A DNA stretch of 64,000 bases from Antechinus flavipes (lineage: Eukaryota). The stretch is taken from assembly GCF_016432865.1 (NCBI RefSeq), contig NC_067400.1:246264001-246328000 (forward strand), read 5' to 3'. Both the position numbers and the translations under genes were made by a program. Position 1 is the stretch's first letter, and each line of letters starts with the position of its first letter. Positions 1 through 64,000 of this stretch are shown here, piece after piece. A model generated the notes under the pieces. The model was not told where the DNA came from. It saw only the letters and a program-made list of their open reading frames with translations, and did not search any database.

Positions 1-3000
1 CTCCCCTTCCCCTCTTCTCATAAATAGCAAGTAGTCTCATACATGTTAAACATGTTAAAGTATATCTTAAATGCAATATATGTGTCCACATCCATACAGT
101 TCTCTTTTTGCACAAGAAAAATCAAATTCAGAAAGGTAAAAATAACATGGTAATAAATACAAAAATGCAAGTAGTCCACATTCATTTCCAGTGTTCTTTC
201 TCGGGGTGTAGCTGCTTCTGTCCATCATTAATCAATTGGAACTGAATTAGTGTGGTCTAAGATATCCACTTCTATCAGAATATACCCTCATATAACATTG
301 TTGTTGAAGTGTATAATGATCTCCTGGTTCTGCTCATTTCATTTAACATCAGTTCATGTAGGTCTCTCCAAATATCTTTGTATTCATCCTGCTGGTCATT
401 TCTTACAGAATAATAATATTCCATAACATTCATAAACCACAATTTACCCAACCATTCTCCAATTGATGGGCATCCATTCAATTTCCAGTTTCTAGCCACT
501 ACAAAAAGGGCTGCAACAAACATTTTTGCACAAACAGGTCCCTTTCCCTTTTTTAGTATCTCTTTGGGATATAATCCCAGTAGTAACACTACTGGATCAA
601 AGGCTTTGTTTGATAACTTTTTGAGCATAGTTCCAAATTGTTCTCCAGAATAGTTGGATCCGTTCACAATTCCACCAACAATGCCAGTTTTCCCATATCT
701 CCTCCAATATTCGTCATTAATTTTTCCTATCATCTTAGCCAATCTGACAGGTGTGTAGTGGTATCTTAGAGTTGTCTTAATTTGCATTTCTCTGATCAGT
801 AGTGATTTGGAACATCCTTTCATATGAGTAAAAATAGTTTCAATTTCATCATCTCAAAATTGTCTGTTCATATCCTTTGATCAATTGGAGAATGACTTGA
901 TTTCTTATAAATTAGAGTCAATTCTCTCTATATTTTGGAAATGAGGCCTTTTTCAGAACCTTTAACTGTAAAAATGTTTTCCCAGTTTATTGTTTCCCTT
1001 CTAATCTTGTTTACATTAACTTTGTACAAAAGCTTTTTAACTTGATATAATCAAAATTTTCTATTTTGTGATCAATAATGTTCTCTAGTTCTTTTTTGGT
1101 CACAAATTCCTTCTTCCTCCACAGGTCTGAGAGTAAACTATCCTATGTTCTTCTAATTTATTTATAATTTCATTCTTTATGTCTAAATCATGAACCCATT
1201 TTGATCTTATCTTGATGTAAGTGTTAAATGTGGGCCCATGCCTATTTTCTGCCATACTAATTTCCTGTTTCCTAGCAGTTTTTGTCAAATATTGAATTCT
1301 TATCCCAAAATTTGGGATCTTTGGGTTTGTCAATCACTGGATTGCTATAGTTATTGACTGTTTTGTCCTGTGAACCTAACCTATTCCATTGATCAACTAA
1401 TCTATTTCTTAGCCAATACCAAATGGTTTTGGTAACCACTGCTTTGTAATATAATTTTAGATTTGATACAAATAGGCCACTTTCATTTGATTTTTTTTCA
1501 TTAGTTCCCTTGAAATTCTTGACCTTTTGTTCTTCCATATGAATTTTATTTTTTTCTAGGTCATTAAAATAGTTCCTTGGGATTCTGATTGGCATAGCAC
1601 TAAATAAATAGATTAGTTTAGGTACTATTATCATCTTTATTATATTGGCTCAGCCTATCCGAGAGTCCTTAATATTTTTTCAATGATTTAGATCTGACTT
1701 TATTTGTGTGGAAAATGTTTTATAATTTTGCTCATATAGCTCCTGACTTTCCTTTGGCAGATAGATTCCCAAATATTTTATTCTATTGACAGCTATTTTA
1801 AATGGAATTTCTCTTTGTATCTTTTGCTGTTGGATTTTATTGGTGATCTATAAAAATGTTGAAGATTTATGTGGATTTATTTTATATCCTACAACTTTGC
1901 TAAAGTTGTAGATTATTTCTAATAGCTTTTTGTAGTGTCTCTGGGGTTATCTAAGTATACCATCATATCATCTGCAAAGAGTGATAATTTAGTTTCCTCA
2001 TTACCTACTCTAATTCCTTTAATCTCTTTCTCAATTCTTATTGCCGAAGCTAGCATTTCTAATACAATATTGAATAATAATGGTGATAGTGGGCAACTTT
2101 GGTTTCACTCCTGATTTTATTGGGAATGGTTCCAGTTTATCACCATTATATATGATGCTTACTGATGGTTTTAAATAGATGCTACTGACTAATTTTAAGG
2201 AAAAGTTCATTTATTCCTATACTCTCAAGTGTTTTTAATATGAATGGATTTTGGATTTTATCAAATGCTTTTTCTGCATCTAGTGAGATGATCATTTTTT
2301 TTTGTTAATTTGGTTATGGATATAGTCAATTATGCTAATGGTTTTCCTAATATTGAACCAGCCTTGCATTCCTGTATAAATCCTATTTGGTTGTAGTGTA
2401 TTATCCTGGGGATGATTTTCTGTAATCTTTTTGCTAATATTTTATTTAAGATTTTTGCATCAATGTTCATTAGGGAGATTGATCTCTAATTTTCTTTCTC
2501 TCTTTTTAATCTACCTGGTTTAGGTATCAGTACCATGTCTGTGTCATAAAAGAAATTTGATAGGACTCCTTCAATCCCTATTTTTTTTTCAAATAACATA
2601 TAGTATTGAAGTTAATTGTTCTTTAAATGTTTGGTAAAATTCACATGTAAATCCATCTGGTCCTGGGGATTTATTCTTAGAGAGTTGATTAATACCTTGT
2701 TCTATTTCTTTTTCTGAAATGGGATTGTTTAACCAATTTACTTCTTTCTCTGTTAATCCTGGCAACTTATATTTTTGAAGGGATTCATCCATTTCATTTA
2801 AGTTATAGAATTTATCAACATAAAGTTGGACAAAGTAACTCCTAATTATTGCTCTAATTTCCTCTTCATTAGTGGTGAGTTCTCCCTTTTCATTTTTAAG
2901 ACTAACAATTTGATTTTCCTCTTTCCTTTTTCTAATCAAATTTACCAAGGGTTTATCCATTTTGTTGGGTTTTTTTCATAGAACTAACTTTAATTTTATT

Positions 3001-6000
3001 TATAATTCAATAGTATTTTAACTTTCAATGTTATTAATCTCTCCTTTTATTTTTAGAATTTCAAGTTTAGTATTTGACTGGGGGGGGGGTTAATTTGCTC
3101 CTTTTCTAGCTTTTTTAGTTTCAGGCCCAATTCATTGACCTTCTCTTTATTTTACGCAAGTAGGCCTCTAGAGATATAAAATTTCCCCTTATTACCACTT
3201 TGGCTGCATCCCATACATTTTGGTATGATGTCTCATTATTATCATTTTCTTGGGTGAAGTTATTAATTACGTCTATGATTTGCTGTTTCACTCAATCATT
3301 CTTTAGTATGAGATTATTTAGTCTCCAATTATTTTTTGGTCTACTTTCCCCTGGCTATTTGTTGAATGTAATTTTCATTGCATCATGGTCTGAAAAGAAT
3401 GCATTTACTATTTCTGCCTTACTGCATTTGAGTTTGAGGTTTTTATGTCCTAATATATGGTCAATTTTTGTATAGGTTCCATGAACTGCTGAAAAGAAAG
3501 TGTATTCCTTTCTGTCTCCATTACATTTTCTCCAAAGATCTATCAAATCTAACTTTTCTAGTATTCTATTTACCTCTTTGACTTCTTTCTTATTTATTTT
3601 GTGGTTTGATTTATCTAATTCTGAGAGTGCAAGGTTGAGATCTCCCACTATTACAGTTTTGCTGTCTATTTCTTCTTGCAGCTCTCTTAATTTCTCTTTT
3701 AAGAATTTAGATGCTACACCACTTGGTGCATATATGTTTAATATTGATATTGCTTCATTATCTATGCTACCCTTTAGCAAGATATAGTTTCCTTCCTTAT
3801 CTCTTTTAATTAAATCAATTTTTTCTTTTGCTTAATGTGAGATCAGAATGGCTCCCCTGCTTTTTTTACTTCACCTGAAGCATAGTAGATTCTGCTCCAG
3901 CCTTTTACCTTTATTCTGTATGTATCGCCCTGCTTCAAATGCATTTCCTTAAACAACATATTGTAGGATTCTGGCTTTTAATCCAGTCTGCTATCTACCT
4001 CTGCTTTATGGGGGAGTTTACCCCATTCACATTTATGGTTAAAATTACTAATTCTGTATTTCCTGCCATCTTGTTAACCCCAGCTTATATTTTTCTCCTT
4101 TTCTTCCTCCTTACCTACCCTCCCCAATATTAAACCTGTGAGTACCACTTGTCTCACACAGCCCTCCTACTTTAGACTCCCTCTTCCACCTTAGAGTTCC
4201 TCCCTTTTTCTTACCCCTTTTCCTCACAATTTCTGTATTCTCTTCTATTTAGCTTACTCTTTCCCTTTTCACTTTTCCCCTCCCACTTTTCAATGAGGTG
4301 GGAGAAGTTTCTCTGTAAATCAAATATGTCTAATATCTTTCTCTTTAAGTCAATTCTGATGAGAGTAAGATACACACTATGTTCATCCCTCTCCCTTCTT
4401 TCCCTCAGATATAATAGGTTTCCTTTGCCTCTTCGTGAAATGAAGTACCCCCACTTTACCCCTTTTCTGGTATAATTTCCTTTCCACCTCTAGCTTCTTT
4501 TTTATATTACCAAATTATACATGTCTTCTTTATGCATATGCATAACAGAATTATAGTTCCCAAGATTTCTTTTTTACCTTTCATGTTTCTCTTGAGTCCT
4601 ATATTTGGAGATCAAACTTTTTGTTTAGTTCTGGTTTTTTCATCAGAAATAGATGGAATTCACCTATTTCTTTGAATGCCCATCTTCTTCTCTGGAAAAA
4701 AAAATGCTCATTTTGGCTAGGTAAGTTACTCAGCTGCATACTTAGTCCTTTAACCTTTCAGAATATCAGATTACAGGCCTTTGATTCTTTAATGTGGATG
4801 CTGCTAGATCCTGAGTAATCTTTATTGTGGCTCCTCTGTATTTGAATTGATTTTTTTCTAGCAGCTTGCAGTATTTTTAACTTGGTCTGATAGTTCTGGA
4901 ATTTAGTCACAATATTTCTTGGAATTTTGATTTTGGGATCTCTTTCAGAAGGTGATTGATGAATTCTTAACTGTTTCTATAACATCTGGGCAGTTCTCAT
5001 TGATGATTTCCTGGAAATTAGTGTCTAGGCTCTTTATTTCATCATAATTTTCAGGAAGTCCAATAATCCTTAGAGTATCTCTCCTAGATCTATTTTCCAA
5101 GTCTGTTGTTTTCCCAAGTAGGTATTTAACATTTTTTTCAATTTTTTTCTTTTTTTGCTGTTTTTTGTTTTGCTTGACTGATTCTTGGTATCTCCTCAAA
5201 TCATTCATTTCCATTTGTTCAATTCTGATTTTTTTCTCACTTTTTTTCTTATTATAGTTTTTTATTGACAGAATACATGCATAGGCAATTTTTGCAACAT
5301 TGTCCCTTGCATTCACTTCTGTTCCACCTTTTCTCTTCCCTCCCTCCACCCCCTCCACTAGATGGCAGGCAGTCTCATACTTATTAAACATGTTACAGTA
5401 TATCTTAGATACAACATATGTGTGCAGCTCCGTACAGTTCTCTTATTGCACAAAAAAAAAATGGATTCAGAAGGTAAAAATAACCTGGGAAGAAAAACAA
5501 AAATGCAAGTAGTCCACATTTATTTCCCAGTGTTCCTTCTCTGGGAGTAGATGATTCTGTCCATTATTGATCATCAATTCTGATTTTTTAATAAATTATT
5601 TTCTTCGTTTACTTATTTATTTCTTTTTGTAATTTCCTATTGAGTTTTTAAATGAGGTGTTTTGTTCTATGGAAATTTTTTCCATTTCGCCAATTTTATT
5701 TTTTAGACAGCAATTTTCTTTTTTCTAATTCATTAATTCTATTTTTCAGGGAGTTGATTTCTTTATCCACTGTATCTTTTAATGAGTAGGATAACTTATC
5801 CAGATTCTCTTGCCAAGCTTCCCTTTTCTTTCCTGATTTTTCTTCTAGCTCTCTTGTGAAAGCCATTTTTAATTTCTTCTATGAGAGCCTTGAGTGATGG
5901 GAAGCAGATCATATCCCCCTTTGCGGTTTCATCTAGAGGCAATCTGTTTTTACTCTCCTCAGAGTTTGAAGTCTGCTCTCTATGAGTATAGAAACTATCT

Positions 6001-6720
6001 ATAGTTAGAGCTCACTTTAACTTTTTACTCATTNNNNNNNNNNNNNNNNNNNNNNNNNNNNNNNNNNNNNNNNNNNNNNNNNNNNNNNNNNNNNNNNNNN
6101 NNNNNNNNNNNNNNNNNNNNNNNNNNNNNNNNNNNNNNNNNNNNNNNNNNNNNNNNNNNNNNNNNNNNNNTATTACCAAGCTTCCTCTACAGACACCAGG
6201 AAGTAGCAGTGAAGCAGCAGTGAAACAGCAGTGAAACAGCAATGGCTGCATTGCATCTGCATAGCAGTTGTGCTTTGAGAGTGTGCTGTCACTCCAGGTG
6301 CTGGGTGGATGTGGTCAGATCCCTAGAGACTAGCATTTCAGGGTTATAGTCTTTACCCCCTGTGTTTATACTTTCTCTGCTGATCTACTGGCTTGCTGCC
6401 AGGGCAAAGTAGCTCACACTGTGGTAAAGTTCTCCCTGCAAATTTTTCCCTATGCCCCTTTAGTCTGTTCAGCATAGCTGCCTTCCATGCCCTCACTGCC
6501 TGCCTGAGGTCTATGGCTGTTCTAATCATCCCCTCCCACAAGCAAAAATAGACCTTTTCTGGCGAATTTCAAGGACATCTTCTGTTGGTAATGTGTTGTA
6601 CTCCCAATATTCGTGGATTTTTTCAATCAAGCACTAATTCCAAAGGCGTATCATAAAAAAAGTAGTCTGAGGGAAAGGAAGAGCTTAGATAGATGCATGT
6701 GTCCTTTCCATCATCTTGGA
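1..6720 (-). mobile_element. Near full-length decayed LINE-1 (3' end runs off window start)
   Basis: Minus-strand ORF fragments encode the L1 ORF2 endonuclease (ISILNIYAPS, IVGDLN, TKIDHILGH, SDH; 3355-3780), RT-proximal ([19 protein letters not shown]; 2589-2960) and C-terminal (SVRNDQQDEY..WRDLHELM; 275-823) regions, plus ORF1 (LENRSRRDTLRIIGLPE; ~5050-5130). The reverse complement of the L1 5' motif CCAAGATG lies at ~6712-6719. Many stops and frameshifts. Confidence 0.95.
5234..5573 (-). mobile_element. 5'-truncated L1 3'UTR fragment nested in ORF1 of the large L1
   Basis: T-rich tail at left; 15-bp TSD TCAATTCTGATTTTT at 5219-5233 and 5574-5588; sequence matches the other L1 3'UTRs in the window. 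Confidence 0.9.
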
Positions 6721-7426
6721 TCCCAGAATTTTTATACTTTTGGCTAAAGTTGTAAGAGATTTATAAGCCAAGAAAAGAACTACAACTTCTATTGCTGTCC
6801 CTACCAGTTAGATCTTACTTTTCTTCTGATCACTTAATGTCTTTCTAAAATTCTCCACTAGAATGTGAAAGTCTGCCTTTTCTCTATTACACTTTCTCTG
6901 TTGATAACCATCTCATCTGCCATGGATTCAGTTATTTTCTCTAGCTCCCCACTCTTTGACATTCATTACCCTGGCTCAAGTTTCAGAAAAGCATTCATAC
7001 CTGAACTCACAGGAATACCTGGCTGACTATTTACATCAGATATTCATAATCCTCCCCAAATTCAGATAATCTGCACTTCCCTGTACTTGCACATTTAGAA
7101 ATGCCATGATATACTGAAATCAATAGAGACAACTCAAGCTCTCCTTTCACTGTCTTTGAAAGTCTTGTGGTTTGACAGAAAATTTAAGAGAAACTATTCT
7201 CTTCAGAGAACCCAGTAATTTTATCATGCTCACAACTAATGGCTTCTCCTGACTCTTCCTTCTTCTTGATCCCCATTTGGTTCTTGAAAAGACAGGCCAA
7301 TTGGTGCTCCTATATAGCTTGGATACTTTTCTTCCAGCCAGATTACTCATTCTTAGTGGTCAAAAGTGAACAATTGACTTGTCGTGCAAAGTTTATTGAG
7401 TGAAGCCTAAGTGAAGCCTCTTTTCT

Positions 7427-7637
7427 NNNNNNNNNNNNNNNNNNNNNNNNNNNNNNNNNNNNNNNNNNNNNNNNNNNNNNNNNNNNNNNNNNNNNNNNNN
7501 NNNNNNNNNNNNNNNNNNNNNNNNNNNNNNNNNNNNNNNNNNNNNNNNNNNNNNNNNNNNNNNNNNNNNNNNNNNNNNNNNNNNNNNNNNNNNNNNNNNN
7601 NNNNNNNNNNNNNNNNNNNNNNNNNNNNNNNNNNNNN
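7427..7637. other. Assembly gap or masked run (others at 6034-6170, 14935-15065, 26824-26986, 39155-39384, 50725-50941)
   Basis: Runs of N. Confidence 1.
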
Positions 7638-8480
7638 TCACCTTTATAATAAGACAAAAATCTCTCTTCAACATCAGTTCTATATCATGAATTGTCTATT
7701 TGAGAATTTCAAATTGATGTCTCTTACGCATCTCAAAACACCTAGAACTGCAAAAGATCTCATTCTCCTTCCTCAAAAGCAACTTATCTATTTAAAACTG
7801 CTCTTAAAATGTCTAAAGAATTGACATCAAACCAGGAAATCAGGTTCTCAGACTTGGGGAAGATCTTGAGCTGTCTCTATTATCACATGTATCCAATCAG
7901 ATAGCAAAAATTCTTTCTCCATTCCCAAAGTATGTAATCCTAACATTTCTTGCCACTTTTAAATCTCCATTTTAGATGAGCCTTCACAGTACTTTCTGCA
8001 AAATCTTTGGATTAGTCTCCATGTCTCTATTTTCTTCCCACTCAGATCCATCCTCTGATCAACTGATCAAGGGATTGTCCTAGACAATTTCCTTATTCCA
8101 ATAAAGCTATAACCACTCCTAATCCCCAATCTCTACAATAATATTATGGTAAACTTCAGTTTCTTTTTGTTTTGTATTGTTTTAAGTAGATAGACTCTGT
8201 CTGGCACTTCACCTTCTTCATTAGCTGACCCCTTTAAACCTTTCCAGACTCAATATTCTTAATTTTTCTCCCAACATTTTGTGGTTTTACCTAATGTAGC
8301 TTGCCTGCTTTCACTGTAACAATGCTTTTCATGTTTCTTTGCTTTTCTCTGTCTGGTTGCCTATAAGGCCAAAATTTCTCTCCATTCTACTTCTATCTCT
8401 TCTAACTTTTGATAGTCAAAAAGAGTCTTGGGTTAAATTCCATCTATGACAAGCCCTGTGGTTCTAGGGGCTTGAATCTT

Positions 8481-9290
8481 TTTTTTTAATAACTTTTTTG
8501 ATAGAACTCATGCCAGGGTAATTTTTTACAACATTATCCCTTGCATTCACTTGTGTTCCGATTTTTCCCCTCCATCCCTCCACCCCCTCCCCCAGATGGC
8601 AAGCAATCCTTTGCATGTTGAATAGGTTACAGTATATCCTGGATACAATATACGTGTGCAGAACCAAACAGTTTTCTTGTTGCACAGGGAAAATTGAATT
8701 CAGAGGGTATAAATAATCTGGGAAGAAAAACAAAAATGCAAGCAGTTTATATTCATCTCCCAGTGTTCTTTCTTTGGGTGTAGCTGCTTCTGCCCATCTT
8801 TGATCAATTGAAACTGAATTAGCTCTCTTTATCGAAGAGATCCACTTCCATCAGAATACATCCTCAAACAGTATCGTTGTTGAGGTATATAATGATCTCC
8901 TGGTTCTGCTCATTTCACTTAGCATCAGTTCATGTAAGTCTCTCCAGACCTCTCTGTATTCATCCTGCTGGTCATTTCTTACAGAACAATAATATTCCAT
9001 AACATTCATATACCACAATTTGCTCAACCATTCTCCAATTGATGGGCATCCATTCATTTTCCAGCTTCTAGCCACTACAAACAGGGCTCCCACAAACATT
9101 TTGGCACATACAGGTCCCTTTCCCTTCTTTAGTATCTCTTTGGGGTTATAAGCCCAGTAGAAACACTGCTGGATCAAAAGGTATGCACAGTTTGATAACT
9201 TTTTGAGCACAGTTCCAAATTGCTCTCCAGAATGGCTGGATGTGTTCACAATTCCACCAACAATGTATCAGTGTCCCTGTTTTCCCACAT
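8481..9290 (-). mobile_element. 5'-truncated LINE-1 upstream of KRTAP copy 1
   Basis: ORF2 C-terminus (8851-9249) plus 3'UTR and T-tract; TSD TAGGGGCTTGAATCTT at 8465-8480 and 9291-9306; paralogous empty site at 16304-16320. Confidence 0.95.
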
Positions 9291-9939
9291 TAGGGGCTTG
9301 AATCTTTGCCTTTGAAATCTCCCATCACCTCCCTCTCCCCTCATGTTTGTGGCAGGTTTCTTGTTATTTTCATATTTTCATTGTCCTTAAAACTTCATAC
9401 CTTCCTGAGAACCAGGATTCTGGTTCTTTCTATTTCCATCCCTAAATGCAAAGTACAGGTGGAGTATAAACAATGCTTATAATGGATTGGGAATGATAAA
9501 TAGATTACCTAATTTCATGCATTTTTTTCTCCACATTTATCTCAACTTCAATTTGAAACTTGCTGTCCCTTCATTCTCAAAAAAAACTGTTCAAAAGAAA
9601 CAAAATTGTGAAGCACACTGAAAGAATCAGAAGGCTAGGGATTCAAGTTGTGAACTAAGGGCAATATTCCCAAGAAAGGCCTACCATGAAGACTGTGTAG
9701 AACAAAAGCTACATTAACTACATATGTTTGGCAACATTACAATCATTTCTCATCACAGGAATGACATCCTTGGTAGAATCTTCATAAACATCATATCAAG
9801 AGAAAACAACACTCTTAATGAGCTGGAGAAATTCTTCCCAAGCAACAAACTATGACAAGAATGTGATTTTGCTCTTGTAAGTTCATTAATAGGAATTATG
9901 CAATTTAGAAGTAATAGGCCACACCTCATTCTGAAAGAG

Positions 9940-9946
9940 TATAAAA
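9940..9946 (+). promoter_or_regulatory. TATA box (TATAAAA) of KRTAP copy 1
   Basis: TATAAAA 85 bp upstream of the ATG; the same spacing occurs in all seven copies. Confidence 0.85.
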
Positions 9947-10024
9947 GTCCCCCTCAACATGTTCCCCTACACAATCATCCAAAGCAAACCCTGACATCCT
10001 TCCAAATCTGTGAAACTTGAAACC

Positions 10025-10252
10025 ATGTGCTACTACGGCAGCTACTATGGAGGCCTGGGCTATGGCTATGGCTCTGGTTATGGCTGTGGATGTGGCAGCT
10101 ACCGTGGCCTAGGCTATGGCTATGGCAGCTGTGGCTGTAGAGGCCTGGGCTATGGTGGCTATGGCTATGGAGGCCTGGGCTATGGTGGCTATGGCTATGG
10201 CTGCTGCCGCCCATCTTGCTGTGGAAGGTATTCTTCTTATGGCTTCTACTGA
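10025..10252 (+). CDS. KRTAP: High Gly-Tyr keratin-associated protein, KRTAP19/20-like, copy 1 (75 aa)
   Basis: Single-exon [19 protein letters not shown]...[16 protein letters not shown] with 29 Gly, 19 Tyr and 9 Cys. The N- and C-termini are typical of HGT KRTAP19/20 proteins. Kozak GAAACCATG, TATA box and AATAAA are present. The GTG start at 10010 in the ORF track is not the real start. Confidence 0.95.
10141..10200 (+). repeat. Perfect 30-bp tandem duplication inside the KRTAP CDS ([10 protein letters not shown] x2)
   Basis: AGGCCTGGGCTATGGTGGCTATGGCTATGG at 10141-10170 and 10171-10200; present in all six intact copies (one silent change in copy 2). Confidence 0.95.
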
Positions 10253-10539
10253 AAAACCACCTGCTCCTGCAGTGTCCTGGAATCCTCGGGCAACCCTGCT
10301 TGGTGTAATTCCATGGCATTTTAAAGACATCACTTCCACCTGCTTCTACACCTGGGTGATATAGGAGAGACACCACAAGAAGTCTCAGTATTCCTATGAA
10401 ACACTTAGAGCAGTGAAATGCCAGGGATTCAGAAGCACCCGGACCCTTCCCTCTGGGAAATGATACTGAATCTCAGCAGAGATTCCAGAAGGTATACTCA
10501 GCTCTGATACATCATGCTGAGAGATCTGTTATAATTTTT

Positions 10540-10545
10540 AATAAA
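10540..10545 (+). terminator. Polyadenylation signal of copy 1
   Basis: AATAAA ~290 bp after the stop; positionally conserved at 17578, 29027, 41463, 45323-45328 (minus strand), 48750, 53005 and 61668. Confidence 0.8.
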
Positions 10546-12600
10546 GTTATTTCACTTATTGATGAAACTGGTTTCATGACTTTTTCTTGATCTCTACCTA
10601 CATGCGTGTCAATCTCACACCACAAAATTATTCAATCTTGACTTACACTTGTATAACTGCAAAATCTTTGGTCTCCAATTCAGCTTTTGCAATGAAAGCA
10701 GAATTCTCCAGATTTCATTTTTTTAAAAAAAGCATTTTATTTTCATATTTAAAATAGGAATGCTATAGTACTTAAAATTAGTAATGTCATAATACATAAT
10801 GTCCAAGTCCCATTTTACTAGAGTCAACAATTTTATACTTATGTTATGTGGCTTATCTCTTACACTCCAAGTGCATGCTGACTGACTTTTTATGTTCAAA
10901 ATTTCTCAAAGGTTTCCATGTTCATTACTTCATGCCCATGGTTTTTCACTTCCAAATGTAAATAGTCCCTAATGACTGTCAGCAAGTGGAATAATCCACT
11001 GATTTCTAGTTATCTTTCATCATTTTGTTGTCAACAACCAATATGAAGTTTAAGAGCACAGTACAAGAGAGCCATATGTCAAACGTGAAGATTGTCATAC
11101 AACCATGCCCTTCAGATATGTTCTATCTCTTTCAGCAAACTAGACATCCAGTCCAGCTCACAACATTATTCTTGAGCTGAGGCTCTCCCATCCATGTAGG
11201 AATTTGGCTAATTTGTAAAGAATGTCTTCAAACACCTCAAACAACTACTCAAATTCAAGGAGGAAGAAAGTATCTTATTTATTTTGCCATATCCTGGCTT
11301 TGAACTTTGTACACACAAACTCATATCCCTCAGACAAATCTTTTGGGGGCAGAGGGAAGCTTAGTACTCAATCTAGAACCCAGCTGAAACTTAATTTTTA
11401 TAGGTTGAAATGTTTATTGCTTGAATTAGTATTTTATGTGGTAGAAGAAACACTACAAGTGCTACAAATAATGGACCTTATGTCTCTTGTGATTTGTCTT
11501 CAAATGAGTATCTGCTACTATAAGCTATCACTCATAGCCCTTATTTTTCATTTACAAAAAATCATGAATATTCTTATGAAGCCATCAGCTTTTCAACAGA
11601 GATATTTTCAGGGAACATAGTTCATTCAATTCCTCTTAGAACAAACCTCTAAATGATTCATCCATCTTTTCCAGAAAGACATGCTCTCAAGGTCACATCA
11701 ACAAATACTGTTCCATCAGGAAGAAGATGACTTCTCTTTTCAATAGCTCTCAGTGGGAAAAGAACTTTGCATTCTCTGTTACAAAGTTGGAAAACAGTTT
11801 TTAATGGGGTAAAAGACCATTCCAGTTTTATGTTCTCTCACATGGCAAGAAATAAAAAATATCTATTGCCTGTACTTTGTGGTGGTCATTTTTTTAAGTC
11901 CTTAAAAAAAACTGGCATAATTCCCTCAGGGTCTGTTAAACCTTCAGTTTCTTCAAAAAATCCCCAGAGATCCTGAGCTATAGGTTCTTTTCCCAAATGG
12001 TCTGGACTTCTCTAGATGCTCAATAGATTGGCTAAAGATGAGACATGTCCTGAGTAGTGCAAATTAATGATGATCCATCATCTCCAATTTACTGAATTCT
12101 AGCCCCTTATGCCCCTCTCCATGCAATCTCAAGATTTCTGTGGGAAGTCTGGCTGTCATAGAAAAACTTATTGGACTGTTATAAGCCAAAAAAGAAGTAC
12201 AACTTTTATTGTTGTCCCTACCACTTTAATCTTACTTTTCTTCTGATCACTTAATGTCTTTCTAAAATCCTCCACTAGAGTGTGAAAGTCTGCCTTTTCT
12301 CCATTACACTCTCTCTCTTGATAACAGTTTCAGCTGCCATGGATTCAGTTATTTTCTCTAACTCCCCACTCTCTGACATTCATTACCCTGGCTGAAGTTT
12401 CAGAAAAGCATTTCACCTGAACTCACAGGAATACCTGGATGACTATTTACATCAGATATTCACGATCCTCCCCAAATTCAGATTATCTGCACTTCCCTCT
12501 ACTTGCACATTTAGAAATGCCATGGCTATACTGAAATCAATAGACAACTCAGGCTCTTTTTTCACTGCCTTTGAAAGTCTTGTGGTCTGACAGAAAAAAT

Positions 12601-14625
12601 TTTTTTTCAGCACCATAATTCTTTTTTTAAATTATTATTATTATAGCATTTTCTTTTTTTATAATAACTTTTTATTGACAGAACCCATGCCAGGGTAATT
12701 TTTTTCACAATATCCCTTGCACTTGCTTCTGTTCTGATTTTTCCCCTCCCTCCCTCTACCTCCTCCCCTAGATGGCAAGCAGTCCTATATATGTTAAATA
12801 TGTTGCAGTATATCTCAGAAACAATATATGTTTGCAGAACCGAACAGTTCTTTTGTTGCACAGGGAGAACTGGATTCAGAAGGTAAAAATAACCCAGAAA
12901 GAAAAACAAAAATGCAAATAGTTCACATTCATTTCCCAGTGTTCTTTCTTTAGGTGTAGCTGCTTCTGTCCATCATTTATCAATTGAAACTGAGTTAGAT
13001 CTCTTTGTCAAAGAAATCCACTTCTATCAGAATACATCTTCATACAATATTGTTGTTGAAGTGTATAATGATCTCCGTGTTCTGCTCATTTCATTTAGCA
13101 TCAGTTCATGTAAGTCTCTCCAAGCCTCTCTGTATTCATCCTGCTGGTCATTTCTTACAGAACAATAATATTTCATAACATTCATATACCACAATTTACC
13201 CAGCCATTCTCCAATTGATGGGCATCCATTCAATTTCCAGTTTCTAGCCACTACAAACAGGGCTGCCACAAACATTTTGGCACATACAGGTCCCTTTCCC
13301 TTCTTTAGTATTTCTTTGGGATATAAGCACAGAAGTAACACTGCTGGATCAAAGGATATGCACGGTTTGATACCTTTTGGGGCATAATTCCAGATTACTC
13401 TCCAGAATGGTTGGATTCGTTCACAACTCCACCAACAATGCATCCGTGTCCCAGTTTTCCTGCATCTCCTCCAACATTGATCATTTTTTTTCCTGTCATC
13501 TTAGCCAATCTGACAGGTGTGTAGTGGTATCAGAGTTGTCTTAATTTGCATTTCTCTGATCAATAGTGACTTGAAATACTCTTTTATATGAATGGTAATA
13601 CTTTCAATTTCATCATCTGAAAATTGTCTGTTCATATCCTTTGACCATTTATCAATTGGAGAATGGCTTATAAATTTGAATCAATTCTCTTTATATTTTG
13701 GAAATGAGGCCTTTATCAGAACCTTTAACTATGAAGATGTTTTCCCAGTTTGTTAGCATTTTCTTTACAAGATATATGCATGGATAATTTTTCAGCATTG
13801 ACAATTGTAGAACCTTTTGTTCCAATTTTTCCCCTTCTTGCCCCCACCCACTCCCCCAGATGGCAGGTAGACCAATATATGTTAAATATGTTAAAGTATA
13901 TGTTAAATACAACATATGTGAAAATATCCATACAGTTATTTTGCTGCACAAGAAGAATCAGACTTTGAAATAATGTACAATTAACCTGTGAAGGAAATAA
14001 AAAATGCAGGCAGACAAAAACAGAGGGATTGGAAATGCTATGTAGTGGTTCACACTCATTTCCCAGAGTTCTTTCATTGAGTGTAGCTGGTTCTATTCAT
14101 TACTGAACAAATGGAACTGATTTGGTTCATCTCATTGTTAAGGAGAGCCATGTCCAAATCAGAATTGAACATCATATCGTATTGTTGTTGAAGTATATAG
14201 TGATCTCCTGGTCCTGCTCATTTCACTCAGCATCAGTTCATGTAAGTCCCTCCAGGCCTTTTTGAAATCATCCTGCTGGTCATTTCTTACAGAACAATAA
14301 TATTCCATAACATTCATATACCACAATTTATTCAGCCATTCTCCAATTGATGGGCATCCACTCAGTTTCCAGTTTCTGGCCACTACAAAAAGGGTTGCCA
14401 CAAACATTCTTGCACATTCAAGTCCCTTTCCCTTCTTTAAGATCTCTTTGGGATATAAGCCCAGTGGAAACATGATGGATCAAAGGGTATGCACAGTTTG
14501 ATAACGTTTTGACCATAGTTCCAAATTGCTCTCCAGAATGGCTGGATGTATTCACAATTCCATCAACAATGTATCAGTGTCCCAGTTTTTCTGTATCCCC
14601 TCCAACATTCCACATTATCTTTTCC
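12601..14625 (-). mobile_element. 5'-truncated LINE-1 (host element of a nested pair)
   Basis: TSD core TCTGACAGAAAA at 12586-12597 and 14626-14637; ORF2 C-terminus at 14159-14473; empty paralogous sites such as ~26562 and ~38753. Confidence 0.9.
12657..13753 (-). mobile_element. 5'-truncated LINE-1 inserted into the 3' tail of the L1 at 12601-14625
   Basis: 13-bp TSD TAGCATTTTCTTT at 12644-12656 and 13754-13766; ORF2 C-terminus at 13027-13443; 3'UTR differs from the host L1. Confidence 0.9.
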
Positions 14626-15944
14626 TCTGACAGAAAATTTAAGAGAAACTATTCTCTTCAGAGAGCCCAGTAATTTCTTCATGCCCCCAACTAATGGCCT
14701 CTCCTGACTCTCCCTTCTTCTTGATCCCCATTTGGTTCCCGAAAAGACTGGCCAACTGGTGGTCCTTTACAGCTTGGATACTTTTCTTCCAGCCAGATTA
14801 CTCCTTCTTGGTGGTCAAAGGTGAACAATTAGCTTGTCATCCAAGGTCTATTGAGTGAAGCCTAAAGGTTCTCTCTTTTCTTTCCTCTCTATTAAGCTTT
14901 TCCTTGTGATAAGAAAGTAGACCTTTTCAAGCTCNNNNNNNNNNNNNNNNNNNNNNNNNNNNNNNNNNNNNNNNNNNNNNNNNNNNNNNNNNNNNNNNNN
15001 NNNNNNNNNNNNNNNNNNNNNNNNNNNNNNNNNNNNNNNNNNNNNNNNNNNNNNNNNNNNNNNNNCTTTCTATCTCTGTCTCCCTTTCTGTCTCTGTCAC
15101 TGTCTCTGTTTCTGTTTCTCTTTCTTTTTCTCTCAGTCACTCACTGCTTCATCTTTATAATAAGACAAAAATCTCTCTTCAACACCAATTCTACATCATG
15201 AATTGTCCATTTGGGAATTTCAAATTGATGTCTCTTACACATCTCAAAATACCTGGAACTGCAAAAGATCTCATTCTCCTTCCTCAAAAGCAACTTATCT
15301 ATTTAAAACTGCTCTTAAAATGTCTAAAGAATTGACATCAAACCAGGAAATTAGGTTCTCAGACTTGGGGAAGATCTTGAGCTGTCTCTATTATCACATG
15401 CATCCAATCAGATAGCAAAATTTCTTTCTTCATTCCCAAAGTATGTAATCCTAACATTTCTTGCCACTTTTAAATCTCCATTTTAGATGAGCCTTCACAG
15501 TACTTTCTGCAAAATCTTTGGATTAGTCTCCATGCCTCAATTTTCTTCCCACCCAGATCAATCCTCTGCAATCTCCTGATACCACTAAGGCTATAACCAC
15601 TCCTAATCCCCAATCTCTACAATAATATTATGGTAAACTTCAGTTTCTTTTTGTTTTGTACTGGTTTAAGTAGATAGTCTCTATCTGGCATTCCACTTTC
15701 TTCATTAGCTGACCTCTTTAAACCTTCCCAGACTAAGTAAAATTTTCCTCCCAACATTTTGTAATTCTGCCCAATGTAGCTTACCTGTTTTCATTATAAC
15801 AATGCTTTTCATGTTTCTTCTCCTTGACTTTTCTCTGTCTGGTTGCCTACAAGGCCAAAATTCCTCTTCATTCTATTTCTCTCTCTTCTGACTTTTGATA
15901 GTCAAAAAGACTCTTGGGTTAAATCCCACCTATGCAATGCCTGT

Positions 15945-16292
15945 TGTAAAGGGCTGAAAGTATTGGGTTGATGCACTGAGGTCGGAACTGCTGAGCTCTC
16001 TTCTGAGCTAACTTCTGATTGGACTTTATGGGCATATTGGAAAATGGTCCTTTCCACTATCCGTACTGGCTCAGTGATTGGTGTATAGAGGATTGTAGGA
16101 GGGACTGGAGGTGGAATAAGACAAGCGAGGGTCACACTATTGGCGGTAGTCGAGGGAGAAGGCAGTCGGGGAGATTCTGCTTCCATTCTGTTCAATCCTG
16201 CGTCTGGGGACCAAGAATGAAGATTAAGGACTTTTACTTATCCTGACTCCAGCTGATTCTGGGGTGTCCTGGGTATTAACGCGGTCATCACA
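15945..16292. mobile_element. Solo LTR (348 bp)
   Basis: TG...CA ends (TGTAAAG...ATCACA); 6-bp TSD GCCTGT at 15939-15944 and 16293-16298; absent at the paralogous site ~8453-8460. Confidence 0.9.
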
Positions 16293-16976
16293 GCCTGTGG
16301 TTCTAGGGGCTTGAATCTTTGCCTTTGAAATCTCCCATCACCTCCCCCTCCCCTTCCCTTCCCGCCCCCCACCATGTTTGTGACAGGTTTCTTGTTATTT
16401 TCATATTTTTATTGTACTTAAAACTTTATACCTTTCTGAAAACCAGGATTCTGGTGACATTTCTTTCTATTTCCATCCCTAAATGCAAAGTACAGGTGGA
16501 GTATAAACAATGCTTATAATGGTTTGGGAATGATAATTAGATTACCTAATTCCATGCATTTTTTCCTCCACATTTATCTCAATTTCAATTTGAAACTTGT
16601 TGTCCCTTCATTCTCAAAAAGAACTGTTCAAAAGAAATAGAATTCTGAAGCAGAAAGATTCAGAAGGCTAAGCTTTCAAGTTGTGAAATAAGGGCAATAT
16701 CCCCAAAAAAAGCCTACCATGAAGACTGTGTAGAGCACCAGTCACATGAACTACATATGTTTGGCAACATTACAATCATTTCTCATGAGAGCAATGACAT
16801 CCTTGGTAGAATCTTCATAGAGAAACATCATATCAAGAGAAAACAACACCCTTAATGAGCTGGAGAAATTCTTCTCAAGCAACAAACTATGACAAGAATG
16901 TGATTTTGCTCTTGTAAGTTCACTAATAGGAATTATGCAATTTAGAAGTAATGGGCCACACCTCCTTCCGAAAGAG

Positions 16977-16983
16977 TATAAAA
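16977..16983 (+). promoter_or_regulatory. TATA box of copy 2
   Basis: TATAAAA 85 bp upstream of the ATG at 17062. Confidence 0.85.
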
Positions 16984-17061
16984 GTCCCCCTCAACATGTT
17001 CCCCTACACACTCACCCAAAGCAAACCCTGAGATCCTTCCAAATCTGTGAAACTTGAAACC

Positions 17062-17289
17062 ATGTGCTACTACGGCAGCTACTATGGAGGCCTGGGCTAT
17101 GGCTATGGCTCTGGTTATGGCTGTGGATGTGGCAGCTACCGTGGCCTAGGCTATGGCTATGGCAGCTGTGGCTGTAGAGGCCTGGGCTATGGTGGCTATG
17201 GCTATGGAGGCCTGGGTTATGGTGGCTATGGCTATGGCTGCTGCCGCCCATCTTGCTGTGGAAGGTATTCTTCTTATGGCTTCTACTGA
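17062..17289 (+). CDS. KRTAP: HGT keratin-associated protein, copy 2 (75 aa)
   Basis: Protein identical to copy 1; one silent GGC>GGT difference. Confidence 0.95.
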
Positions 17290-17756
17290 AAAACCACCTG
17301 CTCCTGCAGTGTCCTGGAATCCTCGGGCAACCCTGCTTGGTGTAATTCCATGGCATTTTAAAGACATCACCTTCCACCTGCTTCTACACCTGGGTGATAT
17401 AGGAGAGACACCACAAGAAGTCTCAGTATTCCTATGAAACACTTAGAGCAGTGAAATGCCAGGGATTCAGAAGCACCTGGACCCTTCCCTCTGGGAAATG
17501 ATACTGAATCTCAGCAGAGATTCCAGAAGGTGTACTCAGCTCTGATACATCATGCTGAGAGATCTGTTATAATTTTTAATAAAGTTATTTCACTTATTGA
17601 TGAAACTGATTTCATGACTTTTTCTTGATCTCCAGCTACATGCGTGTCAATCTCAAACCACAACTCATTCAATCTCAACTTAACACTTGGGTATAACTGC
17701 AAAATATTTGATCTCCAATTCATATTTTGCAATGAAAGGAGAATTCTCCAGATTTC

Positions 17757-17758
<2 letters not shown>

Positions 17759-17794
<36 letters not shown>
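17759..17794. repeat. (TG)n microsatellite in the 3' flank of copy 2
   Basis: 18 TG units; paralogous to 29204-29251; absent from the copy 1 flank. Confidence 0.95.
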
Positions 17795-17798
<4 letters not shown>

Positions 17799-18846
17799 AA
17801 AGCATTTTGTCTTCTTATTCAAAATGGGAATTCAGCAGCACTTAAATTTAGTAATGCCATAATGCATAATATCCAGGTCCCATTTTAGTACACTAAAAAA
17901 ATTTATCCCTATTTTATCTAGGCCTGTCTCTTACATTCCAAGTGCATACTTACTGGCTTTTAATATTCAAGATGTCTCAAAGATTTCCATGTTCATTATT
18001 CCAAGCTCATTGTTTATCACTTCCAAATGCAAATGGTCAGTAATGACTGTTACCATGTGGAATAATCCACTGATTTCTAGTTATCTTTCACCCCTTTGTT
18101 ATCAAATACCAATATGAAGTTTAAGAGGACAGGACAAATGAAAAACATACAACAAAAACTACAAAACAGAGTTATATGTCAAGCCTGAAGGGTTTCATTG
18201 AACTATGCCCTTCTATACATCTCTTCCAACAAACTACACAGCCAGTCCAGTTCACAACATTGTCCTTGAACTGAGGCTCTTCCACCCATGTGGGAATTTG
18301 ACTAATTTTAAAGAATGTCTTCAAACCCCTCAAATACCTAAACTCTCTAATTAACTCAGACTCCAAAGGGAAGAAAGTATCTTATAGAGGACCACAAATG
18401 GAGGGCAACCCTGGGCAAAATATAAAACCTTTAACTCAGTATGGAACCCTGCTGACATGTCTGGTTTGGCTCTCTATCCCCTCCTAACAGTTTTTCAGCC
18501 TTCCTGAGAAATCGGGGGTATGACAACTTGTGCTATATTTAAAGCAGAGTTGTCCTGTCATGGTAAGGAAACATCTATTAAATAATAGCAAGTTGGTGCA
18601 TATGCAGTATCCTATAAGTGCATGCACAGTACTCTATAGTTAGTGCATGAGCAAGACTACAATTATTTAAGAGTGTAAAGTATATAAAGAGGAAAGTTTC
18701 CTTAAATAACTGTACTCCTTTTTGAATATCATCCTGAGTCCTGCCTCTTCACTCCTCACCCGAGATCAGGGCTTGGGGCTGGTACGTCCATGAGCAGAAC
18801 CAGACATTCAGGGCTTAGGCTAATCCCGAAGTCCTCCCATAACAAC

Positions 18847-18864
18847 TGGTGCCCACTGTGGGAC
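18847..18864 (+). promoter_or_regulatory. Primer-binding site resembling tRNA-Lys1,2 PBS
   Basis: TGGTGCCCACTGTGGGAC immediately after the 5' LTR, versus canonical TGGCGCCCAACGTGGGGC. Confidence 0.7.
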
Positions 18865-18999
18865 CAGGAGCAGCTCAGCTGATGAAAACAGTGTGAGTTT
18901 GGGTGGGGCATCCCCATTCCCCAGGAACAGTGTAAGTATAAATACTCAACAGGAAGATTCAGCAAGGGCTAAGCTAGTCACTTTCATTTTCCAGCCAAA

Positions 19000-20700
19000 A
19001 TGAAAAATGCTTGGTTTGGTTAACAAAAGAGCAAGATTGTTAGTTATTCAGAAGTACATCACTGAGGTCTTAGATATTGTGGAGTCCACGTTTTCATAGC
19101 TCCCTACAGAGGAGATTTTGGAGCCAGAGAAGTGGAAGATAGTGAGAGAACAACTAACTGAATATTACCATATTGCAAGCCCTGGCTTAATCCTTGAACA
19201 CACATTCCTTATGTACAATGTTTTTAAAAAAATGTCTTTGAGAGATCTTTCAAGTTATCAAGAAAAGAGGGCTTTTAGTGTAGGGTGCCAAACAAAAGAG
19301 GATGAGGAAAATAAACAAAAAGATAGTGAACAACCCTAAAGGGTGGGGCATATTGAACAAAGACAAAGACAAAGATAGTTTGGGGAGGGTATAAAGGGTG
19401 TGTCACTTCCCCATTTCTCAGCCTGCCTGCAATTCCCCATGCACCCGCACCAAATCTCCCATTCCCTTATCCACTGTTTTTTCATCCTCCTTCCTCAAAT
19501 CTGCATTTGTGGGCAGGAGACAGAAAAACAGGAAGGGCAGTGGTGCTCTCAGCACTTTCAGTGTCGCCATCTTGTTCTCCTCTTATGTCCTGATTAGAAG
19601 AGGTACTGTTTAAGGCAAGGGAAGAGACCTGAGCCCTGAATATTTTCTTCTGCCCAAGCCCTGATCTCAAGTAAGGAGTGAAGAGGTGGGACTCAGAGAA
19701 TATTCAAATAGGAGTCTGTTTATTCAAGAAAGAGATGTGTTTGTATTGACAGTGGAAGCATACCCTGTAATTGAAGAACTGGAACTTAATGGGCCCCCAA
19801 GTCAAATTAGGACAGGACAAGCGCCTTTTGACCTAGAAGTTATCAAAGATTTGAAAAAGGCTTGCAACTTCTATGGGCCTATATGTTATGTTATGTAATG
19901 TTACAGTGTTATTAGAATATTTGGCTTATGAAATCTTAACCCCTAATGATTTGAAATCCACAGAAAAAGTACGTTTAGAATTTGGGCAGATTATTGTGGC
20001 TTTCTGAGTATAGTGAACTCTGTCAAACTCTGCCCAATGAAATGAGCAGTCTGAAGTTAATATACAAGTCACCTTTGATTAATTGGCAGGTGTAAGTTCA
20101 TATGCAGACAACTTAGCACAAATTAATCATCCTTTGGCAGCTTATGAGGAAATTCCTTCTGTTGCTAGCAAAGCATGGGGCATTCTCACAGGAAAACAAG
20201 ATAAAGGGGAAGCTTTCACAAAAATAGTGCAGAGTCCCAGTGAACCCTTTGCAGACTTTGTGGGATGTCTACAGACCATTGTCATATGGATTGTTGGGGA
20301 AATGAAGCAACAGAAATTATGATAAAACAAATTACTAGAGAAAACGCTAATGAGGAGTGTAAAAGAATTATACTGGGGCTCAAAAAGATTGCCCTTTTAC
20401 ATGAGATCATAAGGTGCTTTGCCAGAGTGGGCACATATACCTTTTATGCCCAGATTATGATGCAAGCCTTTCAAAACCTGAACACAGGAAAAACAGGGGA
20501 GGGACACCCAAGGAGACTTTTCAGTGCTTTCAATGTGGTAAAACAGGGTATTTGAGAGTTCAATGCTGGCAATAATAATAATAATAAAGAGAAAAAATGA
20601 AGTGAAAAAATGGGTAGAAGAACAAGACCTAAAACCCCATGTGCAAAATCTAATAAGAGTTTCTCCTGAGCATCAGAATGAAAATAGGCCCAGGGAAATG
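19000..20700 (+). pseudogene. Retroviral gag remnant (boundaries approximate)
   Basis: PFDLEVIKDLKKAC..YGP capsid motif (ORF 19686-19898); capsid C-terminal remnant IVQSPSEPFADFV (20083-20322); degenerate zinc knuckle CFQCGKTGYLRVQC near 20525-20568. Confidence 0.8.
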
Positions 20701-21142
20701 GAAGGTGGGGCTCAGAGCCGGGTCACAGGCACAAAACACTTGAGGCATGATGGCAAATATGCCAATGGGGCAGGGGGGTGGAAATTAGGACAAATAGAGT
20801 TGCATGCCAGCAGGACTACTATGATATTCCTTGGAAAGTTGAAACCTGTCGCCATCCAGCCTACAGACCCCTTCTCTTCACATTCAGTAGGCTTGACCAT
20901 TTCACCCTCTGACAATGCTTACAAAACAATGTCTATACATACACTGATCTGGGAAACTGGGGAATGTCCCAGTCACTAGTACAGGTAAACAATATGTGAT
21001 CTATCACAAAGGAGAAGTAGTAGCATCAGGCCTCCTGATACACAGTCCTGGTGTGCAATTTGGTGATATTTACTCAGATTTTGACTCCCAACAACAGAAT
21101 CCATGAATATTCTGTAAAGCAGATGTTACAGCTGACCATCCT

Positions 21143-21406
21143 ATGCTCACTATTTATGTAAATAGTGTACCACTAAAGGTGTTGGTAGACACAGGTGCAG
21201 ATTACACAGTCATTAGAAGCACCAGCTGGCCCAGTCAATGGCTAAAGATTGCAGCAAACTCCCATATGTCTGATATAGGAGAATCCAGGTCAACTGAACT
21301 TAGTGTCACCCCTTTAAGATGGAAATTTGAAAATAAAATGGGAGTGTTCACCCTATTTGTAGTTAAACAAATCCCTATCAATCTGTGGGAAAGACACATT
21401 TTATAG
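21143..21406 (+). pseudogene. Retroviral aspartic protease remnant
   Basis: ORF contains LKVLVDTGADYTVI (DTG active site). Confidence 0.85.
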
Positions 21407-21989
21407 TAGTTGAGATTACAATTGAGCACCTCAGCTTTTTAGAAAGAGCTATTGTTGAAGGCCTGCCAGCCCTTACCCCTATCCCTATCCAATGGAAAAT
21501 TAATATATCTCTGTAGGTGAAATAGTGATCCTTAACCAGTGGAAAAAATCAAGCCTTATTAGTTATAATACAAGAGCAATTTGCCCAAGGTCACCTACAG
21601 CCTTTTGTGAGCCTTTGGATTTCCTTGTATTTAATATAAAAAATAAATCTGGGAGGTGGAGGATGTTAACTAGTCTAAGAAAAGTAAATGATCAAATGGA
21701 CACAATGGAAGCTCTTCAGCCTGGGCTTCTACCCCTAACTCAATTGCCTAGAGAATATTCTCTTTGGGTATAGACGTTAAGGACTACTTCTACTTTATCC
21801 CTCTGGATAGAGAGGATATGAAAAGATTTGCTTTTTCAGTGTCCAGCAGAATTTAACCAAACCATATAAAAGATTTGAAGGGACAGTTTTATCACAGGGA
21901 ATGAAAAATACCACCCCCTCCATGTATCAGATATATGTAGCTGCTACTCTTGCTCCTGTAAGGAAAGCATTTCCAAAATGTAATTATAC

Positions 21990-22181
21990 TAGGGCTCCTC
22001 AAACTACAGTTTGTGGGCCAGATGTGGCAGCTGAGGACAATTATCCCCCTCACCCAGGGCTATGAAGTTTCTTTACTTAAAGGCCCACAAAACAAAGTTT
22101 TTGTTTTTACTATAGTCCGGCCTTCCAACAGTCTGAGGGACAGTGAACTGGCCCCCTATTTAAAAAGTTTGAGGATCTCTT
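21990..22181 (+). mobile_element. Non-autonomous hAT/Charlie DNA transposon (OC1-like MITE, 192 bp)
   Basis: Degenerate terminal inverted repeats TAGGGCTCCTCAAACT ... AGTTTGAGGATCTCTT (cf. CAGGGGTCCTCAAACT); decayed 8-bp TSD AATTATAC/TGTTATAG; provirus B has the empty site TATTATAC at ~31663-31670. Confidence 0.8.
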
Positions 22182-22950
22182 TGTTATAGTATATGGATGA
22201 CATTTTAGGATGTACCCATGAGGAGCAAATGTTAGAAGCATGCTTGCAGAAGACCATAGAAATATTAAGGTACTATTGGTTGAACATAGCACCAGAAAAA
22301 AGTCAAAGGCATGCTCCTTTTCAATATTTAGGAAATGAAGTATACCCTAAGGCACTTATGGTACAAAAACTTTCCTTAAGAACAGAGAAATTGACCACTT
22401 TAAATGACTTTCAGAAATTGATAACAGCTATCCTATGGATGTGTCCAGTGTTAGGCTTAACTACTCATCAACTACAATCATTGTATGATATCTTAAGGAG
22501 AGATACTGCTTTGGATTCTCCTTGTCAGCTTATGAAGGAAGTCCAAGAAGCTCTGAGTGACGTTGAACTGGCTTTATCCATTGAGGTTGAAAGACTCACT
22601 CAAAAACCCTTGGAAATAAAGTTTTTTACTGTAAAGGAAACACCTACAGAAATTCTCCATCCAAGGAGACAGTGTAATCAAATGGGTGATCCTCTTGGCA
22701 TAACCAGGCCAAAGCCTCATTTCTTATCCAGTGGTATATGATTCAGCTTATTCACTCAGATAAAATTTGTAGCATCTAACATATTTCAGCTTTTAAGGAA
22801 CTTCAGGAGCAAGTGCAAAGCCATCCAAGTAAGTATCATCTCTTGCATTTTCCTTCTCATTTTGGTCTTCCTGGACCTATTTTTTATGGAAACTCAGAAA
22901 CAGATTATCTTCTCGCTGTGGTAACCAACACTCTTCTATTTCAGGCCACC

Positions 22951-23531
22951 TGTTGGAATCCTTACAAAGTGTTAACTCATTTAGAGTTGATAGAGACAAT
23001 AATTATCTAATTTAGCATGGTTCAGTATGATCGATCTGATCTTACAAGTTATGGGCCATAACTTGAAACAAGGTACTAAGTGGAACTGATAGAAACAATG
23101 CTTGTGCTCACACCTTTAGAGAGTTCATATAAGCAAGAAGCTCTTAGGGCCAGAGAGCACTCTGGGACAGACACAGAGCACTCTAGGAGATTGAGAGCTA
23201 GAAGCCCTCTCTTGGAGGCAAGACAGATTCATTCCAACTTTCACCATGGTGCTGGCTGGAGACATTTGGAAAAAGAGAAGCCGAAGCTGGCAGAGGCAAA
23301 ACATTAGTGACAAGAGCTCTTGGAACCAAGAGCTAGGCCTCTAAGAAAGAGAACTGGGTCCCAGGGAGAAGATTCAGAAACCAGAGATAATAAAGGATTT
23401 GAACTTTTAATACCTGGCTGCATTTGGAGTGATTATTACTCTGAACCGAAACTAAGATTGCCTCCAGAAAACCTCCCCAAGAAACCTGCTCCCAGAGAGA
23501 ACCATTATATTTTAAAGAAGAGAACACCACA
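22951..23531 (+). mobile_element. Solo LTR nested in the integrase of provirus A
   Basis: TGTTGGAATC...CACCACA; 6-bp TSD GCCACC/GCCATC; empty site in provirus B at ~32831; same family as 44154-44836. Confidence 0.9.
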
Positions 23532-24385
23532 GCCATCCAAGAATCTCATTCTAAATATCAGGCCATATGAGCTTTATGTCTGCAGAACGTAAACAAAAGA
23601 AAAACAAATAAACAAAAACAAAAACAAAAAAACAAACAAACAAAAAAAAAGAACAATAGAAGAGGAAGTGAGGAGCATAGTAAAAGCCTGTTCAACTTGC
23701 TTCCCTTTCCATGCTCCTATGCTCATTCCAGGGAAGAATCCTGCTTCAATCTTCAAGGACAGATAATAGTAGAAAGAAAAAATATTAAGATATTTTATGG
23801 AAACTCAGAAACATATTATCTTCTCACCATGGTAACCAACACTCTTCTATTTCAGGCCACCTGTTGGAATCCTTACAAAGTGTTAACTCATTAGAGTTGA
23901 TAGAGACAATAATTATCTAATTTAGCATGGTTCAGTATGATTGATCTGATCTTACAAGCTATGTAAGATATTAAGATGCTCCTCCAAAAACAAAAAAGAG
24001 GGGGTCACCATGGGTAATTCTAGAGAATTTCTAAACTTAGCCCTTTATACTATCAATTTTCTGGTTTTTGATGAGCAGACAGGTTTTATAGCTCACCAAA
24101 AGGCTAATGTCCAGTGCAAACAACTCCAAAATCTTACATATTTGCCAGTTGATGTGGAGAGATCCGGAGAATAGTGAATAGAAGGAACCAGATAGATTAA
24201 CCACTTGAGGCAAAGGGTTTCTATCTACAGATAGAAAAAGAATCCAATGGGTGCTGATTTGTCCATCAAAGAGAGACAGAAAAAGAGAAGATCCTCGAAA
24301 TGAAGAAGGCCCAGGAAATTGACTCTGACTACACTTGCCACTGAAGGAACATGCTGTTAGCCCTATGTATATGGCAATTGACTAT

Positions 24386-24500
24386 GCAGGACTTCAAAGC
24401 CTGCAGGAATCATTGGGTTCCCTGATACATGAAGTGATGGACACTAGATTGGCTTTGGACTCTCTTATGGCTACTAAATGATGTGTGCATGTGGCCTCGC
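24386..24500 (+). pseudogene. env TM remnant with immunosuppressive-domain-like motif (provirus A)
   Basis: Manual translation AGLQSLQESLGSLIHEVMDTRLALDSLMATK*CVHV; SU region absent. Confidence 0.65.
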
Positions 24501-27500
24501 AATAAATAACCACAAATTACTTGAGGTGGTTTGATGGATGAGAGACAAGACAACTGTTTTTTTTTTTTTTTTCTATATCTTCCTTTGGGAACTCTTGGAA
24601 GTCTTTTATGGCATCTTGCTATTTGAGATGTTACCACTTGCTTGTGTAATTCCCCCTATGCTGAAACTTTTTATCCGCCATTTTATGGATCTAACCACTG
24701 ATGTATACCTGCTTCAATAAAAACAAAAGAAAGGGTAAGATGTAGAGGGCCACAGATAGTGGGAAACCCTGCATGAGATATAAAACTTTTTAGCCCAGTA
24801 AGAAACCCTATTGATGTGTCTGGTTTGGCTCTCCATCTCCTCTAATGGTATCTTGGCCTTCCCAAGAATTCAGGGGGCAGGGAGGAGTGACAACCTGTGC
24901 TAGATTTAAAACAGAGTTGTACTGATGTTATGATGTACATAACAGCAAGTTGATGCATGCTCAGCATCTTATAAACTCATATGCAGTATTCTATAGTTAG
25001 CACATGCACAAGTACTCTATACTCAGTGCATGCACAGTACTCTATAGTTATATAAGAGCATAGGGAATATAAAATGGAAGATTTTCTTGAATAATTGGAT
25101 TCCTGTTTGATATCCTCCTGAGTCCTGCCTCTTCACTCTTCATCCAAGATCAGGGCTCGGACTGGCCAGGAAGTCCTCCCATAAACAGAATCAGATATTC
25201 AGGGCTTGGGCTAATCCCAAAGTCCTCCCATAACAGTATCTTATGTACTTTTCCACACCCAGACTTTGGACCTTGCACCCACAAAATCATATGCCTCAGA
25301 CAAGTTCTTTGGAAAAAAGAGCTTAGTATTCCACCTTGAACATAGAGTGGACTTAATCAATTTTTTTTGTAGATTGAAATGTTTATCACAGTAGAGTCTC
25401 ATACAGTAGAGGAAACACTACAAGTGCTATAAATAATGGACCTTAATCTCTTGTGATTTATCTAGAAATAAGTATCTGCTACTGTAGCTATCATTCAACT
25501 GTTATTCTCTATTCAGAAAAAAAAAACAAGTATTTTTATGTATCCTTTGACTTTTCAACAGAGATAGTTTAAGGGGACAACATTCATTAAATTCCTCCAA
25601 AAACATACCTCTAAATAATTCATCTATCTTTTCCAGAAAGGCATGCTCTCAATGTCATATGAACAAATACTACTCCTCCAGAAAGACTACTTCTCTCTTC
25701 AGTAGTTCTCAGTAGGAAAAGTTAGCTTTTCATTCTCTGCTAAAAAGTTGAAAAACATTTGAATGAGGAAAAAATAACTCTAGTTCTAAGCTCTCTCACA
25801 TAGCAAGAAATAAAAAAATATCTAGTGCCTATACTTTGTGGTGGTCATTTTTTAAAAGTCTTTTTAAAAGCTGGCTTAGTCCCCTCAGGGTCAGCTAAAT
25901 TCAAGTCCCATTTCCTTCAAATGATTCCCTAACGGCCCTGAACTACAGATCTTTTTCCAAATGGTCTGGACTTTTCTAGATGCTCAATAGACTGGCTGAA
26001 GATGAAACATGCCCTGAGTAATGCAGATTAATGATGGTCCATTTCCATTTTGTTGAATTCTAGCCCCTTATGCCCCTCTTCATGCAATCTCGAGATTTCT
26101 GTAGGAGGTCTAGCTATCATATAAAATATTATTGGATTGTTTTATCCTTTTGACTACAGATGTGAGAGATTTAGACGTCAAGAAAAGAGTACAACTTCAA
26201 TTGCTGACCCTACCAGTTTGATCTCATTTTTCTTCTAATCACAAAATGCATTTCTAAAATCTGCACAAGAGAGTTGGTTTGCCTTTTCTCCACTATACTG
26301 TCTCTATTGATAACAACCTCGTCTGCCAAGGACTGTTATTTTCTCTAATTCCCCACTTTCTGACATGCATTACACCACTAAGGTTTCAGAAAAGCATTTC
26401 ACTTGTTTCATAGCTACAGCTTATTACCAATTCTTGATTCTTCCCAAACTCAGATTATCAGCACTCAACTCTACTTGAATATTTAGAAAGTCCATGGTTG
26501 TACTGAAGTCAATACAAACAACTCAGGCTTTACTTTCTCTGCCTTTAAAAGTCTTCTGTTCTGACAGAAAATTTAAGATACACTATTCTTTTCAGAGAAC
26601 CCAGTAATTTCTTCATGCCCACAATTAATGGCCTCTCCTAAGTTTTCCTTCTTCTTCATCACCATTTGATTCTTGAAAAGGCTGGCCAATTTGTGCTCCT
26701 ATAGAGGTTGAGTATTCTACTTCCAGCCAGATTTTGCTCATTCCTGGTAGTCAAAGGTGGACAATTGGCTTTTCATCTAAAATCTACTGAGTGAAGTCTA
26801 TGATTCTCTCTTTTCTTTCTTCTNNNNNNNNNNNNNNNNNNNNNNNNNNNNNNNNNNNNNNNNNNNNNNNNNNNNNNNNNNNNNNNNNNNNNNNNNNNNN
26901 NNNNNNNNNNNNNNNNNNNNNNNNNNNNNNNNNNNNNNNNNNNNNNNNNNNNNNNNNNNNNNNNNNNNNNNNNNNNNNNNNNNNNNAAAGTCAAAAATAT
27001 CTCTTCAGCACCAGTTCTACATCATGAATTTTCTATTTGGGAAATTCAAATTGATGTTTCCTACAAATTTCAAAATCCCAAGAATTACAAAACATCTCAC
27101 CCTACCTCTTCAAAAGCAACTTTTCTATTCAAAAGTGTCAGAGAGTTGACATTAAATCAGGGAATCAGGTTGTCAGATGCAGAGAAGGCCTTGAGGTCTC
27201 TTATATCATACCTATGCAATCAGTTAACAAAACTTTTCTCCTTTCCCAAAGTCTCTGCTATTCTAACACTCTTGCCACTTTTAAGGCAAGACTCACTGCA
27301 GGAGCTTTTGATTAGGCTCCATGCCTCAAATTTTTTCCCACCTAGATCCATTTTCTGATCAACTGATCAAAGAATTGTCCCAGACAATCTCCTGATTCCT
27401 CTATGGTTATAACCACTCCTTAATCCTCAATCACTACACTAATATTCTGGTAAATTCCAGTTTCTTTTTGTTTTGTACTGGTTTAATTAGATAACCACTT

Positions 27501-28425
27501 CACCTTCTTCATTAGCTGACCCCTTCATACCTTCCCAGACTATGTTTAATACTCCTCCCAACATTTTGTATTTCTGTCCCATGTAGTCTACCTGCTTTCA
27601 CTATAACAAGCCTTTTCCTACTTCTTCTCTTTGACTTTTCTCTGTCTGGTTGCCTACAATGCCAAAATTCCTCTCCATTCTACTTTTCTCTCATCTGACT
27701 TTTAATAGTCCAAAAGAGTCTTGGGTTAAATCCTATCTAGAACATGTGACATTACCCCATTGTTGTAAGAGCTTGTACCTATGCCTCTGAAATCCCCTAT
27801 CATCTTCCCCCTCTACCCCCCCCCCCATTTTGTGGCAGGTTTCTTACATTTTTATTGTCCTTAAAACTTTAGACTTTTCTGAGAACTCAGGATTCTGGTG
27901 ACATTTCTTTCTATTTCCATCCCTAAATGCGAAGTACAGGTAGAGTATAAACAATGTTTATAGTGGTTTGGGAATGATAATTAGATTACCTAATTCCATG
28001 CATTTTTCTCTCTACATTTATCTCAATTTCAATTTGAAACTTGCTGTCACTTCATTCTCAAAGAGAACTGTTCAAAAGAAATAGAATTCTGAAGCACACT
28101 GAAAGAATCAGAGGCTAGGCTTTCAAGCTGTGAAATAAGGGCAATATCCCCAAAAGAAGCCTACCATGAAGACTGTGTAGAGCACCAGCCACATTAACTA
28201 CATATGCTTTGGCAACATTACAATCATTTCTCATCACAGGAATGACATCCTTGGTAGAATCTTCATAGAGAAACATCATATCAAGAGAAAACAACACCCT
28301 TAATGAGCTGGAGAAATTCTTCTCAAGCAACAAACTATGACAAGAATGTGATTTTGCTCTTGTTAAGTTCATTAATGGGAATTATGCAATTTAGAATTAA
28401 TGGGCCACACGTCCTTCTGAAAGAG

Positions 28426-28432
28426 TATAAAA
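28426..28432 (+). promoter_or_regulatory. TATA box of copy 3
   Basis: TATAAAA 85 bp upstream of the ATG at 28511. Confidence 0.85.
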
Positions 28433-28510
28433 GTCCCCCTCAACATGTTCCTCTACACACTCACATAAAGCAAACTCTGACATCCTTCCAAATCTGTGAA
28501 ACTTGAAACC

Positions 28511-28738
28511 ATGTGCTACTACGGCAGCTACTATGGAGGCCTGGGCTATGGCTATGGCTCTGGTTATGGCTGTGGATGTGGCAGCTACCGTGGCCTAGGC
28601 TATGGCTATGGCAGCTGTGGCTGTAGAGGCCTGGGCTATGGTGGCTATGGCTATGGAGGCCTGGGCTATGGTGGCTATGGCTATGGCTGCTGCCGCCCAT
28701 CTTGCTGTGGAAGGTATTCTTCTTATGGCTTCTACTAA
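28511..28738 (+). CDS. KRTAP: HGT keratin-associated protein, copy 3 (75 aa)
   Basis: Nucleotide-identical to copy 1 except for a TAA stop. Confidence 0.95.
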
Positions 28739-29203
28739 AAAACCACCTGTGCCTGCAGTGTCCTGCAGTTGTTCGTGCAACCCTGCTTGGTGTAATTCCA
28801 TGGCATCTTAAAGACATCACCTTCTACCTGCTTCTACATCTTTGTGATATAGGAGAGACACCACAAGAAGTCTCAACATTCCTAAGAAACACTTAAAGCA
28901 GTGAATGCCAGGGATTCAGAAGCACGCAGATCCTTCCCTCTGGGAAATGATACTGAATCTCAGCAGAGATTCTAGAAGGTGTACTCAGCTCTGATATATC
29001 ATGCTGAGAGCTCTGTTATAATTTTTAATAAAGTTATTTCACTTATTAATGAAACTAGTTTCATGATTTTTCTTTGATCTCCACCTACATGCGTGTCAAC
29101 CTCACACCACAAAGTTATTCAATCTTAACTTACACTTTTATAACTGCAAAATCTTTGGTCTCCATTCTTTTGCAATGAAAGCAGAATTCTCGAGATTTCA
29201 TTA

Positions 29204-29212
29204 TGTGTGTGT

Positions 29213-29251
<39 letters not shown>
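29204..29251. repeat. (TG)n microsatellite in the 3' flank of copy 3
   Basis: TG run with one TGAG interruption; paralog of 17759-17794. Confidence 0.95.
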
Positions 29252-29255
<4 letters not shown>

Positions 29256-30388
29256 AAAACATTTTATCTTCTTATTCAAAATGGGAATTTAGCAATATTT
29301 AAATTTAGTAATGCCATAATACATAATATTCAGGTCCCATTTTACTACACTCAAAAAATTTATCCGTTTTATAGGGCCTATCTCTTACACTCCAAGTGCA
29401 TACTTAGTGGCTTTTTATATTCAAGATAACACAAAAATTTCCAAGTTCATTACTCCATGCTCATTGTTTATCACTTCCAAATGCAAATGGTCAGTAATGA
29501 CTATTACCATGTGGAATAATCCACTGCTTTCTAGTTATTTTTCACCACTTTGTTATCAACTATCAATATGAAGTTTAAGAGGACAGGACAAGTGAAAAAC
29601 ATACAACAAAAACTACAAAATAGAGTCATATGTCAAGCCTGAAGGGTTTCATTGAACTATGCCCTTCTGTCCATCTCTTCCAACAAACTACACAGCCAGT
29701 CCAGCTCACAACACTGTCCTTGAACTGAAGCTCTCTCATCCATTTGGGAATTTGACTAATTTGTAAAGAATGTCTTCAAAACCCCTCAAATATCTAAACT
29801 CTCTAATTAACTCAGACTCCAAGGGGAAGAAAGTATCTTGTAGAGGGCCACAAATGGAGGGGAACCCTGGACAAGGTATAAAATCTTTAACCCAGTAAGG
29901 AACCTTGCTGACATGTCTGGTTTGGCTCTCTATCTCCCCTAACAGCATCTCAGCCTTCCTGAGAAGTCAGGGGGTATGACAACTTGTGCTCTATTTAAAA
30001 ATCCTTGCATAACATTTGGAGCCTACCTTGGGGTCAGGAGCAGCTCAGCTGATGCAAACAGTGTGAGTTCGGGTGGGGAATCCCCATTCCCCAGGAACAG
30101 TATAAGTATAAATAGTCAACAGGAAGATTCAGCAAGAGCTAATCTAGTCACTTTCATTTTCCAGCCAAACTGAAAAATGCTTGGTTTGTTTAACAAAAGA
30201 GCAAGATTGTTAGAACTCAGAAGCAGATCACTGAGTTCTTAGATATTGTGAGGCCCATGTCTTCCATGGCTCCCTAAGGAGGGAATGTTGGAGCCAAAGA
30301 AGTGGAAGATAGTGGGAGAACAACTAACTGAATATTATCATACTGTGTGCCCTGGCTTAATCCCTGAGCACACATTCCTTATGTACAA

Positions 30389-30426
<38 letters not shown>

Positions 30427-32868
30427 GGCTTTGGGAGATCTTTCAAATTATCAAGAAAAGAGGGCTTTTAGTGTACTGTGCCAAACAAAGGAGGATGAGG
30501 AAAATAAACAAAAAGATAGTGAACAACTCTAAAGGGTGGGGCACATTGAACAAAGACAAAAACAAAGATGGTACTGAGAGGTTTGAAGGGTGTATCACTT
30601 CCCCATTTCTCAGCCTGCCTACACTTCTCCATGCAACTGCACCCCTGTTATATCTCCTATTTCCTTATCTACTACTTGCTCACCCTCTTTCCTTAACTCT
30701 GCATTTGTGGGTAGGAGATGGAAAAATGAGACAGGCAGTGGTACTATTAGCACCTCCAGTACTGCCATCTTGTCCTTCTCTTATGTCCTGATTAGAAGAG
30801 GTACTGTTTAAGGCAAGGAAAGAGACCTGAGCCCTAAATGTTTGCTTCTACCCAAGCCCTGATCTCAAGTAAGGAGTGAAGAGGTGGGACTCGGGTCTGT
30901 TTGTTCAAGGAAGAGAAATGCTTGGATTGACAGTGGAAGCATATCCTGTAATTGAAGAACTGTACCCTAATGGACCTCCAAGTCAAATTAGGAGAAGACA
31001 TGCTCCTTTTGACCTGGAAGTTATCAAAGATCTGAAAAAGGCTTACACCCTCTATGGGCCTATATCATCTTATGTTAGGATATTATTAGAAAATTTGACT
31101 TATGGAATCCTAACCCCTAATGATTGGAAATCCACAGAAAAATCCCTTATATCTATTCCCATCCAATGGAAAGTTAATACACCTCTGTGGGTAGAACACT
31201 GGCCCTTAACCAGTGGAAAAAAGCAGGCCTTATTAGATATAGTACAGGAACAATATGTTCAAGGACACCTACAGTCTTGTATGAGCTTTTGGAATTTCCT
31301 TGTATTTAATATAAAAAATAAATCTGGGAAATGGAGGATGTTATCTGATCTAAGAAAAATAAATGATCAAATAGACAAAATGGAAGCTCTTCAGCCTTCT
31401 ACCCCTAACTCAATTGCCTCAGGAATATTCTCTTTGGGTATAGACTATAAGGACTGCTTCTACTCTATTCCTCTGGATAGAGAGAATATGAAAAGATTTG
31501 CCTTTTCAGTGCCCAGCAGAATTTAGCCAAACCTTATAAAAGATTTGAAGGGACAGTTTTATTACAGGGAATGAAAAATGCCCCACCCTACCCTGCCATG
31601 TATCAGATATATGTAGCTGCTACTCTTGCTCCGGTAAGGAAAGCATTTCCAAAAGTTGATGTTATTATACTATATGGATGATATTTTAGGATGTGCCCCT
31701 GAGGAGCAAATGTTAGATGTCTGCAGAAGACCATAGAAATATTAAGGTATTACTGGTTGAATATAGCACCAGAAAAAAGTCAAAGGCATGCTCCTTTTCA
31801 ATATTTAGGAAATGAAGTATCCCCTAAGGTACTTATGGTGCAAAAACTTTCCTTAAGAACAGAGAAATTGAACACTAAATGACTCAGAAATTGATAGGAG
31901 ATATCCAATGGATGTGTTCAGTCTTAGGCTTAACTACTCATCAACTACAATCATTGTGTGATATTTTAAGAGGAGATATTGCTTTGGATTCTCCCTGTCA
32001 GCTTATGAAGGAAACCCAAAAAGCTCTGAGTGACATTGAACTGGCTTTATCCAATGAGGTTGAAAGAGTCACTCAAATAAATAAAGTTTTTTACTACAAA
32101 AGAAACACTTACAGAAGTTCTCCATTCAAAGAGACAATGTAATTGAATATGTGACCCTTCTGGCACAACCAGACCAAAATCTTATTGCTTATTCAGTGCT
32201 TGGGTAGAATGTTGTTAAAGTCTATTAAAAGAGTGATACAATGATCTGGGAAAATATTCAATAAGATATCCACTTTTTATACCAATGTACAAATTAATGT
32301 ATACCATCCCAGAATGGCAGATTTTACTGACCACGTAAATTTTGCACATAGAGCCCCTTAAGAATAGCCCAGCTATTACAGAATTGGCTATGGTTTTTGA
32401 AGAAAAGATCTAAGTTCCCTCTTAAAGGATTAACCATCTTTATAGATGTGACCAAACATAACTTCTATGATGTATATTCTCCTGACTTAGCTATAAAAAG
32501 AATAGTCAGAACTTCCTTTTAGTCCACACGGAAAAATGAGTTTTATGCAATTATGCTAGCTCTTATTTATTACCCAGGAGATGTAAATATAATATCTGAT
32601 TCAGCTTATTCAGTAGGAATGGTACAAAGAATTATCACAGCCCAGATAAAAGTTGTAGCATCTAATATATTTCAGCTTTTAAGGAACTTCAGAAGCAAGT
32701 GCAAAGTCATCCAGGTAAGTATTATTTCTTGTATTTTTCTTCTCATATTGGTCTTCCTGGGCCTATTTTTTATGGAAACTCAGAAACAGATTATCTTCTC
32801 ATCATGCTAGCCAACACTACTCTATTTCAGGCCACCCAAGAATCTCATTCTAAATATCATCAGGCCAC

Positions 32869-33315
32869 ATGAGCTTTATGTCTGCAGTTTGGAAAACAAA
32901 AAAGGGAGCTAGGAGCACAGTAAAAGCCTGTGCAGCTTGCTTCCCTTTCCATGCTCCTATGCTCACTCCAGGGAAGAATCCTCATAGTTTGAGGCCCAAT
33001 GAAATTTTGCAGATAGACATTTTCAATTATAAACCATTTGATCATCAGTCTTTTATCCATGTTGCCGTGGATACCTGCTCAGGATTTACTTTTGCAGTAC
33101 CAACAATAAAAGAGACAGCCCGAGTGATCACTGAATTCCTTACACAGGTCTTTGCAGTTATAAATGTGCCACAAGCAATAAAAACAGATGAGGGACTTTC
33201 ATGTACTTTCAAACATTTCACATGCTTTTGTGCACAGTATCAGATTTCACACACCACTGGCATGCCCTTCAACCCTCAAGGACAGGTAATTGTAGAAAGA
33301 AAAAACAGATATTAA
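32869..33315 (+). pseudogene. Retroviral integrase core remnant (provirus B)
   Basis: VKACAACFPFH zinc-finger half, PNEILQIDI, HVAVDT, IKTDEG and PFNPQGQVIVERKNR catalytic-core motifs. Confidence 0.85.
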
Positions 33316-33763
33316 GATTCTCCTCCAAAAACAAAAAATAGGCAGAGCCATGGGTAATCCTAGAGAATTTCTAAACTTAGCCCTTTATACTATCAATTTT
33401 CTGGGTTTTGATGAGGATGCACAGGCTCCAACAGACAGATTTTATAATTCACCAAAAGGTAATGTCCAATGCAAGCAGTTCCAGTATCTTTAGATATCTG
33501 CCAGGTGATGTGGAGAGATCTGGAGATTGGTGAATGGAAGGAACTAGATAAATTAACCACTTGAGACAGAGGGTTTGCTTGTATTTCTACAAATAGAAAA
33601 AGAATCCGATGGATGCTGACTTGTCTTCCTTGTCCCATCAAAGAGAGACAGAAAAAGAGAAGATCCTTGAAATGAAGGGGACTACCCATGAAATTGACTT
33701 TTTGACTACACCTACCACTGAAAAAACATGACTGTTAACCCTATGTGTATGGCAATTGACTAT

Positions 33764-33880
33764 GCAGGACTTCAAAGTCTGCAGGAATCATTGGTTTCCC
33801 TGACACAAGAAATGACGAACAATAGATTGGCTTTGGATTCTCTTTTGGCTACTAAATGAGGTGTCCATGTGGCTGTGAAC
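33764..33880 (+). pseudogene. env TM remnant with immunosuppressive-domain-like motif (provirus B)
   Basis: Manual translation AGLQSLQESLVSLTQEMTNNRLALDSLLATK*GVHVAV; stop shared with provirus A. Confidence 0.65.
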
Positions 33881-34851
33881 TCGCAACAGGTAACCACAAA
33901 CTTATAACACCTACATAAGATGGCTTGATGAATAAGAGACACAAGATAACAGGTTTTTTTCCTATATCTTAGAATATAAGATATTTGGGGATTCTTGGAA
34001 GTCTTTTATGGCATCTTGTTATTTGTGATATTACCACTTGTCTGTGTGATTCCCCCATGCTGAAACTTGTTATCCATCATTTTTTGGATCTAATCACTGA
34101 TGTATACCTGCTTCAATTAAAACAAAAGAAAGGGGGAGATGTAGAGGGCCACAGATAGTAGAGAACCCTGGGTGAGACATAAAACCCTTTAGCTCAGTAA
34201 GGAATCCTACTGATGTATCTGGTTTGGCTCTCCATCTCCTCTAATGGTGTCTCAGGGTTCCTGAGAAGTCAGGGGGAGTGACAACCTGTGCTAGATTTAA
34301 AACAAAGTTGTACTGATGTGGCAAGGAAATATCTGTAGCAAGTTGTTGCTTATGTGCAGTAATCTATATTTAGCACATGCACAAGTTCTTTATAGTCAGT
34401 GCATGCACAATACTCTATAATCATGTAAAAGCTTGGGCATATAAAGTAGAAGGCTTCCTTGAATAATTGGATTCCTGTTTGAATATCCTCCTGAGTTGTG
34501 CCTCTTCACTCATCCAAGATCAGGGTTCAGACTGGTCTGAAAGTCCTCCCATAAGCAAAAACAGATATTCAGGGCTTGGGCTAATCCCAAAGTCTTTCCA
34601 TAACAGTATCTAATGTACTTTTCCACACCCAGGCTTTGGACCTTGCACCCACAAAATCATATGCCTCAGACAAGTTCTTTGGGAAAAAGTGCTTAGTACT
34701 CCACCTAGAACATAGAGTAGACTTAATCAATTTTTTTGTAGATTGAAATGTTTGTCACAGGAATTAGAGTCTCATGCAGTAGAGGAAACACTACAAATGC
34801 TATAAATAATGGACCTTAATCTCTTGTGATTTATCTAGAAATGAGTATCTG

Positions 34852-37661
34852 GATGGCTTCCTGGGGGGCGGGGCGGAGCCAAGATGGCAGAGAAGTCACA
34901 CAAGACTTTCTAAGCTTCTCTCATTCCCTCATGACCAACTATTAAATTCAGCCTCAAAAATAGCACTTGACTGCTCAAATTCATGAAGATTAGACGCACA
35001 CAACTTGGGCCAGGAACAGACCAGCGCAGGAATGCAGGGAGAGACTAGTCCTGAGCAGACCAGGGGCGGGGGTGATCTCTGTGGCTAGAGAAGTTATAGA
35101 GACAACTCTGCTATAGACTAACTGCCCTGCCTTGATTACAAAGCAGTAAACCAGCAGAGAAATTAAAGCCTAATTCAGAGGGTATTCTAAAAAAATGCCA
35201 GAACCTAACAAGATCTGGCTATAACCACTCAAAACTGGAAGTGACTCAGGCAGACCCATAACACAGTCCTGCAGCCACATCCTGCAGTACAGGGATTTTG
35301 TGGGGGCAGTTACAAATCTGCACAGCAGGAGGGCACAGCCCGGGAAGCCTCTAATCTGCACAGTGGGGGTTCAGTTTGGGGCAATAGAACTTCCCCAGGA
35401 CAAATGTGCTTCCCAGGGCAAAGACACATCTGGTCCCTGCAGGGCTATTCACTGCTCAGCTGCTAATATCTACAGCCACAGGGTGGGCTTTGGCTTAGGG
35501 TAGTGAAACTTTCACTGCTCAGCATCTAGCCCCAGGGCAGTCATTAACCCTCACAGCAAAGTTCTCTGCAGGGCACTTTCCCAGCCCGGCCCTGCAGGCC
35601 TGAGTTACTTCCTGGTGGGGAACTCTTTCCCAGAGCACTCCAGTATCTCACTGCTCTTTGTAGCCATTTAGCAAGACAGCTACCCTTCCATACACCTATC
35701 ACTGCTCTGCAAAGCAAGCTGGTAACCTCCTGGCCCTGAAGGCAGACCCTACAGGCTTTAACAAAATGAGTAAAAAAAATTAGAAGGATGATTGATAGCT
35801 TCTATACAGAAAGAGAACAGCTTTTCAACCCCAAGGAGACTAATAGCAAATAGTTTCCAGACAATTGTTGGTCCCCAACACAAAAGGCTCTTCTAGAAGA
35901 GACTATTAAAAACCTTAAAAGAGAACTAGAAGAAAAATGGGGAAAGGAAAGAGAAGCTGTGCAAGAGAGCAACAACTTCCTGAAATGTAAATTGGAAAAG
36001 ATAAAAAAAAACTCCCAAGAAGTGCAGGGAAACAGAATTTGTGAATTGGAAAAAGAAAATAACTTGCTAAAAAAAAAAAAAAATAGTGAAATGGAAAAAA
36101 AAAAATTCCATAGAGCAAAACAACTCACTTAAAAACTCAATTGGACATATACAAAAAGAAGTAAAAAAAAAGCTAATGAAGAAAATGACTAAAAATCAGA
36201 ACTGAACAAATAGAAATTCATTGAGACATCAAGAATCAGTCAAGCAAAACGAAAAAAATGAAAGACTGGAAAAAATGTCAAATATTTACTTGGAAAAAAC
36301 AACAGACCTGGAAAATAGATCTAGGAGAGAGAACCTGAGGATCATTGGACTACCCAAAAATTATGATGAAAAAAAAGAGCCTAGATGCTATTTTCCAGGA
36401 AATCATCAAAGAGAACTGCCCAGAAATAATAGGTAAAGGAAGGTAAAATAGTCATTGAAAGAATTCATTGAACACCTTCTGAAAAAGACCCTAAAATAAA
36501 AACTCCAAGGAATATTGTGGCCAAATTTCAGAATTTTCATACTAAAGAAAAACTATTACAAGCAGCTAGGGAAAAACAATTCAAATATCGAGGTGCCACA
36601 ATAAGGGTCACTCAAAATCTGGCTGCTTTAACATTAAAGGATCAAAGGTGCCTGAAATCTGATATTCCAAAAGGCAAAAGAACTTTGAATGCAGCCAAGA
36701 ATAAACTACCTAGCCAAGCTGAGCATTTTTTTCCATGGAATAAGATGGACCTTTAATGAAACAGAGGAATTCTATTTGTTTCTAAGGAAAAAAAAACAGA
36801 TTTAAACAAAAATTTGATCTCCAACCATAGGACTCAAGAGAAGTAGAAAAAGGTAAAAGGAACTCTTGAGAACTGTATTTCTGTTGTGGATATACATAAA
36901 AACCACATGTATAATTTGATTTTACTGATATAACATTAAAAAAAGGGAAGTAGAAATGGAAAGGGGATAGTGTCAGAAAAAGGGAAAAGGGGAGATTAAA
37001 AAGAGGGAAACTACATCCCACAATGAGGCAAAGGAAATCTATCATATCTGAGGAAACTTAGAGAAGGAGAGGAACATTGTGTGAATCTTACTCTCATCAG
37101 AGCTGGCTCAAAGAGGAAATAATTGATATATTTGTTTTACAGAGAATCTTCTCTCACCTCATTAAAAAGTGGGAGAGGAAAAGGGAAAAGGAAAAAGAGT
37201 AATAAGGGAAGGGTACAAGAAAGGGGAAGGGATTCAAAGGGAGGAGGGAGAGATCCTAAAGAGGGAGAGCTGCATGACACAAGTGGGACCCATAAGTTTA
37301 ATACTAGGGAAGGGGGTAAGAAGGGTAAGAAAAAGAAAAGCACAATCTGGGGGTATTAGGATGGCAGGAAATGCAGAATTAGTAATTTTAACCATAAATG
37401 TGAATGGGATGAACTCTACCATAAAGTGGAGATAGCAGACTGGATCAAAAGTCAGAACCCTACAATATGTTGTTTAGAGGAAACACATTTAAAACAGGAA
37501 AATACATACAGAGTAAAGGTAAAAGGCTGGAAAAGAATCTATTATGCTTCAGGTGAAGTCAAAAAAGCAGGGGTAGCCATCCTGATCTCAGATCAAGTAA
37601 AAGCAAAAATTCATCTCATTAAGAGATAAGGAAGGAAACTATATCTTGCTAAAGGGTACTA
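34852..37661 (+). mobile_element. 5'-complete, 3'-truncated LINE-1 without poly(A) tail
   Basis: 5' end GGGCGGAGCCAAGATGGC; 5'UTR; ORF1 from ~35766 (LENRSRRENLRIIGLP); ORF2 start at 37361 (MAGNAELVILTINVNGMNS) ending within the endonuclease; 16-bp TSD TAGAAATGAGTATCTG at 34836-34851 and 37662-37677; empty site at ~25462-25478. Confidence 0.92.
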
Positions 37662-39019
37662 TAGAAATGAGTATCTGCCACTGTACCTATCACTCAACTG
37701 TTATTTTCTATTCAGAAAAAAAAGTATTTTTATGGATCCTTTGGCTTTTCAACAGAGATATTTTCAGGGGACAACATTCATTAAATTCCTCCAAAAACAT
37801 ACCTCTAAATAATTCATCTATCCTTTCCAGAAAGACACGCTCTGAATGTCACATCAACAAATACTACTCTTCCAGAAAGATTACTTCTCTCTTCAATAGT
37901 TCTCAGTAGGAAAAGTTAGCTTTTCCTTTTCTGCTATAAAGTTGAAAAACAGTTTAATGAGATAAAAAACAACTCTGGTTCTAATCTCTCTTATATGGCA
38001 AGAAATAAAAAATATCTAATGCCTATACTTTGTGGTGGTCATTTTTTTTAAGTCTTTTAAAAAGCTGGCTTAGTCCCCTCAAGGTCAGCTAAACTTACAA
38101 GTCCCAGTTCCTTCAAGTGATCCCCAGAGGCCCTGAACTACAGGTCCTTTTTCCAAATGGTCTGTACTTTTCTAGATGCTCAGTAGATTAGCTGAAGATG
38201 AAACATGCCCTAAGTAATGCAGATTAATGCCATTAATTTTCCATTTTCCTGAATTCTAGCCCCTTATGCCCCTCTTCATGAAATCTCAAGATTTCTGTGG
38301 GAGGTCTAGCTGTCATATAAAATATTATTGGATTGCTTTATCTTTTTGACTGCAGATGTGAGGGATTTAGATATCAAGAAAAGAACTACAACTTCAATTG
38401 CTGTCCCTACCAGTTTGATCTCATTTTTCTTCTGATCACAAAATGCATTTCTAAAATCAACACAAGAGAGGTGAAACCTGCCTTTTCTCCACTACACTAT
38501 CTCTGTTGATAACATTATTTTCTCCAACTCCCCACTTTCTGACACTCATTACATTAGCTAAGGTTTCAGAAAACATTTCACCTGTTTCAAAGGTACAGCT
38601 GGCTAATTACCAAGGTAAGCAATTCTTGACGCTTCCCAAATTCAGATTATCAGTACCAATTGTACTTACATATTTAGAAAGTCCATGGTTGTACTGAAGT
38701 CAATACAAATGACTCAGGCTCTTGTTTCTCTGCCTTTGAAAATCTTGTGTTCTGACAGAAAATTTAAGAGAAACTATTCTTTTCAGAGAACCCAGTAATT
38801 TCTTCATGCCCACAACTAATGGCCTCTCCTAAGCTTTCCTTCTTCTTCATCACAATTTAATTCTTGAAAAGGCTGGCCAATTTGTGCTCCTATAGAGCTT
38901 GGGTAGTCTACTTTCAGCCAGATTGCTCATTCCTGGTGGTCAAAGGTGGACAATTGGTTTGTCATCTAAAATCTATTGAGTGAAGTCTACAATTCTCTCT
39001 TTTCTTTCCTCTGCATTAA

Positions 39020-39063
39020 GATTTTCCCCTCTCTCTCTGTCTCTTTGTCTCTGTCTCTCTCAG

Positions 39064-39111
<48 letters not shown>

Positions 39112-39154
39112 GCTCTCTTTGTGTCTCTCTCTCTATCTGTCTGTCTGTCTCTCT
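39020..39154. repeat. Compound (CT)n/(CTGT)n microsatellite running into an N gap
   Basis: Visible CT-rich run before N39155-39384; a similar remnant follows the gap at 15066-15135. Confidence 0.9.
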
Positions 39155-40844
39155 NNNNNNNNNNNNNNNNNNNNNNNNNNNNNNNNNNNNNNNNNNNNNN
39201 NNNNNNNNNNNNNNNNNNNNNNNNNNNNNNNNNNNNNNNNNNNNNNNNNNNNNNNNNNNNNNNNNNNNNNNNNNNNNNNNNNNNNNNNNNNNNNNNNNNN
39301 NNNNNNNNNNNNNNNNNNNNNNNNNNNNNNNNNNNNNNNNNNNNNNNNNNNNNNNNNNNNNNNNNNNNNNNNNNNNNNNNNNNNAAGGCAAAAATCTCTC
39401 CTTAGCACCAGTTCTACATCATGAACTGTCTATTTGGGAATTTTAAATTGATGTCTCCTAACATCTCAAAACCCCCAAAACTATAACACATCTCACCCTG
39501 CTTCTTCAAAAGCAACTTATCTATTCAAAACTGCTCTTAAAATGTCTAGAGAATTGACATCAAACCAAGGAATCAGGTGGTCAGACCCAGAGAAGGCTTT
39601 GAGTTCTATTATAGAATACCTATCTAATTAGTTAGCAAAACTTCTTTCTCCTTTCCCAAAGTCTCTGCAATCCTAACACTCTTGCTACTTTTTAAAAACC
39701 CCATTTTACATCAGCCTTCACAAGACTCTCAGCAAGATCTTTTGATTAGTCTCCCTACCTCATTTGTTTTCCCACCCAGATCCATCCTCTGATCAACTGA
39801 TCAAGGGATTGTCCTAGACAATTTGATTCCTCTGTGTTATCCTTAATTCCCAATTGCTATACTAATATTCTGGTAAACTCCAGTTTCTTTTTGTTTTGTA
39901 CTGGTTTAATTAGATAACCCCTCTCTGGCACTTCACCTTCTTCATTAGCTGACCCCTTCATATCTTCCAAGACTGGGTATGTTTAATACTCCTCCCAACA
40001 TTTTGTAGTTCTGCCCCATGTAGTCCACCTGCTTTCACTATAACAAGCCTTTTCCTACTTCTCCTTGACTTTTCTCTGTCTGGTTGCCTACAATGCCAAA
40101 ATTCCTCTCCATTCTACTTCTCTCTCATCTGACTTTTAATAGTCCAAAAGAGTCTTGGGTTAAATCCTATCCAGAACATGTGACATTACCCCATTGTTCT
40201 AGGAGCTTGTACCTATGTCTCTGAAATCCCCTATCACCTCCCCGCCATTTTGTGACAGGTTTCTTACATTTTCATTGTCCTTAAAACTTTAGACTTTTCT
40301 GAGAACTCGGGATTCTGATGACATTTCTTTCTATTTCCATCCCTAAATGCAAAGTACAGGTGGAGTATAAACAATGCTTATAATGGTTTGGGAATGATAA
40401 TTAGATTACCTAATTCCATGCATTTTTCTCTCTACATTTATCTCAATTTCAATTTGAAACTTGCTGTCACTTCATTCTCAAAGAGAACTGTTCAAAAGAA
40501 ATAGAATTCTGAAGCACACTGAAAGAATCAGAGGCTAGGCTTTCAAGCTGTGAAATAAGGGCAATATCCCCAAAAGAAGCCTACCATGAAGACTGTGTAG
40601 AGCACCAGCCACATTAACTACATATGCTTTGGCAACATTACAATCATTTCTCATCACAGGAATGACATCCTTGGTAGAATCTTCATAGAGAAACATCATA
40701 TCAAGAGAAAACAATACCCTTAATGAGCTGGAGAAATTCTTCTTAAGCAGCAAACTATGATAAGAATGTGACTTTGCTCTTATAAATTCATTAATGGGAA
40801 TTATGCAATTTAGAATTAATGGACCACACCTCCTTCTGAAAGAG

Positions 40845-40851
40845 TATAAAA
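40845..40851 (+). promoter_or_regulatory. TATA box of copy 4
   Basis: TATAAAA 85 bp upstream of the ATG at 40930. Confidence 0.85.
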
Positions 40852-40929
40852 GTCTCCCTCAACATGTCCCTCTACACACTCACCCAAAGCAAACCCTGAC
40901 ATCCTTCCAAATCTGTGAAACTTGAAATC

Positions 40930-41157
40930 ATGAGCTACTACGGCAGCTACTATGGAGGCCTGGGCTATGGCTATGGCTCTGGTTATGGTTGTGGATGTGG
41001 CAGCTACCATGGCCTAGGCTATGGCTATGGCAGCTGTGGCTGTAGAGGCCTGGGCTATGGTGGCTATGGCTATGGAGGCCTGGGCTATGGTGGCTATGGC
41101 TATGGCTGCTGCCGCCCATCTTGCTGTGGAAGGTATTCTTCCTATGGCTTCTACTAA
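40930..41157 (+). CDS. KRTAP: HGT keratin-associated protein, copy 4 (75 aa; C2S, R27H)
   Basis: Five nucleotide differences from copy 1 including the TAA stop; TATA box and AATAAA (41463) intact. Confidence 0.95.
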
Positions 41158-41693
41158 AAAACTACCTGCTCCTGCCATGTCATGGAATCCTTCTGCAACC
41201 CTGCTTGGGATAATTCTATATTATAAGGACATCACATTCCATCTGCCTCTGAAGCTTGGTGACATAAGAGAAATACCAGAAGAAGTTTTGTCATATTAAT
41301 GAAACAGAGCAGTAAAGTGCCAGAATTCAAAAGCATCCAGACTCATTTTTCTGAGAATGATGCAGAATCTCAGCTGTCATGAAGAAGATGCCCCAACAAC
41401 ATTTCCAGCAAGTTTACTCAGCTCCAATATATCACAGCTGATGGGGTTTGTTAAGATTTTCTAATAAACTTATTTCACTGTATAACAAATTCTGTTTCAC
41501 CTCTCTTTCTTGATCTCCATCTACATGAGTGTCAGCCTTACACCACAAAGAAATGTTCAATCTTGACTTACATTTGTATGTTATTGCAGAATCTTTAACC
41601 TCCAATTCATTTTTTGCAATAATAGTAGAACTCTTCAGATTCCATTTGGAAAAAAAGTATTTTCTTACTTAAATGTCTTTAAAAATTGGAATT

Positions 41694-43446
41694 CTATTTC
41701 TGACCAAAGAAGAACTAGAGATCATTATTGATCACAAAATAGAAAATTTTTGATTATATTAAATTTAAAAGGTTTTGTACAAACAAAACAAATGCAGACA
41801 AGATTAGAAGGGAAGCAATAAACTGGGAAAACACTTTTACATTAAAAGGTTCTGATAAAGGCCTCATTTCCAAAATACATAGAAAATTTACTCAAATTTA
41901 TAAGAAATCAAGCCATTCTCCAATTGATAAGTGATCAAAGGTTATGAACAGACAATTTTCAGATGAAGAAATGGAAAGGTGATCCAAATCACTATGAACG
42001 AGATAAAATGAGATCTTTCAAGACAGTTGTGAAAATCAGTAAGGCTTCATCTATTTCAAAGTTTGAGTAGGCCTGAAGGACTTTAAGTCAAGGGCATACT
42101 TAAAGTGTCTCCTCCCTGATATCTTAAGGACATACTTAAAGTCTCTTCCTGCTATCCCCTCCCTGTTAGCCCCCTAAGGTCATACTTAAGTCCCCTTCTT
42201 GTTATCCTATTTCAGCCAAATATGGGCAACTATGTACTTGTTGGTCAAGTTCAATTTCTTGGATAGTTCCCGTGTTTAGAATGTAAGATCCTCAGCCAAT
42301 AAGGATGAGGGTCAGTGGTGGGAGGGGGAATTTGTGTTAGGGATAAAAGCGCCGACCCTTAACCCTACCATGCCTCCTCCCTTCGATTATCTGCTCGATG
42401 GGTGGGACGCCCGTTCTTGAGAATGTAAATAAACTTTGCTTTGCTTCTAGAGATCTATCCAGTTGTTTTATTAATGGTTTCTGACCCACACAACTATTAT
42501 TCAGAGAAATACAAATTAAGACAATTCTGAGATACCACTACACACTTGTCAGATTGACTAAGATGACAGTAAAAGATAATGATGAATTTTGGAGGAGATG
42601 TGGGAACACTGGGACACTGATACATTGTTGGTGGAACTGTGAACAAATCCAACCATTCTGAAGAGCAATTTGGAACTATGCTCAAAAAGTTATCAAATCA
42701 TGCATACTCTTTGACCCAGCAGTGTTACTACTGGGCTTATATTCCAAAGAAATCTTAAAGGAGGGAAAGAGACACACTTGTGCAAAAATGTTTGTGGCAG
42801 CCCTTTTTGTAGTGTCTAGAAACTGGAAACTGAATGCCCATCAATTGGAAAATGGCTGAATAAATTATGGTATATGAATGTTATGGAATATTATTGTTCT
42901 ATAAGAAAAGATCAAAAGAATATTTTCAGAGAGGTCTGGAAAGACTTACATGAACTAATGTTAAGTGAAATGAGCAGAATCAGGAGATCATTATACATGA
43001 CAACAAGAAGACTATACAATGATCAATCCTGATGAACGTGACTTTCTTCAGCAATGAGTTGATTCAAACCAGTTCCAATTGTTCAGTGATGAAGAAAGCC
43101 ATCTACACCCAGAGAGGGGACTATGGGATTTGAGTGTGGACCACAACATAACATTTTCACTCTTTCTATTATTGTTTGCTTACATTTTTGTTTTCCTTCT
43201 CAGGCTTTTTTTTTTCTTTCTAGATTCATTTTTTTCTTATGCAGCAAGATAACTGTATAAATATGTATACATATATTGGATTTAACATACATTTTAACAT
43301 ATTTAACATGTAATGGACTACCTGTCATCTAGAGGAAGGGGTGGGGAAGAGGGGGAAATTTGAAGCAGAAGGTTTTGTAAGAGTCAATGTTGAAAAAAAT
43401 TACCCATGTATATATTTTGTAAATAAAAAGGTATAATAATTTTTTT
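41694..43446 (+). mobile_element. 5'-truncated LINE-1 in the 3' flank of copy 4
   Basis: ORF2 C-terminal region and 3'UTR; direct repeat AATTGGAATT at 41684-41693 and 43447-43456. Confidence 0.88.
41995..42492 (+). mobile_element. Solo LTR (ERV1/gamma-like, 4-bp TSD) nested in the L1
   Basis: TG...CA ends; TSD ACTA (41991-41994, 42493-42496); CCAAT at 42296, GATAAAA at 42342, AATAAA at 42428; several CpGs retained. Confidence 0.85.
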
Positions 43447-44153
43447 AATTGGAATTATACTTAAATATTAGTACTCCATAAACTCCAGGTCCCATTTAAT
43501 TGAACTTATCCCTATAATTCATGGCTCTTCTCCAACATTTCATGGGCATAGTGACTTGATTTTTATGTTCAAGTTTTCTCAAGTTTCTATGTTCATTACT
43601 TCATGGTCATGCCTCATAACTTCCAAATGCAAATGGTCCCTAATGACTATGACTATATCAACCACTCTATTATCTTCTACCACTTTGTCATCAACCACCA
43701 ATGTAAAGTTTTAAAGCACAGCATAAAAAATACATACCACAAAACCACACACAAGAGTTATATCAAGCTTGAAGGTTGTTATAGAACCATGCCCTTCTGA
43801 TAGGCCTAATCTCTTCAACCAAATTACATAACCAGTACAGCTCCCAACATTGTCCTTCAGCTGAGATTCTCCTCAAAGTTCAGAGCCAGAGTATGGAAAA
43901 ATAAATAAGACACTTTCTTCCTCCTTGAGTTTGAGTAGTTGTTTGAGGGGTTTGAAGACATTCTTTACGAATTAGTCAAATTCCCACATGATTGGGAGGG
44001 CCTCTGCTCAAGGACAATGTTATGAGCTGTATTGGCTGTGTAGTTTGCTGGAAGAGATGAAACATATCAGAAGGGCATGGTTGTATGACCATCTTCAAGT
44101 TTGACATATGGCTCACTTGTACTGTGCTTTTAAACTTCATAATGGTAATTGAC

Positions 44154-44836
44154 TGTTGGAATCTTTACAAACTGCTAACTCATTAGAGTTGATAGATTAT
44201 TGATCTGATCTTACAAGAAGATGTTTTGGGCCAGAACCTGAAACAAGGTACTAAGTAGAACTAATTAATACAATGCTTGTGTTTACACCTTTACTCACTG
44301 GAATTCACAAGTATGGGAGATTCACAAAGTAAACTTTATAACTTTGTGAATTCACACCTCCCTTGAAGCTCTTAGGGTCAGAGAGCACTATGGAGAAACC
44401 CATAATCCCTCTCTCTCGCATCCCACAATTCCTCTCACTCGAATAAATAGAGCTTCAAAGGGGCCAGTCAGAAGAGTTTTCAGAGGAAGAAGCTACGAGT
44501 CGATAGTTCAACTGAAGATTGAGAAGACTCTCTCAGAGGCAAGACAGATTCAACTTGGTGCTGGCTCTGGAGGCTGAAGAAAGCAGAGGCAGAAGCAAAG
44601 GACAAAGCGGCAAAAGCTCTTGGAACTAAGCAGAGAGATAGGCCTCTCAACTAACCGGGCTATTTTGGAAGGAGAAAATAAACATTTGTATTTTTACCAG
44701 CTGGCTGCATTTGGGGTAATTATTGATCTGAACTGATACTAAGGCTGCCCCCAGAAAACTTCCCCCAAGAAACCTGCTTTCTCCTAGAGAGAACTATTTT
44801 ATATTATATATTTTAAAGAAGAAAAAGAACACCACA
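44154..44836 (+). mobile_element. Solo LTR, same family as 22951-23531
   Basis: TGTTGGAATC...CACCACA; TSD ATTGAC/GTTGAC; empty site is the reverse complement of ~11030-11035. Confidence 0.9.
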
Positions 44837-45635
44837 GTTGACAACAAAATGATGAAAGGTAACTGGAAATCAGTGGATTATTCCACATGCTGACAGTCAT
44901 CAGGGACTATTTGTATTTGGAAGTGAAAAACCATGGGCATGAAGTAATGAACATGGAAACCTTTGAGAAATTTTGAACATAAAAAGTCAGTCAGTATGCA
45001 CTTGGAGTGTAAGAGATAGATAACATAATATAGGCATAAAATTGTTGACTCTAGTAAAATGGGACTTATACATTATGTATTATGACATTACTAAATTTAA
45101 GTACTATAGCATTCCTATTTTAAATATGAAAATAAAATGTTAAAAAAAAAAAAAGGAATCTGGAGAATTCTGCTTTCATTCCAAAAGATGAATTGGAGAC
45201 TAAAGATTTTATTATACAAGTGTAAGTCAAGATTGAATAACTTTGTGGTGTGAGATTGACACACATGTAAATGGAGATCAAGGAAAAGTCATGAAACCAA
45301 TTTCATTAATAAGTAAAATAACTTTATTAAAAATTATAACAGATCTCTCAGCATGATATATAAGAGCTGAGTACACTTGCTGAAAATGTTGCTGGGGGCA
45401 CCTCATGACAGCTGAGATTAAGTGTCATTTTCCAGAAGGAAGGGTCCAGGTGCTTCTGAATCTCTGGCATTCACTGCTCTAAGTGTTTCATAGGAATACT
45501 GAGACTTCTTGTGGTGTCTCTCCTATATCACCCAGGTGTAGAAGCAGGTGGAAGGTAATGCCCTTAAAATGCCATGGAATCACACCAAGCAGGGTTGCAC
45601 AAGGATTCCAGGTAATTGCAGGAGCAGATGGTTTT

Positions 45636-45863
45636 TCAGTAGAAGCCATAAGAAGAATACCTTCCACAGCAAGATGGGCGGCAGCAGCCATAGCCATAGC
45701 CACCATAGCCCAGGCCTCCATAGCCATAGCCACCATAGCCCAGGCCTCTACAGCCACAGCTGCCATAGCCATAGCCTAGGCCACGGTAGCTGCCACATCC
45801 ACAGCCATAACCAGAGCCATAGCCATAGCCCAGGCCTCCATAGTAGCTGCCATAGTAGCTCAT
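45636..45863 (-). CDS. KRTAP: HGT keratin-associated protein, copy 5, inverted (75 aa; C2S)
   Basis: Two nucleotide differences from copy 1; TATA at 45942-45948 (85 bp spacing) and poly(A) signal at 45323-45328 on the minus strand. Confidence 0.95.
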
Positions 45864-45941
45864 GGTTTCAAGTTTCACAGATTTGGAAGGATATCAGGGT
45901 TTCCTTTGTGTGAGTGTGTAGAGGAACACGTTGAGGGGGAC

Positions 45942-45948
45942 TTTTATA
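45942..45948 (-). promoter_or_regulatory. TATA box of copy 5
   Basis: TTTTATA on the plus strand is TATAAAA on the minus strand. Confidence 0.85.
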
Positions 45949-47650
45949 CTCTTTCAGAAGGAGGTGTGGTCCATTAATTCTAAATTGCATAATTCCCATT
46001 AATGAACTTGCAAAAGCAAAATCACATTTTTGTCATGGTTTGTTGCTTGAGAAGAATTTCTCCAGCTCATTAAGGGTGTTGTTTTCTCTTGATATGATGT
46101 TTCTCTATGAAGATTCTACCAAGGATGTCATTCCTGTGATGAGAAATGATTGTAATGTTGCCAAAGCATATGTAGTTAATGTGGCTAGTGCTCTACACAG
46201 TTTTCATGGTAGGCTTCTTTTGGGGATATTGCCCTTATTTTACAGCTTGAAAGCCTAACCTTCTGATTTTTTCAGTGTGCTTCAGAATTCTATTTCTTTT
46301 GAACAGTTCTCTTTGAGAATGAAGTGACAGCAAGTTTCAAATTGAAATTGAGATAAATGTGGAGAAAAAAATCATGTCCCTCAAATGAGTTCTTGGGGAA
46401 AAGGAACTTAGTACTCTATCTGGCACAGAGTAGAAGAATAATCAAATTTTATATAATGAAATATTTATTGCTTGAATTAGTCTATCAAGCAGTGGAGGAA
46501 CACTTATAAGTACTACAAGCAATGGACTTTATATTTCCTGTGATTTATCTTAAAATAAATGTATGCTACTCTGGTTATCACTTATAGACCTCATTCTCCA
46601 TTCAGCCAAAAGCATGGATATTCTTATGGATCCACTATTTTTTTCAACAGAGATATTCTCAAGAAATACACTCCATTCAATTTCTCCCAAAACAAACCTC
46701 TAAATAATTCATCAATACTTTCTAGGGAGACATGCTCTCAAGGTCATTTCAATAGAAACTACTCCTTTCAGATAGATGATTTCTCTCTTCTACAGCTCTC
46801 AATGAGAAAAGAGCTTTTAGTCTATGTAACAAAGCTGAAAATCAATTTAATTAGATAAAATACCACCTCTGTATTTAAGGTCTCTCACATAGGAATAAAT
46901 GAAATATGTCTAGTACTTGCATTTCATGGTGGTCATTACAAAAAGTCCTTAAGGAAGCTGACATCATCCCCTAAAGGTCCTCTAAACCTAAGAGTCCCAG
47001 TTTTTTCAGGAGCCTTGCAGGCCTTGAGCTGCAGGTTCTTTTTCCAAATGATCTGGACTTCTCTAGATGCTCAAGAGTTTGGCTGAACACCAGCCAAGCA
47101 CTGAATAGTGCAAGTTAATGATGGGTCATCACCTCTGTTTTCATGAGTTCTAATCCCTTATTTCCTTCTCCATACAATCTCAATCATACTATGATGTCCA
47201 CATTGTCTGATTATCATATAAAATGTTATTGGGTTGTTTTATCCTTAGACTGAGGTTGTAAGAGATTTAGAAGCCAAAAGAACTACAACATATATTGCTT
47301 TCTCTAACACTTTGACTTCTTTTTTTTCTGATCATATAATATCTTTTTAAGATGCATCACAAGAAGAAAAACTACAATCTGCCTTTTCTTCACTACCCTC
47401 TTTCAGTAGGTAACATTCTCTTCTGCCATGGACTCAGTTACTTTTTCTTTGACACTCATTATTCCGGCTCAGGTTTCAAATCAGCATTTCACCTGAACTC
47501 ATATTGGCTGTCCACCAATGCTTGATTCTACCCAAACTCATATTAGCAACATTCTCTGTACCTCCTCATTTTAGAAAGTTCACGGCTATATTGAAATCAA
47601 CAGAGAAATCTTATGGTTTCTTCTGGATCTCCTCTCATTGCCTTTGAAAG

Positions 47651-48638
47651 ATCTGTTTCATGGAGAGGGCAGAGAAGTTTAAAAAAAAAAAAAAAAAACC
47701 TCCTTCTATCCAAAAGTATAACATTGAAATGGCTCTGTGTCCAGAGAGAATTTATAGAAAAGCTCAGAAAAGATTTTAAAAATTAAATGAAACAGATGGA
47801 GGAAAAAATAAAAAATAAAAAATAAAATCCACCTAAGAAAAACAAAAAGATTCTGAAAAAAATAAAGTTAACCAACTAGAAAAGAAAATAAGGAGTCTTA
47901 AAGACAAAAATAATTCCTTGAAAATTCGAATTGGGCAAGGAGAAGTCAGTGAAGAAATGAAATAACAAAACAAAATTAGAAAGAATGAAAAATAGAACAA
48001 AATGTGAAACAACAGATGTGGAGAATAGGTCAAGAAGAGAAAAAAATATAAGAATAATTGGACTAGCTAAAAGTTATTGCCTCCCCCCCCAAAAAAAAAG
48101 TACCTTTACACAATAATGCAAGAAATATTCCAAGAAAATTGTCCTGGAGTAATAGAATATGGAGGGAAACTAGAAATAGATAAAATTTACCAATCACCAC
48201 CGCAAAGAGATCCTTTGTGTAAAACACATAGGAATAGTATTGTCAAATTTTGAAATGCCCAGATGAAAGAGAAATTTTTGCAAGAAACAAGAAAAAAAAT
48301 CAAAAATGTTGGAGCTACAAATAGAATTATACAGGACTTATTAGCAGCTACAATAAAAAATTGCGGGTTTTGAATTTTTATATACCACCAATCAAAAGAA
48401 CTAGGTCTGCAGCCAAAAATATCATATCCAGAAAAATTACCTATAATATTGAATGAGAAAAATGAACAATCAACAAATTTGCAGATTTTCAGGACTTTCT
48501 CTCAACCAAACATGAACTTAATAGAAAATTTAATATATAAGGCAATATCAAAGAGTAATTTTTAGGAAATGGACATGGACAAATTATGCTTTTTATATGG
48601 AAAACTATACCATATGTTTAAGATTAACCTCAGTAATT
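47651..48638 (+). mobile_element. Older LINE-1 ORF1-region fragment at a deletion junction
   Basis: Decayed ORF1 motifs (IIGL, IMQEIFQENCPGVIEYGGKLEIDKIYQSPPQRDP); no ORF2, tail or TSD. Confidence 0.75.
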
Positions 48639-48780
48639 GGGAAATGATGCAGAATATCAGCTGCCATGAGGAAGATGCCCTCAACAACATTTCCAACAAG
48701 TTTTTTCAGTTCTGATATATCATGGCTGAGAGATCTGTTAAAATTTTCTAATAAATTTATCTTGCTGATTAACAAAACTG
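48639..48780 (+). pseudogene. Orphan KRTAP 3'UTR (ghost locus; promoter and CDS missing)
   Basis: GGGAAATGATGCAGAATATCAGCTGCCATGAGGAAGATGCC...AATAAA(48750) is homologous to 41355-41470; downstream flank homology continues. Confidence 0.85.
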
Positions 48781-49130
48781 TTTTTACCACTCTTCTTGAT
48801 CTCTATCTACAGAGGGTGTCAACCTCACATTACAAAGAGTCTTTTAATCTTGACTTACACTTACATGTCACTTCAGAAGTTTAATTTCCACTTCATCTTT
48901 TACAATGAAGATTTCTCCAGATTTCTTTTGGGGAAAAAAAATTTATTTTCTTACTTAAATATCTTAAAATTTGAATTCCGCAGTATTAAAATCTTAGTAC
49001 TCCAAAAAGTCCAGGACCCATTTTATTAGTGTCAAAGAATTTAGCCTTATAATCCATAGCCCTTCTCTTATATAGTGTGCATAATAACTCGGTTTTTATA
49101 TTAAATTTCTCTCAAAGGTTTCCATGTTCA

Positions 49131-49260
49131 GGGAGCTAGGTGGCACAGTGGTTAGAGCACCAGCTCTGAAGTCAAGAGGAAGGACCTGAGTTCAAATCTG
49201 GTCTGAGACACTTAACACTTCCTAGCTGTGTGACCCTGGGCAAGTGCCTCTGAGGAAAAA
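49131..49260 (+). mobile_element. tRNA-derived CORE-SINE (marsupial WSINE1/Mar1-like)
   Basis: GGGAGCTAGGTGGCACAGTGGTTAGAGCAC (A box), GAGTTCAAATC (B box), CTAGCTGTGTGACCCTGGGCAAG core; A-rich end. Confidence 0.85.
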
Positions 49261-49390
49261 AGTTGTTCATTACCTCATCTTCGTGACATAACTTTCAAAT
49301 GCAAATGGTCCCTAATGACCATGAACATGTAGATTAATCCATTGATGTCTAGTTATCTTCCACCACTTTGTTATCAACCATCAATCTGAT

Positions 49391-49646
49391 ATTCCCCCAC
49401 TGAGACCAAGCTAGTCTGAAAGACTCGTCAGAAAGCTAGCCGAGCCCCAAGTGAAGGAGACAAGAGATTCATTCCATCTTTGTGCTGGCTGGAGGCTGAA
49501 GAAAGCAGAGGCAGAGGCTGAAGGGCAAAACCTTTGGATTTGGAGACATTCGGAGGGAGCTCTTGGAACCAAGCAGAGAGATAGGCCTCTAAGAATCTAG
49601 CTATCCAGGCCCAAGGAAAGAAACAAGACTTGGAAGGAGAAATAAT
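49391..49646 (+). mobile_element. Internal fragment of the 22951/44154 LTR family lacking both termini
   Basis: GTGCTGGCTGGAGGCTGAAGAAAGCAGAGGCAGA and CTCTTGGAACCAAGCAGAGAGATAGGCCTCT match ~44556-44650; no TG/CA ends or TSD. Confidence 0.75.
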
Positions 49647-52408
49647 CACAAAAACTGCAAGAGAAAATCATATGTTAAACCTAAAAGTTATCATGGAACC
49701 ATGTCCTTCTGTTCAGTTCTATCTCCTCTAGCAAACTTCACAACCAGTTCAGCTCACAACATTATCCTTGAGCTGAGGTTCTATCATCCATGAATTGGAC
49801 TAATTTTTAAAGAATGTGTTCAAATCCTTCAAAGCACTAAATTCTCTGATTCACTCAAACTCCCAGGGATAAAAAGTATCATCTGTAGTGCTCCAGCACC
49901 TGGCTTTGGATCTTGTTTGCATCCCCAAAATCATGTCTTTCAGATGAGTGCTTAGAAAGAAGGAGTTTCGTCTTCTACCTAACAGATAGCTGGAACTTAA
50001 TCAGTTTTTATAGATTGAAATATTTATTACTTGAATTAATGTTTCACACAGTAAAGAAAACACCATAAGTGCTAGAAGCAATGAACTTTATATCTTCTCT
50101 GATTTATCTTAAAATGAATGCATGTGGCTGTAGCTATCACTCATAACTCTTCTTCTCCATTCAGAAAAAAAGCATGGATATTCCAAAGGATCCACTGGCT
50201 TTTCAACAGTAATACTCTCTGGAGATCCATTCCATTCAGTTCCTCCCAAAACATATTTCTAAATGATTCCTAAATCTTTTTCAGGGAGACTTGCCCTCAG
50301 TATCACTTCAAGAGAAACTTCTCCTTCAGCATGACTTCTCTCTTCAACTTCTCTCAGTGGGAAAAGAGATTTTCATTATCTGTAACAAACCTGAAAATTT
50401 GTTTAATGGAGAGTCTTGTGTTCTGACCTAAAATTTAAGAGAAACTGTTATCTCAAAACTTCCCAGTAATTTCCTCTTGTCCACAACTAATGGCCTCCAT
50501 CTTCTTTCTTCTTGATCTCCATTTGGTTCTTGAAAGTCCTGGCCAGTTGGTGTTCCTTTAAAGCTTGGATACTCTTCTTCCAGAAAGGTGGTCAAAGGTG
50601 AACAATTGGCTTGTTGTCTAAAGCCTATTGAGTAAAATAAAAGTTGCTCTCTTTTCTTTCCTCTCCATTAAGTTTTTCCTTGTGGTAAGAAAGTAAACTT
50701 TTTCAAGCTCCCAGAACATCAGGGNNNNNNNNNNNNNNNNNNNNNNNNNNNNNNNNNNNNNNNNNNNNNNNNNNNNNNNNNNNNNNNNNNNNNNNNNNNN
50801 NNNNNNNNNNNNNNNNNNNNNNNNNNNNNNNNNNNNNNNNNNNNNNNNNNNNNNNNNNNNNNNNNNNNNNNNNNNNNNNNNNNNNNNNNNNNNNNNNNNN
50901 NNNNNNNNNNNNNNNNNNNNNNNNNNNNNNNNNNNNNNNNNCATCTCTAGAAAAAGGCAAAAATCTCTCCTCAGCACCAGTCTTACGTCATGAATTCTCT
51001 GTTTAAGAATTTTAAATTGATGTCTCCTACACCCCTCAGAACCTCCAGAATTGAAAAAAAAAAATCTCATCCTTCTTCAAAACAACCTTTCTGTTCAAAA
51101 CTTCTCTAAAAATTTCAAGAAAACTGCCATCAAATAAGGGAATCTGATTCTCTGAGAATCTCACACTCAGGGAAGGTCTTGACCACTCTCTATCATCACA
51201 CCTCTCCTGTTAGCAAAACATCTCCTTCCTGTGGAATTCTAGTTTCTAGAATTCCACACTTCTTGCTACTTATACAATATCCACCTTAAATCAGGCTTCA
51301 CATCGTTGCAAAATCTTTTGATTAGTTTCCCTCCCTTAATCTTTCCACTCAGATCTATGCTCTGATCAACTAATCAACAGTTGTTCTAAACAGTCTCTTG
51401 ATTTCTCTGCCTTTATAATTACTCCTAACCCCAAATCACTGCACCAACATTCTTGTAAACTCCAGTTTCTTTTTCTTTTGTACTGGTTTAGGTAGATACC
51501 CTCTATCTGATATTCACATACTATATTAGCTGATCTGCTTCCTACCTTTCCAGACTGAGAACACTTAATTCTCCTCCCCATATTTTATGTTTCTGTCCAA
51601 TATAGCCTACCTGCTTTCACTAAGACAATGTCTCTTCTGCATGACTTTCTTTACCCTCTCTGGCTACACACCCTGGCAAGAATCTTCTCCTCTCTCTTCC
51701 ACTCAACTCTGACTTTCCCTAATCCAAAAGAGTCTCAGGTAACATCCCATCTATAAGGAATCTCAGGTGAAATCTTATCTATGACATATGACAACCTCAT
51801 TGTCCAAGATTTGTACCTTTGCCTTTGAAATCTCCTATTATCTCCTCATATTTGTGTCAGGTTTCTTGTATTTTCATATTTTCATAGACCTTAGACCTGC
51901 CTGAGAACAGGGAATGTTTCTCGCCTGGAATGTACTGGCAGTGGAGTGTATATATTGTATACTTTACTTTGGGAATGGTAGTTTGATTCCCTAATCCTAT
52001 ATATTTTTTCTCCACAATTATTTCAGCCTCTGTCTGAAATTTGCTGTCACTTCATTCTCAAAGAGCACTGATCAAAGGAAATAGAATTATAAAGCACACT
52101 CAAAGAATCAGAAGGCCAGGCTTTCAAGTTGTGAAACAAGAACAAGATCCCCAGAAGATGACTATCAACAAGCACACCAGCCACATTAACTACATATTTT
52201 TGGCAACATTATAATCATTTCTCATAAAAGGAATGACATCCTCAATAGAATGTTCATAAAGAAATAGCATATCAAGAAAAAATACTTTTAATGAGCTGGA
52301 GAAATTCTTCTTGAGCAATAAACTATGACAAGAATGTAATTTTGCCCAAGTTTATTAATGGGAATTATGCAATTTAGAATTAATGGGCCACACCTCCTTC
52401 TGAAAGAG

Positions 52409-52415
52409 TATAAAA
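52409..52415 (+). promoter_or_regulatory. TATA box of copy 6
   Basis: TATAAAA 85 bp upstream of the ATG at 52494. Confidence 0.85.
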
Positions 52416-52493
52416 GTCCCCCTCAACGTGTTCCTCTACACACTCACACAAAGGAAACCCTGAGATCCTTCCAAATCTGTGAAACTTGAAACC

Positions 52494-52721
52494 ATGAGCT
52501 ACTACGGCAGCTACTATGGAGGCCTGGGCTATGGCTATGGCTCTGGTTATGGCTGTGGATGTGGCAGCTACCGTGGCCTAGGCTATGGCTATGGCAGCTG
52601 TGGCTGTAGAGGCCTGGGCTATGGTGGCTATGGCTATGGAGGCCTGGGCTATGGTGGCTATGGCTATGGCTGCTGCCGCCAATCTTGCTGTGGAAGGTAT
52701 TCTTCTTATGGCTTCTACTGA
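52494..52721 (+). CDS. KRTAP: HGT keratin-associated protein, copy 6 (75 aa; C2S, P63Q)
   Basis: Two nucleotide differences from copy 1, both non-synonymous and none silent; AATAAA at 53005. Confidence 0.95.
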
Positions 52722-54242
52722 AAAACCACCTCCTCCTGCAGTGTCCTGGAATCCTTGTGCAACTCTGCTTGGTGAAATTCCATGGCATTTTAAAGACATC
52801 ACCTTCCACCTGCTTCTACATCTTGATGATATAGGAGAGACACCACAAGAAGTCTCACCATTCCTAAGAAACAGAGCAGTGAATGCCAGGGATTCAGAAG
52901 CACCCGGACCCTTCCCTCTGGGAAATGATACTGAATCTCAGCAGAGATTCCAGAAGATGTACTCAGCTCTGATATATCATGCTGAGAGATCTGTTATAAT
53001 TTTTAATAAAATTATTTCACTTATTAATGAAACTGGTTTCATGACTTTTCCTTGATCTTCATCTACACAGGTGTCAACTTCACATTATAAAGATTTTCAA
53101 TTTTTATTTGCACTTGTGTGTCATCATAGAAGCTTTAGTCTCCAATTCATCTTTTGCAATGAGGACAGAACTCTGCAGATTTCATTTGGTTTAAAAAAAA
53201 ATACATTTTATTTTCTTGTTCAAAATAGGAATTCTGCAGAACTTAAATTTAGTACTCCATTATGCCCAGGTCCCATTTTAGTGGAGTCAAAGAATATAAT
53301 CCAATAATCCATAGCCCTTCTTTTATATTCTGTGTGCATAGTGACTAAGTTTTTAGGTTCAAGATTTCTCAAAGGTTTCTCATGTTCATGGTTCATCATT
53401 TTCAAGCACAAGTGATCCCTAATGACTGTCAGCAATAGCATTACTACACTGATTTCCAGTTATCATCCACCATTTTGTTAACAACCTCAAATATGAAGTT
53501 TTAGAGCATAGTACAAGAGAAAGGCATACTACAAAAAAACTACAGAAGAAAGTCATGTGTCAATGCTGATGACCTTCTGATGGGTTCCATCTCGTCCAGC
53601 AAACTACAAAGCCAGTCCAGCTCACAATATTGTCTTTGAGCTGAGGCTCTCTCATCCATGGAAGAATTGTGTGTAAAGAATGCCTTCAAATCCCTTAAAA
53701 CACCTTACCTCTCTAATTAATTCACACTCTCAGCAAAAAAAAAAAAAAGTATCTGCTTTACAGCTTCACAGACTGGATTTGGACTTTGCACCCCCAAAAT
53801 CATGTCTCTCAAATGAGTCCTTGGGAAAAAAGAACTTAGTACACATAGTAGAAAATTAATCAATTTTATAAACTGAAATGTTTATTGTTTAAATTAGTGT
53901 TTCAGATAGTGGGAAAAAATACTTCTAGCAATGGACCTTATATCATCTGTGCTTTATCTCAAAATGAATGTATACTATCATAGATATCAATTATAGCCCT
54001 TATTTTTCATTCAGAAAAAAAGCATGGATATTCCTACAAATCCACTGGCTTTTCAACAGAGACTTTCAAGTGACACATTTCATTTAATTCCTCCCAAAAT
54101 CTATCTCCAAATGATCTATAAAGTCCAGGCAAACTTGCCTTCAGAAACTGCTCTTTTAGGAAGATGATTTCTTCAGTAGCTCTCAGTGGAAAAGAGCTTT
54201 TCATTCTCTATAACAAAGCTTAAATGAATTTAAGGGGTAAAA

Positions 54243-54772
54243 TGTTAAGTACTATTTTCATACTCAACTACTGCTGATCCTAGTTCCTAGGTCTAATCAG
54301 AGGAACTTTGGCAAATATTACAAATCTTACCTCTATTTTGAGGTCTCCAGAATTCTCTGGCTGCTATCTCATATGGACACAGTTTGAGCACAACAGAGCA
54401 CGCGAGAGTTTTGGCAGACAAGCTTATTGGTTTATTTATTGGTTTATACCTCACTCTATGACCTCCTGTACTCTTAGTATCTCTCCCCAAGCCAAGCTGC
54501 AGGTGGAAAAAGAGGAAAAGAGAGGTCAAGTTCCTTCTCCTCTGAGCTTATATAGGGTCTATGAGGTCACAGGCACAAGCCAATTGATGTTAAAGATTAC
54601 ATCCCGAACTTGACATGAGATCAGAATAATTAGAATTCCCACTGTGGCTGGAGGTCCCACCCATGAAGGAAGTCCCTATATACTCATATCCAATCACATC
54701 CGGGGACCTCAAAACCATTGGCCTACTTACATCCCAATTGTGCTTGCCTGATCTTTCTAATGGACCCTTACA
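54243..54772 (-). mobile_element. Solo LTR (530 bp)
   Basis: TG...CA ends; 6-bp TSD GTAAAA (54237-54242, 54773-54778); minus-strand TATATAA at ~54548-54554 and AATAAA at ~54431-54436; empty site at ~11809. Confidence 0.88.
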
Positions 54773-55454
54773 GTAAAAGACCTTCTGGATCTAAGGTGTC
54801 TCACATGGGAAGAAATAAAAAATATATAGTCTATATTTAATGGTGTTCACCTTTTAAAAGTCTTTAAGAAAGTTGACATAGTCCCCTAAGGGTCCTCTAA
54901 GCTCAAGAGCCCACTTCCTTCAAATTAGCCTCAAGAGCCTTGAGTTACAGATCCTTTTTCCAACCAGTCTGAACTTCTCTACATGCTCAGCAGATTGCTT
55001 GAAAGCCAACCATGCACTGACTAGTACAGGTTAATGATGAACCATCACCTCCATTTTCCTGAATTCTAGTCCCTTATGCCCCTCTTTGTGCATTCTCAAG
55101 ATTACCATGGGATGTCTTCCTAAATTCTTTCCTTCTATTCTATTCTATCCTTCTATTCTATCTATTATCTAACTAAATTCTTCCTTTCATAGATATATAT
55201 GTAGAAACATATATGAGGAAAACTATTCCTTGTTCTCCTAATTTGCTTATGCTTTACATCTAAATCATGTACCCGTTTCAACCTTATCTTGTATGATATT
55301 CAAATCTTTTAAAAATGTATGTTCATAAAATGAACTGTTCTGCCTTTTAAAATTATCAGATACTTTTAAAATGGGAAAATAATTTCATTTTCTTTACCTT
55401 TATCAATATAATTTTATAAGTAAAATCCTTAATTTAATTTTGACAATGTGTTAT

Positions 55455-56250
55455 TAAAATATACTCAAAGTGAGCAATGTGGAACTATGCTCAAAAAGTT
55501 ATCAAACCATGCATACCCTTTGACCCAGCAGTGTTACTACTGGACTTATATCCCAAAGAGATTTTTAAAAAGGGAAAGGGACCTGTATGTGCAAGAATGT
55601 TTGTGGCAGCCCTGTTTGTAGTGGCCAGAAACTGGAAACTGAGTGGATGCCCATCAATTGGAGAATGGCTGAATAAATTGTGATATATGGATATTATGGA
55701 ATATTATTGTTCAGTAAGAAATGACCAAGAGGATGATTTCAGAAAGACCTGGAGAGACTTACACAAACTGATGCTGAGTGAAGTGAGCAGGACTAGGAGA
55801 TCATTATATACTTCAACAACAATATTATACGATAATCAATTCTGATGTATGTGGCCTTCTCCAAAAATGAAAGGAACCAAATCAGTCTAAATAGAGTAGT
55901 AATGAACTGAACCAGCTACACCCAGGGAAAGAACTCTGGGAGATGACTATGAATCACTACATAGAATTCACAATCCCTCTATTTTTGTCTGCCTGCATTT
56001 TTTCACAGGTTAATTGAATACTATTTTAAAGTCCAATTTTTTTTGTACAGCAAAATAACTGTTTGGACATGTATACTTATATTGTATTTAATTTATACTT
56101 TAACATATTTAACATTCATTGGTCAATTTGCCATCTAGGGGAGAGGATGGGGGGAAGGAAGGGAAAATTTGGAACAAAAGTTTGGCAATTGTCAATGCTG
56201 TAAAATTACCCATGCATATAACTTCTAAGTAAAAAGCTATAATAAAAAAA
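55455..56250 (+). mobile_element. 5'-truncated LINE-1 3' end
   Basis: ORF2 C-terminal fragment (55477-55683, WNYAQKVIKPCIPFDPAV), 3'UTR and A-rich tail. Confidence 0.9.
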
Positions 56251-57299
56251 TTAAATATATATACATATATATGTACATATATATATATATACTCAAAGCC
56301 TGATAAATTATTGATAGACAAATTTGATAAATAAATGATAGGTAAATTTGAAAAGCAATCACATACATATATACTTCTTAAAGAAAACAATATAATTCCA
56401 TTGCGTTCTCAATCACTACTCCATTTAATTAGAAAAGATTTTATGTTACATCTTTGTCTTATTAGTTTGTCTAATCATTCTCCCTTTAAGCATATCATCC
56501 CATATTAGAATTGGACCACAAATATAGATTAAAATTTTTAAGATTTCATATTTGCATCCTATTATAGTAACTCAATGATGTGCCGGTATCAATCTTTGAA
56601 TATATTTGATGTTGTATTCACAAAACTTCCATAACTCATCTGTCCTAATTATAGAAATTTGCTATATAAGGAAAAAGAGGGACATAGTTATACTAATATC
56701 ACGTAATGGGGAAGGAGGGAGAACTCTATTATTTCTGTTTGATTCCAGGCATGAGTTATATCACACAGCTAATTATGTAGGTATAAGGTGTCAAAAGCAA
56801 GATTTAGGATTAACCAGGTTCAGAAATTTCCTTTTCAGAAAAGAAATAGTATAATGGGGAAATAAAGTCAAGAGTTTTTAGGCCACAATCACATTGTCCC
56901 CCTACATTTTTCTAGGTACAGACAATCACTTTTAGCAGTTCTCAGACTAGAGTACATATCCTTTAAAAAGCTCAATTTACAATCTGACAGCATTCAGATT
57001 AAAAGAGAAGTTTTGTTGTCTAACAGTATTTCTGTTACAATGGTCTCTCAAATTTCACAATATAAAAGAAGTTAGAAATACATTAATAATATAACATAAA
57101 CAATATCATATATTTTAAACATGAAAGAAAGCTTCAGATGACATCAATTCAGCTGAATGCATTTCCAGATTATCTTATATAAAAACCATTAATTTAAAAT
57201 ATTAAATTTATTTTAAATTATTAATTTAATTTATTAAATTTATTAATTTAAAATATTAAAATATCTTTGGCATTTTAAACCTATCTTAGAGTTAAAGAA

Positions 57300-57473
57300 A
57301 CAATAATAATAATATAGTGTTTATCATTTGTCATTTAGTGAAATACTTTATAATCATTACATTATTTTGATCCTCCCAACAATCCTGAGAGGTGGGTACC
57401 ATTATAATTTTTCTCTTTACAGATCAGAAAACTGAAACAGAAATAAGATAATTTGCTTAAGACTACACAGTTA
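57300..57473 (-). mobile_element. MIR-like SINE remnant
   Basis: TTTGATCCTCCCAACAATCCTGAGAGGTGGG...TTTACAGATCAGAAAACTGAAACAG resembles the reverse complement of the MIR core. Confidence 0.7.
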
Positions 57474-57733
57474 TATATATTTAAAAAAAAAAAAGACTGC
57501 ACAGTTACCACATTTCTGCAATTGGAATATAATTTGCTTCCCCATATATTTCCAGTATTTTAAAAAGAGCAAACTGTATACTTATTTTCTTCCTTCTGCT
57601 ATTATTTCCAAATTAGTTACCTTTCTTCTTTCATAAAAAGGCCATAAATTTTCAGGGGAGAAATTTAAGTGACATTTGCTTTTAAAACTTTTAGAAAATT
57701 TGATTCTTATTTTTCCTTACAATAAATTCTACA

Positions 57734-57885
57734 GGGGCAGCTAGGTGGTGCAGTAGTAGAGCACCAAATCTGAAGTCAGTAGGACCTGAGTTCAAATGTG
57801 GTCTCAGACACTTAACACTTCCTAGCTATGTGACCCTGGTCAAGTCACTTAACCTAATTGTCTCAGCAAAAAAAAAAAAAAAAAA
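57734..57885 (+). mobile_element. tRNA-derived CORE-SINE (WSINE1/Mar1-like) with poly(A)
   Basis: GGGGCAGCTAGGTGGTGCAG, GAGTTCAAAT and core sequence; poly(A); approximate TSD AAATTCTACAG/AAAATCTACAG. Confidence 0.9.
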
Positions 57886-58076
57886 TCTACAGAGTGGTAT
57901 CCCAAAACTCACTAAAATATTTCAGAAAGGAGTGAGTTCTCAGAATTAGCCAATGTTCCCCTACAATCTTAAAATGATTAATTTCCATACTCTACAAACT
58001 TTCAAAATCTGCTAACATTTTTAGCAGTTCTATAAACTTTGATTATCTGGTTTTATGAAGGTTGAAATTGAATAGG

Positions 58077-58667
58077 TGTAAGAAAGTGGCAAGGTCTGAG
58101 AAACCCTAAATCTAGTTAGCCTTGGAAGTGCTATAAACAATTATGGCCAATTTGTTGGTCAGTAAACTGTAGAACTCAAAGATGGGAACTACCCCACCCC
58201 TACCACTCTGTGATTGTACCTCTAAATTATAATATTAGCATATCAACCTAATCTTTGGGGTTTTTTTCCTGCAAAAATATCTTCTTGATTCTGCCTCTTT
58301 GCTAGATTCTCCTGGAATTAGCCTGTTATCAAGCAGCATAATTTCTTCTTGCTTCTGCCTCTTGACTAAACTCCCTTTGCTAAACTCCTTTGGAACTTTA
58401 GTCCATTGTCAAGCAGCATAATAAATATTTGCCCCTTAACTTGGAGAAAAACTGTGTGTGAATTCTTTTGCCAAACCCACAACACTGACCAGGGAGACCC
58501 TACTACTGTTAGGGTGTCAACAAAATGATAGAATAAGGGTCTTGCAAGTTTTATCTTCTTTTGTTCCCTCATAATCTAATATCCCGTGGAAAGCCTAAAG
58601 TAGGAGTTAATCCTGCTTACTGGGCAAATTATTTCAAGTGTGAAATCTCATTAATTTTTCCCCCACA
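58077..58667. mobile_element. Possible old LTR
   Basis: TGTAAG...CCCACA ends and LTR-like composition, but no TSD found. Confidence 0.35.
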
Positions 58668-59209
58668 GCATTCTAAACTCCTTGACTGCTGCCTTTTTAT
58701 CAATTTTTTTTAGCTGACTGCATTTTGTTTTTTAGAAATCTTTCAAGGTAACATTATTTACAAACGCAACAGAAGAAGACAAATTTTTCCTACATTTTAC
58801 AAAGGCACAAACACAGAATAAAAATAAAGCAAACACATAAACATGATAATTCTATTTAAGCTTTTCTTAAAGGAATCCAAGTTGCAAAAGGCTTCTTCTT
58901 TGGTAGTTTCAAGTAGCTATTTATTAAAAGTATCCTATTTGGGATATTTAATTTTCTTGCCAACTTTATCAAAACATTTCTTAAGACAAGTCATTTTATT
59001 CCAGTAAAAAAGAACCCCATTGAATTGAATAAACTGAGTGAAGACCTCTCATAAGAATGTGCCCTCCACCTGTGTACTGATTGTGATTTGAGATTTTGCA
59101 ATAACAAGTTGAGCTACAGCTAAAAGTTGTAGGTGATTGATTATCTTAAATAACAAACATTTCCCTCCTGTTCTCCTCACTTACATTTTCAATAGCATTT
59201 AAGTACCTA

Positions 59210-59479
59210 ATGCAGTAAAGAGTGGATTATTGACTAGTATTTTTTGTTTCTGAGCTCTGATGATGAATTAGAACTCTTCAGCCAATGGGAAAGAAAGGTC
59301 AGAAGGGGCTTCTGGTTAGGATCTATACAAACTTGTGTTTTGCAGTTTGTACTTTGCACTTCTCTACTGACACCTTGTCTGTTAGGAGTTACCCTTTCTC
59401 TGAAATTGTAATAAACCTTTTTCTGCTTTTTATCTTGAGAGTGTCTGACTTTAATTTGGGTAAAGATCACTGTCCCACA
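59210..59479 (+). mobile_element. Possible old LTR 3' portion
   Basis: CCAAT at ~59282, AATAAA at ~59410, ends CCCACA followed by a TGG-containing PBS-like stretch; 5' boundary uncertain. Confidence 0.35.
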
Positions 59480-61070
59480 CTATTGGCAAAAATGTCATAT
59501 TATGCCAGTTACTAAGAAACCTGCAAGTCTCTTGTTCGTGGACTAAATGCATATGCCCTGTAGCCAAGTTCTTTGAAGACTCATTCTTTAGCTTCTAGTT
59601 TCTCACAACAATGAGGAAAACAATTACAAAGGTGCCTGTTTCAAAGAAGTCAAGAGACTTCACCAACAGAAAATGGACAAATCCCCTCTTCAGTCATGAC
59701 ACCAAAATTTCAATCCTCAAAGGGAACAGAGCTCGACCAAAGATGAGACTCTCAGGAGCGAGAAAAGAAAAAATTGTTCACTGACACTCTTGAAGATGCA
59801 CATCAGCTAATCATGATGGGCTCCTGGAGTTACTGGAGTTTGTATTACACTAGGGAAGGCATAAGGAATGAACTTTTCAATCCCACTTCTAAAACCAGCT
59901 GTCAACCCTGAACAACAAATAACCTTACAAGAGGTCATAGAAAAAGTGTTGTACTATCTACTCTGAAAAATAAAAGAAAATACCAAAGAGTTCAGAGGAG
60001 TTATAGGCAAAAAGCTTTCTATATTCCATTGAAAAAGGAAACTAGACAAATGTGTTGGGGTTTCTGCTAGGACTGAGGAGACCCAAAGCAGTGAGGCATA
60101 AATATTGATACACAGTTGTGGCTAGACAAAGAATCAAGCATGAGGAATAGCAACAGTAATAAAGCACGATAGCTACAGTGAGACAAAGTTGCCTAGTGAC
60201 AAAAAGATTTTTTGTTAGCAGGGCTTCATGATCAGGATATCATCTCAGGCTCATGGTTCTTCACTTCCAGATCCAGGTGGTACCTGATGACCAACATGAT
60301 GGATGATGTAAAAGAGAAATTCTCCGTAGGGAATGCTTTTTTTTAAATCTCCATTAAGCCAGCTCTTATGGGTATACATATCATACAATGGCTCATACAA
60401 TCTTACATTTGTATATGTCTTATAAAAATTGTATTCATATATGTCTTATTGCTCTAGTGAACCAAAGGTTTTTTTGAGGGAAGTTTTACATACCAACAAC
60501 AATGAGAATGCAGAAGAGGGGGAGAAGGGAAAAAAGGAAAAGATAGAAGAGGAGGAGGAGGAAGATGGACATTTTTTAAAAGACAGCCTATCCTCAATGT
60601 CATGAGAAACAAAAGGTAGAATAAATATTAGGAAAATATTATTCAGAGGAATGATGTTTCCCTCCAGTCATCTCAACATCAACCTGAAACTTGCTATCAC
60701 TTCATTCTCAAACAGCATTGATCAAAAAAAAAAAAAAAAAAAAAAAAAAAAACAGATTTCAAAAACACTCCTAAAGAATCAGGCCAGGCCATCAAGCTTG
60801 GAGACAATGTGCCCAGAAGAGGCCATAAAAACTGGATAAAGCACCAGCCACATTAATCATACAGAGTTTGCCAACCTTGTTATCATTCCTCATGACAGGA
60901 ATGAGATCCTTGATATGGAAACAGCAAATCAAGAGAAAATGCTTTTAATGAGCTGGAGAAATTCTTCTCAAGCAACAGACAGTGACAAGAATGTGACTCC
61001 ACCCTAGCAAATTCATTAAAGGGAATGATGTGATTTTGGAATAAATCTCCTATATCTTCTGCTGAAAACA

Positions 61071-61077
61071 TATAAAA
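61071..61077 (+). promoter_or_regulatory. TATA box of divergent copy 7
   Basis: TATAAAA 85 bp upstream of the ATG at 61156. Confidence 0.8.
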
Positions 61078-61155
61078 GTCCCTGTGAACATCTTCCCCTA
61101 CATACTCACCCAAACTAAATCCTGACATCTTTCCAAATCCATAAATCTTGATACA

Positions 61156-61355
61156 ATGAGTTATTACAACAGCTACTATAGAGGGCTGGGTTATGGCTAT
61201 GGCTCTAGTTATGGATGTGATGTGGCAACTATCATGACCTAGGTTATGGCTTTGGTGGATTGGGTTATGGAAGCCTGGGCTATGGTGGCTATGGCCATGG
61301 CTGCTGCTGCAACTCATCTTACTGTGGAAGGTATTCATCCTATGGCTTCTACTGA
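61156..61355 (+). pseudogene. KRTAP: Divergent HGT KRTAP pseudogene (copy 7), single 1-bp frameshift
   Basis: [21 protein letters not shown], then TGTGGATGT>TGTGATGT at ~61219 gives a TAG at 61240-61242. The restored frame reads [44 protein letters not shown] (66 aa). Confidence 0.9.
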
Positions 61356-62149
61356 AAAACCACCTGTCCCTACACTGCTGAGGAATTTTTGTCCAACCTA
61401 ATTTGATGTAATTCCATGGCTTTCTACAGAAATCATATCACATCTACTCACTATTTCTGGAAGAAACACTAAAAGAAGGTCTTGAAATTTCTATGGAGTA
61501 CTCAAGACAGTGAGGTGTCAGGGACCCTCAAGCAGCAAGATCCTTCCTTCTGTGAAATGATGTAGAATCTCAGCTTTTATAATGGGGACTCCCCCAGTGA
61601 AAACTTATTTCCAATAAATATGGCCAGCTTTGATAAACCATGATTGAAGTGTCTGTTATGATTTTCTAATAAATTTGTTTAACTTCGCAAAAATGTTTTC
61701 TCATCTCCTTCTTGGCCTCCACATAGTTTTCAGTCTCATACAATGAAGAGATTATTAGTCTTAAACTACACTTCTGTTTGCTTACAGAAGATTTGGTCTC
61801 CAATTCATCTTCTGCAATGAAGGAGTAACTCTCCAGATTTCTGTTTTTTTTTTTTAATTTTAATTTCATTGTAAAATCCCTTTATAAAATTTCATTTCTG
61901 CAGTATTTAAGCTTTAGTACTTCATAATATCTAAGTCCCCATTGTACTGATGGTCAGGGATATGTCCCTACAAGCCATGACATTTCTCCCATATTCTGTG
62001 CACATATTGAAAGGGGTTTTATATTCAAAGTTTCTCAAAGATTCACATATTCATTATCTTGTGTTCATGGTTCCTTGCTTCCAGATCCAAGTGGTCCCTG
62101 ATAGCTATAGGATTTTGGATTAGTCCATCACTTTTCTCATTGTCTTATT

Positions 62150-62240
62150 GGGAGAAGGAGAGGAAAATCTGAAACACAAGGCTATTCAAGGGTCAATGTT
62201 GAAAAATTATTTGTGTATATGTTTTGAAAATAAAAAGCTT
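62150..62240 (+). mobile_element. Short LINE-1 3'UTR fragment
   Basis: GTCAATGTTGAAAAATTAT...AAATAAAAAGCT matches the other L1 3' ends in the window. Confidence 0.7.
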
Positions 62241-62489
62241 TAACAAATAGTTCATTTCTTCCATGGATGGAAAGTTTCAAATAGAAGGCAGTATTATGAA
62301 CTGTACAGGCTATGAAGATTGCTGGAGTAGATGAGATCCATTAGCAAGGTACAATTCCATGACAACTTTCAGGCTTAGCATATAACTTTATTATGTAGGT
62401 TTTGTAGTGCAGTATTGCTTGTGCAATACTCCAAAACTTCACTTTGGTGGGTAATAACAAAATGATAGAAGACAAGTTCTGTTAACTTA

Positions 62490-63023
62490 GGGAAGTACAT
62501 CTTCCACCCCAGGAACAGAGCTCAAGTTTAAAAATAAAGGGAAAGACCAGAAAAGATAAGCAAAATAAACAAACAATCAAAAAATAATAATAATCTGAAT
62601 ATAGGAAGTTACTATGGTGACAAGGGAGATCAAGACACAAACTCAGAAGAGGACAACCATGCCCAAAGTATAATATGAATTGGATTGAAACTCAAAAAGA
62701 ACTCCTTGGAAGAGTTCAAAAAGAAGTATAAAATAAGAAAAGCAGAAGAAAAAAAGGGACAATAAATGAGAGTGATGCAAGAGTTTCATGCTTGGAGAAA
62801 GAATGGAAAAAGAGATACAAAAGCTAAATGAAGAAAATAACTCCTTAAATATTAGAATTGGACAAGTTGAAGCTAATGATTCTGTGAAACATCAAGAATC
62901 AATCAAACAAAATTGAAATAAAGAAAATACAGAAGAAAATTTTAAATATTCATTGCAAAAACAAACTACCTGGAAAATAGAGAGATAATTTAGGATTACT
63001 GGACTGCCTGAAAGCCATGATCC

Positions 63024-63054
<31 letters not shown>

Positions 63055-63494
63055 ACAGGCTCTTTCAATAAATTAACAAAGAAAACTTCCCTGATTTCCT
63101 AGAACCAGAGAGTAAAATAAACAATGAAAGAAACCAACAATCACCTCCAGGAAAAAAAAAATCCTAAAATGAAAACTTCTAGGAATATGATAGTCAAATT
63201 CCCCAACTTCCAAGTCAAGGGGAAAAAAATTATTTCAATTAGTCAGAAGCAATTCAAATATTGGAGAACTACACTCAAGATAAGACAGGATTTAGTAGCT
63301 GCAACATTAAAGGATTGGAAGACATATGAAATATGCCCCAGAAGGCAAAGGAGCTAGGGCTATAACCATGAATCATCTACCCAGTGAAATTGAGCATGAT
63401 CCTTCAAGGTAAAAATGGCAATTCAGTGAAATAAAAGATTTTCAAGTTCTCCTGAGGGAGAAAAAATAGAGCTAAACAAAAATAAATAAGTAAA

Positions 63495-63574
<80 letters not shown>

Positions 63575-64000
63575 AAAAAAGAAAAAGAATTAAAGCATAA
63601 AAAGTAACAAAGGGATTCAATAAGGATAAACTGTTTACAGCTAAACATTGCAAGATGATACTTGTAATTCTTAAGAATTGTTTCACTAATAGTTCAATAA
63701 GAAGGAGTATACATTGACAGAGAGTGCAGATATAAGGTAACTTTGAGGGTATGACATTAAAAAAAAATTAAGGAGAGAAAAAGAGAAAAACACTGGGAAT
63801 AAGAAGAAGGGAAAGGGAAAACAAGCTAAATCATCTCACATGAAAAGGCATAAAAAAATCTATTACAAAAGAGCAAGAATATGGGAAGATAGGCAATGAT
63901 CATCCCTTGAACCTTACTCTCATCAGAATTGGCTTAAAGAGGGAATAACATGCATAATCATTCAGGTATAGAAATGTATCACACCCTAGAAGGAAATAAG
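62490..64000 (+). mobile_element. Older LINE-1 ORF1/inter-ORF region running off the window end
   Basis: Decayed ORF1 motifs (ITGLPESHDP, KTSRNMIVKFPNFQVK, IRQDLVAATLK). Confidence 0.8.
63493..63575. repeat. (AAAG)n microsatellite
   Basis: About 20 GAAA units inside the L1. Confidence 0.95.

What the first reader, a model, noticed from the sequence alone, without database searches (positions are those of the whole stretch)
10025..52721. Gene-conversion islands: six near-identical KRTAP CDSs inside much older duplicated flanks
Seen: versus copy 1, the 228-bp CDSs differ by 1 (copy 2), 1 (copy 3), 5 (copy 4), 2 (copy 5) and 2 (copy 6) nucleotides. Copy 6 has zero silent differences. Its upstream flank (~51000-52000) nevertheless aligns only loosely, with many substitutions and indels, to that of copy 1 (~7650-8460, 9300-9600), and each unit carries its own old TE insertions. 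Copy 6 also shares with copies 1-3 a ~35-bp 3'UTR deletion that copies 4 and 5 and the ghost locus lack. Established: purifying selection alone does not hold silent sites and UTR indels identical, whereas ectopic conversion does, as in histone and Hsp70 clusters. Inference: active concerted evolution of a dosage-amplified hair protein.
Basis: partly seen in the sequence, partly recalled or inferred. Interest (0 to 1): 0.75.

Follow-up and report, generated by a model that had tools for sequence, protein, structure and literature searches.

The report
Hair-protein gene array homogenised by conversion
Six tandem copies of a small glycine/tyrosine-rich hair-matrix gene (KRTAP) have almost identical coding sequences inside much more diverged duplicated DNA, a well-supported but already familiar case of paralogues being kept alike by gene conversion.

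Summary
Six intact 228-bp, single-exon KRTAP genes (Pfam PF11759) differ from copy 1 by 1, 1, 5, 2 and 2 bases. Silent-site divergence is 0-5.6%. Adjacent non-coding DNA differs by 5-50%.

The CDS-only island picture is too simple:
- All six copies share one about 275-bp island, from about -35 to about +240. Its 3' edge is sharp and lies about 15 bp past the stop codon.
- Pair-specific near-identical tracts also lie in non-coding DNA. Copies 3 and 4 share 331 identical bp upstream. Copies 1 and 2 differ at 4 of 576 positions from 5'UTR to polyA site.
- Segment trees conflict significantly.
- An old, broken ERV marks units 2 and 3 as true sisters, yet copy 2's transcript region is nearly identical to copy 1's.

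Related arrays in Antechinus and the Tasmanian devil show normally diverged coding sequences. So selection alone does not freeze silent sites in this family.

Best reading: ectopic short-tract gene conversion, with selection retaining homogenised coding tracts, as described for KRTAP1.

The gaps are one CT-rich microsatellite, repeated upstream of five of the six copies, and touch no gene.

This is a new member of a known kind, of moderate interest.

The parts
9940..10570 (+). Copy 1 gene. TATAAAA at 9940, CDS 10025-10252 (75 aa), AATAAA at 10540.
16977..17608 (+). Copy 2 gene. TATAAAA at 16977, CDS 17062-17289, AATAAA at 17578.
28426..29060 (+). Copy 3 gene. TATAAAA at 28426, CDS 28511-28738 (TAA stop), AATAAA at 29027.
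40845..41500 (+). Copy 4 gene. TATAAAA at 40845, CDS 40930-41157 (C2S, R27H, TAA stop), AATAAA at 41463. Its 3'UTR is of the old type and keeps the 23 nt at 41371-41393.
45295..45948 (-). Copy 5 gene, inverted. CDS 45636-45863, TATAAAA starting at 45948, AATAAA at 45328. Keeps 20 nt at 45395-45414. Unit homology covers 43874-44153 and 44837-46376.
52409..53040 (+). Copy 6 gene. TATAAAA at 52409, CDS 52494-52721 (C2S, P63Q), AATAAA at 53005. Its flanks are the most diverged of the six.
9996..10570 (+). Near-identical tract between copies 1 and 2. The partner is 17033-17608. There are 4 mismatches in 576 columns, from -29 in the 5'UTR to about the polyA site.
27964..28294 (+). Exact 331-bp non-coding tract shared by copies 3 and 4. 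The partner is 40384-40714. It spans -547..-217, outside the transcript.
10466..10485 (+). Junction of the derived 3'UTR deletion of about 24 nt. The identical junction string is also at 17504, 28953 and 52931.
48639..49952 (+). Partial 'ghost' unit holding only the 3'UTR end and the 3' flank, with no CDS. It keeps the ancestral 24 nt at 48658-48681.
61071..61675 (+). Seventh, diverged paralogue and pseudogene. The CDS remnant at 61156-61355 has a frameshift after about codon 21 and a 27-nt deletion. It is about 68% identical to the units and was used as the outgroup.
18385..25235 (+). Old, broken ERV in the unit 2 spacer. LTRs at 18385-18844 and 24743-25235 are 72% alike. Its duplicated counterpart lies at about 29540-34605 in unit 3. 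Units 1 and 6 lack it. It marks units 2 and 3 as true sisters.
39029..39384 (.). CT-rich microsatellite plus an N gap. The same repeat and gap recur at 7427-7637, 14935-15133, 26824-26986 and 50725-50941.

Best explanation
The window holds a tandem array of six intact genes, one of them inverted, plus one pseudogene and one truncated unit. The genes are single-exon, high-glycine-tyrosine keratin-associated protein (HGT-KRTAP) genes.

Shown:
- The duplication units are old. Spacers are 70-90% identical. One unit pair shares a very old ERV that other units lack.
- The coding sequence and a few tens of bases either side are 97.4-100% identical in all six copies, silent sites included.
- Other tracts of 100-580 bp are identical or nearly so only between particular pairs.

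Inferred mechanism: repeated ectopic, non-allelic, short-tract gene conversion between the paralogues, including the inverted one. This is DNA-templated repair of breaks using a neighbouring copy. Conversions that homogenise the coding region are probably retained by selection for a uniform protein, while non-coding conversions drift. That would explain why only the CDS is uniform across all copies and why diversity rises sharply about 15 bp after the stop codon. The near-identical CDS would in turn provide the homology that keeps the process going.
For: Identity of the genes:
- Pfam KRTAP scores 32.2 bits against a cut-off of 21.1.
- The protein is 39% Gly, 25% Tyr and 12% Cys.
- TATAAAA lies at -85 and AATAAA 284-308 nt after the stop in every copy.
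- The best relatives are Antechinus and Sarcophilus KRTAP-like proteins.

Island:
- Silent-site p-distance (pS) is 0-0.056, mean about 0.025. Mean K is about 0.12 at -520..-300, about 0.16 in the 3'UTR and about 0.31 in the 3' flank.
- Pairwise diversity (pi) is 0-0.03 in the CDS and jumps to 0.17 within about 15 bp after the stop.
- Segregating silent sites are 4/53 against 104/302 in the 3'UTR, p = 3e-5.

Recombination:
- Runs of concordant polymorphic sites: c3-c4 73 sites, c1-c2 64, c1-c6 31 and c4-c5 21 (each with 0 of 5000 permutations as long), and c1-c5 45 sites (p = 0.0006).
- Segment trees conflict.
- AU tests: the 3' flank rejects (c1,c2) at p = 4e-6 and (c3,c6) at p = 9e-4. The 3'UTR rejects (c3,c4,c5) at p = 0.004.
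- All four gametes are present at CDS sites 4 and 227.
- Both main tracts have two-sided boundaries, which points to conversion rather than a single crossover.

Independent genealogy:
- The spacers 17290-26823 and 28739-39154 are collinear at 83-90%, including a shared broken ERV. Units 1 and 6 have the empty site.
- Even so, c1 and c2 differ at only 4/576 positions across the transcript, while c2 and c3 differ at 24/312 in the 3'UTR.

Controls:
- Antechinus L001 paralogues have CDS p-distance 0.10-0.17 and 9 silent plus 8 replacement codon differences, with flanks at 0.21-0.32.
- Devil L002 paralogues have CDS p-distance 0.063-0.068, length differences of 51-60 bp, and flanks at 0.09-0.22.

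Precedent: the same coding-versus-flank pattern and explanation has been described for KRTAP1 (bioRxiv 10.1101/282418).
Against: - The assembly has gaps that suggest short-read scaffolding, so copy-specific variants and exact tracts are unverified.
- No orthologous array from another species could be fetched. The classic test, paralogues clustering by species, is therefore missing. L001 and L002 are only about 70-76% identical to the units and belong to other sub-clusters.
- GC3 is only 0.55, so there is no clear footprint of GC-biased conversion.
- A boundary this close to the stop codon could also be produced mainly by selection.
- The literature reports few conversions in HGT-KRTAPs (PMC2528016, PMC4180150).
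- The clades tested by AU were chosen after seeing the trees of other segments.
Confidence: 0.8

Rival explanations
1. Assembly artefact. Near-identical paralogous segments were collapsed, consensus-polished or gap-filled from one another in a short-read assembly. This would exaggerate identity and create chimeric units.
For: Estimated-length N gaps recur at a microsatellite in every unit, which is typical of short-read scaffolds. Exact shared stretches of up to 331 bp are in the size range where misjoins happen. Read evidence could not be obtained.
Against: Collapse needs sequences that are already nearly identical; reads 10-30% diverged do not co-assemble. An artefact can therefore erase a few differences but cannot create the island. 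Six of the eight variable CDS sites are private to one copy. The c1-c2 tract still carries 4 mismatches. Each gene lies at least 1.5 kb inside a single contig. Independent data sets from several organisms hold 37-78% of the 31-mers of the unit 6 stretch.
Confidence: 0.07
2. Birth-and-death evolution with strong purifying selection only. Under this reading the coding sequences stay alike because the protein, and perhaps the mRNA or codon usage, is constrained, with no sequence exchange.
For: The 3' edge of the island sits about 15 bp past the stop codon. Replacement differences are rarer than silent ones: 3 of about 172 sites against 4 of about 53.
Against: Silent sites are 4-12 times less diverged than the neighbouring DNA. 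In two related arrays silent sites and coding length diverge freely. Selection cannot explain pair-specific identical non-coding tracts, conflicting segment trees or the shared 3'UTR deletion in copy 6.
Confidence: 0.04
3. Array turnover by unequal crossing-over and recent partial duplications, rather than non-crossover conversion. This would produce hybrid units whose gene-proximal parts are young.
For: 5' and 3' flanks of the same gene have different nearest relatives. Gene-proximal flanks of c1-c2 are 87-89% identical, but the distal spacer is only about 75%. A truncated unit and an inverted unit show that the array has been rearranged. Sawyer-type tests cannot separate the two mechanisms, a limitation also stated in PMC2528016.
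Against: The best tracts are internal, with older sequence on both sides. The inverted copy 5 shares tracts with direct copies, whereas a crossover would invert the intervening DNA. Unit-specific TE content is preserved around the homogenised genes.
Confidence: 0.09

Closest known systems
Coding-region-limited concerted evolution of mammalian KRTAP1 genes (Zhou et al., bioRxiv 10.1101/282418)
   Same: Both are tandem single-exon KRTAP paralogues whose coding regions, silent sites included, are homogenised while flanks diverge normally. In both, similarity decays close to the start and stop codons. The proposed cause is the same: short-tract gene conversion plus selection in the coding part.
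   Different: This case is a high-glycine-tyrosine KRTAP rather than a high-sulphur one, and it is in a marsupial. Homogenisation is far tighter (0-6 differences in 228 bp, no length variation). Clear conversion tracts also lie in UTRs and upstream DNA. The cross-species tree test that defines the KRTAP1 case could not be run.
Family-wide surveys of KRTAP evolution (Wu et al. 2008, PMC2528016; Khan et al. 2014, PMC4180150)
   Same: Both surveys establish concerted evolution by gene conversion or recombination as a normal feature of KRTAP clusters, and they use GENECONV-type shared-fragment tests.
   Different: They report frequent conversion in high-cysteine KRTAPs but few events in HGT-KRTAPs. 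Only 4 gene pairs were found, and none in subfamily 20, which is expanded in opossum. This array is an HGT array with strong homogenisation. CDS-only tests lack power when whole coding sequences are identical.
Classical concerted evolution in histone, Hsp70 and globin paralogues
   Same: Ectopic conversion keeps coding regions alike inside diverged flanks. This comparison rests on established knowledge and was not tested here.
   Different: GC enrichment of converted tracts is described for histones, as cited in PMC2528016. It is not evident here, where GC3 is 0.55.

Membership tests
High-glycine-tyrosine keratin-associated proteins (Pfam PF11759 KRTAP) | Match to the family profile above the curated cut-off | tested here: met
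   Copy 1 scores 32.2 bits and copy 6 scores 27.4 bits, against a cut-off of 21.1.
High-glycine-tyrosine keratin-associated proteins (Pfam PF11759 KRTAP) | Small, intron-less, Gly/Tyr-rich protein with Cys-rich ends | tested here: met
   The product is 75 aa from one uninterrupted ORF, with 39% Gly, 25% Tyr and 12% Cys. A TATA box and a polyA signal flank the ORF.
High-glycine-tyrosine keratin-associated proteins (Pfam PF11759 KRTAP) | Placement in a named subfamily (KRTAP6, 19, 20 and so on) by orthology | tested here: inconclusive
   The nearest database proteins carry automated names: 'KRTAP6-2-like' in Antechinus and 'KRTAP20-2-like' in Sarcophilus. Subfamily 6 is reported to be eutherian-specific (PMC4180150). 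No tree was built.
High-glycine-tyrosine keratin-associated proteins (Pfam PF11759 KRTAP) | Expression in the hair follicle or hair cortex | not testable with these tools
Concerted evolution by ectopic gene conversion | Paralogue identity in the converted part exceeds the neutral expectation from the flanks, at silent sites too | tested here: met
   Silent-site p-distance is 0-0.056 against flank K of 0.05-0.5. Fisher p = 3e-5 and 0.002.
Concerted evolution by ectopic gene conversion | Significant shared fragments and phylogenetic incongruence along the sequence | tested here: met
   Sawyer-type permutation test, segment trees and AU tests, four-gamete violation, and the ERV marker contradicted by the transcript tract.
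Concerted evolution by ectopic gene conversion | Paralogues within a species are closer to each other than to their orthologues in related species | not testable with these tools
   Only non-orthologous sub-clusters could be fetched: L001 and L002, about 70-76% identical.
Concerted evolution by ectopic gene conversion | GC enrichment of converted tracts (biased gene conversion) | tested here: inconclusive
   CDS GC is 0.56 against 0.31-0.42 in the flanks, but GC3 is only 0.55 and the GC is largely set by Gly codons.
Birth-and-death evolution with purifying selection only | Silent sites and flanks diverge alike, and only replacement sites are conserved | tested here: not met
   Silent sites are 4-12 times less diverged than the flanks. 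The control arrays do behave this way.

The most novel reading that the evidence does not exclude
Some of the homogenisation may be templated by the mRNA, through cDNA-mediated conversion of an intron-less gene. The c1-c2 tract runs from inside the 5'UTR (-29) to about the predicted polyA site (+545). Copy 6's resemblance to copies 1-3 also collapses at about +545..+560. If this were so, an HGT-KRTAP array, a class reported to convert rarely, would be kept uniform by a transcript-bounded mechanism plus selection. The evidence does not exclude this for those two tracts. However, the 331-bp c3-c4 tract lies wholly outside the transcript, which shows that ordinary DNA-templated conversion operates here and is sufficient.
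Probability: 0.07. Interest if true: 0.6.

Novelty: new member of a known kind. Interest (0 to 1): 0.35.

Why it matters
This is a clean, internally dated example of coding-centred concerted evolution in a hair-matrix gene array. The order of events is ERV insertion, then unit duplication, then homogenisation. It lies in the KRTAP class (high glycine-tyrosine) and in a lineage (marsupial) where surveys found little conversion. Those surveys may therefore have lacked power when whole coding sequences are identical.

For annotators and population geneticists there is a practical warning. Copy-specific variants in this array cannot be trusted from short reads. Orthology of these genes should be assigned from flanks and TE markers, not from coding sequence. 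It does not reveal a new mechanism.

Tried and rejected
All later work on them was local alignment and scripting.
- Orthologues. The best hits were Antechinus P0001 and devil P0002. Their loci L001 and L002 proved to be other sub-clusters, so I used them as controls rather than orthologues. I judged hopping along those chromosomes through called genes unlikely to reach an unannotated array and did not try it.
- GC-biased conversion footprint: not evident.
- A simple gradient of identity with distance from the CDS: not monotonic, so not claimed.
- A possible extra KRTAP remnant at 59494-59515 ('MSYYASY' then a stop): a local tblastn found no further similarity, so I treat it as chance.
- Earlier notes searched by words for KRTAP and conversion: none found.

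Full report
**What is there**

The window contains six intact 228-bp ORFs, at 10025, 17062, 28511, 40930, 45863 (minus strand) and 52494. Each encodes a 75-aa protein that is 39% Gly, 25% Tyr and 12% Cys. The protein matches Pfam PF11759 (KRTAP) above its curated cut-off. Every copy has TATAAAA at -85 and AATAAA 284-308 nt after the stop. They therefore look like complete single-exon genes of about 0.6 kb.

Two further relics exist. One is a seventh paralogue, diverged and frameshifted, at 61156-61355. The other is a truncated unit at 48639-49952 that holds only the 3'UTR end and flank.

The nearest database proteins are automated 'KRTAP6-2-like' (Antechinus flavipes) and 'KRTAP20-2-like' (Sarcophilus harrisii) entries. 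This fits a dasyurid-like marsupial, but the species was not identified.

**Check of the observation**

Differences from copy 1 are 1, 1, 5, 2 and 2, at eight variable sites, and copy 6 has no silent difference from copy 1.
- Copy 6's flanks align to copy 1's at 71-77% with many indels.
- The 3'UTR deletion shared by copies 1, 2, 3 and 6 is real and has an identical junction in all four. It is about 24 nt, not about 35. Copies 4 and 5, the ghost unit and the pseudogene keep the ancestral bases, so the deletion is derived.

**Gaps**

Five of the six N runs lie at one homologous position, 1.5-2.6 kb upstream of copies 1, 2, 3, 4 and 6. Each sits inside or beside a CT-rich simple repeat, and the left and right borders are homologous from unit to unit. 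They are the same hard-to-assemble microsatellite repeated in those units.

No gap touches a gene or a tract. Each gene lies at least 1.5 kb inside one contig. One consequence is that every unit-to-unit join passes through a gap, so the order of the units rests on scaffolding.

**Size and shape of the island**

- Silent-site differences (pS) are 0-0.056, mean about 0.025.
- Mean K is about 0.12 at -520..-300, about 0.16 in the 3'UTR and about 0.31 in the 3' flank.
- Pairwise diversity is 0-0.03 across the CDS. It jumps to 0.17 within about 15 bp after the stop codon. On the 5' side it rises from about -35.
- Segregating silent sites are 4 of about 53, against 104/302 in the 3'UTR (p = 3e-5) and 72/276 upstream (p = 0.002).
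- All six coding sequences have the same length. Control arrays in this family vary in length.

**The pattern is a mosaic, not only a CDS island**

| Pair | Tract (relative to ATG) | Identity | Elsewhere in the same pair |
|---|---|---|---|
| c3-c4 | -547..-217, non-coding | 331 bp exact | K = 0.34 in the 3'UTR |
| c1-c2 | -29..+545, 5'UTR to polyA site | 4 mismatches in 576 | K = 0.11-0.18 on either side |
| c1-c5 | 3' flank | closest pair | |
| c5-c6 | promoter and 5'UTR | closest pair | |
| c6 vs c1-c3 | about -140..+560 | 90-100% | 60-87% outside |

- A Sawyer-type permutation test gives significant concordant runs for most pairs. For c3-c4, c1-c2, c1-c6 and c4-c5, none of 5000 permutations gave a run as long.
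- Maximum-likelihood trees of five segments disagree.
- AU tests reject one segment's clades on another segment's data. The 3' flank rejects (c1,c2) at p = 4e-6 and (c3,c6) at p = 9e-4. The 3'UTR rejects (c3,c4,c5) at p = 0.004.
- Inside the CDS, sites 4 and 227 show all four gametes.

**An independent genealogy from a rare insertion**

The whole spacers downstream of copy 2 (17290-26823) and copy 3 (28739-39154) are collinear at 83-90% identity. Both include a broken ERV with gag, protease, RT and integrase remnants. The LTRs of this ERV are only 72-80% alike. Units 1 and 6 have the empty site.

The order of events is therefore:
1. Unit 1 split from the ancestor of units 2 and 3.
2. The ERV inserted.
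3. Units 2 and 3 duplicated.

Yet copy 2's transcript region is 99.3% identical to copy 1's, while it differs from its true sister copy 3 at 24/312 positions in the 3'UTR. This is direct evidence of sequence transfer between non-sister units. An L1 at about 34852-37661 is private to unit 3.

**Controls**

- Antechinus locus L001 has three paralogues of a neighbouring HGT-KRTAP sub-cluster. CDS p-distance is 0.10-0.17, with 9 silent and 8 replacement codon differences for the equal-length pair. Flanks are at 0.21-0.32.
- Devil locus L002 shows CDS p-distance of 0.063-0.068, coding-length differences of 51-60 bp, and flanks at 0.09-0.22.

So in this family purifying selection lowers coding divergence only about 1.5- to 3-fold and does not freeze silent sites or length. 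The six-copy array here is a clear outlier.

**Mechanism**

Shown:
- Old units.
- A CDS uniform across all six copies.
- Pair-specific tracts with boundaries on both sides, including tracts in an inverted copy and tracts outside the transcript.

Inferred:
- Repeated short-tract ectopic gene conversion, templated by DNA.
- Selection retaining conversions that homogenise the coding part.

[quoted passage not shown] The 331-bp exact tract suggests at least one event within roughly the last million years under typical mammalian rates. That figure rests on an assumed rate.

**Rivals**

- Assembly collapse cannot create identity from 10-30% divergence, but it could erase a few differences or misassign variants. 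All further work on them was local.
- Purifying selection alone fails on silent sites, on the non-coding tracts and on the controls.
- Unequal crossing-over probably contributed to the history of the array. The evidence is the truncated and inverted units, and gene-proximal flanks of c1-c2 that are younger than the distal spacer. It does not explain the internal tracts.

**Comparison with what is known, and novelty**

Concerted evolution by conversion is established for KRTAP clusters. Surveys found it mainly in high-cysteine subfamilies and rarely in HGT subfamilies (PMC2528016, PMC4180150). This array is an HGT counter-example in a marsupial, and its homogenisation is unusually tight. The kind of phenomenon, and even the contrast between coding region and flanks, is already described.

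The defining cross-species test could not be run, and neither could the checks of expression and dosage.

Verdict: real on present evidence (confidence about 0.8), a new member of a known kind, of moderate interest.

Noticed in passing
window 18385-25235 and about 29540-34605: An old, broken ERV (gag p24, protease, RT, RT thumb, integrase) was duplicated together with the gene unit. Its LTR pairs are only 72-80% alike. Units 1 and 6 have the empty site. It is useful as a dating and orthology marker.
   Followed up: partly
window 11269-12597 against 25235-26571 and 37662-39012: The distal spacer of unit 1 is only about 75-76% identical to the spacers of units 2 and 3. The gene-proximal flanks of c1-c2 are 87-89% identical. 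Gene-proximal DNA therefore looks younger than distal DNA, through either older, longer conversions or a later, smaller duplication. This is not resolved.
   Followed up: partly
window 7427-7637, 14935-15133, 26824-26986, 39029-39384, 50725-50941: The same CT-rich microsatellite is unassembled (N) at a homologous place upstream of copies 1, 2, 3, 4 and 6, so the order of units depends on scaffolding only.
   Followed up: yes
window 43874-46376: Copy 5 lies in a short inverted unit. Homology runs only from -513 to about +1026, plus 280 bp, between copy 4 and the ghost unit. It still shares exact tracts with the direct copies, which indicates conversion between inverted repeats.
   Followed up: partly
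window 61156-61355: A diverged KRTAP pseudogene has a frameshift after about codon 21 and a 27-nt in-frame loss in the repeat part. Its TATAAAA and AATAAA are kept.
   Followed up: partly
window 17759-17795 and 29204-29252: Homologous (TG)n microsatellites lie in the 3' flanks of units 2 and 3, with 18.5 and 24.5 repeats.
   Followed up: no
L001 10001-12748 (Antechinus flavipes CM028219.1): The database protein P0001 (132 aa) is a gene model that splices two neighbouring single-exon KRTAP genes into one, which looks like an annotation artefact.
   Followed up: partly
window 34852-37661: An L1 insertion is private to the unit 3 spacer and absent from the collinear unit 2 spacer.
   Followed up: partly
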